Source of the DNA: a virus
DNA: 64,000 bases
Virus record (IMG/VR): IMGVR_UViG_3300029513_000230
Coordinates: 1-64,000 of that record
Reading direction: 5' to 3' (one strand)
Under the pieces are notes generated by a model. That model saw only the letters and a program-made list of their open reading frames with translations, made no database searches and was not told the origin of the DNA. The position numbers and the translations under genes are program-made. Position 1 is the first letter of the stretch; each line of letters opens with the position of its first letter. Positions 1 to 64,000 of this stretch are shown piece after piece.

Positions 1-3000
1 TTAATATTCTCCCACTGATACTATTTGTCCAATGTGGTTAATTCGGATCTTGACAACACTATTACCAAAAGAAAGTGTTTTATATTGTTTATAAGCAATA
101 TCTTTCAACTCTTTCATATCTTTCACTGTTGTTTCCAAATGATGTCTAAATTTATAATCTCGAACAACATTATTTCCATACATAACTTTTGACATAGTCT
201 GCACCCTAAATAAATTCGGACTAATCATTGCATAATTATCCGGATTCAACAAATCCACCTCCTTCGGATTGAAGCCTGTCTTTTCATTCGGGAACACGAA
301 ATATTCATTCTGCTTCATGCTAAACAAAAATTGCCAACCTTCACTTTTTCTGTAATCCTTATCAATAATAGGAAGTCCTAAATTAGCCCGTGTTACAGCC
401 TCAAAGAAGGGGACAACCACCTCGTCCAGTTCATACATCAGATTACCATCCTCATCAAACGTCACCTGTCCTTTCTTGTCTAAAACAGGTTTACGATAAA
501 TAGCCACATGATGGTTGTTTCCGGTATTTACAAAATCCACAGGGATTTGTTTTCCATTTTCATCCCATATCGGATTCCCATTCTTATCTTTCTTCACGTG
601 TATCGATTGGGCATTATTGATTCCTCGGATGCTAACCCGCTTGATACTTATCCCCTTTTCCTTATTCAGCCATATCGGATTTTCCCAAAAATTAACAAAT
701 GCCTTTTTGGGATCTCCACCGTATTCTTTCAAACGCCGTTCTAAAATAGCACGTACCTTTACATCAACTACTTTATCCACATTCAAAGCAGGATCGACCG
801 GTTTTCGGATAGTATAAATAGTTTCAAATTCAACTGTTTGTACCTTCTCCGGAACTCGTATGGTCTGATACTTATCAGCATAAAGCGGATTCTTTTCCAA
901 TGCATTTTTTCCTGTAAATGCTTTCTTTGGATCATTACCGAATGTTTCCAACCGTTTAAGTAAGGCATTTCGATAAGCCCGTTTACTCACAGTCGCTATT
1001 TTAGCCGCATCAAAAGAAGCATTCACCTTTTCTATTTTTGTCACATATTGTTTGTGACTACCATAAACCGTTTCCAAATGCAACTGACCTCGCGGAGTTT
1101 GCTGTATCTTCGTATTTTCACCCTTTCTCTTTTTTGTTCGATTAACATTGACAGTCACCACCTTGTTCTTAGCTTTAATAGATACCAGCAGTTTTTCCAA
1201 ATGCTGTTTGGCTTCTATCCGGAATTGCTCCAATGGAATAGGAGGCAAAGCTCTTCCTTTGTCAAAATAACGGGTCTTGATACCTATTATATTCGTATGG
1301 TTTCTATTGCCTGAATCTTGTGCCGCATTTTTATTATTGAAATACTGAATAAACGCATCCTTTGTAAAAGCTACCGTCAGCGCATCCATCGCATGATGCC
1401 GATGGTCATTCCTTTTTGTCCAATCCTTTATTCTTTTGATTTTTCTTCCGTCCTTATCTTCGTATGTTTCCACAAAACCCAAGGCTTCATATTTAGGCAG
1501 GTTCAGTTCTTTCATTACATCCACCAATTGCCAGTCTTCACGCAATTGATCTGTAATGGAACCGGTAGTTGCCACTACTCTACGGCAGATTTCGTTCAAC
1601 ATAGCGAGTGCTTTTTTCGCTATATATTGTGTATTTCTCAAATCCCTATCAATGAAACCATCCGGTATATCCTTCTGTTCCATTTTCAATTTCCGAAGTT
1701 TCGCCTTTTTGTCATTGAACAAGCTTTCGCAACGATTTATATATTGTTGCAAGCCTTCTTCTCCATATTTTTCTTTTACAAAATCATAAGCGGTCTTATT
1801 TCCCTTTTCTATATTAATAGCCTTATACTCCAATGTCTTGTTAGATAAAGAATCATCAAAAAGACGGGATTGTGGAATAATATGTTCTATATCTATCTCC
1901 TTACTGAAAATCTTTTCTTTAGGTATATATTGATTGGAATACAATGTTTTATATCCATTATCTTTCAACTCTTCATAAAGTTTGTAACGGATAATATCAT
2001 TGCGGCTCACGTTCATCATACCAAATTCATCTTGCAACAATTTACGGATCTCCTCATGCTCACGGGTACTCTTTGCGATAGCTTTCGTCAGTTCCTCACG
2101 TTCTTTGGCACTCTTCTTTAATTCACGAGCCAATTCCACTCGGATTTCATCAGGTTTTCCATACGTATCAATGATTGTATTGATTACATTCACCATCTGA
2201 CTCAAAATCTTTTCAACCACCGGATTTCGGAGACTGTTTTTAGGAAGAACCTCCAGCTTGCCCTTTAAAACCTTATTTTCTATCTCCTCCTTAGTCAGTG
2301 AAGATTTGGAATGACGATAACCGGCATATTCACAAGCCACATCATACAGATTACCCTCTTTCAAATAGGGTAAAATCCTTTTGATGGCTTTCGCGCTCAA
2401 ACTTCCGTAATCATCTTGAAACGAAAGACTGGCTAGCTCTACAGCATATTCTTTCTCAACTCCGCAAAGTTGCATGATCTTTTCAATCAGTTTGCCGTTA
2501 CCGGTCGACGTATTATCTCCTTCAAAAGAATACAACAGATGCCAAAGTCTGAAATAAGGTTGCATCTCGAGCTCTTTCCCCTCTTTGGTTAAGTCAATGG
2601 TAAACAGATTCGTATTCCAACCTAAATCGGTAAAGATAGTTCTTAGCTGTCCGATTATCTCATCTGCTGGTTTCTTAAAATCCAACGGTTCGTAGCCATA
2701 CTTTTCTATCATTTTGCTATAGGCAGAAAAGAGAGAAAACCCAGTACGATTTCCATCTATTTGTTTGAAGTTCAAATCCAATTCCTGTGGATTTTCAAAT
2801 AAGAGCTTCAACACATCTGCTTTCTTCATGTTTTCTTTTATCGCAAGTTCTCTTGCCAGTATTTCTTTTTCTTCTGGATACAAAGCCCTACTTTCGCTTG
2901 CCGACAAAGCATTTCTTTTCTTCTCTCTTCCCAATACCTTTATGTCATTCAATGTCTGCCATACCTTAAATTCCTGAAACAATGGATGCGAACGAGGTAT

Positions 3001-4275
3001 CACCTTGCATCCTATGACTTTGGTCTGTTTCTTTCCATCCTTTTCTACTACAATCTCCAACCTTTCAAACTCACAGAAACTAATCAAGCCTTTCTGACTT
3101 TTCAGACGTCGTTGGTAAAAGATGATCATATCGCGAATCTCTTTTTTCAATTCAGCTGTCAATTCCTTATGAAATTCTGCCTGCTTTTCCCAAATTCTAT
3201 CAAATTCATCCAAATAATCCTGCCGATAGAATACCATATTGCGCAAACTTGCATGGGGATTCTTGTCTAACTCAGCCATCTGATACTGTCCGACCGTTTG
3301 ATGATTAAAGTATAACACTTTGCTCCTATCACTAATGGCTCCCAAATAACCACTAGACGCATTTATCTGACCATTGATCTCTTGCAAGACTACGGCTATC
3401 TCTTCCAAACCTAATTGTTCAGTAAGAGCTTGCGCACGCCAACGATAATTTTCCTTTTTCAGTTCATACCCCTTAGTCGTCCGTTTAAGACCGACAAGTT
3501 TACATTCTTTTTCTATCGTTTCATTCTTTGCTTCTCTGTCATTCCAGCCAACCACTTCTTCTTTCCAAACAAAATAGTTAGCCAAGATAGCCCATGTCTG
3601 GCTTCTGTTTTTTCCTTTGATTTCTTCTTTGGCGGCATCACAGAAAACATCAGGATGAAATTGCTTTTGAACACTCCATATTCTATCCAACTCTTCTTGC
3701 AAATCAGAACGGTAAAAGTCTGGCAAAACTTTCTTGCCCGATTCAAGTAACTGCGAACAAAGTTGCCCCGGAGTCAAATCCTCCTCATACAGCTTTTTAG
3801 CAATCTCCATTCCATCAATCAAAACTCCATCTTCTTCCTTTTTTACCTTTCGACTACTTTTATATCCACGTTTTTTATTAATCATCAATAAGACACGGGA
3901 TAGTTCCTCTAAAGAAATCTCTTCTTCAGCAGCTTTAGCCCGTAAACGACAGGTTTCAAACGTAGTTCTGTTTCCTTGTTCCGAAAGGATAGTTTCGTCG
4001 GTAATAAAACCCAGCTCTTTCAAAAATTCAACCAACGCATCACGACGTAATTTATATCGCTGCAAATTACGGCGCATACTTCTTTTAAGAGTTCTTTCCG
4101 CATTTGTAGTGATACTTTTCCCTTTTTCAAAGTTCTGCGTTTCATCTACTGTCAAAGGATTTACTCTCACACCTAATCGGATGATTGACGAGACTTCCTC
4201 ATCTGTTTCAGCTTCGTTCACCAACGCCCACCCTATACTATTTGTCCCTAAATCCAAGCCTAAAATCCTTTTCAT
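1..4275 (-). CDS. cas9: Cas9 endonuclease, type II-C-like, complete (1424 aa)
   Basis: N-terminal RuvC-I motif ILGLDLGTNSIGWAL; HNH motif EIDIEHIIPQS...N; RuvC-III HHAMDALTVAF; length typical of Bacteroidetes Cas9. Stop codon sits at the window edge (1-3). Confidence 0.9.
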   Translation of the reverse strand: MKRILGLDLGTNSIGWALVNEAETDEEVSSIIRLGVRVNPLTVDETQNFEKGKSITTNAERTLKRSMRRNLQRYKLRRDALVEFLKELGFITDETILSEQGNRTTFETCRLRAKAAEEEISLEELSRVLLMINKKRGYKSSRKVKKEEDGVLIDGMEIAKKLYEEDLTPGQLCSQLLESGKKVLPDFYRSDLQEELDRIWSVQKQFHPDVFCDAAKEEIKGKNRSQTWAILANYFVWKEEVVGWNDREAKNETIEKECKLVGLKRTTKGYELKKENYRWRAQALTEQLGLEEIAVVLQEINGQINASSGYLGAISDRSKVLYFNHQTVGQYQMAELDKNPHASLRNMVFYRQDYLDEFDRIWEKQAEFHKELTAELKKEIRDMIIFYQRRLKSQKGLISFCEFERLEIVVEKDGKKQTKVIGCKVIPRSHPLFQEFKVWQTLNDIKVLGREKKRNALSASESRALYPEEKEILARELAIKENMKKADVLKLLFENPQELDLNFKQIDGNRTGFSLFSAYSKMIEKYGYEPLDFKKPADEIIGQLRTIFTDLGWNTNLFTIDLTKEGKELEMQPYFRLWHLLYSFEGDNTSTGNGKLIEKIMQLCGVEKEYAVELASLSFQDDYGSLSAKAIKRILPYLKEGNLYDVACEYAGYRHSKSSLTKEEIENKVLKGKLEVLPKNSLRNPVVEKILSQMVNVINTIIDTYGKPDEIRVELARELKKSAKEREELTKAIAKSTREHEEIRKLLQDEFGMMNVSRNDIIRYKLYEELKDNGYKTLYSNQYIPKEKIFSKEIDIEHIIPQSRLFDDSLSNKTLEYKAINIEKGNKTAYDFVKEKYGEEGLQQYINRCESLFNDKKAKLRKLKMEQKDIPDGFIDRDLRNTQYIAKKALAMLNEICRRVVATTGSITDQLREDWQLVDVMKELNLPKYEALGFVETYEDKDGRKIKRIKDWTKRNDHRHHAMDALTVAFTKDAFIQYFNNKNAAQDSGNRNHTNIIGIKTRYFDKGRALPPIPLEQFRIEAKQHLEKLLVSIKAKNKVVTVNVNRTKKRKGENTKIQQTPRGQLHLETVYGSHKQYVTKIEKVNASFDAAKIATVSKRAYRNALLKRLETFGNDPKKAFTGKNALEKNPLYADKYQTIRVPEKVQTVEFETIYTIRKPVDPALNVDKVVDVKVRAILERRLKEYGGDPKKAFVNFWENPIWLNKEKGISIKRVSIRGINNAQSIHVKKDKNGNPIWDENGKQIPVDFVNTGNNHHVAIYRKPVLDKKGQVTFDEDGNLMYELDEVVVPFFEAVTRANLGLPIIDKDYRKSEGWQFLFSMKQNEYFVFPNEKTGFNPKEVDLLNPDNYAMISPNLFRVQTMSKVMYGNNVVRDYKFRHHLETTVKDMKELKDIAYKQYKTLSFGNSVVKIRINHIGQIVSVGEY

Positions 4276-4335
4276 AGTATGTTATCTTTACATTTTCCCA
4301 AATATAAAAATTTTATTTCAGAAACACTTGCACGC

Positions 4336-4445
4336 AAGCATTCCATTTCATATATTTGTCATACTAAAATGAAGCAAATCACAATAAGGATTATTCCGTT
4401 GTGAAAACATTAGGTTCCCTCGCCCTTCTGCGGGGGATTTTTTTA
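4336..4445 (+). ncRNA. putative tracrRNA, divergent from cas9
   Basis: ~45-nt anti-repeat-like segment (4340-4384), then AAUAAGGAUUAUUCCGUU, which parallels the SpCas9 tracrRNA nexus AAUAAGGCUAGUCCGUU. Ends in a 7-bp GC hairpin CCCUCGC/GCGGGGG plus U7 (4419-4445). No overlapping ORF. Confidence 0.55.
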
Positions 4446-4777
4446 TGCTACGAAGTTCTAAAATCAGCCTAAATGCCAGCTTGGTAGAAACCCGTGGAAA
4501 GGACAGTATATCTTCTATGCCACTTGCAGTATATATTAAATGACAAAGTAAGTAGTACTTACTTTTACGGCATATTCCTCAATCCTGTCCATTCCTAAAA
4601 TCACTTGTCACTTTTGGGGTAGTTAAACAACTTTACTTGTCAATAAACTCATGATCCTCCTAGCTTACTTGTCACTCTCTGATAAAGCCTACCAAAAAGC
4701 CTGTCATCAAGAATGGACAATGGATATACCAGAGTGATCCATATTCTCGGCGTACAAATGTAAGGAATCAAAAAGAA

Positions 4778-5626
4778 TCAGGGTCTTTTTCGCCAAAGAT
4801 TTTTCCCCGGCAGTTTGCCTTTATACACCTCCATCGGGCACTCCATTCCGATGCTCATATGAGGTCTTCGGTTGTTATAAAAGTCAATCATACGATTGAT
4901 CTCATTGATCGCCTGTTCTTTATCCCTGTACATTTCCTGCTCGTATATCCATTCGACCTTGAAGATCCCGTTCTGTCTTTCCGCCATGGCGTTGTCTGTC
5001 GGCTCATATCCTTCTGTCATGCTTATCCGTATGTGATGCTCCATGAGGCAGCTGACGTAAGCCTCGCTGGCGTATTGTGACCCCCTGTCCGAGTGGTGTA
5101 TGGTACCGCAAAGGTTGCCGCCTCCGGCGATCCGGATCGCCATGCGCAAGGCCTCTGTCGTATGCGAGGCGCTGAGACTGTCGGATAGGCACCAGCCCAA
5201 TACGGCGTGCGAATAGGCGTCGGTGACAAGATGCAAGTACAACACGTCCCCCAATATCCACACGTACGTGATGTCCGACACCCATATATGGTTGGAATAC
5301 CGCGCGTCTTTTCCCTTGATAAGATTGGGGTACCTTTTATAGACATGATTGGAGTCTGTCGTACGCCTACGTTTGTTGGGATTGAGCTTAAAGCCTTTTG
5401 ATTCATAAACCTTTAAGAACGAGTCTCGCCCGAGGGTCACAGCATGTCCCAAATCCTTTTCCAGTAAATGGAACAGCTTGAAACCTCCGATACGGGGACA
5501 ACAAAGACGATAATAGCCTATCATGTCAGCAAGAAGCTTGACGCGTTGTCTCTCCGATACATCCGCCTTCATGTTCGCGTAATACCATTGGCGTTTCTTT
5601 CCAAACAGCCCGCAAAGGGTAGCCAC
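4778..5626 (-). CDS. IS3-family transposase OrfB (DDE integrase core)
   Basis: Integrase-core motifs WVSDITYV ... HSDRGSQYAS ... E typical of rve/DDE transposases. GTG start, presumably expressed as an OrfAB fusion. Confidence 0.85.
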   Translation of the reverse strand: MATLCGLFGKKRQWYYANMKADVSERQRVKLLADMIGYYRLCCPRIGGFKLFHLLEKDLGHAVTLGRDSFLKVYESKGFKLNPNKRRRTTDSNHVYKRYPNLIKGKDARYSNHIWVSDITYVWILGDVLYLHLVTDAYSHAVLGWCLSDSLSASHTTEALRMAIRIAGGGNLCGTIHHSDRGSQYASEAYVSCLMEHHIRISMTEGYEPTDNAMAERQNGIFKVEWIYEQEMYRDKEQAINEINRMIDFYNNRRPHMSIGMECPMEVYKGKLPGKNLWRKRP

Positions 5627-5658
5627 ACTCTCATGGGGATACTCCTCACGTAACGCCG

Positions 5659-6039
5659 TTACTGTTTGGCACCATCTTTTCTGAATATACTGATGCCTTC
5701 TTCCTCTTCCGCTATCTCTATCATCTTCTCGAAGGCACGGCTACGCATCTTCTCCAGCTCCAAAGAACGACGCAATTCCTCTATGCGCTTTTGAAGGGAC
5801 TCCATATCTGTCAAATCCGATTGCTTGGGAACCATCTGTAACCTCTCTTTTGTTTCTGATGGCAAAGGTAACTGGTCCGATCCCACTGGGTATTCTTTTA
5901 GCCATCTATATATGCAAGGAGGGCTCAAAGAATATTTCTTCGTTATCGCATACTTGCTCATTCCGCTACTGTAATACTCGCGTAACACGGATAATTTAAA
6001 GGGTTCCGTGAACACTCTTTTGGGCTTTCTTTTGATCAT
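5659..6039 (-). CDS. IS3-family transposase OrfA (HTH)
   Basis: 126 aa, HTH-like N-terminus and leucine-zipper-like C-terminus typical of IS3 OrfA; immediately upstream of orfB in the -1 frame. Confidence 0.8.
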   Translation of the reverse strand: MIKRKPKRVFTEPFKLSVLREYYSSGMSKYAITKKYSLSPPCIYRWLKEYPVGSDQLPLPSETKERLQMVPKQSDLTDMESLQKRIEELRRSLELEKMRSRAFEKMIEIAEEEEGISIFRKDGAKQ

Positions 6040-6195
6040 TTCTATACTTTTTAGCCCCTTAAAAGTGTCAAGCTATTTCAGGACAAGACACAGTCGGAAA
6101 AAGAAAGAACCTCTTGTCGATCCCTCCCCCCAAAAAAGTATCTTAAGTACATCGGCTCACGCACCTAAGATACTTTGCCAACGAAGTTATGACAC

Positions 6196-6224
6196 AAAAA
6201 AGGGAGACTCTTTTAGAATCTCCC
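6196..6224 (-). terminator. intrinsic terminator downstream of the tRNA remnant
   Basis: Hairpin GGGAGA-n11-TCTCCC (6202-6224) followed on the minus strand by a T6 run (6196-6201). Confidence 0.5.
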
Positions 6225-6227
6225 TCG

Positions 6228-6270
6228 TGATCGGGCTGGGATTCGAACCCAGGACCCACAGCTTAGAAGT
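6228..6270 (-). tRNA. partial tRNA (3' half from anticodon loop to acceptor end; loop CUUCUAA suggests Arg-TCT); putative prophage att core
   Basis: Minus strand reads ...cttctaa gctgt gggtc CTGGG TTCGAAT CCCAG CCCGATC A. Canonical T-arm and acceptor 3' strand, but the 5' half is replaced by unrelated sequence. Confidence 0.5.
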
Positions 6271-6382
6271 ATTTCTCCATTTTGTATCGTATCGATTTAT
6301 ACATCAAATATTTATTATCACGTTTTAACAGGGCAAGGATACGCTAAAGAACATCATATCATTTTTGCGTATGGCTTTCTCG

Positions 6383-7180
6383 TTAAAATCTCACGACTTT
6401 AGGCTTTTTCTGTAATACATAATATAAAGCCCTCACGCTATCTAGCGGTAAAGAGAAATCGGAAAACTCTGGAGATGGGTTTAGTGAGTGCAACGTTATC
6501 TTACCCTCGTCCATATCGCAGCCTGTCATCTGCTTTATGAGGACGGATGTCCCAAACACGACAACCCAATAAGGATGATCCTTATATCGCAGCCCATCTC
6601 TCCAATGCGATCTATCCAGCTCCCTAACAAGGACGACATCGCCTTCCTCAAAACTCTCTCTCGTCCCGTTGTCCATGCTGTCCCCTTTAACCTCAAAAGC
6701 TAAATATCTCCCATGGACAATCCGATCCCATTCGAAAGACTCGGTCTCCCAATCCTCCTTATCCGGATCAAGACGATCGCTTTCGTTAGCAAACCTGCCA
6801 TAAGCGCAAAACGGCACCTTGCTGACAGTCATACGATATCGACCATTTCCTAAGTCATAGAATTTAACGCCATTATTATTCTCAATTAAGAAATCTCCTT
6901 TTTTATCAGCAGACGCAGACACAGCTTCGACAACCACAGGAGAAGATTTTAGCATATCACCCTCTCCCGTAAAAAGCCATCCAGGGTTAACCGAGGGAAA
7001 GGTTGTCAGTATTTTATCCAATACCTTTTTACCATTATCCCTATTTATCCAATTTCCAACGACCTGCCTACTTACTCCTACCTTATCGGCAAAATCCGAA
7101 TTTGACTCACAAAAATGTGTGATAACTTTTAAAATCCTATCTCCGTTAGCTTCCATATTCATATATTTGTTTACACACAT
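6383..7180 (-). CDS. CI/LexA-like phage repressor (HTH_XRE + S24 peptidase)
   Basis: N-terminal HTH (ADKVGVSRQVVGNWIN); C-terminal S24 signature GDSM ... K (EVKGDSMDNG ... LIKQ). Confidence 0.8.
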   Translation of the reverse strand: MCVNKYMNMEANGDRILKVITHFCESNSDFADKVGVSRQVVGNWINRDNGKKVLDKILTTFPSVNPGWLFTGEGDMLKSSPVVVEAVSASADKKGDFLIENNNGVKFYDLGNGRYRMTVSKVPFCAYGRFANESDRLDPDKEDWETESFEWDRIVHGRYLAFEVKGDSMDNGTRESFEEGDVVLVRELDRSHWRDGLRYKDHPYWVVVFGTSVLIKQMTGCDMDEGKITLHSLNPSPEFSDFSLPLDSVRALYYVLQKKPKVVRF

Positions 7181-7405
7181 CCACTATAAATGATGTAGTA
7201 ATGATTATTCTGGCATGACTCAACAATATCCCGCAATCCTTCAACGACACAAGCTAAAGCCAATAAATTCAATAACAATATATTAATACCATATGACAAC
7301 ATAAATAATCATTACGTAATAAATATGGTATCAAGAGATAAAAACAGCATCTTTCGCTACATATATTTTAACAATACAAGCCTCATATAGTTAAACTATA
7401 CTTAT

Positions 7406-7490
7406 GTAAACATTATTGTTTAAAACAAACTTGCTATGTTCACATTTTTGTTTACCTTTGCAGTAAACAAAATAGATGAACATTGTTTAC
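7406..7490. promoter_or_regulatory. candidate repressor operators in the divergent early region
   Basis: GTAAACA-n4-TGTTTAA (7406-7423), TGTTTAC-n7-GTAAACA (7449-7469) and a third TGTTTAC half-site (7484-7490), between the repressor gene and the first + strand early genes. Confidence 0.4.
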
Positions 7491-7713
7491 TACAAAAATA
7501 ATAAAACAAATGAATAAAACAGCAATAAAGACAGTAAAAGTTAGAAGCTTAACATCAATACTGAGAGATCTCGGTATTGGAGACACAGTAAAAATCGATA
7601 ATAATATATTGAGTGTCAAGTCTATTGTATGTAGACTAAATAAAGAAGGATACACATTCGTGACTTCGACAAAAGGCTTAGAAAAAGGTATAAAGGTAAA
7701 ACGGGAAAAGTAA
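7483..7713 (+). CDS. hypothetical early protein (possibly starts at Met 7510)
   Basis: 76-aa basic ORF, first + strand gene after the operator region. Confidence 0.4.
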   Translation: MFTTKIIKQMNKTAIKTVKVRSLTSILRDLGIGDTVKIDNNILSVKSIVCRLNKEGYTFVTSTKGLEKGIKVKREK

Positions 7714-7916
7714 TGATAAACGAGGAAGCATTAAAAATAGTCCTTAACGATAAGACCTTTGGGCAAAGGACGGCAGCCTCCATAGTAGGAGGACGTGGAA
7801 GGCTCTACGATTTGGTAGGGAAGGGACTTATCAGATGCGAAAAACCAACAAAATCTCAGAACGGGAAATGGTTTTGTAACGCTTGGGATTGCATCAAATA
7901 CGCCACCTTAAAATAG
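7713..7916 (+). CDS. hypothetical protein
   Basis: 67-aa ORF; start overlaps the preceding stop. Confidence 0.35.
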   Translation: MINEEALKIVLNDKTFGQRTAASIVGGRGRLYDLVGKGLIRCEKPTKSQNGKWFCNAWDCIKYATLK

Positions 7917-7924
7917 GTGGATAA

Positions 7925-8010
7925 CGCCGGGTAGCACGTAGCAGGAAGCGTCCCTCTCTCCTAAAGAGGAGTAGAAATACCCCGTGGGTTCGAATCCCAC
8001 CCCGGTGACC
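7925..8010 (+). tRNA. tRNA-like element (T-arm GTGGG-TTCGAAT-CCCAC, 3' CCA; possible anticodon loop CUCCUAA, i.e. CCT) with non-canonical D region
   Basis: Acceptor pairing CGCCGGG/CCCGGTG; canonical T-loop; encoded CCA. The D-arm and variable region do not fold canonically by hand. Confidence 0.4.
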
Positions 8011-8311
8011 AAAAAAGAGTTCTTTGACTTATTGAGAAAAATCCTTATGGCTATCAAAAGGTATACGAGATATAAACGGGATAAGCGTAAGGTGAAAATA
8101 CAGGAATGGACGATAGTCCTTGCTCCCGATGTAGTTTAATCGGTTCCGGTATTGGATTTATACATATAATTAATAATGTATATATAATAAGTACGATCCC
8201 ATTCGGGTATCCTTGCGGTGGTTGGTAAAGAAGACCGTATCGTACTAAATAATACGACTTTTCCTACGAGTCGTATCTAAGATATAGCAGGAGGTTAATA
8301 CGCCCAAAAGT

Positions 8312-8485
8312 ATGACAGATTGGACAGACAATCATAAGATGACGACAGATCGGAAAGACGGTCAATCCGAGAACTACGGATTTACATTAGTGATTAATAC
8401 TCCCCCACCCGTCTATGATTCGAGTTCGAAACCGTTGGAGGTTGTGGGGGAGCGAACATTAAAATATAAAGAATATGGAAAATGA
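8312..8485 (+). CDS. small hypothetical protein (57 aa)
   Basis: ATG preceded by AGGAGG; below the ORF-track size cutoff. Confidence 0.3.
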   Translation: MTDWTDNHKMTTDRKDGQSENYGFTLVINTPPPVYDSSSKPLEVVGERTLKYKEYGK

Positions 8486-8684
8486 ATTACAAGGAAATAT
8501 CCTTGGCACAGGATTTACCGGCAATGGATTCGAGATCTCTCGAAATCCCAATGTAAGCAGCTTAGACGGTTTTTTCGTTAAAGAAAGATGCGATAGATTT
8601 TCAATGGCCTTTGCCTCATTATGTACAACGATCACTAGCGATAAAATCCATTTAATAAAAACGACAAAATTATTGAGAGTATGA
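8475..8684 (+). CDS. hypothetical protein
   Basis: ORF only. Confidence 0.3.
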   Translation: MENELQGNILGTGFTGNGFEISRNPNVSSLDGFFVKERCDRFSMAFASLCTTITSDKIHLIKTTKLLRV

Positions 8685-8986
8685 AAAAGATCCTTTCTAT
8701 CCTTAGGGGTAAAAAACAGACAGATCGACTGTCAGAGTTAAGGAGTCAAGAGATCATGAGAGCGCTTGACTCGGCGTTAAACAACGTAGAGGAGCAAAAG
8801 GTATTAGCCGACATCCGGTATCACGAGGAGATAAACAACCTAGGTGACGACGGGGTAGATTACAAGAGCAAGATCAATCAATTGATCGAGTATAAGGAGA
8901 CGATTATCAACGCGGAAAACACCATCCAAGCTATCAATGAGATCAAGAACGATCTCGAGAGCGAGGTTGAAGACATCAATCCATGA
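8681..8986 (+). CDS. hypothetical protein
   Basis: ORF with coiled-coil-like composition. Confidence 0.4.
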   Translation: MKKILSILRGKKQTDRLSELRSQEIMRALDSALNNVEEQKVLADIRYHEEINNLGDDGVDYKSKINQLIEYKETIINAENTIQAINEIKNDLESEVEDINP

Positions 8987-9341
8987 TACCATGAATGAGA
9001 TTTATTGGATCACAAGGTTAGATGCCATACAAACGTTGGCGATAATCGCAGTATTTATCTTGGGGATATTTACATTCTTGTATATTCTCTTCTGGATTAT
9101 GGAAGATGATGAAAAAGACAAGTCTAAGTTAAAAAAAATCATCTTAAAATTCGCAGCCTATATATCAATACCTGTTTTTTTACTAGTATTCATTCCGTCT
9201 AAAAGGGACATGTTGATGATTATCGGAATAGGCGGGACTATAGAATATCTCAAGTCTAATGATACCGCCAAGGAGTTGCCGGATAAGGTCATCATGGCTA
9301 TCGATAAGTTATTAGATGATACAATAGAGGAAGAAAAATGA
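8937..9341 (+). CDS. hypothetical membrane protein
   Basis: Two predicted TM helices (ILGIFTFLYILFWI, ISIPVFLLVFI). Confidence 0.4.
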   Translation: MRSRTISRARLKTSIHDTMNEIYWITRLDAIQTLAIIAVFILGIFTFLYILFWIMEDDEKDKSKLKKIILKFAAYISIPVFLLVFIPSKRDMLMIIGIGGTIEYLKSNDTAKELPDKVIMAIDKLLDDTIEEEK

Positions 9342-9610
9342 ATAAGACCGATTAACCAAGTTTTATAACAATGAAAGAAAGAAGAATCCCACCCTAGGAA
9401 ATGGCTAGGGCAGGTAGCTAACCATAATAAATTCATATTATTATTCAGGGTTACAGGGGGGTCGAGTTCCCCCCGGCTACCACATTAGCACTGTTTGAAA
9501 TGTTTATGTGTAATAAAGCTACCAAGACCTTACAATACCGCCGTGAGGCAGGCAATTAGGGAATATTAGTTTTTACTTAAACTGTGCCGGGGTGGGATTC
9601 CCCGGCAAAC

Positions 9611-9671
9611 GCTCCCTTAGCTCAGTTGGTCAGAGCCTTTGGGGTCGCCGGTTCAAGCCCGGCAGGGAGCA
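9611..9671 (+). tRNA. truncated tRNA-like element lacking an anticodon arm
   Basis: Perfect acceptor GCTCCCT/AGGGAGC, canonical D-arm GCTCAGTTGGTCAGAGC and T-arm GCCGG-TTCAAGC-CCGGC, but only 10 nt (CTTTGGGGTC) between D and T arms. 61 nt in total. Confidence 0.4.
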
Positions 9672-9787
9672 CGTTTCACCCTAACGGGTGCTTATTCAAT
9701 CAGAAAATCAGTCACAATTTACAAAGCAGGTCTCCGTCCGTGAGGATATGAGACCTTTTCACATCAAGAAATTTAAATCAACAACAT

Positions 9788-10018
9788 ATGATAAAGAGAA
9801 ACCAAGCATGGTTCTGGAAGATATTCCGGGCCATAAAGAGCATTACCATCTTTACTTTTAGGATGGTCTTAGCTACCGTACTAGGGCTAATGTCAATAGT
9901 GTCAATATTTGAGTGGTACGATAAGCCATTCAATATCCACCTCTTGATCCTAGGGATTATATCAGTTTTTATTGTGGTACATCAAATCGTGATCATGACC
10001 TATGAATCAGAAAAATGA
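9788..10018 (+). CDS. small membrane protein
   Basis: 76 aa, two TM segments. Confidence 0.4.
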   Translation: MIKRNQAWFWKIFRAIKSITIFTFRMVLATVLGLMSIVSIFEWYDKPFNIHLLILGIISVFIVVHQIVIMTYESEK

Positions 10019-10164
10019 TTCCGGGGTATTATACGTGGTACAAGCCCCTTCAAGACTTAACCGCTCAAGGAAAGACTATATACTAGACGAGTTAAAAGAG
10101 CTTAGTAAAGAGGAGCTTATAAAAATAAGAAAAGACATTGTAGAACTAATAAACGATAAATAAA

Positions 10165-11274
10165 ATGGCTGCTATAAAATCTTACAAGGGATTTGACAAA
10201 AATTTAAAATGCCGGGATTTTCAATATGAAATAGGCAAGGAATATGAGATGGATGGAGAGATCAAGGTGTGTAACAGAGGGTTTCACGCTTGCGAAAGCC
10301 CATTTGATGTTTTTGATCACTATACTATGATAGACTCTAGGTTTTGCGAAGTAGAGCAAGACGGGAATATATCCAAGGAGGATAGAGGGACAAAGATTTG
10401 CTCCTCGAAAATAAAAATAAAAGCAGAGTTAAAATTGGCTGACATGATCTATCTTGGAGTCGAATGGCTAAAAGAGATCACATCACCTGAAAAAATAAAA
10501 ACGAGCATAAAGGATAATTCATCCGGCTACGGTGCCAAGATAGGATCATCCGGCTACGGTGCCAAGATAGGATCATCCGGCAACGATGCCAAGATAGGAT
10601 CATCCGGCAACGATGCCAAGATAGGATCATCCGGCAACTATGCCCAGATAGGATCATCCGGCAACGATGCCCAGATAGGATCATCCGGCAACGATGCCCA
10701 GATAGGATCATCCGGCAACTATGCCCAGATAGGATCATCCGGCTACGGTGCCAAGATAGGATCATCCGGCTACGGTGCCAAGATAGGATCATCCGGCTAC
10801 GGTGCCAAGATAGGATCATCCGGCTACGATGCCCAGATAGGATCATCCGGCAACTATGCCCAGATAGGATCATCCGGCGACGGTGCCCAGATAGGATCAT
10901 CCGGCGACGATGCCCAGATAGGATCATCCGGCAACGATGCCCAGATAGGATCATCCGGCAACGATGCCAAGATAGGATCATCCGGCAACTATGCCCAGAT
11001 AGGATCATCCGGCAACTATGCCAAGATAGGATCATCCGGCGACGGTGCCCAGATAGACAGCACAGGCGAAGGCTGTGTCATCATGTGCGCAGGTATTAAC
11101 TCTGTAGCAAAAGCCTCAAAAGGATCATGGATAACATTATCCGAATGGTCTTATTCTGATAAAAAGCAAAGATATATCCCCGTTTGCGTAAAAACGGAAT
11201 TTGTTGATGGGGAGAAGATAAAGGCGGATACATATTACAAATTAGCTGGAGGGGTATTTAAAGAAATACAATAG
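10165..11274 (+). CDS. repeat-containing protein (N-terminal Cys/His-containing domain + 20 x 9-aa IGSSG-x-x-A-x repeats)
   Basis: 369-aa ORF. The central 540 nt consist of a near-perfect 27-bp tandem array. Confidence 0.7.
   Translation: MAAIKSYKGFDKNLKCRDFQYEIGKEYEMDGEIKVCNRGFHACESPFDVFDHYTMIDSRFCEVEQDGNISKEDRGTKICSSKIKIKAELKLADMIYLGVEWLKEITSPEKIKTSIKDNSSGYGAKIGSSGYGAKIGSSGNDAKIGSSGNDAKIGSSGNYAQIGSSGNDAQIGSSGNDAQIGSSGNYAQIGSSGYGAKIGSSGYGAKIGSSGYGAKIGSSGYDAQIGSSGNYAQIGSSGDGAQIGSSGDDAQIGSSGNDAQIGSSGNDAKIGSSGNYAQIGSSGNYAKIGSSGDGAQIDSTGEGCVIMCAGINSVAKASKGSWITLSEWSYSDKKQRYIPVCVKTEFVDGEKIKADTYYKLAGGVFKEIQ
10519..11058 (+). repeat. 27-bp tandem repeat array (~20 copies) inside CDS 10165-11274
   Basis: Unit ggatcatccggc-NAC-GNT-gcc-MAG-ata. 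Variation is confined to three codons (N/Y/D; D/G/Y; K/Q). Confidence 0.85.
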
Positions 11275-11427
11275 TCCCAAGGCATTGCTTATCGGAGGAT
11301 CGCATGAGAGACATCTACATCAAAGACCCCGACGGCGAACCGGAGTACGACGGGGAGGAGGACAACGAGGAATATGAGGAGAGCATGGAAGAGCTTAGGT
11401 TCCTGTTTGATTCTTATAATTGGTAAA

Positions 11428-11584
11428 CCTGCCCTTACGAGGTGCAACCCCGCCCCAGACCGGCAACCGATATCCTAGACAAGTGGTAGGCCATGACGAT
11501 ATCATTGGCCCGGTGGAAAGGGACACGGTAATAAGGGCAGGGCGGCCGATGGTCTTAGTCCGGGTTCGACTCCCGGAGGCTGAC
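11428..11584 (+). ncRNA. structured RNA/tRNA-like element (long-range stem CCTGCCCTTA...TAAGGGCAGG; T-arm CCGGG-TTCGACT-CCCGG)
   Basis: Canonical T-loop GGTTCGACTCC followed by 7 nt + C. No matching 5' acceptor strand found by hand. The overlapping ORFs (11395-11598 -, 11420-11635 +) look spurious. Confidence 0.3.
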
Positions 11585-11604
11585 GAATTTAAATACACGA
11601 TAAC

Positions 11605-12279
11605 ATGGACAAATCAGAAGAGATTGACAAATTAGCGATAGCGTTGGCCAAGTTCCAAGGATCGCTAGAGCAACCAAGCCTCAATTCCGAGGTTGAGGTA
11701 GAAACTAAAATGGGAGGAAAGTACAAGTTTAAATACGCAGACCTATCCGAATGCAAAAGGGCGGCGAAACAACCATTAGCTGAAAACGAACTTGCTGTAT
11801 GTCAGCTAATAGAGGATGATTACTCTATCCGTACCATACTGCTTCATTCCTCCGGTCAATGGATATCGTCCAAGGTAAGGATGCCATCTAATACGGCGAA
11901 CGCTCAATCCATCGGATCGGCCATCACGTACGCCAAGAGATACGCCTTTTGCGCCATCCTAGGCATCGTGGCTGACGATGACGAGGACGCTAACATAGCG
12001 AGCGGTAATTCCGCCCAAAAGGAGCAGCCTAAGGAGCAGCCTAAAAAAACGGCAAACTCCAGAGTAAAGAAAGAGCTTACGAGAGATCATCTAAACAATG
12101 AGAGCGCAATGAAATCCATATCGGAGTGGCTATACAATAAAGAGAAGATAGCCAAGGAGGCCAACCAGCCATTCTCCGTAGAAAGCGTTATCAGCAATGC
12201 TTACATTATAGGAAAGGTAGAGATGGATTCTTTCGTAGAGATATATAACAACTATAAAATAAACAATAACCTGTCATGA
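11605..12279 (+). CDS. erf: ERF-family single-strand annealing recombinase
   Basis: Conserved ERF core ...SAITYAKRYAFCAILGI...; acidic and Gln-rich C-terminal tail. Confidence 0.75.
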   Translation: MDKSEEIDKLAIALAKFQGSLEQPSLNSEVEVETKMGGKYKFKYADLSECKRAAKQPLAENELAVCQLIEDDYSIRTILLHSSGQWISSKVRMPSNTANAQSIGSAITYAKRYAFCAILGIVADDDEDANIASGNSAQKEQPKEQPKKTANSRVKKELTRDHLNNESAMKSISEWLYNKEKIAKEANQPFSVESVISNAYIIGKVEMDSFVEIYNNYKINNNLS

Positions 12280-12755
12280 GCAAAGAACTAGAGCTAAGCG
12301 GCAAGACCCCGCTAACGAAAAGCGATATCGAGGCTTTATCAGTAGACCTTTTGAACCCGGTACTAGAAGGAGAGGTAGATCCCGTATCACACGTCGTCAA
12401 GTTAAAGGCGATGCAAGAGACCATCAAGAGGACGCTGGACGATGACCGGATGAAGGACGCCGTCCTTTCCGAGATCGAGAAATACGGGAAGGAGCGCTCT
12501 TGGAACGGGGCCACGGTCAAGATAAAGGAGACAGGCGTATCCTACGACCACTCCAATTGCAATGATCCGGTCTACGCTAGGCTGATCGAGGAAAGGATGC
12601 TTCTCGATGCCAAGATAAAAGAACGGGAGGCGTTCCTGAAGACGGTGCCGGATAATACCACGGTCGTTGATGACGAGACCGGGGAGATATACACGATCCA
12701 TCCGGCGATAAGGATGGCTAAGATGTCATACTCTATAACATTCAACAAAAAATAA
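12276..12755 (+). CDS. hypothetical phage protein
   Basis: ORF overlapping the erf stop (ATGA). Confidence 0.5.
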   Translation: MSKELELSGKTPLTKSDIEALSVDLLNPVLEGEVDPVSHVVKLKAMQETIKRTLDDDRMKDAVLSEIEKYGKERSWNGATVKIKETGVSYDHSNCNDPVYARLIEERMLLDAKIKEREAFLKTVPDNTTVVDDETGEIYTIHPAIRMAKMSYSITFNKK

Positions 12756-12852
12756 TCCACGCATGCCGTGGCTACGGGACGGTGGTTATCCCCGCCGTAG
12801 CGAATAACCGACCGCCCCGCTTATAAATCTAAAATTTAAAATCATAAACATT

Positions 12853-13158
12853 ATGGCGAATTTATACGGCTCAATCTGCTTGAGCGACATACCGAAGGAG
12901 TTGATGAAAAAAGTAATGACGGCCAAGGGAGAGAAGATCTTCCTCAATATCTCGATCGGGGAGAAAAAAGAGCCTGTCACGTTCGACAACCGCACCTATA
13001 CGCATTATGTGTCTTGCGCCCCAAGGAAAGAGGAGCGAAAGGAAGGTGTTTATTACGGCATAGGTGACTTGATGGAATCCACGTTCAAGAACAACATCCC
13101 CTCACCGGAGGATATCAACAACGCCCCATCGGTCGATGATTCGGATCTCCCCTTTTAA
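12853..13158 (+). CDS. hypothetical protein
   Basis: ORF only. Confidence 0.45.
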   Translation: MANLYGSICLSDIPKELMKKVMTAKGEKIFLNISIGEKKEPVTFDNRTYTHYVSCAPRKEERKEGVYYGIGDLMESTFKNNIPSPEDINNAPSVDDSDLPF

Positions 13159-13160
13159 TC

Positions 13161-13595
13161 ATGGAACTATACTTGCTCAACACCGCCAGCGGATTGAGGC
13201 CATGCTATGATTCCGACTATGACGAGAAGAAAAAGCTCAAGCTAGGCAAGATCTACAAGGCCAAGATAACGCTGGCACGGAACATAGATTTCCATAGGAA
13301 GTATTTCGCCTTGATAAATTGCGCATGGTCTTACCAGAACGAGAAGACCACGGCGCATTTCAAGGAGAGCGTGGAGTGCTTCCGGAAGACTGTAGAGATC
13401 GCCGCCGGGCATTGCGATACGGCCTATAGTATATCACGTAAGGAATGGATAGAGATCCCGAAGTCGATAGCCTTCGACAAGATGGACGAGGCCGAGTTCA
13501 TGGATCTCTACGAGCGTGTGAAGGACGTGCTTTTCTCGGTATTCCTTCGGGGGATATCAGAATACGATTTCATGAGAAACCTATCTAATTTTTAG
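13161..13595 (+). CDS. hypothetical protein
   Basis: ORF only. Confidence 0.45.
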   Translation: MELYLLNTASGLRPCYDSDYDEKKKLKLGKIYKAKITLARNIDFHRKYFALINCAWSYQNEKTTAHFKESVECFRKTVEIAAGHCDTAYSISRKEWIEIPKSIAFDKMDEAEFMDLYERVKDVLFSVFLRGISEYDFMRNLSNF

Positions 13596-13881
13596 TCATG
13601 AGAAAAAGCGACAGGCCTCCAAATTACCTTATCAATAAGATCGTGAGGCATGCAAACATTATTATCACAGCCCCTTATGGCAGCGTCAGATACATGGATG
13701 CGGCCAGACTCCTTAAAAAGGAGGTCAAGAAGCTAGAAACCTATAAGAAAAATGAGAGATCTTAAATACTGCCTCAATGAGGATTGCTGTAAAAGACATT
13801 GCCTCTGCCATCAACGGCAAAAACATTGGAAAGACCCGTCTAAAAAAGATGGGGAAACTGTAAGGCCGGAATCGGCCTTAC

Positions 13882-14535
13882 TTGACGGGAATACTCCTTG
13901 CAAAGGGTATGTCCCACAATACGAAAGAAGAAAATATAATATTAAATATTAATGATATGGGAAAGAGAAAAGAAGGTTCTTACAACTTTGACAAGAACGT
14001 ACAAATGTTTTTGGCTTGCGCAAAGGACGATTACCGTCCCGCTATGGAATGCGTATATTTCAAGGGAGATTGGGCCTACGCCAGTGACGGACATATTATC
14101 GTTAAAAACAGGATATCCGAATGCTCAAACCTTGACGAAGCCATGATACAGGCGTTAGACGGCAAATTACTGCATAGTCTATTTTTTAAGGACATGTTGA
14201 AATATGATGACATCCTTATCTCTGATGACGGAATAGAGTGCCATAAGAAGAATGACAAGGCGTTCTTCTATTTCGCGGATGAGAACTTAAAATATCCAGA
14301 CGCAGAGAAAGTGATACAAAATTATCAGGCAAAACCCAGCGTTCCGCTTCCTCAAATATCCTTTAACATGGGCTTATTCGACATAATGAGGAAAGCTTTA
14401 TATGAATGCGAACGATGCACGGCTACTTTCAAGGGCGTTAACGATGCCATCATTTTTGACAGCATGGTAGAAGACGTAAGCAGTATCGGATTAATCATGC
14501 CTTTATACAATGAGGCACTAAACCAACAAATATGA
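13882..14535 (+). CDS. hypothetical protein
   Basis: ORF only. Confidence 0.45.
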   Translation: MTGILLAKGMSHNTKEENIILNINDMGKRKEGSYNFDKNVQMFLACAKDDYRPAMECVYFKGDWAYASDGHIIVKNRISECSNLDEAMIQALDGKLLHSLFFKDMLKYDDILISDDGIECHKKNDKAFFYFADENLKYPDAEKVIQNYQAKPSVPLPQISFNMGLFDIMRKALYECERCTATFKGVNDAIIFDSMVEDVSSIGLIMPLYNEALNQQI

Positions 14536-14691
14536 GAAATTTTATCAACAAACATTGGGTATTGATATTGGCCATAGCCTTTATTCCGGCAGGGAACAGA
14601 GTTTTTAACCATGTTGACGCATGGCTAGGAATAGTCATTATGTTAACTAGTTCATTATTTATAATTTACAAACTATTTAATTTTATCAAGA

Positions 14692-15504
14692 ATGAAAAGG
14701 ACAAGTTTTAAGTTTTTTACTATAGCGATAATCGCTATGGTATTTTTATCCTCTTGTGAACGTGTAGCACCTAATTACGCTGGGGTATTGATGGAAAATT
14801 ACGGGAAACAAGGGAAGGAGGATTTCAAGGTCGTATCAGGCAGGGTTTCAACTTGGGAATGGGGCACGGAATTATTTCAAGTCCCGCTATTCGACCAACG
14901 AGGCGAGTTCGGAAGCCCTGTCACGTTAAAAGCCGCAGACAATACGGAGTTTAACGCACGCCCCACTTACTCCTACAAGGTTATCAAAAACAGGGCAATA
15001 GACGTTGTTTTCGATAACAAGCACATAGACAAGGCCGATACGGAATCAGGCAAAGACGGTTTCATGCAATCATTGGAGGATAACATACTAGAACCTCGCA
15101 TCTATGACCTGATCAAGGAGGAAAGCCGTAAACATAAGACCGACAGCTTAATGGCAGACGGAGGTTCGCTTCTTTTTGAGAAACGCCTTGAGCAGATTGT
15201 AGATAAGGAATTCGAGAAAAGAGGTCTTCAATTACTCACATTCTCGGCGCAATTAGAGTTTTCCAAGGCGGTTCGCGAGAAAATTGATAGTAGGAATGAA
15301 GTTAACACCAATATTTCGGTTTTAGACCAGCAGATAGCGGAGCAACGGAAACGCAACGAGTTGGAGCAATTGAAAACGGAACAAGCGTTAATCACCTCGA
15401 GAGGATTGACTAAAGAAATTCTTTATAAGCAGTTTATCGACAAATGGGATGGTCGTACCCCCATTTATGGAGCGATACCCGATTTAATAAAGATTCAGAA
15501 CTAA
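14692..15504 (+). CDS. lipoprotein, possible SPFH/band-7-like
   Basis: Signal peptide plus lipobox (FLSSC); C-terminal coiled-coil with EAE/Q-rich segment resembling SPFH-family tails. Confidence 0.45.
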   Translation: MKRTSFKFFTIAIIAMVFLSSCERVAPNYAGVLMENYGKQGKEDFKVVSGRVSTWEWGTELFQVPLFDQRGEFGSPVTLKAADNTEFNARPTYSYKVIKNRAIDVVFDNKHIDKADTESGKDGFMQSLEDNILEPRIYDLIKEESRKHKTDSLMADGGSLLFEKRLEQIVDKEFEKRGLQLLTFSAQLEFSKAVREKIDSRNEVNTNISVLDQQIAEQRKRNELEQLKTEQALITSRGLTKEILYKQFIDKWDGRTPIYGAIPDLIKIQN

Positions 15505-15586
15505 GGATATTAATATTAGAGTGTGTTTTTCATGGTATTAGATTTAGTTTTTATCCCCGCCGTCCGTGAGGATACGCGGGGATTTC

Positions 15587-15664
15587 GGGCGGTAAGTATT
15601 CCGGGATGAAACGTTACGGAGTGCGCATGACGTAAAGAGGCCGGTTCGATCCCGGCACCGTCCA
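15587..15664 (+). tRNA. tRNA-like element with canonical T-arm/acceptor but aberrant anticodon region
   Basis: Acceptor GGGCGGT/ACCGTCC with one G-U pair; T-arm GCCGG-TTCGATC-CCGGC. The middle forms a TTACG/CGTAA stem with a 12-nt loop, i.e. no canonical 7-nt anticodon loop. Confidence 0.35.
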
Positions 15665-15809
15665 CGAATAACAAACATCTAATTATGGAAACAATACAGA
15701 ATTTAGATCACTTGACAATGGCCATGTACCTTATCACCGCAATACTCGGACTTATAGCAGTGATCTTGGCCATATTCTTACTAATAAACGATAAAGAAAG
15801 GAGGAATCC

Positions 15810-16307
15810 ATGGGAAAGAAAAGATACGAATTAGTGATAGCCGTTGACCCGGACATAGATAAATCCGGCGTATGCGTACTGTCTCCTTCAACGAGACAGC
15901 TAATTCTAAAGAGCCTCCCCTTCCCTTCCTTGATTGACTTTATCAAGGAGGCAAGAGAGAGATACAAGGGGATAGACATAGTGGTCATTGTCGAGGCCGG
16001 ATGGCTTAACGAAAAAAGCAACTACCATAAGGCTAGGGGTAAATCCGGCGAGAGGATAGCCAAGTATGTAGGTCGTAACCAGCAAACCGGGATATTGCTT
16101 CTCCAGATGTGCGAGCACATAGGGATTCCCTGCGAGGAGGTAAAGCCTTTGACCAAGCATTGGAAAGGGGACGAGGGCAAGATAACCCATGAGGAACTCT
16201 CCTACATAGTCGGTCCCTTGCCTAAGAGAACGAACCAAGACCAACGTGACGCTACGATTCTGGCTTGGTGGTACGCCGATCTACCAATAAAAATAAAGAC
16301 TTGGTGA
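15810..16307 (+). CDS. RuvC-like Holliday-junction resolvase
   Basis: N-terminal VIAVDPDIDKSGV and C-terminal DQRDATILAWW acidic motifs typical of phage RuvC-family resolvases. Confidence 0.7.
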   Translation: MGKKRYELVIAVDPDIDKSGVCVLSPSTRQLILKSLPFPSLIDFIKEARERYKGIDIVVIVEAGWLNEKSNYHKARGKSGERIAKYVGRNQQTGILLLQMCEHIGIPCEEVKPLTKHWKGDEGKITHEELSYIVGPLPKRTNQDQRDATILAWWYADLPIKIKTW

Positions 16308-16465
16308 TATGGCGAAGAAGAAAGACGAGCAAGAAAAGGTGAAATGTGGCGATTGCGCCAACGGACATCCTCACAAGGGGCTATGCGTTTGGTGCATCAT
16401 ACATGACGCTGGACGGGTAGCTAACTCCACGAGATTTTGTAACACTTTTAAAAAGAGAAAATAAT

Positions 16466-16786
16466 ATGGAACAAGAGAAATTTGATTTATGGTGCGTGGT
16501 CGAGTTATTCGGCCATTCAAGGATAGCGGGAAGATGTACGGAACAGAACGTGGCCGGTACCAATATGCTTCGGGTAGACGTTCCGGATACGAGTAACCAG
16601 CCCGGTTTCACCCGCTTTCTCTCATCGGGGGCCATATACGCTATAAATCCTGTCTCCGAGGAAGTGGCAAGGCAAATGGCGGAGAACCTGCAAATACAAC
16701 CTGTAAACATATGGGATGTAAACCACCTTGTAGACCAGAAACTAAAGTCCTTGCAGGGAGGAGAATCCCCAGATTTTGATTTTTAG
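16466..16786 (+). CDS. hypothetical protein
   Basis: ORF only. Confidence 0.45.
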   Translation: MEQEKFDLWCVVELFGHSRIAGRCTEQNVAGTNMLRVDVPDTSNQPGFTRFLSSGAIYAINPVSEEVARQMAENLQIQPVNIWDVNHLVDQKLKSLQGGESPDFDF

Positions 16787-16952
16787 TATATGGATAAGGG
16801 TTTCATAATGCTCTCTCGTAAGTTTTTTTCTAATGAAATGTGGGAAGCAGCCCGGACATTCTCGGAGTGCGAAGCGTGGCTTGATCTAATACAATCGGCA
16901 CGATTTGAGGCAACCGACACGATCGAATGTATCGGAGGTAGAGAAATAACAT

Positions 16953-17525
16953 ATGGGAGAGGATAATAAATCCTCTCTATTTTATAATAATCATTTAGAT
17001 AACTGTATGAAAAGAGGACTAAGCAAGCTTACCCCCAAGGAGCTATCTATGTTAAATAAGACTATTAAAGGGAAACGGATAGTATCCTTTTATTCTGAAG
17101 ATGGGGATATAATTAATGAAATGATGCCTTCTTGCGATAAACTTCGAAAATTCAAAATTAAGCATGCTATCATTTATGCACTTGATGGAACAATAGTAAA
17201 GCGCATTCCAATCGGTGGCAGAGCAATATATCTTTTTGCAGAGAATCATGGAATAAGCTCAAGAATGAGAGAGGCAATTCGTGAAGAGGCCATGAAACTA
17301 AATGACAGTATAAAAAGAAAAGTATTTGAAAGAGACGGTAGATATTGTGCTGTTTGTGGATGTTCTGAAAAACTCTGCATAGATCATATTATTCCTGTAT
17401 CAAGAGGAGGCTTTACAGTTTTGGACAATCTTCAAGTATTATGTGAGAAATGTAATTTACAGAAAAGCAATATGACAATGGAAGAATTTAAATTATGGAG
17501 AAATAAACATGGCACGACCAAATAA
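16953..17525 (+). CDS. HNH endonuclease
   Basis: CAVCGC...[11 protein letters not shown]...[10 protein letters not shown], an HNH motif with a zinc-binding Cys pair. Confidence 0.8.
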
Positions 17526-18372
17526 AGAAGGGCTAGACTATTTCCCTTTCGATGTTGATTTCTTTTCTGATGAAAAAATAGGCTCAATATCGGGTGAATT
17601 TGGCATTAAGGGTGAGATCACCGCTATAAAGCTGCTTTGTGCGATATACCGAAATGGGTATTTCATATTGTGGAATGATGCGTTAAAGATGTCACTGCTT
17701 AGAGGTTTACCCGGCATTAGCTTAGAATTACTGGAGCAGATAGTAACACGCTTGGTTAGGTGGGGATTCTTTGAACAGACTCTGTTTAGCACGGTAAGTG
17801 TTCTAACTAGCAAAGGTATTCAGGAGCGATATTTCAAGGCTATAAAAAGAAGAAAAGATTCATCTAATTATCCTTACCTACTAGTTAATGTGGACAATAA
17901 TAAGGTTAATGTAAGCAATAATGACATTAATGTAAGCACAAACCCTATAAAGGAAAGAAAAGGAAATAAAAATAGAGAGAGTCTTAATACGCGTGAGACG
18001 CTTTTCGAGAATTTCAAGAATGAGTTATTGGGGGACGAGGAATGGCGCAGATACGCTTGCCAGATATCAGGATTGAGCGTCGCTTTCAATGACCTCATTC
18101 CCGGCGAGCTGGATAACTTCCTCGCTTGGATGGTATCCACCGGGGAAGGCGATACGCTAAAAACGATAGATGACGTTAAGAGACGATTCACCTATTGGTG
18201 GCAGGGAACAGGACTAAGGGCTTATAATCAAAGACATAATGGAGGAACAAGAAAAGAAACTTTCGGAGGCTATACAAGCCATGCGGGGGCCTACGGAAAA
18301 AGAGAGGCTCCAGCAAAAACAGGTGTTCAACCTAGTGAAGAAGCACGCAAGGACTATACAGAACGTTTCTAG
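17509..18372 (+). CDS. phage replication initiation protein (DnaD-like/DUF4373-type N-terminal domain)
   Basis: N-terminal ...[17 protein letters not shown]..., as in Lin1244-type replisome-organiser N-terminal domains; positioned before a DnaC-like gene. Confidence 0.55.
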
Positions 18373-19027
18373 GTACGATCTCTCGGACGATACGGAGTAC
18401 ATCAGCCACGCCCGGATGATAAAGGCGCTAGGTTGTAATTACCTAGGGATCGAGAGGCGGCAATTCGAGACAGACAGGGGGAATGACAAGGTTTTGAGAT
18501 TCCTGTTGTATTATTTCAACGATTGCCCGTTGGCCGAATCCGTATTCCCGGAGGAGAACTATAAGCTGCACAAGAACCTCCTTATCGTGGGAGATCCGGG
18601 AACGGGCAAAACGCTCATGATGCAGATATTCGCCGATTACCTGAAATTGACGGATAACCCCAAACGCTTCGTGAACCTATCCGTGACCCAGATGATGAAC
18701 TATTACAAGATCCATGGTCACATAGACAGGTTCACGTACAACGAGGAGGCCGGGAAAGGGAGCATAGAAGGGAACCCGTTCGATATCTGCCTTAACGATA
18801 TCGGTCTTGAGACGGAGAACCAGAAAAGCTACGGCACCAGCCTTGACAGCGTAATAGACGAGTTCCTATACGCTAGGTACGAGATATACCAGTCCCATCA
18901 GAAGAAGTATCATATCACTTCCAACCTATCCGTCACGGATTTCAAGAATCGCTTCGGAGCTAGGCTGGTGGACAGGTTCAAGAGTTTTAACGTGATAATC
19001 CTAAACGGAGAAAGCAGGAGAAGATAA
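18239..19027 (+). CDS. DnaC/IstB-like AAA+ helicase loader (true start probably an internal Met)
   Basis: Walker A LLIVGDPGTGKTLMMQ; AAA+ spacing; overlaps the upstream gene by ~130 nt. Confidence 0.7.
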   Translation: MEEQEKKLSEAIQAMRGPTEKERLQQKQVFNLVKKHARTIQNVSRYDLSDDTEYISHARMIKALGCNYLGIERRQFETDRGNDKVLRFLLYYFNDCPLAESVFPEENYKLHKNLLIVGDPGTGKTLMMQIFADYLKLTDNPKRFVNLSVTQMMNYYKIHGHIDRFTYNEEAGKGSIEGNPFDICLNDIGLETENQKSYGTSLDSVIDEFLYARYEIYQSHQKKYHITSNLSVTDFKNRFGARLVDRFKSFNVIILNGESRRR

Positions 19028-19028
19028 C

Positions 19029-19262
19029 ATGGAAATAACAGAGAGATTGAGAAACACCCCTACCGGCTTTGTTATCCAAGTCGGGACAAACAGGGTGCAA
19101 GTCAAGCGCTTCGAGGCAATATACCAAGGGAAAGCGGTCGTATGCAGGGGATGCCTGTTCCGGGGCGATGGAGCTAGGGATTGCGAGTACAGCAAGGCTT
19201 GCATGGCCCATCTGAGGCCGGATCATGAGAGCGTAGTTTTTGCTAAAACAAATAAGGTTTAA
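19029..19262 (+). CDS. small Cys-rich protein
   Basis: VCRGC...C...C...H zinc-ribbon-like pattern. Confidence 0.4.
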   Translation: MEITERLRNTPTGFVIQVGTNRVQVKRFEAIYQGKAVVCRGCLFRGDGARDCEYSKACMAHLRPDHESVVFAKTNKV

Positions 19263-19322
19263 TCATTTATCATAGTTGAATACCGTATTCTCTATGATGA
19301 GAGTAAATAAAAATCAAATATT

Positions 19323-20006
19323 ATGGCTATAAGCGAAGTTTACAACGAGGATTGTATGGACTATATGAGAAACATTCCTGATAAATTCTTTGATCTAGCT
19401 ATCGTTGATCCACCGTATGGTATAGGAGAGGACTGGAAGAAAAGGAATAATGGGTATAAATTCAAGGATACATCCTATAAGAATAGCCCCATCAAGGATG
19501 CGTCATACTTCGATGAGTTAAAAAGAATTAGCAAGGATCAGATCATATGGGGATATAATTATTACACCCAATATCTAGGAAATACCAACTATTTGATTGT
19601 TTGGGATAAGATGAGCAACAATAACGATGTGTTTAAATACTCGAAATGTGAGATAGCCTACGTGTCAAAAAAAATCCCATGCAATCTTGTCTCCATTCCG
19701 TGGGATGGATATAGGATGGGACATGAGACCGGAAAGAGAAAGATACATCCACACCAAAAACCGCTCTCATTGTATTTATGGATTTTGAAAAATTACGCCA
19801 ATCCCGGTGACAAAATTTATGACTCTCATTTGGGGAGCGGAAGCAGCCGTATAGCCGCCTATAAAATGGGTTTTGATTTTTACGCAACCGAGATAGACAA
19901 GGAATATTTCAATGCCCAAGATAAAAGGTTTAAGGAAGAATGCCTAGGTGAAATCATATTACCTAGTGGTAAAAAGATAATACAGACATCAATGTTTCAA
20001 TTATAA
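19323..20006 (+). CDS. DNA N6-adenine/N4-cytosine methyltransferase (DPPY family)
   Basis: Catalytic motif IVDPPYG; amino-MTase fold size. Confidence 0.8.
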   Translation: MAISEVYNEDCMDYMRNIPDKFFDLAIVDPPYGIGEDWKKRNNGYKFKDTSYKNSPIKDASYFDELKRISKDQIIWGYNYYTQYLGNTNYLIVWDKMSNNNDVFKYSKCEIAYVSKKIPCNLVSIPWDGYRMGHETGKRKIHPHQKPLSLYLWILKNYANPGDKIYDSHLGSGSSRIAAYKMGFDFYATEIDKEYFNAQDKRFKEECLGEIILPSGKKIIQTSMFQL

Positions 20007-20017
20007 ATAAAACGATC

Positions 20018-20269
20018 ATGAAAATGGAAAAAGAAACTATAAAGAACAAAGTATTTGAGATCATTGAGAGTAAACGTTATCACAAAGGTCAGCCACTTAC
20101 GATGGAATCCAAGCTGGAGGATGATCTATGGATGGACAGTCTTGACGAGATAGAGTTATTAATGGAATTAGAGAAAGAGTTTGGCATATCGATCCCTGAT
20201 GATGATCCCGGACGATGCCTTACCGTAAAGGACGTTGTTGATTATATAATCCGGAGGATGAAAGAATGA
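20018..20269 (+). CDS. acyl carrier protein-like (phosphopantetheine-attachment DSL motif)
   Basis: LEDDLWMDSLDEIELLMELEKEFGISIPDDD aligns with the ACP helix II signature LGxDSLDxVELVMxLEEEF. Confidence 0.6.
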   Translation: MKMEKETIKNKVFEIIESKRYHKGQPLTMESKLEDDLWMDSLDEIELLMELEKEFGISIPDDDPGRCLTVKDVVDYIIRRMKE

Positions 20270-20913
20270 GACAATACAACGATTGGGAAGAGATCGACAA
20301 GGACACGAACGGCCTTGTCACCTCGCTAACATACATGGTACTTTTCGTTAACGACCAAGCGTATAACTACACGGTATCGCTCATGGAGGCCATTAGGAAT
20401 AGCGAGCACTACAGGCATAACGCCAAACGGACGGCCAACGCTATCGAAAAAGAGATAGACGCTTATAACACGAACATCTTCCGGATAGCCAAGGCCAATA
20501 AGGAGGCGTTCGCCGAGATAACGCAAAGCATGGAGGAGGACGTACAGCCTCATATTGAGAGGTATTATTACACGATCAGCCAGATATTGCTGGATCACGG
20601 GGTATCGGGCTCATCTAACCGGATCGCATCCCTGTCATCCACGATAAACATGCTGGCGCAGATGTCTAGGATCACGATAAGCGATTTCGGCGACAGGATG
20701 CGGGGGATCGTCCCGTTGGCGTACAATCCCCTTTCCTATCTGGCACTGGACAAGGTGGAGTACCTGAGCGATCGGTTATCAAGTGAGGTCACGGGGAAGG
20801 ACGTGAGAATAAACTTAAATGAGCAGCCCGGGATCGTGAAGGCGTTCACGGCGATAACGAACGCTATACTTAGGCCGGAGGTCTTTGAGAAGGCTTTTGA
20901 CAGGGCGGGATAA
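20266..20913 (+). CDS. hypothetical protein
   Basis: ORF; start overlaps the ACP-like stop. Confidence 0.45.
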   Translation: MRQYNDWEEIDKDTNGLVTSLTYMVLFVNDQAYNYTVSLMEAIRNSEHYRHNAKRTANAIEKEIDAYNTNIFRIAKANKEAFAEITQSMEEDVQPHIERYYYTISQILLDHGVSGSSNRIASLSSTINMLAQMSRITISDFGDRMRGIVPLAYNPLSYLALDKVEYLSDRLSSEVTGKDVRINLNEQPGIVKAFTAITNAILRPEVFEKAFDRAG

Positions 20914-21196
20914 TTTTTCAAGGATTTTATTTGGCGTTTTGGAAAGAAGTGGTACATTTGCAGCGAACTTCATACACATAGGCAAGCGGAAGCCTGCCAT
21001 ATATAGCGGGCATTTTTTATGCTTGTAAGATCGTTGCATCTATATGATATAGCGGTTGTTTCTCCCGTGTGGAGCGTTAATGCGCCCACTGCCTATGTGG
21101 TGAAGTTCAACGGGTCGGAAGCAACCGCTTTTCGCTTGCCCTGCTAAATAGGGATGCAGCACAAAACTTTCCTGTAATGCCTAAAGAACTTCAAAA

Positions 21197-21997
21197 ATGG
21201 CAGAAATTACAACAAACGTAGGGGCGTTAATCCCCATTAATGAGAGTAATGGCAAGAAAGCCGTTAGCGCAAGAGCTTTGTACGACTTTTTAGGTTGTAC
21301 AGAAAGATTCCAGTCTTGGTTTGATCGGCAACTACAGTACGGTTTCGACGAAAACAAGGACTATGTAGGGTGTAAAGTATTTAACACCCTTGCGAATCAA
21401 GAACTTCAAGATTACGCAATGACATTAAGCATGGCGAAAGAAGTATCAATGATCCAAAGAAGCGAGAAAGGGAAGCAAGCCCGCCGTTACTTCATCGCTT
21501 GCGAGGAAAGACTGAAAGAAAGCAAATCAATTAGCCAATCCAGACCATCGTCCGTCACCCCGACAAAAGTCCGTGCCGGAATCGAATGGGTGAAAGGCGT
21601 AAGTGAGATGCTGAACCTCAATGACGTTTCCAAGTTGTCATTACTGGAGAAGGTAGCCACGCCACTTGGATTGCCATTGCCCGATTACGTGCCGTCAAAA
21701 GGAGTGATGAAGTCGGCTACCGATCTACTCAACGAGAAAGGTTACAAGGTATCACGGAATCAATTCTACAAAAGGGCTATCGAGCTAGGATATATCGAAC
21801 GTATATCACGTAAATCATCTAAAGGCAAGATCAAATATTTCAACTCCATATCCAAGAAAGGACTCGAATACGGAGAGAATCAGATAAACAAGAACAACCC
21901 GAAGGAAACTCAACCGGAGTGGTATGTGGACAAATTCGATTCTCTTATGCTAGTATTGGGATTTTCAAAGATGGAGGAGTTGAACTATGCAGGCTAA
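21197..21997 (+). CDS. phage antirepressor (ORF6N/AntA-like N-terminal domain)
   Basis: ...VSARALYDFLGCTERFQSWFDRQLQYGFDENKDYVG..., an ORF6N-type motif. Confidence 0.6.
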   Translation: MAEITTNVGALIPINESNGKKAVSARALYDFLGCTERFQSWFDRQLQYGFDENKDYVGCKVFNTLANQELQDYAMTLSMAKEVSMIQRSEKGKQARRYFIACEERLKESKSISQSRPSSVTPTKVRAGIEWVKGVSEMLNLNDVSKLSLLEKVATPLGLPLPDYVPSKGVMKSATDLLNEKGYKVSRNQFYKRAIELGYIERISRKSSKGKIKYFNSISKKGLEYGENQINKNNPKETQPEWYVDKFDSLMLVLGFSKMEELNYAG

Positions 21998-22193
21998 AGA
22001 ATACGATTTCACGTCCTTCAACGAGTTCATTAACAAGGTTATCAATCCATCGGAAATGTGCGAACAATTGACAGACCTTGTATTCAATTACTCATGGTGC
22101 ATCAACGAGGAAACGGTGGATCGTTTCAAGGACGATATCGCCACGATCTATATGTTGCTAGGGGAGTTCAAGAAACTCGCAGAGCAGAACTAA
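21987..22193 (+). CDS. hypothetical protein
   Basis: ORF only. Confidence 0.35.
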   Translation: MQAKEYDFTSFNEFINKVINPSEMCEQLTDLVFNYSWCINEETVDRFKDDIATIYMLLGEFKKLAEQN

Positions 22194-22360
22194 TACTTAC
22201 CCGGGGTATTCCGTCCAAGGGATACCCCCTTAAATCAACAGGAGAAAATTAGCATGAGAAATAAAGAACTAATCGCTCTATTACAAGAGCAAGACCCGGA
22301 AGCGGAGGTAATGATCCGCACGTCCGATGGAGAGTATGAGTACGATCCGGTGGATGTAAC

Positions 22361-23002
22361 ATGGGACGAAGAGATAGAATGCACAATTATTCAGGAGGGG
22401 TAAATATGAAAAATGAAACAAAAATCCTCAATTTATTTGTCGGTAACGACAAGTATAGACCAGCATTAAACCAAGCGTTCAAGCAAGGGGACATGGTATG
22501 TGCCACTGACGCTATCACGCTTATAACAATACCTATATCCTTGATAGGTCTTAGGTATCCGTATCAAGACAAGCCAGATGTATCATCTGTGTTGAATATA
22601 AGGAAAGAATGCCATGAGATCATAGAATTGTCTTGGTTGAAGGAATTGTACGATGACGTTCCGATGATAAATGAAACGTATAAGTGCGATGCTTGCGCAG
22701 GTACCGGGATGGTTGATTATGAGTTTTGTTTTGATGATATAATCTATACAGAAGAGGAGGAATGCCCCGTATGTCGTGGAAATGGTCATTTAGGCGAGAC
22801 TGAGGAAATGATAAAAGATCCCCAATATGACATTGACATACACGGGAATCCTTTTAAATCCGGGCGTGTGCTTAAAATGATAAATCTCATGAAGCTTATT
22901 GATATCACCTCTTGTGTTCTTGTTTCGAACCCTTCATCTGAACCTAACCTGTTTAGGTTCGAGAATGGGATAAATGTAATATTAATGCCAAGTTTTAGAT
23001 GA
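22361..23002 (+). CDS. hypothetical protein with DnaJ-type CxxCxGxG zinc finger
   Basis: CDACAGTG and CPVCRGNG motifs. Confidence 0.4.
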   Translation: MGRRDRMHNYSGGVNMKNETKILNLFVGNDKYRPALNQAFKQGDMVCATDAITLITIPISLIGLRYPYQDKPDVSSVLNIRKECHEIIELSWLKELYDDVPMINETYKCDACAGTGMVDYEFCFDDIIYTEEEECPVCRGNGHLGETEEMIKDPQYDIDIHGNPFKSGRVLKMINLMKLIDITSCVLVSNPSSEPNLFRFENGINVILMPSFR

Positions 23003-23003
23003 T

Positions 23004-23420
23004 ATGAATCAGATTTGCACGAATAAAGAACAATCATCCCGGCTATTAGAGGCCGGGGTGAACCCGAAGACGGCGGACATGTATCTTGACGAGTTCGAAT
23101 GTCCGGTCGCATTTGAATATAGAAGGATTGAAGGGCACGTGGGTCAAGATATGGCATTCCCGGCTTGGTCTCTATCGGCTTTAATAGACATGATGCCAAA
23201 ATCGTACCAAGACGATATAGACGGAATGATTTATTACCTATCCGGAAATTTCGTTGAACTCATGTACGCATCGGACAAGATCGAGGATGAGGAAGGCGAC
23301 AAGACTTATACTTGCGCAAACTCCTTCAACAAGGAGAACTTGATGGACAATGTGATTGACGCTATAGAGTGGCTCATCAAGAGAGGTCACTTGAATAAGA
23401 AATTCCTAACAGATAAATAA
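23004..23420 (+). CDS. hypothetical protein
   Basis: ORF only. Confidence 0.4.
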   Translation: MNQICTNKEQSSRLLEAGVNPKTADMYLDEFECPVAFEYRRIEGHVGQDMAFPAWSLSALIDMMPKSYQDDIDGMIYYLSGNFVELMYASDKIEDEEGDKTYTCANSFNKENLMDNVIDAIEWLIKRGHLNKKFLTDK

Positions 23421-23422
23421 AT

Positions 23423-23617
23423 ATGAGCAAAGAATATAGAGTCGTAAGATACTTCTATGGTTATCCCGAATACACCATGTGTAAATGTGATACAATCGAA
23501 GAAGCGAGAGTTAAGCGCAAAGAGCATAACGATAAAGAGAACAAGCCTTATATCAGTTATCATATATTGGTAGATGGCGATGAGAAATTTAGTGGTAAAT
23601 CCTATAGAACTGAATGA
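23423..23617 (+). CDS. hypothetical protein
   Basis: ORF only. Confidence 0.35.
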   Translation: MSKEYRVVRYFYGYPEYTMCKCDTIEEARVKRKEHNDKENKPYISYHILVDGDEKFSGKSYRTE

Positions 23618-24039
23618 TTATGAATGAACAGGTATTATCAGTAGAACAAATGCAACACCTTATTAAATTAGGTATTGACGTGAGCAGTGCAAGCATGAAG
23701 TTTATAAGCACCCATCCAAGTTGTGATTATAGCGAAGATGATGAAATCGAGTTTATACCAGTCTGTGTTAATTTTTATGCTAAACAGTATAATGAGAGTG
23801 GCAAGACATTTACCTTGCAAGATATGTTGGCTCTCATGCCAAAACAGATAGATGACTATACATTGAATTGGTACATATCAGAAATGATTTTCAGATATGA
23901 TAAAATTGATTTATTTGGTAAGTTTGAGGTGTTAGAGGATTTATCGTTCTATTTCAACGAGAATGTAACAATCTTAAATGTAGCCTATGGTATGCTCTGT
24001 AAGCTTGCGGAATGTGGATATTTAAACAATAAGCATTAA
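23614..24039 (+). CDS. hypothetical protein
   Basis: ORF only. Confidence 0.4.
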   Translation: MIMNEQVLSVEQMQHLIKLGIDVSSASMKFISTHPSCDYSEDDEIEFIPVCVNFYAKQYNESGKTFTLQDMLALMPKQIDDYTLNWYISEMIFRYDKIDLFGKFEVLEDLSFYFNENVTILNVAYGMLCKLAECGYLNNKH

Positions 24040-24041
24040 CA

Positions 24042-24389
24042 ATGGAAAGAGATATTGATAAGAGACAGACGGTAGAAGAAGCGGCTCATTTCTTCGCTGA
24101 AAGCAGGAGTAGCGGTAGTGCATTCCCTGCGTATTATCAGGGATTTATAGCAGGTGCCGAATGGCAGGCAAAGCAATTACCGTGGATAAGCACAAAAGAT
24201 AAGTTACCTGATGATGAAGATCTGGTAATAACTGGCTGCTGGTGTACTGATTATTTTAAATACTTACAACAGGGTTGGTATTGCAGAGAATGTAATGAAT
24301 GGTATGATATTAATGGTGATAAAATTTGTGTTACCCATTGGATGCCTATACTCGATCTGAGGAATAGTATTAACCTAGCCTTCTCATGA
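24042..24389 (+). CDS. hypothetical protein (Trp/Cys-rich, DUF551-like?)
   Basis: ORF only. Confidence 0.35.
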   Translation: MERDIDKRQTVEEAAHFFAESRSSGSAFPAYYQGFIAGAEWQAKQLPWISTKDKLPDDEDLVITGCWCTDYFKYLQQGWYCRECNEWYDINGDKICVTHWMPILDLRNSINLAFS

Positions 24390-24414
24390 AGGCTCATAAT
24401 TGATGGAAATTGAA

Positions 24415-24648
24415 CTATTCAACCTCATTCCATGTCGTGCGACCATCCAACTCTTCCAATTTTTCCGTAATCTCCTTGTTTATGCGATAAGACCTAACCG
24501 CATTAAATATTGATATGAACGGCGATAGAATAATACCGATAAATGTTATGGTTGTACACTTATAAAACATCCCTATAACAGCGATCGCAAATGAGACTAG
24601 ATGTAGTATCAATAATATCCAATTCTTTTTAATAAAATCAAGATTCAT
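24415..24648 (-). CDS. small membrane protein
   Basis: Two TM helices; opposite strand within the early arm. Confidence 0.35.
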   Translation of the reverse strand: MNLDFIKKNWILLILHLVSFAIAVIGMFYKCTTITFIGIILSPFISIFNAVRSYRINKEITEKLEELDGRTTWNEVE

Positions 24649-24689
24649 ATTTATGTATTAAAATTTTAGATACAAAAATACTAAATTAA

Positions 24690-25481
24690 ATGGTAATAGC
24701 ATGGTTTTCTTGCGGAGCAACGTCCGCAGTCGCTTGTAAGATAGCGTTGAGCCTGTACAACGATGTACAGGTCTACTATATAGATACCGGATCCGGGCAT
24801 CCCGATAATACTCGCTTCCTCGCTGATTGCGAGGAGTGGTACGGTCGACCAATCCACACTATACGAAGCGATAAGTATAGCAGTGTGGCAGATGTGCTTC
24901 GGAAGGGATATATTAATGGCCCTACGGGTGCGGCCTGTACATTGAAGTTAAAAAAGGAAGTCCGGTATAAGCTCGAGAAAGAATTTGGTTGTTGGGATGG
25001 TCAAGTATGGGGATTCGATTTTGATCCTAAGGAGATAAACCGGGCGATCCGTCTAAAGCAGCAATATCCGGAAACAAAACCGCTATTTCCGCTTATAGAA
25101 CGACAGATCACGAAACAGGACGCAATGGGTATGCTATGGAAAGCGGGCATTGAGATCCCTGCCATGTATAAGCTTGGGTATAATAACAATAACTGTATAG
25201 GTTGTGTCAAAGGAGGAATGGGATATTGGAACAAGATAAGGAAAGATTTTCCAGATAAGTTCAACGAAATGGCAGAGATCGAAAGAAAGATCGGTGCTAC
25301 TTGTCTAAAAGACAATAAAGGTAAGATATACCTAGATGAGCTTAATCCTAATCGTGGTGATCCTGTACAAGAAATTATTCCGGATTGCTCTTTGATATGT
25401 CAGATCGAGTTTCAAGAGATACTAGATAGACAGGTAAAAAGAGTTCTTGATGGGGAAATAAGTATTAATGATGTAAAATAG
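24690..25481 (+). CDS. PAPS-reductase-family (PP-loop ATP pyrophosphatase-like) protein
   Basis: N-terminal AWFSCGATSAVA PP-loop variant plus YYIDTGSGHPD. Confidence 0.65.
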   Translation: MVIAWFSCGATSAVACKIALSLYNDVQVYYIDTGSGHPDNTRFLADCEEWYGRPIHTIRSDKYSSVADVLRKGYINGPTGAACTLKLKKEVRYKLEKEFGCWDGQVWGFDFDPKEINRAIRLKQQYPETKPLFPLIERQITKQDAMGMLWKAGIEIPAMYKLGYNNNNCIGCVKGGMGYWNKIRKDFPDKFNEMAEIERKIGATCLKDNKGKIYLDELNPNRGDPVQEIIPDCSLICQIEFQEILDRQVKRVLDGEISINDVK

Positions 25482-25529
25482 TATTAACCGAGCCTTCATG
25501 GGAAGGCTCATAATTAAGAATGAATAAGT

Positions 25530-25721
25530 ATGAAAACAGAAATTACAGTAGAAAAGGCTAAAAACGGCTTTATTATATCAAACGTAGCTACGGGCGTAAA
25601 GATTGTTGCCACAACAGAGAAGGACGCATCGGACATTATTTCGGAAGATTTGTCACATGTTTTTAATGGCATGAAAGACGGAGACAAAAAACTGATTGAA
25701 TTTCAAATAGCTAACAGCTAA
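25530..25721 (+). CDS. hypothetical protein
   Basis: ORF only. Confidence 0.35.
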   Translation: MKTEITVEKAKNGFIISNVATGVKIVATTEKDASDIISEDLSHVFNGMKDGDKKLIEFQIANS

Positions 25722-25737
25722 GAATATAAAGTACGAA

Positions 25738-26016
25738 ATGGTATTATCACCTGAAACAGTCAACGCCTACAAGGAACTGTTGACAAATCCCCAAAAACAT
25801 GGCTTACAATTTAAGCCATTGCATGAATGTTTTGAAGAAATAGAAGAAGTAACCCCCAAACATTTATTGTTTGAAGACTTCGCAAATTACCTTCAAAAGC
25901 CTTTACCCAAAGTGGTATTTTATATCATAATGGATGAATTGTACTCTCATCTGATAGATAAGGATGAGAAAACGAAAGATTTAGGATATAGATTGAAATT
26001 GATAGCAAAACAGTAA
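25738..26016 (+). CDS. hypothetical protein
   Basis: ORF only. Confidence 0.35.
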   Translation: MVLSPETVNAYKELLTNPQKHGLQFKPLHECFEEIEEVTPKHLLFEDFANYLQKPLPKVVFYIIMDELYSHLIDKDEKTKDLGYRLKLIAKQ

Positions 26017-26022
26017 GAAATC

Positions 26023-26238
26023 ATGGAAGAAAACAAAGAAAAATCGATCAAACTAGCTATAGAAGCTATGAGGCCCTTACCGGTAAACTCTTTCGCCGGA
26101 TATTGCAGCGTAACCGATGATCGGTCTCCGGAAGAGAAACATCGGGATAATATGAGGTTCTGCAAAGAGATAAATGAACTTCAATCAGATATGCTCATAA
26201 CCTTGGCCAGCAAGATAGAAACATTCCTTAATGGATAA
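26023..26238 (+). CDS. hypothetical protein
   Basis: ORF only. Confidence 0.35.
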   Translation: MEENKEKSIKLAIEAMRPLPVNSFAGYCSVTDDRSPEEKHRDNMRFCKEINELQSDMLITLASKIETFLNG

Positions 26239-26436
26239 AAAGAAAAAAATGACATGGAAATACTTGTAAAGTATATGCGTCTAGTCTATCGTGCAAGATA
26301 TCATAACAGGCACATCAAATGCCGTATCCGGGCCATCACCTCATGGAAGTTTATAGGCTCGAACGACAACGATTCTATAAGGCGGTCTATCTCCCGTCTT
26401 ACAGAATCGTTTCTTTTCTTGTTATGTGATCGTGTC

Positions 26437-26928
26437 CTAGTCATCCATGGCACACATATAAATCCAAACCTTGCCTTCAGGAGCGTCATCGTCAAGGAAA
26501 TAGAAATTTATAGCGTCCTCGATGATTTTCTTTTCAGCGTCATGGTCAAACCATTCCGAGAACTTCACCTCCTTGTCGTGCCAGTTCGCATTAAGAGCGA
26601 CGTACACATCCCATATGTTAGCGTTGCCCGGTACGCTCATGCCTTTAGCGACGGCGGTTACTTGCTGGATGTTCCAGTGCTCACCCTTATCCTCCCCCGA
26701 CTTGCCTTTATGGTGCATTGCCGCCACGTCCATCTTAGCGAAATGCTCATTATAATGAGGACCGCAAAAAACCTCATGTATATCACGTATGGTCTCGTCA
26801 TACGTGTCGGGATCTTTTTCCTTTAGACACTCCATCGCCTCGTCCAGTTCTCCTATGGCCTCCCACATCTTTTTTTCGGATACCATCCCTTTTGAGTGGT
26901 AATCCTTCATCAGTTCTTTGTAACGCAT
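26437..26928 (-). CDS. hypothetical protein
   Basis: 163-aa ORF in a GC-richer block. Confidence 0.45.
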   Translation of the reverse strand: MRYKELMKDYHSKGMVSEKKMWEAIGELDEAMECLKEKDPDTYDETIRDIHEVFCGPHYNEHFAKMDVAAMHHKGKSGEDKGEHWNIQQVTAVAKGMSVPGNANIWDVYVALNANWHDKEVKFSEWFDHDAEKKIIEDAINFYFLDDDAPEGKVWIYMCAMDD

Positions 26929-26954
26929 GATCTTGCATTTTAAACATTAATGAA

Positions 26955-27371
26955 TCAAGCGCCGGGAGCCGCTGGAAAGGTAGCGGAAATAGTCAATGGG
27001 GTAGCCAAACTTACACCGTAGGCACGGTTACAACACTTGACGTTCTCGGGCGTGACTTGGGTGACGAGAGGGGTAAGAGATATCGTGGGAACAGCACCAG
27101 CGGCCCCGATAAAAGCTACCTTGAATTGCTCGACCCATTGCTTGGTAACCGTCCTGCAGGATCCCTTGGGCGTATAAGCCACAAGTACGGCGGCATTGAT
27201 CGTAACCGTCGTTTGCGTATTCACCGTACTTTGCTCGGCGACGGTGAAATTGACTATGCCGGTAGGCTGTACGCCATTGTCTGCGCAATAGGCCTGACAT
27301 AAATTCTCCACTACATTAGTCAAGTATTGTTGGCTGGTAGCGGCGATCGCAATTGGTGTTAATTGAATCAT
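26955..27371 (-). CDS. hypothetical Ala/Thr/Val-rich protein
   Basis: ORF only. Confidence 0.4.
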   Translation of the reverse strand: MIQLTPIAIAATSQQYLTNVVENLCQAYCADNGVQPTGIVNFTVAEQSTVNTQTTVTINAAVLVAYTPKGSCRTVTKQWVEQFKVAFIGAAGAVPTISLTPLVTQVTPENVKCCNRAYGVSLATPLTISATFPAAPGA

Positions 27372-27393
27372 GATCGTAATTATTATTGATTAT

Positions 27394-27864
27394 TTATTTA
27401 TCCACATCATCACCTTGTGGAATAGGTTCCTCTGTCAATACCTCGTATGAGCCGGTCTTTTCCGGGACCGGAAGATTGTAACGCAACAACGTCCTTAGTT
27501 CCTCCAAGTCATCGGTCTCGAACTCGACCTTTCCCTCAAACAGGGAAAGCCCGCCGTTTCTTATAGCGTCCTCCACCACCTTGTGCGCCAACTCCGGGAT
27601 AGCCTCATCGGGGATGCCTTGAAGGTACCGAGCCAACATCGGCTCAACTAATGAGGATGACAATCCGTCTAGCAATGGGGATATCTCCTTGGATATGCTC
27701 CACATGGGACTTACCCAACCCGTGGAGCGTAACTTAGCGTCTATGTTCGCTATGAAAGGAAGTTGTCCCAACCGAGTTCCCAAGAGACCTTGGATAGCGG
27801 GCTGTGCCCACTTATTGAGCACAGCCGCCAGTTTTTGAGCGTTAGAGTACATGGCCATCATCAA
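27394..27864 (-). CDS. hypothetical protein
   Basis: ORF only. Confidence 0.45.
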   Translation of the reverse strand: MMMAMYSNAQKLAAVLNKWAQPAIQGLLGTRLGQLPFIANIDAKLRSTGWVSPMWSISKEISPLLDGLSSSLVEPMLARYLQGIPDEAIPELAHKVVEDAIRNGGLSLFEGKVEFETDDLEELRTLLRYNLPVPEKTGSYEVLTEEPIPQGDDVDK

Positions 27865-28361
27865 TTACATCCGCAACATCCCGTATCACAAACCTTACGC
27901 TGCGGGATCACCAACTCGCTCAATGCCGCTAGATCCGCAATCTGCTGTTGCATGCACTTCAATGTAGCGGTGTTAGTCCCATTGTAAACGGCTTGGTTCA
28001 TGTTAATTGAGGCTTGTTCCTCCTTGTTCCTGTTGATGATTGTCAACAAGCGGTCATAAACATCCGCCAACTTTTGGTCAGTGTAAGTGTTGGATTTCAA
28101 CAAGGCGATCTCCGAGTCCTTAGCGGAAATCTTATCCATCATCCCAGCCTCATAGCGGGAAATAGGCCTGTCTTCGGATGTGATTACCTCAACCGGACCG
28201 CCATATCCAGCGTTCCTTACGTTGCCACAACCACCCAAAAGATTCCCGGCGTTCAATCCCAAGAAAGAAGCGATACCTGCGGAAGCTCCCACGGTGTTGT
28301 AATTACCTTGGCCTTGCCCGGTGACACTGTACTCCTCACCATTCATTCCTTTAATTCTCAT
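27861..28361 (-). CDS. hypothetical Gly-rich protein with C-terminal CDTGCCGCN
   Basis: Gly/Asn-rich N-terminal third; C-terminal Cys cluster. Confidence 0.45.
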   Translation of the reverse strand: MRIKGMNGEEYSVTGQGQGNYNTVGASAGIASFLGLNAGNLLGGCGNVRNAGYGGPVEVITSEDRPISRYEAGMMDKISAKDSEIALLKSNTYTDQKLADVYDRLLTIINRNKEEQASINMNQAVYNGTNTATLKCMQQQIADLAALSELVIPQRKVCDTGCCGCN

Positions 28362-28802
28362 AACCTAGATTTTTTTAATGATCATATCCGGGTTATCCCG
28401 GACACCACAAAAATCCACAGAAGTGCCTTGCTAAATAAATATCTCATTGCTAGCTTGTTGCGAGGTTGTTGCTAGTTCTTTGCGGAAGGGGATGAGACAA
28501 AAAAACGCCGCCAATTTGTATTGACGACGCTTTTACCTTTTAAGGGAGGCTTTATAATGATATGGAAAGGAGCTCTTCTCCTAATTTATGCAAGGCTTAT
28601 TTTTTATGGTTGGTTACTTTTTATATCTACCGGTTCCACCTGTTTCCAATACATGCATTGTAGCGTGGTTGGACTAGATATATGTTTTTTTCTATCTGAG
28701 TATTTATCGAAACTATTCCTTTCTAGGAATTCATCATACTCCTTAGCTTTTGGTTCATCTAAATTTTTCATATCATTCTATTTTATATAGCATGAAATAA
28801 TT

Positions 28803-29162
28803 TTATATGGTAGACAGGAACTCTGACAATGAATCCATGTCCGAAAATTCTTTAACCTCACTGTCCTCATGCATATTCCTCGGTTTATTTCTATTACCTT
28901 TTACTATTTTCATCATCAGATCTATAGAGTCGCTCTCATTCTCCATAGAGACCCTCACTTTATCCAAGGCCAAAGCCTCTATTGTATTGCATAACTCATC
29001 CGCAAATGATCGAGACATAAAATATACATCCTTAAAATCTATACGTACACATGGGCTATTCAAATCCTTAGCCCTCATATAGATTTTTTTAGCTTCTGTC
29101 CTAGAACGAAGCTCTCCCCTTATCAATTCTGATATCACAATTGTCTTTTCCATGATCTTCAT
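28803..29162 (-). CDS. STAS-like (DUF4325-type) protein
   Basis: 119 aa. Its size and a 4-bp overlap with an upstream GHKL-ATPase gene match the known DUF4325/HATPase pairing; the domain call itself rests on this context and on recalled family knowledge. Confidence 0.45.
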   Translation of the reverse strand: MKIMEKTIVISELIRGELRSRTEAKKIYMRAKDLNSPCVRIDFKDVYFMSRSFADELCNTIEALALDKVRVSMENESDSIDLMMKIVKGNRNKPRNMHEDSEVKEFSDMDSLSEFLSTI

Positions 29163-29659
29163 TCTAAATATTCATAAAAATTAAACATCCTTTCCTCTTT
29201 ATATGGTATCCTTAATGCCACTATAGTTCCATCCCATTTTATATAATCAGGAAGTCCTATATATGATGTCTCTTCCTCTGACATAAGATGAAACGCTTGC
29301 CCAGACAGCAAAAAATATGTTCCTCCAAGTCCCTTAGACAACATTCTCTTGCAAGTACTTATACCATAACCACGATTCTCGGTATCTGGTAAATTTTTAG
29401 TCGATATACCCTTTCCAGCGCTTTTTAAAGCCTCCACATCGTTAGTTATACCTCCCTTGCCAGACTTAACATAACTACCCAGTATACTTATACCATTATC
29501 CGCTATGCAAATGTCTATATAACTCTTTGACGGATAATACTGAGCAAATATATAACCAAATTCACTCTCTGAATGTTCAGATATATTGTCAATCGTCTCA
29601 GTCAGCATATAAGATAAAGCCTTTCTCAACTCTCCTTCAATATTTAATTGCCTTATCAT
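29159..29659 (-). CDS. GHKL/histidine-kinase-like ATPase (RsbW/SpoIIAB-like)
   Basis: TETIDNISEHS (N-box-like) and NRGYGISTCKRM (G-box-like) motifs; 166 aa. Confidence 0.5.
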   Translation of the reverse strand: MIRQLNIEGELRKALSYMLTETIDNISEHSESEFGYIFAQYYPSKSYIDICIADNGISILGSYVKSGKGGITNDVEALKSAGKGISTKNLPDTENRGYGISTCKRMLSKGLGGTYFLLSGQAFHLMSEEETSYIGLPDYIKWDGTIVALRIPYKEERMFNFYEYLE

Positions 29660-29670
29660 TATATTCTCTG

Positions 29671-30093
29671 CTACAGACAGTATATCGTTTTTATGCTATC
29701 CTTGCTTTTACATCCCGGAAACTTTATTATAGGAATATATTTTTTCATAGAAAAATATTCCATATAATTATGAAAATCACTAACACTGTCAGCTACTACA
29801 CCTCCTTCAAAATGAATAGAGTCCAGATAGCTTTTAACACTGTCCGATATATTCTTGCAAACCACATTCTTACCGCACTTATCTCTATAAAGCATAAGAG
29901 GCAATAAGAAAAATGGAGTCACAAATGCCGTATATTGGAAGTTCCATATGAAATCATCATCATCGGAATTCTCCATTTTCAGGATTATCCTGAATAGATG
30001 ATTGAAGGCTTCTCCTATCCTAATATCATTTACCGCATGTGGCATATATATTTCCATAATGAAACTTTTCGTATACAACAAAGCCTCTGCCAA
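29671..30093 (-). CDS. hypothetical protein
   Basis: ORF immediately upstream of the ATPase gene. Confidence 0.4.
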   Translation of the reverse strand: MAEALLYTKSFIMEIYMPHAVNDIRIGEAFNHLFRIILKMENSDDDDFIWNFQYTAFVTPFFLLPLMLYRDKCGKNVVCKNISDSVKSYLDSIHFEGGVVADSVSDFHNYMEYFSMKKYIPIIKFPGCKSKDSIKTIYCL

Positions 30094-30210
30094 GGCTGGT
30101 TACTTGACGAGGCTACAAAATCACCTTTTACGCCGCAAATGTCGCAAAAAATTTTGTTATATGAAAATTTTTTCATAGACAAATCACATGCCTTACAACA
30201 TAACGCACCC

Positions 30211-30507
30211 TCAGAGCGTACCGGATAGCTCCTCTTTGACGCTCTCCACCGTCCTTCTCAGATAGTAACTCCTCCTTATCCTGTCCGGATACAAGTTCCG
30301 CATCCGGTTGACGGCTTGCCTCGTCATTCCCGTCAGATCGGATATGATATTGTCGCTCAACTTGCGATCGGCCAGTATGGTTATAGCCACTCCCCGAGCG
30401 TCAACATTGCGCTCCTTGTTGTTGCTAAACATCATTACCGGATCGGTCCCGCACTCCTTGCAGACTGTCTCTATCACTTTTTTGTAAAAAATTTCCACCT
30501 TATTCAT
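30211..30507 (-). CDS. HTH-domain protein (DnaA-C/sigma-region-4-like)
   Basis: ...ISDLTGMTRQAVNRMRN... HTH. Confidence 0.4.
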   Translation of the reverse strand: MNKVEIFYKKVIETVCKECGTDPVMMFSNNKERNVDARGVAITILADRKLSDNIISDLTGMTRQAVNRMRNLYPDRIRRSYYLRRTVESVKEELSGTL

Positions 30508-30795
30508 AAACTTTTTATTTCGTGGTTTGTTTTACTATCAAGCCGGGCAAAAAAATGCACGGCAGAAAGACATATAAGAATCTTCCCGTCGTGCGTGGCA
30601 TGAAAAAATAATCAAACTTCCGATCCGATTATTTAGGGAAGATTCTTTTTCTTTATCCTCCCTTTCCGGCTCGTTCTCACGAAGTCACCATCAAACTAAT
30701 ATAAATTATCATGAACAAAAAACGTCAGCCCTTGTTATTCATATAACGCATTCATTCTATTATCAGAGGTTTCCCGGGTGTGAGCCACGGAAGCC

Positions 30796-31263
30796 TCACC
30801 AAATCCTATAGAACCCGCCTATCCCTACATAGGGAGACAACCCGTGTTTACCGATCCCATAACCGGCTATCGCACCGATTCCCCATCTACGTGGGGTGAT
30901 CGTCTTGGTTATATACTCAGTCTTGCGATAAACCTCGATGTAATCAAGATTAGGCTTGTAACCCGAAATTGAAAGCCGGTAATCATCCGTCTTGTACTCC
31001 TTGCTGGTTATGGGTACCGGAACATATACAGGTTCCTTTACCGTGTCACCGTCCAACGTGATATAAACAGGGAACGGCTCCGGTATCGTCTGCACCAATG
31101 TCTCGTAAACAGGATACGGGATACTGTCATGGATCGTGTCGGTTATTAATACGGTATCGGATTTAGACACGACTTTATCAGTCACATCCCCCCGGATATG
31201 GTAGCCAGCCGTGAAACTGGCTACCAAGCACACTAGTATTAATATTATATGCCACGGCTTCAT
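30796..31263 (-). CDS. membrane-anchored protein (possible spanin/lysis accessory)
   Basis: N-terminal TM helix; sits downstream of the lysis genes. Confidence 0.35.
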   Translation of the reverse strand: MKPWHIILILVCLVASFTAGYHIRGDVTDKVVSKSDTVLITDTIHDSIPYPVYETLVQTIPEPFPVYITLDGDTVKEPVYVPVPITSKEYKTDDYRLSISGYKPNLDYIEVYRKTEYITKTITPRRWGIGAIAGYGIGKHGLSPYVGIGGFYRIW

Positions 31264-31647
31264 CTATCGAACGATCATCCAATCCGTAGCTAGCATATCC
31301 GTTTGAGATGCTAACCAGCCATTTACGATAGTATCATCAGCGGCTTTCATACACAAATAAGCCGTGAACTTGATCTTGTCCGTTTCCGAGTCACCATATT
31401 TATTAGCAACCCATTTCTTTACTGCATCAGGTAAGGATTTAACCTTATTCACGACCATGTCTGTAGACAAATAGTCTTCAGGACGCTGAAAGATAAACAT
31501 GCCTTTTCCATTCCATCCTTCACGACAAACCAACTCCCCTTTTTTGATAGCCTCTAAAGCTTCTCCAAATGTCATGTTTTTAGTTTTCATTTTATTTACG
31601 CTTACCTCTACAGCATTAGGTCTTGTTATTGTTAAAGTAAATTCCAC
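31264..31647 (-). CDS. DUF2829-family protein (Tad2-like)
   Basis: ...[29 protein letters not shown]...[21 protein letters not shown] matches the DUF2829 pattern (GW and W..sq.DllAeDW). Confidence 0.55.
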
Positions 31648-32042
31648 CCAGCTATAACGTCCGGCATTTCAGCCTCCCTACCATTCTCCACCTTGCTCAT
31701 CCCGCCCACGATCCGGATCATCTGCTCACGATCGTTGATGTTGATAGGATCATCAGCCGGGATACCAGCATAATCTGATACGGCCTTAATGTAAGCGTCC
31801 GTATCGTTCTCGTTTTCCGGTGCCCAGCGACCTATCATCTTGCGGATCGTGTCCAGCTTATAGTTCCGGTAATAGTTAGACAGGATCTTGAAGATCGCCC
31901 TGTAACCGTATGCCATCGATTTAAATTGCTTAAACGACTTGTCCTTGCTTGGGCGTATCTCACCTTGGAACAAGTCTCCGTTGATCCGGATGTTTCCCGG
32001 GTTGTTGTTCCGATACCCACGAGGTAAATTATTTTTCCCCAT
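31632..32042 (-). CDS. putative endolysin/peptidoglycan hydrolase
   Basis: [12 protein letters not shown] motif family seen in Bacteroidales phage lysins; adjacent to a holin. Confidence 0.45.
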
Positions 32043-32045
32043 ATT

Positions 32046-32522
32046 TTACTCTCCTTTCTTCTTTTTATTCATGGCATTGGATAAAGCGTTTGTCAAAGCG
32101 TCCTCCAAAACCTTTTGCGTTACAACCTTACCGATCATGTCGGCTGTCTTACTCGCCTGCCTCCTTTGTTTGGCGTCAGCCTTCTCCCAGATAGACCTAA
32201 CCTCCGTTATCAAGATAAATACGGTCACTATCGAGGATACGACCGGGACATTGGTCAAGAAAGGCAGATGGATAAATTCCCAGAACCGACACACGTAGCA
32301 AACCGAGTCTATCCCGCACGCTATACATACGCTACCAGCGTAAAGTATGAACTTACTGACCGTCCTACGCATGCCATACGAATTACGCTCCTCGCCCCTC
32401 AATTTAGCCTTGTAATAACCCGAGGCGAAATCCCACCCCATCGCCACCATAACGATGAACATCTCAAACACGACTACAGTCAGTAGCTCCCTCATACTGC
32501 AAATCATTTTAAAAAATTCCAT
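32046..32522 (-). CDS. holin-like membrane protein
   Basis: Three TM segments plus a charged C-terminal tail; immediately upstream of the lysin. Confidence 0.5.
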   Translation of the reverse strand: MEFFKMICSMRELLTVVVFEMFIVMVAMGWDFASGYYKAKLRGEERNSYGMRRTVSKFILYAGSVCIACGIDSVCYVCRFWEFIHLPFLTNVPVVSSIVTVFILITEVRSIWEKADAKQRRQASKTADMIGKVVTQKVLEDALTNALSNAMNKKKKGE

Positions 32523-32547
32523 TCTTCCGATCCTTTTTTTTATTTAG

Positions 32548-32940
32548 TTATAAAACCACTATGCTCTCCTCCTCTCTCGCCGCCTCCCACTCGGCGAAAT
32601 CGCTATCCACACGGTCTTTCAACGCCTTCCTCTCGTTAAGGAACGTCTTATAAGACTCCACGTATGACAAGTCCAGTATGCCTAGCTGGGCGGCGTTGTA
32701 GTCGTTCAGCTTCTTTTGCTCCACGTCCTTGTCCCATAGGGCGTTGATACAGGCCTCCAATATCTTGTTGGCCGTCAACGTGGGCCATACCCTGACCTCG
32801 TTGTAACTATAGGAGATCACGGGGGCCATATCGTCACCCATCTCCCTTGTCTCCTCTCTAACGTCCCACCGGTACAGGTAGGAACCGTCACCGTCCCGCT
32901 CTATTCTAGGCGGCATTGTGTCGCTCCATGATCGCTTCAT
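32548..32940 (-). CDS. hypothetical acidic protein
   Basis: ORF; start overlaps the RT stop. Confidence 0.4.
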   Translation of the reverse strand: MKRSWSDTMPPRIERDGDGSYLYRWDVREETREMGDDMAPVISYSYNEVRVWPTLTANKILEACINALWDKDVEQKKLNDYNAAQLGILDLSYVESYKTFLNERKALKDRVDSDFAEWEAAREEESIVVL

Positions 32941-34000
32941 AAAACTCTGGTTTTAAAATTTTCTTAGCTAAATGCTTGCTATCGCTATCATATATCCAGC
33001 CCAGCCAACCGGCTAGACCTGCCTTGTATTCCGTTAAGGATATATTCGGGACTTTATTCAATCTAGCCGCCGCACGACATAGATTTTGCTTAGTCCTCTT
33101 CCTTATCCGTATATGCTCCTTGTAAAATACGAAACCCACGAAATCTACACCACGGCCGCTTTTATCCGATCTTCTCTCAGCGATCTTAAATATCTGGTAA
33201 TTCCCTTTCAGCTCCAACTTCAACACGGCCAATCTATCGATAAGCCACGGAAGTAATACGTTTCTCAAGAAACACTTATCATGATGGAAAAAAGTCATGT
33301 CATCCGCGTATCTGATATAATGCCTTATATCTATAATCTCCTTTATCTCGTGATCCAGATAGGCGAGATAAAGATTCGCAAGATATTGGCTAAGATAGTT
33401 CCCGATCGGAACGCCGGGAGCGGAATCGATGATCTCATCCAACAACATAAGCAAGCGATCGTCCTTGATCTTCTTCCGAGCGATGCCTTTTAACACCTCA
33501 TGGTCTATTGACGGATAGAATTTGCGGATATCAACCTTGAGGCAATAGACGGATTCACGATCGGACAAAGCCCGTCTTGTCCTCTTATACGCCTCCGTTA
33601 TTCCTCTTCCCTTGATACATGATGTCGTATCAGCCGTGAACACGGAAACCCATATAGGTTCCATGACGTTCATTATGGCATGATGCAATATCCTGTCCGG
33701 ATAATAAGGGAGCTTGAAGATGATCCTTTCTTTTGGCTCATAGATGGTATCAGTCCGGTACTTGGAAGTCTTGAACGTGCCATCCAGCAGAGACTTTAGC
33801 AAACGGCTTAGATTACCTTCTTTGTCCTTGTCAAACAACCTTATGCCGTATGAATCCTTCTTTCCCCTTCGGGCTTTCATGTCCGCAAGTATCAAGTTGT
33901 CCATATTCGCTATCTTATCAAATAAATTCCCTGTTCTCTTCATTTTATTGTCATTAATTTGCTTTTTATCATAGGGAGTCTTCGGTTTCCCTACCAACAC
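32906..34000 (-). CDS. DGR reverse transcriptase
   Basis: RT motifs: N-terminal RTGNLFDKIANMDNLILADMKARRGKK; motif 4 IGNYLSQYLANLYL (DGR-specific SQ); catalytic YIRYADDMTFF; thumb DFVGFVF. Confidence 0.85.
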   Translation of the reverse strand: MLVGKPKTPYDKKQINDNKMKRTGNLFDKIANMDNLILADMKARRGKKDSYGIRLFDKDKEGNLSRLLKSLLDGTFKTSKYRTDTIYEPKERIIFKLPYYPDRILHHAIMNVMEPIWVSVFTADTTSCIKGRGITEAYKRTRRALSDRESVYCLKVDIRKFYPSIDHEVLKGIARKKIKDDRLLMLLDEIIDSAPGVPIGNYLSQYLANLYLAYLDHEIKEIIDIRHYIRYADDMTFFHHDKCFLRNVLLPWLIDRLAVLKLELKGNYQIFKIAERRSDKSGRGVDFVGFVFYKEHIRIRKRTKQNLCRAAARLNKVPNISLTEYKAGLAGWLGWIYDSDSKHLAKKILKPEFYEAIMERHNAA

Positions 34001-34080
34001 CCTTTATATGGGGAGACTTTTTTCGCCAAGAGGCGAGGCCACCATCCCTGTTTGTTATCTAAATATCTTTTCCCCCTCTC

Positions 34081-34198
34081 TAAAAGTATAGGCGTGAACC
34101 GATGTTACGATTCGCATCGGAAGGCGCATTATTCGTATTCACGTTAGCGAGGCCTGCATTCGACCTGTTGTCCGCGTTACCGCCAACCAGCACCACCT
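34081..34198 (-). repeat. DGR template repeat (TR)
   Basis: 118-bp noncoding copy of 34643-34760. 19 mismatches, all at + strand T (= A on the transcribed strand). Confidence 0.8.
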
Positions 34199-34221
34199 AG
34201 GGATGATCGACCCTCATTCCG

Positions 34222-34575
34222 TCATTCGAGATAATACCTGTTCCCGGAGGCTCGCATCGTCACTTTCCTAGGGAACTTGTCCATCTCCTTTATCTTACCA
34301 AGAACGTACTTGATCTCTTGGGAGTTCGTAAAGAATTTCTTGGCATCACTATCCTTATCCTCTAGATTCTCCTTGATCATGACAAGCGCCCTGTCTTTCC
34401 CGAACTTGGTGGACACGCCATCCATGTAATCAATTACCCAGAACGTGAGATTCGTCAACTTCTGTTGGGTGATCTCCGGACAATTAAAATGCCTTGAGTT
34501 CTTATCCCTTGGGATATTCAAGAACGACAAGCTGCCGTCATCTTTATTCTTTTCTTCTTCCATTTTTATCCTCAT
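34222..34575 (-). CDS. candidate DGR accessory variability determinant (Avd) by position
   Basis: 117-aa Lys-rich ORF located between target gene and TR, as in the BPP-1 mtd-avd-TR-brt layout. No sequence similarity to Avd is claimed. Confidence 0.35.
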   Translation of the reverse strand: MRIKMEEEKNKDDGSLSFLNIPRDKNSRHFNCPEITQQKLTNLTFWVIDYMDGVSTKFGKDRALVMIKENLEDKDSDAKKFFTNSQEIKYVLGKIKEMDKFPRKVTMRASGNRYYLE

Positions 34576-34614
34576 TAAACGTTATACAAAAAATTCCCGA
34601 CGTGATACGTGCGG

Positions 34615-36753
34615 CTACGCCGACGTTTTACGATATTCGGGGAAAAAGCAAAGGCGTGAACCGACGTCACGATCCGCAGCGGAAGGCGCAGAACCCGTAT
34701 ACACGTCAGCGAGGCCCGCATACGACCCGGTGTCCGCGCGACCGCCAACCAGCACCACCTGCATGCGGTTAGCCGATGTGTAGGTGTAGTAGTAGTCGCA
34801 CCAGTAGGTAGAACTACTACCGCCGATCTCCGTAGCTACGATATCACCATCCTCACCTAGGAGCATCTTCTTGGCATAACCATTGGTACGGCAGATGTTG
34901 CCTTTCTTGTTATAGCCTGTGTAAGATGTATCGCTGAAGTTTGACGGGTCATCGGTAGTCCATAATATGGATAATCCCGCATCGCCCGTGGTGACCTGTA
35001 TATTGGCCCCGTCGGTGTATTTCCAGATATGGCCGAACGGATTCTCTATGCCACGATACCTGTTAGCCATCAACGTGGCGTGAGTACCGCCGGAAGCGTT
35101 CTTCACGACATATGCCTTCTCTCCCGAGCCGTTCCCGAACTCGTTGGTATAGCCGCATGGGATAAGTGGATTGATCTTGTTGAAGTTAGTCCAATCCGTC
35201 ATTTGCGTTGGTCCCGGACCTAGGCCACCTTGGGCGAAACCGTTTGCGTCCTTCTGGGCGTTGAAAGGCTTCTGGCTGTCCAGCGTGGCGTACTCGACGG
35301 CGAATAGCCAGAACAGGGTCTTGTGGGCGTTGTAGGTGTACATCTCCCAACCGCTGCCACGTTTCCTTGCGGCTTGCCGGAATTGGTCTCGGGTGAGGTT
35401 GGTGACGGGACGGCCTAGCAAGGAACGGTAGGTTCCGTCCCATTCGGCGGTGTTGTCGCCGCCTCTTGTATCAGTAGAGTTTGTTTTATCCGACATCAAT
35501 AACCCTAAAGATCTAAGCATTTGCGCCTCACTTGAGCCTATATAGAATTTGCTTATATGCTTGTATCCGGGCAATGGAATCGAAGATAACATCATTTTAA
35601 ATTTAGTCCCAGTTATGTATATTCTATACCAATGATCGGGAATCTCTACCATTGACGCATAATCTTTAGACGCAAATGTCATCTTCCATGCCGTTGGTTC
35701 ATGATAATAATATACTCCTCCATTATTATCTAACACGACTCCTCTCATCCCGCTCTGCACCGGCAACTCCCTATGCAGTTGCATATTTCCAACACGCTTC
35801 CCGTCCGGGCTTGACGATGCCATGTCCCACTCTACACCATAGGCGTACCGCTCCTCGATGTCGGGGATGTCCTCCCAAGCGGGGGTCCACTCGGTGGAGA
35901 TGTCGCCGTACTCGAGCTTGATCTTGTGGATGGTGGAAGTTGATGTGCCAGTTTTAGGAGAACTAAATACAACCATATGTGTATTATCAGCTACTGCATC
36001 TCCGATATTAGTAATCCATTTAAAAGCCTTACTGGCCTTCCCATTCACAAAGTCAGTCTTACTGAACTGAACCATAGAACCTACTGCACCAGTAGAGTTA
36101 TATATAGTGAACATTTCCTTATCATCACCCAATTCTCCAAAAATAGTCAATGTTACTTGTGTTCCTTTAGATATCGGTTCAGTTAGCCAATAATCAGCGA
36201 TATTGTAATTCGAATTACTCACCTCCTTCCCTGATCCCAGCAACAGGTTCCTGCCGTACACGGGCAGCTTGCGGTACTTGCCATCAGCCATCAGAGACTT
36301 ATCCTTGTCCCCCTTGGTCTCCAGCGTTATCGACACGTCCGGATCGTCATTTTTTGCCTTGTCCGGCGTTATGGTTATCTGACCGTTAGACGGGGTGGAT
36401 GTGACAACGGGCTTTAACTTATCAACGTCCGTCCTTAGACCGGTGACCAGATTCCGGATATCCGTATCGTCGTAATGGTCACGCAAGTTAGGCGTGGTTA
36501 TGGTTCCCTCAGCGGAGGTTATCTCCAAGACGTATTCCGTATCCGTGTTAGTCTTTATCCTCACCTTGATGTCTTGCATCACCAATGGAAGCTCGGCGTA
36601 CGTATGGATACCGTCCGAGAACTTCATGTTTAAATTGCCGTTCGCCAACCGCTCGAAAAGCCATAGCGACGGCGGGTATATGGTGCTGTCAGCCGTCCAC
36701 TCGGCGGTGGACTGCTCTATCTGTTGGTATACGTAAGCTCCTCTCTTGCTCAT
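34615..36753 (-). CDS. DGR target protein, tail-fibre-like with C-terminal CLec-type variable region
   Basis: 712 aa; C-terminus ...RMQVVLVGGRADTGSYAGLADVYTGSAPSAADRDVGSRLCF carries the VR; lies in the tail-fibre module. Confidence 0.7.
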   Translation of the reverse strand: MSKRGAYVYQQIEQSTAEWTADSTIYPPSLWLFERLANGNLNMKFSDGIHTYAELPLVMQDIKVRIKTNTDTEYVLEITSAEGTITTPNLRDHYDDTDIRNLVTGLRTDVDKLKPVVTSTPSNGQITITPDKAKNDDPDVSITLETKGDKDKSLMADGKYRKLPVYGRNLLLGSGKEVSNSNYNIADYWLTEPISKGTQVTLTIFGELGDDKEMFTIYNSTGAVGSMVQFSKTDFVNGKASKAFKWITNIGDAVADNTHMVVFSSPKTGTSTSTIHKIKLEYGDISTEWTPAWEDIPDIEERYAYGVEWDMASSSPDGKRVGNMQLHRELPVQSGMRGVVLDNNGGVYYYHEPTAWKMTFASKDYASMVEIPDHWYRIYITGTKFKMMLSSIPLPGYKHISKFYIGSSEAQMLRSLGLLMSDKTNSTDTRGGDNTAEWDGTYRSLLGRPVTNLTRDQFRQAARKRGSGWEMYTYNAHKTLFWLFAVEYATLDSQKPFNAQKDANGFAQGGLGPGPTQMTDWTNFNKINPLIPCGYTNEFGNGSGEKAYVVKNASGGTHATLMANRYRGIENPFGHIWKYTDGANIQVTTGDAGLSILWTTDDPSNFSDTSYTGYNKKGNICRTNGYAKKMLLGEDGDIVATEIGGSSSTYWCDYYYTYTSANRMQVVLVGGRADTGSYAGLADVYTGSAPSAADRDVGSRLCFFPEYRKTSA
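34643..34760 (-). repeat. DGR variable repeat (VR) at 3' end of target gene
   Basis: Matches TR apart from 19 A-position substitutions; ends 26 nt before the stop codon. Confidence 0.8.
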
Positions 36754-38090
36754 GATAATATCCCTTTATCTATTATTGTTACTGATTCATTGTAGTAATT
36801 CGCCCCGGTCAAGTAGACGTTCCCCGGCAAGGCGGCACCGGAAGACTCCTCCCATATGGCCTTACCCTCCACTATGTCGTGGAGCTTGTAGAACGTAACG
36901 TCTCCGGGAGACTCCCTTAGATAGACCTCACCGCCTATAGGGTAGCTCTTGGTCTCGCCGCCCTCCTCGTAGGTCACGTCGTTCGCCCCCGGGACATGGT
37001 CGATCTCCCTTGTCTTGTATACGCCGGCCACCGCCCCGTCCTGTCCTTGCGGGATGGTAAGATCTAATTCCGCCAATGGTACCCCTTCCTCGGTCTCTCC
37101 CTTCTCGGTTATCGTGGCTTGGGCCGCCGTTCCCGGGAGACCGGTCGTCACCTTGCCGATCGATATCTTTGGGGAGAATCCCCTAGGGCCTCTCTGCAAC
37201 ACGAAGTTCATCCTGTATACGGGGTTGCCGGATGCGTCCGTGCCCCCGTCGGACAACGATACGGAAGGATACGTGCCCGCCGTTATGGTGCCTATGGAGA
37301 ATTGCGGGGTCTTCCCGGTGAAGCCTCTCATACCGGAAACGTCCACGATATAGTCGTAGCCCGTCGATGTCCTCAGATACAGCTTTCCGGTATCCTCCTC
37401 CTCCACGCTGCCCGTGTTGATGATGACGAACTTCCCCTCCGGGACGCTAGACTTGTCCGCCTCCATAGCCGAGACGGACTTATAGACCTTGTAGATCGTG
37501 AACGCCTCCGGTTTCAGTATCCTGTCCGTCTTGATATAGGCCCCGGTAGCGTAATCCCACGTGTAGACATGGAAGTCATCGCCGATATAGCCCGGGTGGT
37601 CAGACACCGACTTGGCGTTCTCAGCCGCCGTGTTCGCTTTCTCGGTTGCCGCGTCCGCCCTCTCCAAGGCGTGCCTCACGTCGTTCTCGAACTGGGTCTT
37701 CAAGGCGTTCACCTCGCTCACGATAGCGTTCATCCTCTCACGCACATCGGCGGCGGCTTCCGTGGCCGGCCTCTTCAAGTCGGCGAGCGGTATGAGGTTC
37801 TGCCACATCCCGTCCTCGTAACGCCACTGTATGTAATCTGCGGTGACCTGCAAGACGATCTGCTTCCCGTCAACGCCCCTCAACAAGGATATGGCCACAC
37901 GCACGAGATCATAAGCCGAGCCGGATTGCCTGAACACCGGCAAGGACGATATACCTTGCAGGCTATCGGCCTCCTCGTACTGCCCCGGGTCTTTCGACGT
38001 GGTCAGCAAGAGGTCGTTGACCGCCGACGCTATCTTCTGGATGTCCTCGGGGGTCACCTCGGTGCCCGATGATAGGATGATGCTTTCCAT
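36750..38090 (-). CDS. tail fibre/structural protein
   Basis: 446 aa, GC-rich; start overlaps the downstream target gene (ATGA). Confidence 0.5.
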   Translation of the reverse strand: MESIILSSGTEVTPEDIQKIASAVNDLLLTTSKDPGQYEEADSLQGISSLPVFRQSGSAYDLVRVAISLLRGVDGKQIVLQVTADYIQWRYEDGMWQNLIPLADLKRPATEAAADVRERMNAIVSEVNALKTQFENDVRHALERADAATEKANTAAENAKSVSDHPGYIGDDFHVYTWDYATGAYIKTDRILKPEAFTIYKVYKSVSAMEADKSSVPEGKFVIINTGSVEEEDTGKLYLRTSTGYDYIVDVSGMRGFTGKTPQFSIGTITAGTYPSVSLSDGGTDASGNPVYRMNFVLQRGPRGFSPKISIGKVTTGLPGTAAQATITEKGETEEGVPLAELDLTIPQGQDGAVAGVYKTREIDHVPGANDVTYEEGGETKSYPIGGEVYLRESPGDVTFYKLHDIVEGKAIWEESSGAALPGNVYLTGANYYNESVTIIDKGILS

Positions 38091-38091
38091 A

Positions 38092-38379
38092 TTACTCCAC
38101 CGCTTGACTGTTCAACATCCCGTAAGTGTCGTTAAAGAATTGAGTGGCGATGGCCACCGCATCCTCCTTGCTCGTTATCACGCCGGGCTTGTCCACCGAC
38201 ATGAAGAATTGCCCGTTACGCTCGTAGGCCAGAGATCCCACACGTACCCCGTCCTTGATAAAAGAGCCTGTTATCCGGTCTATCCGCTCATCGGTCTTGA
38301 CCGAGGCGGAATACTGTATCTTGATACCGGCTACTTCCGAGTAGCCGTTTATTGTCCTAGTATCGCTCGTTATCTCCAT
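38092..38379 (-). CDS. hypothetical tail-associated protein
   Basis: ORF only. Confidence 0.4.
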   Translation of the reverse strand: MEITSDTRTINGYSEVAGIKIQYSASVKTDERIDRITGSFIKDGVRVGSLAYERNGQFFMSVDKPGVITSKEDAVAIATQFFNDTYGMLNSQAVE

Positions 38380-38383
38380 GGTC

Positions 38384-38674
38384 TCATACGTTTAAAATGT
38401 TAAAGATCTGACCGAAGGCCCCTGCGGTCAACGTCTTGTCGCAACATTTCTTTATCAATACTGATTCCTTGTCGCTGATATCTAATTCACCCTCGGCGGC
38501 GTTGATCCGTGTCATGAGGTTGTAAGCCTCGAACTTCTCGTCTTGATTCATGTCATCGCCGGACGAGTAAAGCCTAGCGCATACTATATCCTTGATGATT
38601 TGTACTTTTCCGAACTCGTCCTTCATGTCTTCCCCCTTGAATGTCTTTAGGGGCTTGTTGAAATTTACTTTCAT
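38384..38674 (-). CDS. hypothetical tail-associated protein
   Basis: ORF only. Confidence 0.4.
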   Translation of the reverse strand: MKVNFNKPLKTFKGEDMKDEFGKVQIIKDIVCARLYSSGDDMNQDEKFEAYNLMTRINAAEGELDISDKESVLIKKCCDKTLTAGAFGQIFNILNV

Positions 38675-38700
38675 GATTTACTGTATTTTAATTGTTAATA

Positions 38701-41700
38701 TTATCCCAAAGATATTTTAAGCATATTCCCATCCCGCCATATAGCTCCTTTCACCTTTGGATCTACTGTTGACATATACGGAAATGTCATTAATCCCGAT
38801 GGGGAGATATTAAACAAGACATTTCCTCCATTATCGTAAGATCCAAATCCGAAATATCCCATGGAAACTCGATAATTGGAGACACCTGAAGATGCGTTTC
38901 TCATATAAATATGGAATGCGGGTAATGACTGATATCCAGTCATATCATTAAACAAGATCTCTCCTGTTAAGGAGTTTTTATCATTAATCATACGAATACT
39001 TCTCGTCGATGGGTCTATTATGATTCTATTCCCATTATCTGAGGTTTGTATTTTGCCTATTATACTTAAATCTCCAGATGTATTCCAAGAGATATTCTTA
39101 TTAGCTAGGAATCCTGACCCATCATGCCGTAAGACAATCTTAGCTTTATTATTCACGGCTTGTCCATATGTACCTCCAGTCCAAAAACATACGTTATTTA
39201 CATCTGGTGAAATGCCTCCTTTCACGGAGAGATTATCAATAGAACCGGAACCAACCTCTATCCTACGATTCAAACTCATGCCATCGTTACTAAACCGATA
39301 GAAAGCACTCGTTATATCGGAAGCTTTATTTACATCAAAGACTGTGTCATTAATAGTATCACGCAAGTTACTATCAAGCATTGATATAGTTACCACACCA
39401 ACAAGGTCAATCCTCTCCGCCTTGATCGTGGTGGTGGTTGCCGTCTGGTTGATATACGATATGATATTATCGCCGTTCTCCAAGCTCTTGGCGGCGAACA
39501 ACGTATTTCCCTGCGTAGTGTTGATCCATCCCGCCGTGTCTATCTCATTCCTTATATTGTCCACCCTAGTGGAGATACCCGTGATTTGTCCCGCCTGTAC
39601 CGACAAGTCCGACTCCAGCTTCACCTTCACTTGGTTTGTCGCCGTATCGGTATAGTCCTTCAACTTGTCCTGTATATACTTGTTCGCCGTCTCCACGGCG
39701 CTCTCGAACGAGGACATGGCAGTGTTGAAGGCCGCAAATTTCTTATCCACGTCGGCCGTCTCCGAGGCCGTGGTCTTTCCGTCCGCTATGGCCGTGTTGA
39801 TACTGCTTATCAAGGCGCTTATAGACGAGTCCAAGACATCCTTGGCCGATTTAAGACCGGTCTTGGCCGCACCGTCAAGGTACGTGTTGGAATACAACTT
39901 CGTATAAGTGGCGGTCACGCTGTCCTTGGACGTGTTCACCGTATTCAGGTACTTCTCTATGGCCTTGGCCTCGGCCTCCGTTATGATACCGTCGGCGAAA
40001 GCGCCGTCAACGTATGTGTTAAGGCTTGTCACGGACTGGTTAGCGTTATCGGCGGCGGTCTGGGCGGCCTTGGCGGCGTTATTGGCCAGCGTTATGGCCT
40101 CTTGCGCCGTGGCGAATTGCTCCTCCGTCACACGGGCGGATATCTCCTCGGCCATGACCGACAACTCAGCGTCATACTTGGTATATATCGCACCTGTCTC
40201 CGAGTCCACGTACTCCTTAGTGGCCAGCAACTTTATATATTCCTCCGTCTGCAAGATCCGCGTCTCAAGCTTTATCACGGCATCGGCCAATCGGTCGTTG
40301 AACAACGACACTCCATATATCAATATCTCGCCGGTGAATCCGATCCTGAAATCCCCGGTACCGTCCCATTTGCCGGCTTTTGACAGCTTGACGTACTCGT
40401 CGGACGGATCGAGGGTCAAGGAGTCGTACAACTCCTGCCCGGCGAAACCCACCGTCAAAACACCTCGTCTCATGACCTTGTAAAACAAGGAGAAGGAGAA
40501 CGTATGACCCTCATCGCTCTCTTCCAACTCAGGAACTTTCATCACGTCGTTACGCTGGAATATATACGTGTCCTTGATGCGAAGCACGTTCCTGTTGCCA
40601 TCCCTATAGATATCGGAAACCTTCCTCTTGTCCGAGTAAAAAGAACCGCCCACCCACAGGAGATTGCCGCTCACGTTGATGAAATGGATGTCGTTGGCCT
40701 CCGCCCAATAATTCGTGTCCTTCCCGAACGTGGAATTGACAAGTATATTCCCGGATTCCAGAGACATGTCGTTCCTCACCCCCTCAATCTCGCTCCTCAG
40801 CTCCCCGTTCATCACGTAGAACTGCTGCTCCACGGTCATGCCGTTATCGAGGTATATGGACGAGTTCTCTATATAGATCCCGTTCAGGTAAGCCCCGTAA
40901 CCCTTCAGCTGGGTCCCGTTCTTGGTACGGATCATGGAGAGGTTGCCTAGCTGGGCCTTCAGCGTGTCTTGCGTGGAAACGCCCGTGATACCGTCATATA
41001 CGGCAATGAACGGCGCTCCTTGATCCGCCGATGTCAGGTAGATAAGGCCCTGCCTAGTGGTATCCCTGTCGTTACCCCATCGCATGGCGAAATCCCCAGC
41101 CTCTGGCTCGCCGGTACCCTCTATCAGCGGGTAGGCCACGTCGAAATAGTCGGATGAGATACCGATACAGCGACCGAATAGATATTTAGTGGACGTGATA
41201 CCGTTCCTTCTCTGTATCCTCACTCCGTCACCTTCCCTGAGGTTCATCAGCATGAGACCGTCCATGTCGTCCATGTAGCATCTCCAACGATCGGACAGCC
41301 TCTCGACCCTCCCTATCTTGTTGATATCGGACACGATCTGGTTGCCGCCCAACCCGTATATCTGGGAATACACTATCTCGTAGGCCGTGAAGGTCTTCCT
41401 AGCGAATATGTTGTCAAAGGTTCCCGTGGCCGTGGGGATGTCTATCTCCGTGCCCCAGCCGGTGAAGCCGGGGGCGAACGATATGGAGCCGATCTTGTTG
41501 CCAGCGTATATGTCGGAACGCACCTTCAACGCCTCCATGATACCGGAACCGTCGGCCTTGATCTCCCAGCCCTTACCGTCCATGCCGTCAAGAAAGATGG
41601 AGGAGCCTATCTTCTTGTCGAAGATGATCTCCCCCACCGCCTCGTCGTTGATATCCTTGCGAAGATACCTCTTATCCAAGTCCTCAAGATCGAGTATGTC

Positions 41701-42132
41701 ACAGGTATCCAAGCCCGTGACATGGCCGAAGTCATCTAGCAATACGGACGCAATACCTTTCTTCTTCGTCTTATTTATACTCTCTTGAGAAGAGGTATCC
41801 TTATGGGAAATCGTATATATATTATTGATATCCGATTTTATCTCTATACCCGGACCTTGTGCCAAGGAGAAATCGCCGCCTCCCCCCTCACCTCCGCTTC
41901 CGGAACCTTGACCTCCTATCCTTCGCACCTTATTATCACTGGCAAGGATGAACAAGGCGGGGTCTCCGGCGTAATCATTCACGAACAACTCGCCCCTCGT
42001 CAATCCGGAGAGGTGCCATTCCTTGGTCCCGTCATTTATAGCGACGGGAGGAGGAGCTGCTTGCAGCTTACCCTCGGACATCACCGTATCCGACCCGTAC
42101 CATATATGTTTGGTCAATTTCTTTTTGCTCAT
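38701..42132 (-). CDS. large distal tail/host-specificity protein (1143 aa)
   Basis: Gly-rich linker GQGSGSGGEGGGGD; size and position typical of central tail-fibre or host-specificity proteins. Confidence 0.55.
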   Translation of the reverse strand: MSKKKLTKHIWYGSDTVMSEGKLQAAPPPVAINDGTKEWHLSGLTRGELFVNDYAGDPALFILASDNKVRRIGGQGSGSGGEGGGGDFSLAQGPGIEIKSDINNIYTISHKDTSSQESINKTKKKGIASVLLDDFGHVTGLDTCDILDLEDLDKRYLRKDINDEAVGEIIFDKKIGSSIFLDGMDGKGWEIKADGSGIMEALKVRSDIYAGNKIGSISFAPGFTGWGTEIDIPTATGTFDNIFARKTFTAYEIVYSQIYGLGGNQIVSDINKIGRVERLSDRWRCYMDDMDGLMLMNLREGDGVRIQRRNGITSTKYLFGRCIGISSDYFDVAYPLIEGTGEPEAGDFAMRWGNDRDTTRQGLIYLTSADQGAPFIAVYDGITGVSTQDTLKAQLGNLSMIRTKNGTQLKGYGAYLNGIYIENSSIYLDNGMTVEQQFYVMNGELRSEIEGVRNDMSLESGNILVNSTFGKDTNYWAEANDIHFINVSGNLLWVGGSFYSDKRKVSDIYRDGNRNVLRIKDTYIFQRNDVMKVPELEESDEGHTFSFSLFYKVMRRGVLTVGFAGQELYDSLTLDPSDEYVKLSKAGKWDGTGDFRIGFTGEILIYGVSLFNDRLADAVIKLETRILQTEEYIKLLATKEYVDSETGAIYTKYDAELSVMAEEISARVTEEQFATAQEAITLANNAAKAAQTAADNANQSVTSLNTYVDGAFADGIITEAEAKAIEKYLNTVNTSKDSVTATYTKLYSNTYLDGAAKTGLKSAKDVLDSSISALISSINTAIADGKTTASETADVDKKFAAFNTAMSSFESAVETANKYIQDKLKDYTDTATNQVKVKLESDLSVQAGQITGISTRVDNIRNEIDTAGWINTTQGNTLFAAKSLENGDNIISYINQTATTTTIKAERIDLVGVVTISMLDSNLRDTINDTVFDVNKASDITSAFYRFSNDGMSLNRRIEVGSGSIDNLSVKGGISPDVNNVCFWTGGTYGQAVNNKAKIVLRHDGSGFLANKNISWNTSGDLSIIGKIQTSDNGNRIIIDPSTRSIRMINDKNSLTGEILFNDMTGYQSLPAFHIYMRNASSGVSNYRVSMGYFGFGSYDNGGNVLFNISPSGLMTFPYMSTVDPKVKGAIWRDGNMLKISLG

Positions 42133-43019
42133 AACGAATCCAAGTTTGATTGATTGACAAAGGCCCCCACGGAATCATCATACACCAGAACCTGCCCGTC
42201 CTTGGCGTTTGCCACGTTCACGCTTATGGAACCCGTGACCCAAGATCCGTCCGACTGTTCCGTGAACCCGTTAAAGGAGATATTCTCCGCTCTCTCAACG
42301 TTAAACGTATAATCAAACAACGGGTATCTCTCGGCTATCACTTGCCTCTCGGGTACGCTGGACTCGCTCCGGACATACCTAACGCCGTTTATCCTCACCT
42401 CGGACAGACAGAATATGTTATTGATCAAGCGGGCCATCTCGAAAGGTACCCCCTCGTTATCCCCTATCGTGAGCGTGTCCACCTGATACGGTACGGCGTA
42501 AAGCTCTATGATCTCTTGCCCCTGTGTCCTGAACTGCTCGTTGCTAACGTTAAGGGAATGCCCATCCGACTTGAACCCTCCCTCTATCCATAGCTTGAAA
42601 GTCCTTTGATTGTTTCCAACCTCAAATACCGCCCCGAACGAGGTGATATTATCCCTGTTGGTATAGGACACCTCCGTCAGCCCCTCCAATTCCCCGTTAT
42701 CGCAAAACCGGAAGGGGAGACTGCTTATCTGCCCCTCACTCCCGATTATGGAAGCCCTATAAAGGCTATTCCCTCTTGGAACGATAAACTCCAGAAGCTT
42801 ATTCGAGTCGTTGATCTCATAGGATATGGGGGATATGACGAAGCTATCGTTGGCGCAAAGGTCGAACAACCTCATAGACAAAGTGGTGGAAGGGGATACT
42901 ACGCATTGCACGGTTATATTCTCGGCATTAGAGAAGCGTTGTATATACTCACGCTCCATCTCGATGCCGTTATAGCCCACGTCAAAAAGCAATGGTGATA
43001 TCTTGCTCACGTTTATCAT
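42129..43019 (-). CDS. tail protein
   Basis: 296-aa ORF, translationally coupled to the downstream gene. Confidence 0.45.
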   Translation of the reverse strand: MINVSKISPLLFDVGYNGIEMEREYIQRFSNAENITVQCVVSPSTTLSMRLFDLCANDSFVISPISYEINDSNKLLEFIVPRGNSLYRASIIGSEGQISSLPFRFCDNGELEGLTEVSYTNRDNITSFGAVFEVGNNQRTFKLWIEGGFKSDGHSLNVSNEQFRTQGQEIIELYAVPYQVDTLTIGDNEGVPFEMARLINNIFCLSEVRINGVRYVRSESSVPERQVIAERYPLFDYTFNVERAENISFNGFTEQSDGSWVTGSISVNVANAKDGQVLVYDDSVGAFVNQSNLDSL

Positions 43020-43029
43020 ACGCCTATAA

Positions 43030-43130
43030 ACGCCAAAAGAGCCATACCCCGCAGGATACGACTCCCGCCGGGTATGGCTCTTAGGCTCTAATTTCTTTTT
43101 TGTTATGTCCTACAAATATAGGGGATAAGG
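43030..43130 (-). promoter_or_regulatory. repeat family, copy A (TATATTTG box - AGAGCC-NN-AGAGCC - hairpin - T-run)
   Basis: Same ~90-nt architecture as copies at 61728-61816 and 51990-52075; partial similarity at 45118-45195. Confidence 0.55.
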
Positions 43131-43149
43131 ATCAATTGTCAAAACAAAT

Positions 43150-45108
43150 TCATGTAATTTTAGACAATATCAGCGAATAGGATGCCGTTTGGTATTTCCC
43201 TATCTTCTCCGTTATCTCGCTAACCCATCCCTCGTACGATCTCCCTGCGTACGAGAACGATAATTTGCCCCTGTAATTACCCGGGAACGGGGATAACCCC
43301 GGGGTCTCCAAGGACACCTTATCAATCCTAATCCTCCGGTCGTTAACCGGCAGGGATATAGGAAGGGTCTCCGATACGCCTCCTATCGATATTGAGGAGT
43401 TTCCGTCCGAGGCCGTGAAAGACAGGTAATCCGTGCATATCCCGAGCCTTTCCTTATTGACGAGAAGCATATTTCTCGGCGAGTAGGAGGCGTTAAAGAT
43501 AGTGTCGGGGAACAATACTCCCGTAACGGCATATATAGCTCCCCCATTCTCTTCTCTTACCAGAACTAACCTATCCCCATCTTTCCTAGCGTGGACAATA
43601 AATATGTCATTGTCGGAATCCGTATCCTTCGATTCCTCGTCACGCTCGTTAGCGAGAAACTCCAATCCGTAGCAATCTGCCCTATACGGGCTTATCAATG
43701 ACAATATGTTGTCCTTTATGTCCAATCCCGTGCTGAAACTGCTCTTGAAGTGAAACTCGTCACGCCCGTTTATCTCATCATAGTCCTGCTTGTCGAATCC
43801 AATTTCAACCCCAGAGTATATCAACGACTCATCCACGGATAGCTCCATATTGCTCACGTGATCCAATTCTTTCGTCTCATTGACGAAGAAATCATTCATA
43901 TGCCGGAAACGCACGCTATTATCCAGTATCTCGTAATCATACCCAAGCAACGCCTTGGCGAAATCACAGAACTTGGAGAAGGACGTATGGACCTTCGCGT
44001 CCTTTATTCCTCTCACGCTCTCAGCGGCCATCATCCAAGGTATAGGCATGGAACCGGAGACGATATCGCCGGACAATGACACGCCCATCCTTGATAATAA
44101 CGAGGATAATAGTTTTTTAGGGGAGAAAGCATCTATATTTACGGGCTTGTTGCGAGCCGAGTAATCGATATATAAATCGTAGTCCCTTGATATCTTGATG
44201 ATCTCATCGATATCCTCCCCTATAGACGTTACGCACAATATGTAGGCGATCAGCCTGTCACCATCCCTCATAGCGTAGGAAAGGCTCTCATCTACAGATG
44301 TAACGCCCGCTGACGATCCATCTTTGCTTAGCAGTATGGCTTTGTCGGACTTCAGCTTATTGTCGGCAGACATATGCCTTATGTGCAACGATGTCACCGC
44401 CGTGGTCAGCAAGTCTACGACCATTCGTATCCTTAGATTTATCTCGATCTTATCGACAAGGCACAAGGCGAAATAACCTGTCTTCCCGGCGTTATCGTAC
44501 GGGATATCCATACCTACGTCGTAGACCTCCATCACTCCCTTTACAGGCGTGCTTATCTCCCCGTAAGCCAAAGGTAATAACGTCTCCCTGCTCTGAAGCC
44601 TTAAAGCCATGAACCGATCGTAATCGGGCATCAACTCGTTCTCGAAGTTTGGGGTTATATACATCGTTGACTTGTTAAGTAGCTTTATCCTGTCATAATA
44701 CAATGTATCCTCCTTTAACTCCGACACCGGGATATCGTATACCTGCGACTTATTGGCGTTGATGATGGACGCTACGCTATCGTCAATGGCGTTTATGGAT
44801 ATCGTATACCCGTCGCTCTGGTACGTGGAGAAATCGAGCTTGCAACGAAACTTCTCGTTATACCCCCAGCTATCGTTCAACACGCCTATCACCAATATGG
44901 CCGAGGCTTTCGTATAATTGGATAGGTACTCGGCCTCAAGAAGGTCGTATGCCCCCTTCACGAACTCGAACTTGTTGGAGAAGGATCGAACGACACCGCC
45001 AATATCCTTCCTCTTAGCCGATATCTCCACGTCCTCCCAGTTCTTTAGGTGATCGGTCACGTCATACCTCTTCCCCCCTATCAATAATACCGCTTTTATC
45101 ATACGCAT
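43150..45108 (-). CDS. distal tail/baseplate-like structural protein (652 aa)
   Basis: Large ORF in the tail module. Confidence 0.45.
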   Translation of the reverse strand: MRMIKAVLLIGGKRYDVTDHLKNWEDVEISAKRKDIGGVVRSFSNKFEFVKGAYDLLEAEYLSNYTKASAILVIGVLNDSWGYNEKFRCKLDFSTYQSDGYTISINAIDDSVASIINANKSQVYDIPVSELKEDTLYYDRIKLLNKSTMYITPNFENELMPDYDRFMALRLQSRETLLPLAYGEISTPVKGVMEVYDVGMDIPYDNAGKTGYFALCLVDKIEINLRIRMVVDLLTTAVTSLHIRHMSADNKLKSDKAILLSKDGSSAGVTSVDESLSYAMRDGDRLIAYILCVTSIGEDIDEIIKISRDYDLYIDYSARNKPVNIDAFSPKKLLSSLLSRMGVSLSGDIVSGSMPIPWMMAAESVRGIKDAKVHTSFSKFCDFAKALLGYDYEILDNSVRFRHMNDFFVNETKELDHVSNMELSVDESLIYSGVEIGFDKQDYDEINGRDEFHFKSSFSTGLDIKDNILSLISPYRADCYGLEFLANERDEESKDTDSDNDIFIVHARKDGDRLVLVREENGGAIYAVTGVLFPDTIFNASYSPRNMLLVNKERLGICTDYLSFTASDGNSSISIGGVSETLPISLPVNDRRIRIDKVSLETPGLSPFPGNYRGKLSFSYAGRSYEGWVSEITEKIGKYQTASYSLILSKIT

Positions 45109-45117
45109 ATAAATAAG

Positions 45118-45195
45118 AAGAGCCGTCCGGGGACAAATACGTCTCCGGTACGGCTCTTTGGCTCTGTCACAAAGATAATGACTATTAAGATAATA
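45118..45195 (-). promoter_or_regulatory. repeat family, copy D (variant)
   Basis: AGAGCC-AA-AGAGCC + hairpin GAGCCGTACCGGAGACG...CCGGACGGCTC + T-rich tail; TATCTTTG box immediately upstream. Confidence 0.4.
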
Positions 45196-45199
45196 TCAA

Positions 45200-45502
45200 C
45201 TAATCAATCGTATTATCTTTCTCGATCACCCGCAAGAAATCCCTCACGCATGACACGGCCCTCATCTTGTCCATGATATACCCGTCCTCGTAATTACCCT
45301 CGCAACTCAAATTGATAAGCGTATCTATCATATCGTCCATATCCTTAGAGAACAGGCAAGTGGACATACTCTTTATCTCTCTCATCATTTCCGGGGTTAT
45401 GGTCAAGTTCCCTATTACCAACTCATGCGCATGATCAACCTTGATCTCGTTACCGTCGGCTCTCACGACGATGCTTTTAATCTCGTTCTCTTTCATATTC
45501 AA
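45200..45502 (-). CDS. hypothetical protein
   Basis: ORF only. Confidence 0.4.
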   Translation of the reverse strand: MNMKENEIKSIVVRADGNEIKVDHAHELVIGNLTITPEMMREIKSMSTCLFSKDMDDMIDTLINLSCEGNYEDGYIMDKMRAVSCVRDFLRVIEKDNTID

Positions 45503-45633
45503 TCAATCTTTTAATATTTCACAATTATTTTCAAGTCACAAAATGTTAAAGTCTTGGGTATACGTACTAAATCCGTACATCTAATCTATTTAGGTCACAT
45601 TTTATACTTGGCATAGTCAAGGAAAGGAATCTT

Positions 45634-46479
45634 TCAAACAATCCTAGTAATCTTACCGTCACCGGGATCACCTCCCAGAAGATGGTTTATGTAAGCCAGC
45701 CCCTTCTGGGTTACGAGTACCTTCGTCACGACAAAGCCCGGATGATTCTCCCTCTCAATAAACTTCTCGGTCATCTCGAAATACCCGGCGTTGATGTACT
45801 TCTGTTTCGGCTCGTTCCGGTTGGAGAAGAACACGCCTATTTCTTTAAGCTTCTTGAAGAGGATGTTTCTTCCGAACCCTAATTTCAATATCTTCGCAGC
45901 CATACCGATATCAACCTTGTCCGAGGTCTCGAAAGCCTTGTCCGCAAAATCGGCCTTGGGCTGGAGCTTGCTGATAGTTCTATTTGCCTGTTCTATCTGC
46001 TCTTGCTGCTTGGCCGCCAACATCAACGCCTCCGAGAAAGATTGTGGAATCTGGAAACCTCCAGTCTTGATCTGCTCTTCCATACGGTTGAAAGCCTCAA
46101 TATAATCTAACTTGAATTGAAGGGCCTTATCACCAGTAAAGCCCATGGTCAAAAGAGTAAATCCATCACGATTCATAACATACATTATATTACTTTTCCC
46201 ACTACTATCAACGTAAGTAGTTGAAACAAAGTACTGAGCCGAAATATCGGCTGAGTCAATTATTCTTTTTATCGACTCTATCACATGCTTATGCTGTTTA
46301 TTAAATTTCTCAGCGACCAATAAGCTGTTCGTGAAAATGCGATTATTATCGCCTTTAAATACTAATTCTTTCATGATCTTAATATATTTGTTATTGAAAA
46401 TTCCATCAAACCCTCCGGCGATATTACCGGAGGGGCATCTACTTCCGATCCTCTCCCCATCGTTCGAGTTATCCCGCAA
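45634..46479 (-). CDS. Rha-family phage regulatory protein with C-terminal antirepressor-like domain (start likely Met ~46377)
   Basis: ...ELVFKGDNNRIFTNSLLVAEKFNKQHKHVIESI... Rha N-terminal signature. Confidence 0.6.
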   Translation of the reverse strand: MRDNSNDGERIGSRCPSGNIAGGFDGIFNNKYIKIMKELVFKGDNNRIFTNSLLVAEKFNKQHKHVIESIKRIIDSADISAQYFVSTTYVDSSGKSNIMYVMNRDGFTLLTMGFTGDKALQFKLDYIEAFNRMEEQIKTGGFQIPQSFSEALMLAAKQQEQIEQANRTISKLQPKADFADKAFETSDKVDIGMAAKILKLGFGRNILFKKLKEIGVFFSNRNEPKQKYINAGYFEMTEKFIERENHPGFVVTKVLVTQKGLAYINHLLGGDPGDGKITRIV

Positions 46480-46756
46480 GCCTTACGCAAGTCATGTCGC
46501 TTATCACGCTCATGAACCGATCGTAGGTCTTTTTATTCCATTCCTTATGATCCGGCATCCAGTCATTGAATATCTCCATGTAGACCACCTCGTGAGACCT
46601 GTCTTGTACGGTGACGCATAAACCGCCCGTCTCCGGCATAACGCCTACATTTATATGTACCGGTTTCCTTCCGATCATACACTCCAACGCAATCCTTTGT
46701 ACGTTCTTCAATACTTCTATCGTTTCCATATTCCTTATATTATTAATGTATATCAA
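46469..46756 (-). CDS. hypothetical protein
   Basis: ORF only. Confidence 0.35.
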   Translation of the reverse strand: MIYINNIRNMETIEVLKNVQRIALECMIGRKPVHINVGVMPETGGLCVTVQDRSHEVVYMEIFNDWMPDHKEWNKKTYDRFMSVISDMTCVRLAG

Positions 46757-46947
46757 TCACCCGAATAAACCCTGTTAGCATAAAGGCTAGCCATACCGAC
46801 ATGAGTAAGTCTTACAGCATGGGATCTTTCCGCAAGTTGCACCATCGCTTTCGCCGATCCCCAAGCCTGTTTAAGGCACGAGCCGAATGTACGTCCGTAT
46901 ATTGCTTCCTTCATGATCTCACTCTTGTTGTATTTCTGTGTTGCCAT
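46753..46947 (-). CDS. hypothetical protein
   Basis: ORF only. Confidence 0.35.
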   Translation of the reverse strand: MATQKYNKSEIMKEAIYGRTFGSCLKQAWGSAKAMVQLAERSHAVRLTHVGMASLYANRVYSGD

Positions 46948-47149
46948 TGTACTGTTGTTTTATTTTGATGATGCAAATGTATAGTTAAACCTAACGAAAC
47001 ACAAGTAAATCGTTAGGTTTAACTAATCTTTAACACAAGTCCAATGTTTAATTAAAATATATCAAAAACTATATTTCGAATAGTTATTCCTAATCATATA
47101 TCATTTTTATATTTATCTTTGCCGTTAGTAATAACTAAACATTCATCTG

Positions 47150-47428
47150 ATGGACATAAAATCAATTATTAAGGCTCAAGGTTATACTATCGAACGTATA
47201 GCTGCGGAATGGGAAAGCAAAAACGGTAAGCCTATAACACGAGGTGCTTTATCTCAATCAATTAATAAAAACCCAACGGTGGAAACACTTCAAAAGATAG
47301 CAAATGTGATAGGGTGTAAAGTCGGGGATTTCTTTTCTGATGAAATCAATAGTAGCAAAACGATCATTTGCCCCCATTGTCAAAAATCAATATCTGTTGA
47401 AGTGGATGTTAAGATTAAGATGGAATGA
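47150..47428 (+). CDS. HTH_XRE transcriptional regulator with C-terminal Cys pair
   Basis: ...IERIAAEWESKNGKPITRGALSQSIN... HTH. Confidence 0.6.
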   Translation: MDIKSIIKAQGYTIERIAAEWESKNGKPITRGALSQSINKNPTVETLQKIANVIGCKVGDFFSDEINSSKTIICPHCQKSISVEVDVKIKME

Positions 47429-47520
47429 TATAACCTGCAATCCTCTAAATAAAAATCATGAAAGTTTGTTTTATGCATACAATACATTACCTTTGCGATA
47501 CAATATAATACATAAGTAAT

Positions 47521-47763
47521 ATGGAAGCAGTAATAAGAAAGCAAACCTCGTTCCGTTTACGTGAAGACTTGTTGCAAGTCTTGCAGGAACAAGCCAAGAA
47601 AGCGAATAGGAGTTTGAATAATTTTGTAGAGAGCACCTTGATGGACGCTGTATACTCCGAACCGAATACGGAAACGATCGCGGCTATAAGGGAAGCACAC
47701 ACGACCAAGAATAAAGAAACGTTCGACAGCGTGGATAGTTTGATGGAGGAATTAATGAAGTGA
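47521..47763 (+). CDS. RHH antitoxin (DinJ/RelB-like)
   Basis: SFRLREDLLQVLQEQAKKANRSLNNFV ribbon-helix-helix pattern; stop overlaps the GTG start of the toxin remnant. Confidence 0.55.
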   Translation: MEAVIRKQTSFRLREDLLQVLQEQAKKANRSLNNFVESTLMDAVYSEPNTETIAAIREAHTTKNKETFDSVDSLMEELMK

Positions 47764-48037
47764 AAAAGAAATTACACCCAACAAGCCAGTTTAAGAAAGA
47801 TTTCAAACGTATTCAGAAATTCCCAAAAAAATCGCAGCTTTTGAATATATCGCAAATCTGCTTATAAATGACCATCCGATTCCACAAGAATACAAACCTC
47901 ACATGTTGAAAGGTGAGTATAAAGGTTGTATGGAATGCCATATAGAAGGGGATTTTCTTCTTATTTGGATTGACGGAGAAATAATCGACTTGCTTAGAAT
48001 TGGTAGTCATTCCGAGTTGTTCGGGAAAAAGAGGTAG
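47757..48037 (+). pseudogene. YafQ/RelE-family toxin gene disrupted by a frameshift in an A7 tract
   Basis: Frame 1 gives ...FKKDFKRIQKFPKK then stop. The +1 frame after the A7 run (47826-47832) gives ...LLINDHPIPQEYKPHMLKGEYKGCMECHIEGDFLLIWIDGEIIDLLRIGSHSELFG, the YafQ C-terminal consensus. Confidence 0.6.
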
Positions 48038-48161
48038 ACAAGGTTTGTACTACTTAAATTAAGAAATATGTTATCGAACATGTAATTTTCTCCTATACCA
48101 TTTGCTTTTGTTAACACTATTATCTACTTTTGCCCCGTCATTAATTAAACTAAATCAAGTC

Positions 48162-49166
48162 ATGAGGAAAATGCTATTTTTTGTCCTAGCGGCAATATTT
48201 TTGCTAGGATGTGAGAAAGAATTTGTCGATATCCCACCTAAAGCTAGTATAACTGAAGACAATGAGCCTATTTTAACTTTCTTGGAGGAAGAAGGACTAA
48301 GGCCATCCCAATCTGATAAAATAAGCGATATATTGGGAGATATAGAAGAGGAAGGCTATAGGCTGTTATTAGGCAGGAGGTCTGATAATGCTTGGTTTTC
48401 AAAATTAGATCCATCAGGCAATGAAATTTGTTGTTTTGAATTACCTCCTTTAAAAAAATGGAAATATTCTCATTATAATATGAACTCTGTTCTATTTAAA
48501 TCCAAAGACCATATTTTTGTTAGAGGATGGTATTCCAATCAAAATGATCCATCTATAATGGGTTATGATTATGATGAGATAGTATCTATTGTTGATTTTA
48601 ACAAAGGTGTCGCAACAGACCATCTGGATATTGTTTCAAACGATACGCAAAACAATGACTATAGATATACACTCATGGAGTCTAATTATAGGACTCTAGT
48701 ACTTAGATCGACTTCGTCTTTTAAGAATCAACATCTATACGTAGTTGGCTCCGAAGGTAAAATATTATATCATAGAGACTATGATAATAAGATCGAAGGG
48801 CCTTATTTAGAAAATGGGGTCATATTTATTGATGACGAAATAGCATGTCCAATTATAGAGAAAGGTATAAACATGTATTCTTCTATAGCCAAATTACCAA
48901 TATTTAATTTAAGGACATGGACATTGATAAAAAAATTAGATTCTGAAAATGGATTGATCCCAAAAGGGGATAGATACAACGAGCCTAATATTTCATATAA
49001 GACAGACACGGTATATCTTGAGAAAAACAATATAATATACGCATATGGAGAATACAAAAACAAAAAAGATCCAATATCAGACACCAATATTGAGACATTG
49101 CTTGATAAATATTATTATGAAATAAATATTGGATCTTATAATGTTGAAGGCCCATTCAAGTATTAA
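48162..49166 (+). CDS. lipoprotein (accessory 'moron' gene)
   Basis: Signal peptide + lipobox LLGCEKE; ATG at 48162 preceded by the same TAAATCAAGTCATGA leader as the next gene. Confidence 0.55.
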   Translation: MRKMLFFVLAAIFLLGCEKEFVDIPPKASITEDNEPILTFLEEEGLRPSQSDKISDILGDIEEEGYRLLLGRRSDNAWFSKLDPSGNEICCFELPPLKKWKYSHYNMNSVLFKSKDHIFVRGWYSNQNDPSIMGYDYDEIVSIVDFNKGVATDHLDIVSNDTQNNDYRYTLMESNYRTLVLRSTSSFKNQHLYVVGSEGKILYHRDYDNKIEGPYLENGVIFIDDEIACPIIEKGINMYSSIAKLPIFNLRTWTLIKKLDSENGLIPKGDRYNEPNISYKTDTVYLEKNNIIYAYGEYKNKKDPISDTNIETLLDKYYYEINIGSYNVEGPFKY

Positions 49167-49191
49167 AACAATTCAAATCATAAATCAAGTC

Positions 49192-50652
49192 ATGAAAAAA
49201 GTTTTACCTATTTTTCTTCTATTAATGCTATTTTGTTCTTGCAGTAATAAAGACGATTATACCATAACTTCTATTTCTATTGATAAAACAAAGCTAGAAT
49301 TGAAGATTGGTGAAAGTTATGATTTCCAAATGTCCCATTTCCCTTCGGAGGCTCCTTCTCCCCGATATAAATGGGTTACATCTAAATATTTTCCGATAAA
49401 TGGCCCCGAAGATGGCTATGAAATAGCATCTATTGATCAAAACGGAACTATAAAAGCTTTAAAAGAAGGTGTTACAATTGTAAGCGTAGAGACAATTGAT
49501 GTTTTTGATCCCGAAAAAGGTTATCCTTTTTTTCAGTCATGCAAAGTAACCATAAAACCCATAGTAGGTGAATCCATAACATTATCCAAGACAGATCTTG
49601 ATATGAAGCCCGGAGAAACGGCTTCGTTGACGTATACCATATCACCGGATAACGCCACAAGTAAAGATGTCATATGGAAAACCAGTGACCCTAAAGTAGC
49701 TTCGATATCCTATGGTGGCTTCACATCCAATGCCGAGATTACAGCAAAAGGCCAAGGTGAGGCAACAATCACCGTAAGCCTAAAGGATAACCCCAAGGTG
49801 TCTGCTACTTGCAAGGTCAAGGTAGGAGCGGCAAAGCTTGAAAGTATCAGCTTTGAGGAAAAAGAAAAGACAATCATGCAAGGTGAATCAACCAAGTTAA
49901 ATCTTGTGTTTACGCCTTCTTATGCTACTAATAAAAACGTACAATGGACATCCTCTAATAAGGATATAGCGGTCGTTGATAAGGAAGGTAACGTTACTGG
50001 AGTTCATTTCGGGGAATGTACGATAACCGCCAAAGCCGAGGATGGAGGATTTGAGACGGCTTGTAAGGTCATAGTAAAGCCTATTCCGGTAGAAAACATA
50101 TCTTTTCCCTCACGTTACTATGATATCGAGATAGGAGGGGAAAAACAATTAATTGTAAATTTTACTCCGGAGAATGCGGGAAACCGTAATCTTACATGGT
50201 CTTCCTCTAATCCTATAGCCGTGTCTATTGACAAGACCGGAAAGGTGAAAGGGAATACGTCTGGAAGTTCAACAATCACAGCTACCAGCGAAGATGGTGG
50301 GCATAAGGCATCCGTAGAAATATATGTAGTTGAAATAGATCGTTTGATGAACGTGTACTTCCCTTCTTCATCCGTCGTTATTCTCAATGGATATTACACG
50401 GGAAGTATATCATGCGCCATCCGAAATAATAGTTCTCATGCCGTAAACCTAAGCAAATTCTACGTCGTTGAATCTAATACCTATAAGACTGTATTAGAGA
50501 CTACGGATATGTCTATATTAGGAGAATTAAAGCCCGGAGAAACAAAAACGCTTAATGCTAGATTAAACTCGGTGTATGAGCCAATATTCCGTTGGGAGTT
50601 TGAATATAATGGAAATTCATATTCTACGTGGACTAAATATGGAGATAAATAA
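49192..50652 (+). CDS. surface lipoprotein with tandem bacterial Ig-like (Big_2) domains
   Basis: Lipobox LFCSCSN; 4-5 repeats of ~85-aa Big_2-like units (e.g. ...GEATITVSLKDNPKVSATCKVKV). Confidence 0.65.
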   Translation: MKKVLPIFLLLMLFCSCSNKDDYTITSISIDKTKLELKIGESYDFQMSHFPSEAPSPRYKWVTSKYFPINGPEDGYEIASIDQNGTIKALKEGVTIVSVETIDVFDPEKGYPFFQSCKVTIKPIVGESITLSKTDLDMKPGETASLTYTISPDNATSKDVIWKTSDPKVASISYGGFTSNAEITAKGQGEATITVSLKDNPKVSATCKVKVGAAKLESISFEEKEKTIMQGESTKLNLVFTPSYATNKNVQWTSSNKDIAVVDKEGNVTGVHFGECTITAKAEDGGFETACKVIVKPIPVENISFPSRYYDIEIGGEKQLIVNFTPENAGNRNLTWSSSNPIAVSIDKTGKVKGNTSGSSTITATSEDGGHKASVEIYVVEIDRLMNVYFPSSSVVILNGYYTGSISCAIRNNSSHAVNLSKFYVVESNTYKTVLETTDMSILGELKPGETKTLNARLNSVYEPIFRWEFEYNGNSYSTWTKYGDK

Positions 50653-50674
50653 GCCTTGTAAGTAATACTCTAAA

Positions 50675-50711
50675 ATCCCCTCCACCCAAAAGGCTCTGGA
50701 GGGGATTTTTT
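50675..50711 (+). terminator. rho-independent terminator
   Basis: CCCCTCCA-n9-TGGAGGGG followed by T6. Confidence 0.6.
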
Positions 50712-50987
50712 ATCCCCCTTGCTGTCTCACGACATGAGGGAGGATTATGAAAACTAAACCAAATCATGTCTATATTTTGCAAACATGGGGTCAGCCTAAT
50801 TTTCGGCACACCCCTTTCTCTCTGATCATATTGGAGATAATATTGTAGATATACTCAATAAAACGATGCTTCTCCTGTAGAATCCTCATAAGTATCTATA
50901 ACAAAGGCTAAACGCATTTTTGCGTTCAGTTCTTCATCAGATGAATTTAGTGAATTTTCGATTGAACTTCATTATCTGTTTATGTTT

Positions 50988-51785
50988 TTAACAAGCCTCT
51001 TTATTTCCTAAGAACTTGTTCACGAAGTAAACCTGCCCTTTTCCGGTGACCTTCGGCGTGATAGTAGTATGTAACACCCCGTTATTACCAGATCTTACGC
51101 CTTTCTTCAACTCGAACAAGCCTTGCTCCACGTATTGCTGGTTAGGGATATTGTATCTCTCACCATGCTTTCCGAGATATCCATTGTCACGCATCCATGC
51201 GAACAATCTTTTCTCCCCGATGGAATACCCGTTTTGAGCGATCAGCTTGGCGAGTTCACCGATCAGGCAGGAACTGTTCGCCGATTGAACGGCGTTAGTA
51301 AAAGCAACGGCGGGAGCGGCCTCGGTTACTTTCCGTTCGGCCTCGATACGCTTTCGTTGTTCCTCTTTAAGGTTTGTGGCCAATTGGATCAAGAAATCGG
51401 GCGAGGTCAAGGCTTTCTCCAGTGTATCGTTTGTCATATACGCTCCATGTTTGCGGATGGAAGGGAGAACCTCTCCGCATACCCAGTCTTGGAATGGTTC
51501 GGCTTGCGGTTTGTCGGATCGCATGATTACCTTGTAAAGGTTCTGCTCATTGATAAAAGTTAACGTAACTTCTTGCTCTGTTGTGATACCATATTGATTA
51601 GTAGTCTTTGAGACCCCGTCGGTCAAAACTACCCCCTCTGGTTTTAATCTTGATTTGCAGTCTCTTGGATTTTTTATTTCCAAAACCCGGCAAACGTCCA
51701 CAAGGCAAAATAAAGGATTCTCACTTGTCCCGGCTACTCTCACTTCACCGAAACGATCGTTCTCAAAAATTTTAATTGCTTCCAT
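50988..51785 (-). CDS. Bro-N/KilA-C-type phage antirepressor
   Basis: N-terminal ...IFENDRFGEVRVAGTSENPLFCLVDVCRVLEI..., a Bro-N-like domain. Confidence 0.6.
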   Translation of the reverse strand: MEAIKIFENDRFGEVRVAGTSENPLFCLVDVCRVLEIKNPRDCKSRLKPEGVVLTDGVSKTTNQYGITTEQEVTLTFINEQNLYKVIMRSDKPQAEPFQDWVCGEVLPSIRKHGAYMTNDTLEKALTSPDFLIQLATNLKEEQRKRIEAERKVTEAAPAVAFTNAVQSANSSCLIGELAKLIAQNGYSIGEKRLFAWMRDNGYLGKHGERYNIPNQQYVEQGLFELKKGVRSGNNGVLHTTITPKVTGKGQVYFVNKFLGNKEAC

Positions 51786-51989
51786 ATCTTAAAATTTTAA
51801 TTGTTCAAAATATTTTCTCCCGCAATTTTAGCCATAAGATCAAAACGACTTTGTTATTTTGATTACTTCGGCACCTCTTAATGAAAAAGCCTCCCCGACA
51901 CGAGCCACAACACATCGTATCAAGGAGGCTGTTAGCGACCGCTGTCGCCCAAAATCTTCCTAGCCTGTCGTGGTAGGCTGACCAGTAAA

Positions 51990-52075
51990 AACAAAAAGAG
52001 CCACACCCCATAGACGTGACTCTATCGGGTATGGCTCTAAGGCTCTACTGTCTTCTTGTATGTCCAGCAAATATA
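51990..52075 (-). promoter_or_regulatory. repeat family, copy C
   Basis: TATATTTG ... AGAGCC-TT-AGAGCC-ATACCC ... GGGGTGTGGCTC-TTTTTGTTTTT. Confidence 0.5.
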
Positions 52076-52107
52076 ACTAGAAAGAATAAGAAAAGCAAGT
52101 TTTACGC

Positions 52108-55100
52108 TCAATTCATCCTTGATCTCTTGTAATTCTCGAAATCGATGCTCTTACTACTCTTGGATATGGTTTTAGATAGCTTGCCTATCTCCTTTTTTAT
52201 ATCATTATTAGCCCTTATTATCCCCTCGGCGTCGAAATTATTGACGATCTGAACCGGCTCGCCTCTCTTGTTGTGGGTGATCCAATACATGTTATCCACG
52301 AAGCGACTGAGGAAAGCCGGATCATTGAGATCCGGAACGACCTCGGCTCCCGCCGGCAATGACAGCAAGGTGGGCTTATCCGGGGTAATGTACGCTTTAT
52401 CTCCTACCAATACCGCCTCGCTACGGCCTCCATCGCCAACGATAGCCAAACCGCCGGGGTGATTGTCGGTACCATGGGCGTATTTGGGGATGGGTTGGGC
52501 TATGATCGTGGCGAGTTGCACGGCTCCGGTAGCCGCTATCATTGCTGCAAAGATAGCTCCAGCGATAGGTCCCGTTTCTTTGTAAGCTACCATTATCGCC
52601 CGTGCCGTGGCCGCAATAGTCTGAGCTATATCTATAGACTTTTGGAACTTGGCCTGTCTAGTCTGCAACTCAGCTTTTTTCTTCTCCAGTTCCTTGTTCT
52701 TGCGGCTGGTCTCTTCCTCCGCCGCACGCTTGCGGGCCTCGGCCTCCTCTGTCGTTATTATATCCTTCTCGGCAAGAGCGTCTATAGTCTCAACCTTAGC
52801 GTCATACTCATCTTGGTTAGCCTCTATTTCAGCATCTACATTATCTATTTGACGTTGAAATAATGAATTACCGATTGATATGATAGCAGATATAGATTCT
52901 TGTATCAAGCGCTTTTTAGCCTGTTCTACTTTTTTTCGCTCCTCTTCCTCTCGTTTGGCATCCTCTATGATTTTATCGCTGGTCTCTTTCGATAACTGAA
53001 CACGGAGGCGAGCGATCTCCTTCTCTTTCTCTAGCCTCTCATCGCCTTCAAACAAATAAAGATTTGATTCAAGTATACTTAATTGACTTTGTAATGACTC
53101 CATAGCATACTGATGCTCCAGATCCGATTTCTGTTTCTCATACTCTTTTTTCTTGATAATCCCTTGCTCATATTGTTTAGTCAAGGCATTAAGCTCTTCG
53201 TTTATCTCTATCTGTCTTTGAGAAAGGAGTATCTCGTTCTGAGACTGCTCCGTAGACATAAGACGTTTTCCGTAATCATTGTATAGAGTCTCTATTTGCT
53301 TTAGATACTTTTCCTCTATCAACGCCCTGTCTTGGCCTGTTTTGTCCGCCTCTCTTAATTCTTTATCCTTTTGTAGTTGTAATATATCCAAGCGAGCGTC
53401 AAGCTCTTGCAAACTTCCCTTTTCTGCAATCGCAAGACGATTTTGAGCCTCCTCGTTAGCCCTTTGCTCCGAGATCTTACGGTCGAATTCCGCCAATTTC
53501 TTGCTTCTCTCAGCCTCTATAGCCTCAATTTGCTCATTAACCCTTACGCCTTTCGTCTTTACGTCGTCGATACGCTTTTGGAAAGATTGCTCCAAGAGAA
53601 GACGGTCTTTCTTATACCCCTCATCCATCACATTAAGACGGGCCTCCTGAATATTCCGTTCGGCCTCCATCTCTAATTTCTCCCTACGCTTGGCCTCTCG
53701 TTCTATCTGCTCCTGCTGTCGTTTAAGTTTCTCCTCGTTAGAGGATTCTCTTATACCTGCGCTCTCTAATTCACTCCTTGCGGCTTCCATCTGCTTTTTG
53801 TTATAGTTGAAATAAGCGAATCCTGCCTCATCAAGAGCATCAGCTTGATCATTCAAAGATTTAACATCCACTTCTATAGCCTTCGCATTCTCCTCAGCAA
53901 GTTCTTTCACTGATTTTACGCCAAATCTAGTATCTTGCATAACAGCCGTAGCCGCATATTGCCCTTTTTCTCTTGCCTCATCTGCTTTTTTTTGTAGATT
54001 TTCGGCTTCAATCCTTTTTTGTAAAGCCTCAGCATATTTTTCTTGAGCTAATTTTTGCGCAGCTGCCGCTTGTGCCCTTAATGACATAGCATTAATAAAG
54101 GCCTCCGTATTATCTACTAGCAGATTCTCTGCGTCATTAACATCCGTAACTGACACATCTAATTTCTTAAATTCAGAGGCATTGTCGATGATAAATTGCT
54201 TCTGCTTATTGAGATTACCTCCTAAATTATTCCATTCAGCTTGTAAGTTGCGTAATGTTACAAGATTCTCCCCATATGATGATGTCGAGTTCTTTAAAGC
54301 CTTGGCATAATCCCCGGTGGATGAATTCAAGTCTCTCTGGGCTTCCGAAGCGGCCTTAGCCGAGCTAGAGGATGACAATAAGTTTTTACCCCACTCAAAG
54401 ATATCCTTACCATATACGGTAAGTAGAGTTATACCAACCGACAACAAGGTATTCCAAGACAAAGCGGACTTAGCTATCTGCTTCCACACAGGAACACCTT
54501 TCAGTCCCTCCTCCCGTAAGGCGGCGTTCTCCTTCCTTATCCGAGATATTTGGTCTACCAATATAGGGATATTGTTAGAGATAGCGAGAAAGCCGGTCTG
54601 TAGAGATACCGAGAATGCGGGAAACTCACGGGTTAATTGATTGATTGCGTTTCCCATTCCATCCCATGTGGAGACATAATTACCCACGTTTCTCTGATGC
54701 TGTCCCAGACTTTTATCAACAGATTTTACCTGAGTGTCCAAAGCCGCTATATTCTTTTGCAACTCTACTCCTAACTTGCTGTTAGCGGCTTCCGTGGAAA
54801 GCATCCGATACGCCTTTCTCAGCCTCTCCAATTGCAACGATTGCTCTTGATAACTATCGTTGGCCGAGTTGATCATTTTTGTCTCATTCGTAAGAATGTT
54901 CAACAGCTCTCTCAAGGATTCTCGATGAAGCAATTCAGACCTTACCAGATCCTGCCTCTTTTGCACGGCATCTTTAGTTGAGATAGCCCCGCTTTTCTCC
55001 ATTTTATTCAATTGGCTTTTCTCCTTGGATAGTTGGGCCAATATCGTCCTTTCTTGAGCGACCCTGCGTATATTCTCCTCCCTAGATCCCAATGTCTGGT

Positions 55101-55530
55101 CAATGAGTCCCTTCAATTCCTGACTTATGACAACCTCTTGTTGCTTGGCTTTCATGTTCTCCGAGATAGCGTTTGATTCCTTGGCTATGGAAGAGGATGA
55201 TTGATCTAAACTATTTTGAACTTTCCCAGCTGCTTCCGCATATCTCTTGTTAACCTCTATCAGCTCATCAATCTTTCTCTTGTACTGGTCATTGGTCTTA
55301 TTGAGAGTGTCAATCGTGCTTTTAAGCGCTGATACATTTTTCTTGTACTCCTCGATCTTGGCGTTCAACTCTGACAAGCTTGAGGGATTTATCGTCAACC
55401 CTTTCCCTATCTCTTTTACCAACCCGATATAGACATTCTGCGTATCCGCTAATTTCCTATCCAGACGCTCCAGTTGATCAAACGCCTCTTTCCCTACTAT
55501 ATCAGTGATCTTAGTCTCGTTTCCCGCCAT
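52108..55530 (-). CDS. tail tape measure protein (1140 aa)
   Basis: Long coiled-coil E/K/Q-rich protein downstream of tail assembly chaperone-like genes. Confidence 0.7.
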   Translation of the reverse strand: MAGNETKITDIVGKEAFDQLERLDRKLADTQNVYIGLVKEIGKGLTINPSSLSELNAKIEEYKKNVSALKSTIDTLNKTNDQYKRKIDELIEVNKRYAEAAGKVQNSLDQSSSSIAKESNAISENMKAKQQEVVISQELKGLIDQTLGSREENIRRVAQERTILAQLSKEKSQLNKMEKSGAISTKDAVQKRQDLVRSELLHRESLRELLNILTNETKMINSANDSYQEQSLQLERLRKAYRMLSTEAANSKLGVELQKNIAALDTQVKSVDKSLGQHQRNVGNYVSTWDGMGNAINQLTREFPAFSVSLQTGFLAISNNIPILVDQISRIRKENAALREEGLKGVPVWKQIAKSALSWNTLLSVGITLLTVYGKDIFEWGKNLLSSSSSAKAASEAQRDLNSSTGDYAKALKNSTSSYGENLVTLRNLQAEWNNLGGNLNKQKQFIIDNASEFKKLDVSVTDVNDAENLLVDNTEAFINAMSLRAQAAAAQKLAQEKYAEALQKRIEAENLQKKADEAREKGQYAATAVMQDTRFGVKSVKELAEENAKAIEVDVKSLNDQADALDEAGFAYFNYNKKQMEAARSELESAGIRESSNEEKLKRQQEQIEREAKRREKLEMEAERNIQEARLNVMDEGYKKDRLLLEQSFQKRIDDVKTKGVRVNEQIEAIEAERSKKLAEFDRKISEQRANEEAQNRLAIAEKGSLQELDARLDILQLQKDKELREADKTGQDRALIEEKYLKQIETLYNDYGKRLMSTEQSQNEILLSQRQIEINEELNALTKQYEQGIIKKKEYEKQKSDLEHQYAMESLQSQLSILESNLYLFEGDERLEKEKEIARLRVQLSKETSDKIIEDAKREEEERKKVEQAKKRLIQESISAIISIGNSLFQRQIDNVDAEIEANQDEYDAKVETIDALAEKDIITTEEAEARKRAAEEETSRKNKELEKKKAELQTRQAKFQKSIDIAQTIAATARAIMVAYKETGPIAGAIFAAMIAATGAVQLATIIAQPIPKYAHGTDNHPGGLAIVGDGGRSEAVLVGDKAYITPDKPTLLSLPAGAEVVPDLNDPAFLSRFVDNMYWITHNKRGEPVQIVNNFDAEGIIRANNDIKKEIGKLSKTISKSSKSIDFENYKRSRMN

Positions 55531-56107
55531 AATTCTTCATGTCCTCTAATTGGTTAAACATAATCCTTATCATATTCCCGTACTCGGCCGCGGTGAACGT
55601 GTCAGGATCGATACGCATCTTGAAATAGGTGGACACGATCATCCTCTCACGGGTGAAATCTTTATCCTTGGGGTCTACCACCTTAGACTTGTTCCTATCC
55701 AGAACGCTCAGGCTATATTTCACCTGCGACATCTTGGACTGGATTCTCTTTTTAGCGACGATCAGATCTTGCTCTCCCGGCTCCTCCGGCATGCGGATAC
55801 CTACCCTGCCAAGAATATCCGAAGCGTCAGCGTACATCATAGCGTCTATCAAATGATCTGCTGACTCCAACAGGATAAGCTTGATATTGCAATCCACCGC
55901 CCTTGACCGATCCTCTATCTCGATAGCGATATTCTTGTTACCGGTTATAACGGAATACTCGTCAATAAGCCCCATCGCCGCTTTCCTTAACTCCCCTTCG
56001 GTGGGCTTGGTCCTCCCTCCTTTTATAAGGGCGTTAAGATTTCCCTTGTACATCTCGATGAACTTGCATAAGGGTATCTCGTCGCATGTCGTGTATATAT
56101 TCGCCAT
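55511..56107 (-). CDS. tail assembly chaperone-like protein
   Basis: Position immediately upstream of the tape measure gene. Confidence 0.45.
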   Translation of the reverse strand: MANIYTTCDEIPLCKFIEMYKGNLNALIKGGRTKPTEGELRKAAMGLIDEYSVITGNKNIAIEIEDRSRAVDCNIKLILLESADHLIDAMMYADASDILGRVGIRMPEEPGEQDLIVAKKRIQSKMSQVKYSLSVLDRNKSKVVDPKDKDFTRERMIVSTYFKMRIDPDTFTAAEYGNMIRIMFNQLEDMKNYGGKRD

Positions 56108-56112
56108 ACTAT

Positions 56113-56313
56113 TTATAAATAATGGATATATTCAACAATATCGCCTTTAGATACCATGGCATCTAAAGGCTCGAAGGCAAACGTGCCATCCGTTTTACGG
56201 ATAAGCACGTAAATGCGTTTATCGGAAACGGCCATCTTGATAGCCAGCCTCCTTATGTTCTCGTATGTGGCCATCGCCTTGTTCTGCGAGGCGCAATTGC
56301 ACGGCTTTATCAT
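56113..56313 (-). CDS. small tail-module protein
   Basis: ORF only. Confidence 0.35.
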   Translation of the reverse strand: MIKPCNCASQNKAMATYENIRRLAIKMAVSDKRIYVLIRKTDGTFAFEPLDAMVSKGDIVEYIHYL

Positions 56314-56858
56314 TTGAACCCGTATTTCTTGAATAACTTATCCAACGCGGGAACAACCCGCTCCTCAATCAAATAAGCCCTAGCCTCCGGGGTCAAACCC
56401 AGATGACCGGGGCCGTATTTCTTCTCTAAAGCGTCGTCACCGGCATAGAAACCGATGGATCTCGTGACTATCTTGCCACCATCCTTGCCGCCTTGCACGA
56501 TCGGCGTTATACTGGCGTGGTAATCGCCTCGTATGATAAGGTTGGGGGTGTTAGGGTCCCGTGGCGGAAGATGGAGTATGTCGGAGGACCTAGGCGGGGT
56601 TATGCTTTCCTTCATCGCCTTATACCATCTGGCCTTGGCCCTCGCCGCCTTTGGGGTCTTCGTCGTCTCCACGAAATACGGGTCATCCAGATAGGTAGGC
56701 TTCAAAGGCTCCTTGTTCTCGTCTAGCCCGGACATGAGTTGATCAGTGATCAAGTCATGGATCAATCCCTCGCTCTCCCTCAAGCTGTTCGTAACCTCCG
56801 GCCAGAAGTTCTTCTCCAGCGTCCTCACGGCGTTCGCCACTCCCGCTATTGTCCCCAT
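56310..56858 (-). CDS. tail/head-tail joining protein
   Basis: ORF only. Confidence 0.4.
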   Translation of the reverse strand: MGTIAGVANAVRTLEKNFWPEVTNSLRESEGLIHDLITDQLMSGLDENKEPLKPTYLDDPYFVETTKTPKAARAKARWYKAMKESITPPRSSDILHLPPRDPNTPNLIIRGDYHASITPIVQGGKDGGKIVTRSIGFYAGDDALEKKYGPGHLGLTPEARAYLIEERVVPALDKLFKKYGFK

Positions 56859-57005
56859 GGTTCCTCTCCATTATATCATAAGCGTCACCTAATATCCTCC
56901 TTCGATCCGCCATTCCCCGGTCAAGGAAGAAAGATCCCTCGTGAGCCTTCACGAAAACCTTCCTTCCCATACCGAGACAAGCCTCATCATTGAACGATAC
57001 CCCGT

Positions 57006-57854
57006 TTATGACCATTGCTCTATACCTTTAACGTCCTCTGCGTATAACTCGGACGGTCTCTTGAGCGCGGGAGTACCGGAGGACGGGGTAAGAGACAACG
57101 TGCCGTCATCGGGATTATACGTGGCGGCTGTCACGTTATTCCACACGGAGGAGGAACCTAATAGCGTACCGTACATCTCTGTCAAGTCAAAACCGCCATA
57201 ATGCTCCACGACCTTGTACTTATTCTCGCCTGTAGCCAATTTCTTGACATCCACCCAGACCAATCCCTTCGCCTCGTCCAAGATATCGATATCGCTGGTG
57301 AAAGATATAGCGTTCATCCATGCTTTCTCAACATCCTTATAAACGAGGTTGATCGTAAGCGATGCGTTCTCTCCGGAGCTCTTGAACCTCTGTCCGCCCG
57401 GATAAACGGCACCGAGCTCATATCCCCTGAAATCACCTTCCGTATCGGTCTTCTCGCCATATACGACATTATTCTTGTCGATGAAGATCACCCTCATGCT
57501 CTCGTTCTTGAGCTTCATGAGATTGGTTCGCAAGCCCTCGTCATAATCGTTCATCGTGTAAGTCTCGACAAGCTCGCTATAACCCGTGATCTTGGACGAG
57601 CCATAACCGGTAGCCGATGTCTGTGCCTCGCCTCCGGAAGTGGCGTACTCCGCTATCGTCGAGATCGGATATACACGGTTCGGACGGTCGGCGTGGGCGT
57701 ACTCTCCCAGCTTCGTGTCAAAATCGGATATCTTGAACATCATACCTACCGGAGTGAGTATGATCGCCTTGATATAGTCGGGAACGAACGGACACTTGCT
57801 CGTGCCGGTATTGAAAATCTCGGAACCGCAGTCCCTGAACATTTTTACTGCCAT
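57006..57854 (-). CDS. putative major tail protein
   Basis: 282 aa; sits between connector genes and the chaperone/tape-measure block. Confidence 0.45.
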   Translation of the reverse strand: MAVKMFRDCGSEIFNTGTSKCPFVPDYIKAIILTPVGMMFKISDFDTKLGEYAHADRPNRVYPISTIAEYATSGGEAQTSATGYGSSKITGYSELVETYTMNDYDEGLRTNLMKLKNESMRVIFIDKNNVVYGEKTDTEGDFRGYELGAVYPGGQRFKSSGENASLTINLVYKDVEKAWMNAISFTSDIDILDEAKGLVWVDVKKLATGENKYKVVEHYGGFDLTEMYGTLLGSSSVWNNVTAATYNPDDGTLSLTPSSGTPALKRPSELYAEDVKGIEQWS

Positions 57855-57856
57855 AA

Positions 57857-58369
57857 TTATCTACATGTTATATTTTTTACATTTAATCTTAAATCCTTAA
57901 TATCAATAGCATCTATGCGATCGTCGAACTCGCTTTTCCCCTCGCCATACACGCCAGCCCTTCCATACCTGAAATTATCGGTCTTCACATGGGATACTAT
58001 CGCCCCGGGGCCTATATCAAACTTGCGATCGTTGGATATCCTCCTTATAAGGCTGTCATATACCGGATACAACGTAGCCTTGAAGGACTTCTCCAATCGC
58101 TCCTCATTGGTATAATTCCCCAACGTATTCACGGCTATTATCAAGGAAAGGCTCACGGACGTTAATGAAGGGTTGGACTTGTCCTCGTCGAACGGGGAAT
58201 ATAACCCTATCATAGGATATTTCCTTCCCGCCGTTACGGGTGCCTTCCCCATGGCGGAAAGCGTCTTGGCCATATATTGCCAATCACCGAATTGGTAATT
58301 GACCATATACCCAACGTCTTTTGAAACGCCAGCGACGATATCCCTGAATATATCCACCAAGACATTCAT
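57857..58369 (-). CDS. head-tail connector/completion protein
   Basis: Position only. Confidence 0.4.
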   Translation of the reverse strand: MNVLVDIFRDIVAGVSKDVGYMVNYQFGDWQYMAKTLSAMGKAPVTAGRKYPMIGLYSPFDEDKSNPSLTSVSLSLIIAVNTLGNYTNEERLEKSFKATLYPVYDSLIRRISNDRKFDIGPGAIVSHVKTDNFRYGRAGVYGEGKSEFDDRIDAIDIKDLRLNVKNITCR

Positions 58370-58866
58370 ATATTCATCTCATTTATATGGGTCAATATAT
58401 TCCTGTCAATATCCATGTCCTCCTTGAAAGACTCCCTTACGCGATCCGATATCCCGATGTTGATATCCACCATATTATTCCAAGCTTGGGTCATCATCCG
58501 TGAGGTATGCGCCAATATCCGCCTCACGTCCACGTCATCGGACGTGGAGGATACGGATATTAGCGTCTCGTTTCTCTGGTAATGAAAATAGACATACATA
58601 GCCATGGGAGACCTATCCGATCTCAATATCCCTAGGATATAATCAAACATGTCGTTTCCCTTCCTGCCATTATCGGCGTAATCGACGAATGAGTCATAAT
58701 ATCCTCCCATGAGCGAGACGAGGTACTCTTCCCCGTAGGTCTCGATATACCATCCCACGTTCTCCGATATGGCTCTGGAAGCCTCATTGGAGAATCCCCC
58801 GTCCTCCGGTATCACGAGTCCCTGTATCCTAAGGTCTCCCTTGAAGTACGCATTGTCTATTATCAT
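58366..58866 (-). CDS. head-tail connector/completion protein
   Basis: Position only. Confidence 0.4.
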   Translation of the reverse strand: MIIDNAYFKGDLRIQGLVIPEDGGFSNEASRAISENVGWYIETYGEEYLVSLMGGYYDSFVDYADNGRKGNDMFDYILGILRSDRSPMAMYVYFHYQRNETLISVSSTSDDVDVRRILAHTSRMMTQAWNNMVDINIGISDRVRESFKEDMDIDRNILTHINEMNI

Positions 58867-58868
58867 CG

Positions 58869-59138
58869 CTATTTATCTTTATCAAGTGACATTTTCGAGT
58901 CCCCGAAGACGGATGTCTTGGTATCCGTGTCCGGGATGCTCTTTCTTGTCCCAACCGGGGTCTTTGAGGATATATCGATCATGCCAAGCTCCTTTCGTAT
59001 GGAATTCTCCTGAATGACCTTGTCGACCTCCATCTCCTCACCCGTTATAATTATAGAAACCCTCATGTCATTATGTATTAAGAGGATTTCTTGATAGCGG
59101 TCAATACGTCGGATAACTTGCCATAGGCGAACGCCCAC
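58869..59138 (-). CDS. small head-associated protein
   Basis: Position only. Confidence 0.35.
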   Translation of the reverse strand: MGVRLWQVIRRIDRYQEILLIHNDMRVSIIITGEEMEVDKVIQENSIRKELGMIDISSKTPVGTRKSIPDTDTKTSVFGDSKMSLDKDK

Positions 59139-60748
59139 GGGTTGTATACCGGCATGATAACCTCCTCGTCCACGATCACCGCCGTCTGGTTTTTCAATCG
59201 GCTCTCGATATCATCGGCGAACTCGATATTGATAGAGGTATAATCCACCAAGGAGGCCCCGTTAACCATATCCCCGACGAAATAATACCCCGGCATGATA
59301 CAAGTGGTCTCGACAACGGGTCTTCCGGCCACGTACTTCACGCCGTTCACCAACGTCACGAGATTCAAATCCCGCCCCGACGTGTCCTTCAAGGTCTCGA
59401 TCTCAAACAAGGTGGATGGGTTCATGGCGATCATATTCGGGGTATACTCAGCGTACGTCATGACACCGAAGATAGCCTTGACAGCGTCCCCTAGGTTCGG
59501 GGATGCGACGGTGTTGAAGAAATTATTCTTAACCTCGAAGGTAGCGGCGGTGAATACGCCGGAAGCCGTGAAAGCCACCTCTACCATGATCTCCCGATCG
59601 TTCATCTTATGGATATCGAAAGTTCCGTTCAGGTCCGTGAATGTGGTTACGCCCTCGATCTTGATCTTCTGGCCGTCAACGATCTTGTCCTGCGGGTTGG
59701 TAAACTCCACGATAGTGGCTTTTCCGCCATTGTAGCTTCTCGCTCCCTTGATAGATCCGGCCTCTCCGCTGACAACCGCGTCGGTTATGATATCGGATAC
59801 GCATTTAACGCCATCGTATTTGGTGATACCCTTCAGGTTATCCCCCGTCCCATCGCCGAACATGATCTGGAAATCCTCGGCCATCCTCACCCAAGAGGAT
59901 AAGCGATTGATCAACCATGAGCGGACATATACCCTAGACTTGAGCAATCTCTTGGACAAATAAAGGAAGGTACCGACACGCTTAACCTCCGAGCTCTCCT
60001 CCTTTAACTTGAAGGATGATTGGGATAACCGCCCGTTCTCGGACACGAAAGTGGCGTTACGATCCAAGTCGTAGATCAACTGCCATGTCAACATCGGGAA
60101 GGCGGGATCACCCTGATCGACGCTCATGAGATTACGGAAATTGATCTTTTTCTCGCTTACCTGCGTAACGACCCTGTTTTGCTGCTGACTGATCAAGATA
60201 TTGCCCGTATAACTATCCGTCATACTGACCACGTCCTTCAAATCCAAATGGAAATTCCCGGAGGACTTCGTCTTACCATCTACATATTGCTTGAATTTCT
60301 CAGAGTCAAGGAACTCATTGATACTTTTCTCAAGAGGGCTATCCCCCCCCAAGGTGATGCCACGCCCCTTCATTTGCTCAATCTCCTTGCCCATGGACTT
60401 GATGATATCACGAATCTCTGTGACTTCCTTATTGTTATTACCGGAACCTAGGGATTTAAGCTTCTCGCTAATCCCGGACATCGTCTCCTCGTACTCCTTC
60501 CTGTCTATGACATTAGCTCCGTAATCCTCCAGACACTTGTTGACCATCTTCTCGATAGTCCCAAGCGTTTGTTTCTCCTCGTCACTCAACTCACTCTCCT
60601 TCTTGGCGAAACCGGAGAAGGACAATACCGGCGCAACCGCCAAGGCATAGGCCGGATCGCCCACGCATGCGATAACGGCAAAAACCACCAAGGTCAACGC
60701 CATGATAGCGAGACCTCCTAAATTCTCATAAAAACCTTTCTTCAACAT
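59078..60748 (-). CDS. major capsid protein (HK97-like, with N-terminal scaffold/delta-like region)
   Basis: 556 aa; N-terminal coiled-coil region then capsid-fold-sized domain; directly downstream of the prohead protease. Confidence 0.6.
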   Translation of the reverse strand: MLKKGFYENLGGLAIMALTLVVFAVIACVGDPAYALAVAPVLSFSGFAKKESELSDEEKQTLGTIEKMVNKCLEDYGANVIDRKEYEETMSGISEKLKSLGSGNNNKEVTEIRDIIKSMGKEIEQMKGRGITLGGDSPLEKSINEFLDSEKFKQYVDGKTKSSGNFHLDLKDVVSMTDSYTGNILISQQQNRVVTQVSEKKINFRNLMSVDQGDPAFPMLTWQLIYDLDRNATFVSENGRLSQSSFKLKEESSEVKRVGTFLYLSKRLLKSRVYVRSWLINRLSSWVRMAEDFQIMFGDGTGDNLKGITKYDGVKCVSDIITDAVVSGEAGSIKGARSYNGGKATIVEFTNPQDKIVDGQKIKIEGVTTFTDLNGTFDIHKMNDREIMVEVAFTASGVFTAATFEVKNNFFNTVASPNLGDAVKAIFGVMTYAEYTPNMIAMNPSTLFEIETLKDTSGRDLNLVTLVNGVKYVAGRPVVETTCIMPGYYFVGDMVNGASLVDYTSINIEFADDIESRLKNQTAVIVDEEVIMPVYNPWAFAYGKLSDVLTAIKKSS

Positions 60749-60759
60749 AAATAAATTAA

Positions 60760-61740
60760 TTAATTGTTATTAATAAGATCACCTAGAGACCCTAAAGTGC
60801 ATCTAGCGGCTTTATGTTTCTCTATCTGAGTGGAGTCTTCCGGCTCAGATATAAGGGTGTTGCTTCTATATATTCTGGAATAACATTTAGGACAGCGGAC
60901 ATAAGAGGCGAAATCATCAACGGATTTCTTGGAGTTGATTATCTCCAAGATACGGTCTTGCAACTCCGGCTTGATCTTTTCCATCTCCTGATATACCACA
61001 TCCTCCGTTATCCATCGTGAATAGTCACCGACGGCATCGATCACTTGGCTCTCCAACGTGTGTTCCGGTACTGACCCATAATCGAAAGCCAGCCCGCAAT
61101 GAGGGCACTGTACTATATTAGATCCGATCAACGCTTTCTCTACGATAGATATGTTAGCCTCAAGAGCCTTGAGCTTATCTCCGCTATATCTCTTATTTAA
61201 AGCGTCACGCATCATATTTATATGATCTCTCAAGTCACTACCCCTCAATTCCTTTATATCCATCAAGAATGTCTGAGGATTAGCACCCCAATGGGTCAGC
61301 GTGCTATACTCGCCCAAGAACCACTCCTTAACGATAGCCGGGTTATTGGAATCCCGCTTCACGGCCCTGACGCCCACGGAATGCTCCAAGGTCTTGCCAT
61401 GATCCCTGTATAGCTTGTAATCCTCCAGCGTCTCTACGCCTATCTGCTTCTTTAGATTGATCTGCCCGGTCATGACCAGATTGCCATCCTCCTCCACTCC
61501 CTCTATAGGGCAGCCAAGAAGCTTGGTCTTGTCATGGTTGAGAAACCACTTGCACCTGTTGAAATTCTCTTGGAGCGTCTTGGAGAAAGAACCGGGAGAC
61601 GATATATCGCCGTCGCTGTCCTTTATCCCGATACCATTAACGGCCACCTTGACTATTCCTTTCTCATCCACGTCCGTGGACTTGGTCTTAAATAATATGC
61701 TTCTATACGGTTCCATGTCGGTATAAATAAAAAGAGCCAT
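60760..61740 (-). CDS. prohead serine protease (HK97 family) with C-terminal Cys4 zinc-ribbon extension
   Basis: ...AVNGIGIKDSDGDISSPGSF... prohead-protease motif; CPHCG...CPKCYSRI zinc ribbon. Confidence 0.6.
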   Translation of the reverse strand: MALFIYTDMEPYRSILFKTKSTDVDEKGIVKVAVNGIGIKDSDGDISSPGSFSKTLQENFNRCKWFLNHDKTKLLGCPIEGVEEDGNLVMTGQINLKKQIGVETLEDYKLYRDHGKTLEHSVGVRAVKRDSNNPAIVKEWFLGEYSTLTHWGANPQTFLMDIKELRGSDLRDHINMMRDALNKRYSGDKLKALEANISIVEKALIGSNIVQCPHCGLAFDYGSVPEHTLESQVIDAVGDYSRWITEDVVYQEMEKIKPELQDRILEIINSKKSVDDFASYVRCPKCYSRIYRSNTLISEPEDSTQIEKHKAARCTLGSLGDLINNN

Positions 61741-61816
61741 ACCCCGCAGGATACGACTCCCGCCGGGTATGGCTCTCAGGCTCTAATTTCTTTTTTGTTA
61801 TGTCCTACAAATATAG
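61728..61816 (-). promoter_or_regulatory. repeat family, copy B
   Basis: Near-identical to copy A: TATATTTG-TAGGACATAACAAAAAAGAAATT-AGAGCC-TG-AGAGCC-ATACCCGGCGGGAGTCGTATCCTGCGGGGTATGGCTC-TTTTT. Confidence 0.55.
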
Positions 61817-61847
61817 GGTTAATATATTAAAAAGCAAAACTATAGAA

Positions 61848-63299
61848 TCATTTTTTATCATCATCAACATCACCCCTATCGTCATCGCCCTCGTCGGACG
61901 GTTTTTTATTATCAGAAGTCCCTCCAGAAGAGGATGAGACGCTCCTTGATGGACCGCCAGACCTAGCTAAGGATATGATCTCCTTGACCAAGGCCAATTC
62001 CTCGGTAGACATATCGTAAACCAACTTGTCATACAAGGGGTTCCCTACCTTGCTCTCCCCTATCTGCGCTCTCCAGTCATTCAGCGTCAATACGCCTCCC
62101 ACGAATTCCTTCTGGCATTTCTCCGATACGATACGCCTCTTCTCTACCATATCCTTATCACGTACTTGCAATACGCTTACGCCACTAAAATCCACGTCTA
62201 TATACATGCCGGACTTATCAAGGCCAAGAAAGGAGGTCATCGATCGGCAGAATTTCCGGGCCTCAGGAATAACGATATTGGAATAAACGGATATCTCGGC
62301 GATATCCTGATTGTCGTATTTGGCCATATCCTTGCGTGGAATCAGCACTGAAGGTATACCATATATACCGGCTATCTGTATAGCGTCCGCCAAAGTCTCC
62401 TCGAAAGGCATAAGTTCTTGGATGGACATGTTTATCCTCACGAACTCCGTAGGGACATCCACTATGCTCATCTGGGACCTGTCATTAGTCAACCCATAAT
62501 TGTCATTCCACTCCTTCCTTATGTTTCTCTTCTCCTTGTCGGTGAGAGGAAGGGAACCATCAGCGTCATATTTCTTGCTTATCAGCAATCCCAAGGCCCC
62601 CCTTTTAACGTATATGACATTCCTTGCCTCGTACACGGCGACCAAGTTGGCGATAGGATAACGTTGGGTCTCCAACCTGCTACGTCCCTTTAGGTATGAG
62701 CTATTCAATCGCATATTTATATCCTTGTAGTGGATGACCAGAGACGGGTCTATATCCATAAGTCCCGAGCTGGTGGAAATACGATAGCTGTTGATTATAT
62801 CCTCCTTTGTTGACGGCTGGAACAAGGGAATGGACATCGGGCTGTTTATCACGACCTGATCACTTGGCAAAACCCAATAGGTATCGCACCATTTCCATAG
62901 CTCCTTAGGCTTTATCCCCCCTACAGACGGGGAGGCCTGCCAGAATCCATTACCTGTCACATACTTATAGACAAAAAACATCTTAACCAAATCCTCGAAC
63001 GAGAATAAAGGGTTAGGATCGCTAAAAAAACGGTTCATCTCCTCGTTATTGAACACCACGGAATCATCCTTCGCCAATTTTAATTGATAATTGCCGCCCG
63101 CTATCCTGCTAGCCAAGAAATCCACGGGGAAAAAGACCTCTCCCATGGTCTCGAAAGCCTCGATAAAATTCCCGGAACAGGTATAGGGGCTGAACACCCC
63201 CAGATAACCGGACAAATCCACGAGTCCTCTCGACCTTGGAGGACGATCGGGCACATTCGCCACCTTATCCTCTTTCCTGAAAAAATCAAACAAACCCAT
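61848..63299 (-). CDS. portal protein
   Basis: 483 aa, located between the terminase and prohead protease genes. Confidence 0.6.
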   Translation of the reverse strand: MGLFDFFRKEDKVANVPDRPPRSRGLVDLSGYLGVFSPYTCSGNFIEAFETMGEVFFPVDFLASRIAGGNYQLKLAKDDSVVFNNEEMNRFFSDPNPLFSFEDLVKMFFVYKYVTGNGFWQASPSVGGIKPKELWKWCDTYWVLPSDQVVINSPMSIPLFQPSTKEDIINSYRISTSSGLMDIDPSLVIHYKDINMRLNSSYLKGRSRLETQRYPIANLVAVYEARNVIYVKRGALGLLISKKYDADGSLPLTDKEKRNIRKEWNDNYGLTNDRSQMSIVDVPTEFVRINMSIQELMPFEETLADAIQIAGIYGIPSVLIPRKDMAKYDNQDIAEISVYSNIVIPEARKFCRSMTSFLGLDKSGMYIDVDFSGVSVLQVRDKDMVEKRRIVSEKCQKEFVGGVLTLNDWRAQIGESKVGNPLYDKLVYDMSTEELALVKEIISLARSGGPSRSVSSSSGGTSDNKKPSDEGDDDRGDVDDDKK

Positions 63300-63311
63300 A
63301 ATATATTCGTT

Positions 63312-64000
63312 TTAAATATTGTTTCGTACCAAAATCTCCGCTATAGCGGATAGGCAACACAGCGACTCCCCTCCATCCTTGCCTCCATAATCCAGCATAT
63401 TCTCGACAAACGACAGATAATCATCCTTATCCTCGTAATTGTCGAGAAAATAAAATCGATCTCTCACGGTCTCAGAATGGGCGGATATCCTCAGCCTTGC
63501 ATCGGAGGCCCTCCTTCTTATCCTTATATCGCACTCCCCGGTCTCCCTTATCTCCCTAGCGATAGGGAAATAAGCCTTGTCGCTCTCAAACACGACATCA
63601 CTCCATCCTATAGGGCGCAAGAAATCCCTTAGAACCCCAGCCTCCGTGATATCCCTCAACGAGGCATCCAGAACGTACGCCTTCCCGTCCATCAATGCCA
63701 CCTTTGCCATACCCGCAAGCCCGTCAGGATTGACCGCCACATAAACTATCCTCGTGGCGTTCGATATATCCAATTTTACGTGATCGTAATATCTCATATC
63801 CTCCTCCTTATTTTTATTGTGCCTTCTTCTTAACGAGAAAGACGTATACCTATCCTTTAATATCTCCGTGACAAAATAGCGCTTGGCATCGCTAAGGTGA
63901 CCGGCCTTCTCGTAGGACTGACCCGTAATCTTGTCCTTTACCCTCTGCTTGAGCATCGCCCCGTTGATATCCTTTTTTACGGTAATATAATCGTTTATCG
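63312..64000 (-). CDS. terminase large subunit, C-terminal nuclease part (partial; continues beyond window edge)
   Basis: ...IVYVAVNPDGLAGMAKVALMDGKAYVLDA..., an RNase-H-like nuclease motif. The frame stays open through 64000. Confidence 0.55.
   Translation of the reverse strand, partial: INDYITVKKDINGAMLKQRVKDKITGQSYEKAGHLSDAKRYFVTEILKDRYTSFSLRRRHNKNKEEDMRYYDHVKLDISNATRIVYVAVNPDGLAGMAKVALMDGKAYVLDASLRDITEAGVLRDFLRPIGWSDVVFESDKAYFPIAREIRETGECDIRIRRRASDARLRISAHSETVRDRFYFLDNYEDKDDYLSFVENMLDYGGKDGGESLCCLSAIAEILVRNNI

Follow-up and report, generated by a model that had tools for sequence, protein, structure and literature searches.

A repeated promoter-hairpin cassette in a Parabacteroides prophage may be an undescribed RNA-level control of late genes

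To our knowledge, the timing of late-gene expression in temperate phages of gut Bacteroidales is essentially unknown. The window analysed here, a 64,000-nt stretch of viral DNA (IMG/VR record IMGVR_UViG_3300029513_000230, positions 1 to 64,000), represents a Parabacteroides prophage and carries a cassette of ~90 bases in four copies (A, B, C and D), on the minus strand throughout. All four are intergenic and in the same sense as the genes, and behind them lie the protease-capsid-tail block, the Bro gene, the 652-aa gene and the distal tail/DGR block. What does a phage gain from repeating one promoter and one hairpin ahead of these genes? The features of the cassette suggest a switch, so far undescribed, that controls late genes at the RNA level.

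The motif AGAGCCNNAGAGCC occurs four times in the window and only on the minus strand (43076-43089, 45152-45165, 52033-52046 and 61771-61784), compared to 0.19 occurrences expected by chance; none of 100 shuffles reached four. A covariance model scored at every window position likewise gave exactly four sense-strand matches, with the next match at E ~1. The initial annotation had counted five copies, the fifth of which (52040-52090) overlaps C. It was right that A and B are nearly identical, but the figures (~95% over ~85 nt) become 99% identity over 89 nt (43035-43123 versus 61730-61818). The start codon lies 10-18 nt past the U-rich tail in A, B and D. The description of the copies as sitting just upstream of late gene starts fails for C (~210 nt before the Bro start at 51785). 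A second palindrome with a duplicated upstream hexamer is present at 47034-46984.

Table 1. Positions and parts of the four cassette copies in the window
Feature	Position	Strand	Context or evidence
Copy A	43143-43035	minus	between the 652-aa virion protein gene (43150-45108) and 42129-43019
A, promoter	-33 TTTG 43143-43140; -7 box 43120-43113	minus	promoter scan
A, hexamers	hexamer 1 43089-43084; TA; hexamer 2 43081-43076	minus	hexamer search
A, hairpin	43081-43038	minus	fold -38.4 kcal/mol, z -7.9; covariance model 82.6 bits
A, tail	short U run 43037-43035, GGCG next; ATG 43019	minus	
Copy B	61838-61729	minus	between portal (61848-63299) and prohead protease (60760-61716)
B, promoter	-33 TTTG 61838-61835; 19-nt spacer; -7 box TATATTTG 61815-61808; A-rich leader	minus	
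B, hexamers	hexamer 1 61784-61779; TG; hexamer 2 61776-61771	minus	hexamer search
B, hairpin	61776-61733, 44 nt	minus	fold -38.2 kcal/mol, z -6.9; covariance model 87.6 bits
B, tail	U run 61732-61729; protease ATG 61716	minus	
Copy C	52098-51993	minus	directly 3' of the tape-measure gene (52108-55530)
C, downstream gene	Bro-N/ANT gene 50988-51785, start ~210 nt away	minus	
C, promoter	-33 TTG 52098-52096; 20-nt spacer; -7 box 52075-52068	minus	promoter scan
C, hexamers	hexamer 1 52046-52041; TT; hexamer 2 52038-52033	minus	hexamer search
C, hairpin	52038-51997, 42 nt, upper stem differs	minus	fold -33.1 kcal/mol, z -5.0; covariance model 78 bits
C, tail	U5-G-U5 from 51996	minus	
Copy D, short-leader type	45199-45111	minus	between the 100-aa ORF 45200-45502 and the 652-aa virion protein gene (ATG 45108)
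D, promoter	-33 TTG 45199-45197; -7 box TATCTTTG 45177-45170; 4 nt to hexamer 1	minus	
D, hexamers	hexamer 1 45165-45160; AA; hexamer 2 45157-45152	minus	hexamer search
D, hairpin	45157-45119, 39 nt	minus	fold -28.9 kcal/mol, z -5.6; covariance model 58.6 bits
D, tail	interrupted U tract UCUUAUUU 45118-45111	minus	

Primary-sigma promoters of the Bacteroidota consist of TAnnTTTG at -7 and TTTG or TTG near -33, ~19-21 bp apart (PMC7366714). Each window copy has a predicted promoter of this Bacteroides type (-33 TTG, 19-20 bp spacer, TAnnTTTG), and the -7 box noted earlier before each hexamer pair is indeed there in all four, reading TATATTTG in A, B and C and TATCTTTG in D. Between 27000 and 64000 the minus strand has five well-formed promoters, of which four belong to cassettes A-D and one (46981) stands at the head of the accessory Rha/ANT operon. 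Inspection of the leader sequences of A-D revealed no -7-like pause element.

The arrangement AGAGCC-NN-AGAGCC, followed by a hairpin that starts at the second hexamer, also proved correct for all four copies. In every copy the stem begins with the 6 nt of hexamer 2, which pair with GGCUCU at its base. The hairpin spans 36-45 nt, and its stem, previously given as 10-12 bp, comes to 17-19 bp by folding and by the covariance model (12 bp, a 1x1 mismatch and 5-6 bp). The predicted folding energies in the window are -29 to -38 kcal/mol (z -5 to -8), values that none of the shuffled sequences attained. Among 55 distinct sequences, stem pairing is maintained in 94.7% of cells, compared to 30-54% for slid partners. 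The hairpins comprise 38 distinct sequences, with compensating changes evident: six pairs vary on both sides (58 cells), which 0 of 500 shuffles matched. G-U pairs in the stem outnumber A-C mismatches by 61 to 21, favouring RNA of the sense strand over a cruciform in the DNA. Across phages, the upper stem varies freely through compensatory substitutions, whereas the hexamers, GGCUCU and the U tract are fixed; in 54-55 of the 55 sequences there is no change in the bottom 6 bp or in the unpaired hexamer 1. As hexamer 1 is unpaired, pairing does not account for its invariance.

On sequence criteria (a stable G+C-rich hairpin with a U tract right behind it on the transcribed strand), the hairpin and U tract together have the anatomy of an intrinsic terminator. 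B and C have a strong U tract, A (UUUUGGCG) and D (UUCUUAUUU) a weak one; the T5-T9 run ascribed to these copies is present as T5 in B and C only, A reads UUUU then GGCG, and D is interrupted. Given these weak tracts, some copies may leak without any factor. Constrained folding bears on the role of the hexamers. When hexamer 2 alone was blocked, hexamer 1 replaced it at the stem base; when both were blocked, the stem base was lost and the upper helix became detached from the U tract. GGCUCU can pair with either of the 5' hexamers, and such a three-way pairing constraint, instead of protein recognition, could underlie the invariance of all three hexamer copies.

The cassette was found in 99 distinct contexts, comprising gut phage contigs and two Parabacteroides genomes, which bears out the expectation of conservation in related phages. 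The order of promoter, hexamer repeat, hairpin, U tract and gene start is kept in all 99, making this one conserved unit. TAnnTTTG precedes hexamer 1 in every context, with a -33 TTG at 19-20 bp in 96; the first 8 nt after the stem contain at least four T residues (mostly six or seven) in 99/99, and in most contexts the downstream ORF starts 8-27 nt past the stem. The hexamers are fixed in register to the hairpin and variable with respect to the promoter, the distance from the -7 box to hexamer 1 being bimodal (3-7 nt in 27 contexts, 20-25 nt in 72). The single-stranded 5' leader is poorly conserved across contexts and absent in the D type. Each phage has four to six copies, and its carriers extend to phages with structural proteins of only 22-70% identity, where synteny of the sites is not kept and the cassette lies at different junctions. 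Extra cassettes stand directly behind inserted genes that own ordinary terminators (L004). In relatives, no such hairpin accompanies the first late promoter, which lies upstream of TerS, and relatives with 75%-identical TerS lack the element altogether, indicating that the cassette is not essential for this virion operon type.

Among 185,579 species-representative genomes, the element was found only in Parabacteroides hominis and P. distasonis, apart from three unrelated chance matches without a promoter. The Parabacteroides matches sit in two prophage regions, and host genomes outside prophages lack the element. Within what was searched, then, the cassette is specific to this phage lineage. 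The initial annotation had named a generic host REP-like element outside the prophage as a finding that would count against it; we rejected a host REP element, since the pattern occurs only in those two prophage regions. A REP/RAYT or IS200-IS605 assignment was likewise set aside, as neither many dispersed chromosomal copies nor a significant HUH Y1 transposase match was found. Rfam 15, searched over the whole window at gathering thresholds, gave no match save RT-17 elsewhere, and over copies A, D and B gave noise only (E up to 10). No paper in the literature we searched matches the cassette.

Is there a candidate regulator? The search for a late regulator among the early genes, proposed earlier, found no Q, NusG-like, sigma or other known antiterminator family, and no candidate RNA-binding protein, in the ~40 early ORFs scanned (Pfam, PHROGs). 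Nor were HutP, CAT/PRD, ANTAR, PyrR or TRAP domains found in the ORFs scanned, a large share of the early ones being orphans. None of the classical regulators (Q, N, late sigma factors, activators) was detectable in these ORFs. The lone Q-family signal among them is a 13-residue zinc-ribbon match in the protein encoded at 22406-23002, which has no sequence similarity to solved Q structures and whose predicted fold is like that of a beta-sliding clamp (DnaN-like, pLDDT 96.7). This does not support 22361..23002, a regulator candidate of the initial annotation. The 100-aa ORF upstream of D (45200-45502) has a weak match to an IS200-like Y1 transposase (Y1_Tnp, E 0.08), which is not significant and lacks PDB support; this ORF is missing beside D-type copies in L012.

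A consensus promoter that runs into a terminator-shaped hairpin ahead of essential genes (protease, capsid) implies either regulated read-through or a leaky terminator. Our preferred account, which we hold tentatively, is that the cassette is a constitutive promoter gated by an attenuator, with a trans factor that would bind both hexamers in the nascent RNA and block closure of the stem base. In the lysogen, host RNA polymerase would start at the cassette promoters and halt at the hairpin, giving RNAs of 55-80 nt; the same hairpins would halt read-through from upstream units, so that neither head and tail genes nor those downstream are expressed. Once lytic growth sets in, both single-stranded hexamers would be bound by a trans-acting factor, most probably a protein of the phage. 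With these occupied, the stem base would stay open, leaving a 12-13 bp upper helix 6 nt away from the U tract; termination would then fail, and the strong promoter would drive the downstream block. The logic would be local, site-by-site antitermination by occlusion of the terminator 5' arm, by analogy with HutP or LicT/SacY, as opposed to the processive modification of polymerase by lambda Q. It is possible, albeit doubtful, that this amounts to a new type of late switch in Bacteroidota phages, in which a phage-encoded or Parabacteroides-specific factor reads the duplicated AGAGCC in nascent RNA and opens several identical gates, portable between modules of mosaic phages. The same degree of doubt attaches to another part of this reading, namely that late control comes from multiple local RNA attenuators instead of a late activator, a sigma factor or a processive Q/N-type antiterminator.

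RNA-binding attenuation by occlusion of the terminator 5' arm is known from Bacillus HutP (tandem UAG repeats), LicT/SacY-RAT and EutV/ANTAR. These systems share with the cassette a constitutive promoter, a leader terminator and a repeated single-stranded motif overlapping the 5' half of the stem; here too, the candidate recognition motif overlaps the terminator 5' arm. They differ in that the cassette motif is AGAGCC, twice with an 8-nt period, in another host phylum, and serves phage late genes in several copies; HutP, CAT/PRD and ANTAR homologues were not found in the window (Pfam, PHROGs). The T7 promoter/RNase III site pairs (e.g. phi1.3-R1.3, phi6.5-R6.5) are another parallel, being repeated intergenic units in a same-strand array with a promoter, then a conserved long hairpin, then a gene. 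Unlike the cassette, however, T7 sites have internal loops and no U tract, serve processing instead of termination, depend on T7's own polymerase and have nothing like the duplicated hexamer. Bacteroides itself has TAnnTTTG/-33 TTTG promoters, Rho-independent terminators and 'intra-operonic' short RNAs that run from TSS to terminator (PMC7366714). Such 5'-UTR-derived or intra-operonic RNAs resemble the cassette in combining a TAnnTTTG start with a Rho-independent terminator within or between operon genes, but they are chromosomal, single-copy and not known to share the cassette motif.

The initial annotation had favoured an analogy with lambda PR'/qut/tR', whereby a DNA-binding antiterminator would read the AGAGCC direct repeat, load on paused polymerase and confer processive resistance to the adjacent and later terminators. 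For Q21 and Q82, binding elements in the form of direct repeats are known from the initially transcribed region, and every hexamer pair here has its own promoter. As at lambda PR'-tR', where lysogens make a short RNA (PMC7547250), a constitutive-looking promoter lies right before an intrinsic terminator ahead of late genes. The parallel with the lambda late leader (6S RNA; StxS in Stx phages) extends to the short terminated RNA predicted for lysogens and to virion genes that depend on read-through. A Q-type loading site, however, would be fixed to the promoter and pause site, so the bimodal promoter-hexamer distance counts against it; the repeat is instead locked to the terminator 5' arm, and no sigma-dependent pause element is visible. 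Moreover, a processive system needs neither its own recognition repeat at every terminator nor a restart behind inserted genes with their own terminators. Lambda has a single copy against four to six here, where the host is one of the Bacteroidota with -33/-7 promoters, and no Q-family protein was detected here beyond the zinc-ribbon match in a clamp-like protein. The Q/qut mechanism is hence less likely, and we consider such a switch unlikely. The cassette might alternatively need no dedicated regulator, acting as a fixed-ratio device in which a strong promoter and a partly efficient terminator insulate units and set the stoichiometry of gene blocks; it would also leave on the mRNA a 5' stem-loop or RNase III-type site and a U/A-rich unstructured start region, with timing from elsewhere, e.g. 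repression of cassette promoters or genome copy number. The unequal U tracts, the lack of a regulator among the early ORFs scanned and the restart-like placement behind inserted accessory genes fit this idea, as does a stem of ~19 bp, which is long for a terminator and comes close to a minimal RNase III substrate. Yet the invariant unpaired hexamer and stem-base sequence would be left unexplained, ungated consensus promoters would express structural genes in lysogens, and a promoter upstream instead of downstream of an insulating terminator defeats insulation. We regard this device as rather unlikely. The earlier suggestion of a repeated operon terminator is true in part, as the upstream units would end at these hairpins too.

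Two further readings strike us as more remote. The cassettes could be sibling small RNA genes, whose products of 55-80 nt target mRNAs or proteins of host or phage in trans, with their late-gene position secondary. Promoter, single-stranded 5' part, terminator hairpin and U tail are canonical sRNA anatomy, Bacteroides has intergenic and intra-operonic sRNAs of such a kind (PMC7366714), and the lambda-type short leader RNA StxS acts in trans (PMC7547250). This is nevertheless quite improbable given the poorly conserved leader, absent in the D type, and complementary targets within the window that are low-complexity 9-mers at most. Efficient terminators between portal and protease would, furthermore, cut off essential genes unless read through, which brings an attenuation mechanism back in. 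Even less probable is a DNA-level element, i.e. a mobile or recombinogenic palindrome (REP/RAYT-like, integron-attC-like or a module boundary) with its hexamers, two direct and one inverted, bound by a recombinase or repressor. Its copies all lie in gene orientation with a conserved promoter and U tract, needless for a recombination site; the G-U over A-C bias points to one transcribed strand; a phage has only four to six of them, and the rest of the host genomes has none; and no pair of empty and filled sites was found. On the other side stand conservation far above that of the flanking genes, non-syntenic junctions beside inserted cassettes, the 99% identity of A and B within one genome, a deletion between them in one contig, the palindrome at 47034-46984 and hairpin tops inverted between otherwise identical copies (L016 versus L017, L006 versus L042). 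The Y1 match beside D could be added, were it significant and the ORF not absent beside D-type copies in L012.

The cassette offers a testable handle, namely a 60-nt RNA motif with clear covariation and an invariant 6-nt recognition candidate, and the predicted short lysogen RNAs should show in existing Parabacteroides RNA-seq or Term-seq data. If the proposed gating is correct, it would provide a compact regulated promoter part for engineering Bacteroidales, a metagenome marker for this phage lineage and a hexamer RNA as bait for a new RNA-binding regulator.

Finally, 18.7 kb are missing from one contig, exactly between B and A. The alternative of a recombination site, raised initially, applies in this sense only, as a side effect seen in one contig, and near-identical copies of 89 bp account for deletion variants or assembly collapses of these prophages.

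A pattern search of the window located AGAGCCNNAGAGCC at four sites, each of them on the minus strand, compared to a chance expectation of 0.19. These sites, copies A to D, bear out the repeated intergenic cassette with a shared order of parts described in the initial annotation. Each begins with a –33 TTG, a 19–20 bp spacer and TATATTTG (TATCTTTG in D), and continues through a leader of 21–24 nt in A, B and C and of 4 nt in D, two AGAGCC hexamers (hexamers 1 and 2) separated by two free bases, a hairpin that starts at hexamer 2 and closes with GGCUCU, and a U-rich tail, with the start codon 10–18 nt beyond the tail in A, B and D. Copies A and B differ at one of 89 positions. RNA folding gave stems of 17–19 bp, longer than the 10–12 bp originally described, and showed that the hairpins far exceed shuffled controls in stability (z –5 to –8). 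Of the T runs reported after the hairpins, those of B and C are good, that of A is short and that of D is interrupted; the U tracts lie at 43037–43030 (A), 61732–61725 (B), 51996–51986 (C) and 45118–45111 (D). The whole window was scanned, unfiltered and at full sensitivity, with a covariance model made from 22 variants, which returned four sense-strand matches (58–88 bits), all others being not above noise; a proposed fifth copy at 52040–52090 falls inside copy C and was ruled out.

The promoters of A–D fit the Bacteroides primary-sigma consensus (PMC7366714), and between 27 and 64 kb the only other well-formed minus-strand promoter is one in the accessory island. On the cassette transcripts, a terminator-shaped hairpin precedes the protease/capsid genes, the Bro gene, the 652-aa gene and the distal tail block. 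Just past copy C lies a small second hairpin (51960–51990, minus; AGCCU-N8-AGGCU), with pairing kept in the counterpart GGUCU...GGACU of a related phage (L089), and a 68-aa ORF (51805–52011) begins within the 3′ arm of copy C. The hairpin and the ORF may be competing readings of this stretch, one or the other being real.

Within the window lies a temperate phage of lambdoid style, integrated into a Parabacteroides-type genome (see table). Plus-strand genes are also present in the accessory island. Downstream (3′) of copy A, no lysis genes were confidently identified, with only a weak holin match at 32046–32522 (E 7e-4). The GenBank phage collection contained no close late-arm relative, the sole match being Rha/Ant of Bacteroides phage BF1-TP2.

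Features of the prophage and its cassettes (feature, position, strand or direction, remarks)
LexA-like repressor gene	6383–7180	minus	
Early operon (Erf, NinB, RusA-like resolvases, methyltransferase, Ant-like gene)	to ~26.8 kb	rightward	
Late arm	from beyond 64000 down to ~27 kb	leftward	
Terminase C-terminus	63312–63956		late arm
Portal	61848–63299		late arm
Copy B	61838–61729	minus	
Prohead protease	60760–61716		late arm
Major capsid	59078–60748		late arm
Head-tail and tail genes			late arm, between major capsid and tape measure
Tape measure	52108–55530		late arm
Copy C	52098–51993	minus	
Accessory island (~7 kb)	45200–51800		amid the tail genes, between copies C and D
Bro-N/ANT	50988–51785		accessory island; own promoter
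507-aa protein, three Big_2 domains	49129–50652	plus	accessory island; own promoter
HTH protein	47150–47428		accessory island; own promoter
Rha/ANT	45634–46479		accessory island; own promoter
Copy D	45199–45111	minus	
652-aa virion protein gene	43150–45108		late arm
Copy A	43143–43035	minus	
Gene 42129–43019, then 1143-aa tail protein gene and diversity-generating retroelement	42129–43019 (first gene)		late arm, after 652-aa gene
Variable repeat (VR)	34644–34760	minus	3′ end of 712-aa gene 34615–36753
Template repeat (TR)	34082–34198	minus	
Rfam RT-17 RNA	33955–34040	minus	
Reverse transcriptase (RVT_1)	32906–34000	minus	

The cassette is genuine, and its spread exceeds what the initial annotation could know. 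An exact-pattern scan of IMG/VR gave at least 114 stretches and, together with later scans, at least 212 cassette instances in at least 99 distinct phage sequence contexts. Among the 99 contexts listed, the –7 box (3–7 nt or 20–25 nt 5′ of hexamer 1) and the T-rich tail after the stem are present in all, the –33 TTG with 19–20 bp spacing in 96, and an ORF start 8–27 nt past the stem in most. The element occurs in phages with structural proteins just 22–70% identical to those of the window, where it occupies different junctions (TerL|portal, before a tape-measure chaperone homologue, or before the homologue of gene 42129). Divergent carriers of the element include the IMG/VR contigs 3300045988_144448, _148019 and _169796 and the P. 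hominis NSJ-79 contig NZ_JACOOJ010000009.1. One related stretch, L004, has an additional cassette behind an inserted gene of 1087 aa, and this gene has its own ordinary terminator. Relatives further removed, in which TerS is 75% identical, have orthologous head genes that abut or overlap, and they lack the element.

When one genome per species was scanned (185,579 species), the only places with the full pattern were prophages of Parabacteroides hominis and P. distasonis; three further matches lacked the promoter and are chance-like. Because of this confinement, a generic host REP-like sequence, one possibility raised initially, was rejected, and the element is a lineage-specific phage element. 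It had no Rfam family match at gathering or permissive thresholds, and a literal search for its sequence found no paper containing it among those searched. A scan with the leader alone (TATATTTGNNGGACATA) returned mostly chance matches; it added two element variants, and in no case was the leader joined to another hairpin. Across ~2.3 Mb of related phage DNA, no hexamer other than AGAGCC was found with the repeat, hairpin and T tail.

Multiple alignment, suggested in the initial annotation along with folding, revealed covariation in the stem. In the model-guided alignment (84 matches, 55 distinct), 94.7% of stem cells are paired, compared to 30–54% after the 3′ partners had been shifted 1–3 columns. 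Both-sided changes are seen in 6 of 17 pairs (58 cells), and none of 500 shuffles scored as high. Six stem-base pairs are invariant among the 55 distinct sequences, and the hairpins comprise 38 different sequences of 36–45 nt. The unpaired upstream hexamer is invariant like the paired one (54–55 of 55), with rare exceptions in two related stretches (AGAGAC in L062, AGAACC in L287). G-U pairs are three times as frequent as A-C mismatches, a tally in which misalignment of the D type (short promoter-to-hexamer leader) inflates the mismatches somewhat; this excess favours a gene-sense RNA over a DNA cruciform.

Read-through at the cassette hairpins would be either regulated or due to leaky terminators; the former, at a terminator close to the promoter, is the best reading available for these sequences. 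This much of the antitermination switch proposed initially can be retained, whereas its lambda analogy is unsupported. Hexamer 2 forms the stem base in every case, and the distance from hexamer to promoter is bimodal. Since the position of the hexamer pair is tied to the terminator in this way, and since each terminator has its own pair, which would be superfluous in a processive system, the cassette may act locally as a gate at the RNA level, and not as a Q-type device, with the hexamer pair as the recognition candidate. In constrained folding, hexamer 1 can take over the stem base when hexamer 2 alone is blocked; with both blocked, a 12–13 bp helix remains, 6 nt from the U tract. A helix detached from its U tract should not terminate, and for this reason a putative factor binding both single-stranded hexamers would open the gate. 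HutP and LicT/SacY of Bacillus open terminator gates by RNA binding, and the proposed gate would resemble theirs. Control of this kind, promoter-proximal attenuation, is known but undescribed for Bacteroidota phages. It is directly testable by end-mapping RNA-seq, and, if the gate works as proposed, the oligonucleotide 5′-AGAGCCUAAGAGCC-3′ could serve as hexamer RNA bait for the putative factor.

Loading of a lambda-Q-like protein at the cassettes would suit the adjacency of promoter and terminator; however, the spacing data do not fit, and we consider it unlikely. Searches against Pfam and PHROG models detected no Q, NusG-like, sigma, ANTAR, CAT/PRD or HutP domain, and no other known antiterminator family, in the early ORFs scanned. 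Orphan ORFs of the early region include 23004–23420, 23614–24039, 20266–20913, 26254–26826, 8937–9341 and 12276–12755. The early gene 22361–23002 (22406–23002, plus), previously put forward as a late regulator, has a zinc-ribbon spacing that presumably resembles that of lambda Q. Its protein family is large (862 cluster representatives, ~200–230 aa), and the protein has no PDB sequence match to Q. A first AF2 model had a pLDDT of 39; with a deeper alignment from exhaustive searching this rose to 96.7, and the predicted fold consists of two beta-clamp-like domains plus an inserted CxxCxGxG zinc ribbon, with DnaN sliding clamps as the best PDB matches. We rejected a Q-like role on this basis; the protein is possibly a phage replication clamp. 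That no regulator was found suits a cassette that works with no factor at all, its promoter being followed by a leaky terminator, with a 5′ stem-loop or an RNase III site (much like the promoter/RNase III pairs of T7), as do the uneven U tracts. Such an arrangement leaves the invariant unpaired hexamer unexplained, and we regard it as possible but doubtful. The anatomy would also fit a set of sibling sRNAs, but the leader varies and is lacking from D-type copies, and a search of the window for trans targets found none, making this quite improbable.

A recombination site or mobile element acting as DNA, the former an alternative in the initial annotation, would account for the non-syntenic spread, the near-identity of A and B, the inverted hairpin tops in some relatives and one contig with a deletion running exactly from B to A. 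Such an element would have no need of the conserved promoter or of the U tract, however, and the sole hint of a transposase did not hold, so that we give this explanation only a slim chance. The contig, 3300045988_114106 (IMG/VR, 38.4 kb; L132 4449–4590, L162, L067), has the portal, one cassette and, immediately after it, the 42129–43019 homologue, all head and tail genes (18.7 kb) being lost precisely between B and A, either by recombination deletion or by assembly collapse over the 89-bp repeat. The inverted tops, in which the loop and adjacent bases are swapped for their reverse complement, distinguish otherwise identical copies (L016 3448–3508 versus L017 4977–5037; L006 3025–3081 versus L042 7309–7365), and such a flip is expected of palindromic DNA. 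The transposase hint was a 100-aa ORF just 5′ of D (45200–45502, minus), with a non-significant IS200-like Y1 match (E 0.08), an HUH-like 'DHAHEL' motif and no PDB support; it is missing beside D-type copies in some relatives.

A second palindrome, at 46974–47034 (minus), also has a duplicated upstream hexamer (GTTAAA-N5-GTTAAACCTAACG ... CGTTAGGTTTAAC), and its layout, with two copies direct and a third inverted, is similar to that of the AGAGCC element. Its loop holds the –33 region of the promoter TACATTTG (46981–46974), 5′ of the Rha/ANT operon, and it is probably an operator.

Elsewhere, ORF 10165–11274 of the early operon (phrog_4433, unknown function) contains ~19–28 tandem 27-nt units encoding 9-aa repeats (10411–11164, plus). 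Two 39-nt hairpin copies (24363–24401 and 25477–25515, plus; 87% identical, AGCCTTC...GAAGGCT, with shared flanks) bracket a PAPS-reductase-like gene (24690–25481) in a moron-like arrangement with matching boundary hairpins. At its left end the prophage has a transposase-like ORF pair (4778–6039, minus; phrog_157), where related, circularly permuted contigs (L149 6396–7691) instead have a 431-aa ORF, possibly an integrase, between repressor and TerS; an IS may have inserted here, or the prophage may have another integration module. The diversity-generating retroelement (32906–36753, minus) is complete, and the differences between its template and variable repeats all lie at template adenines.
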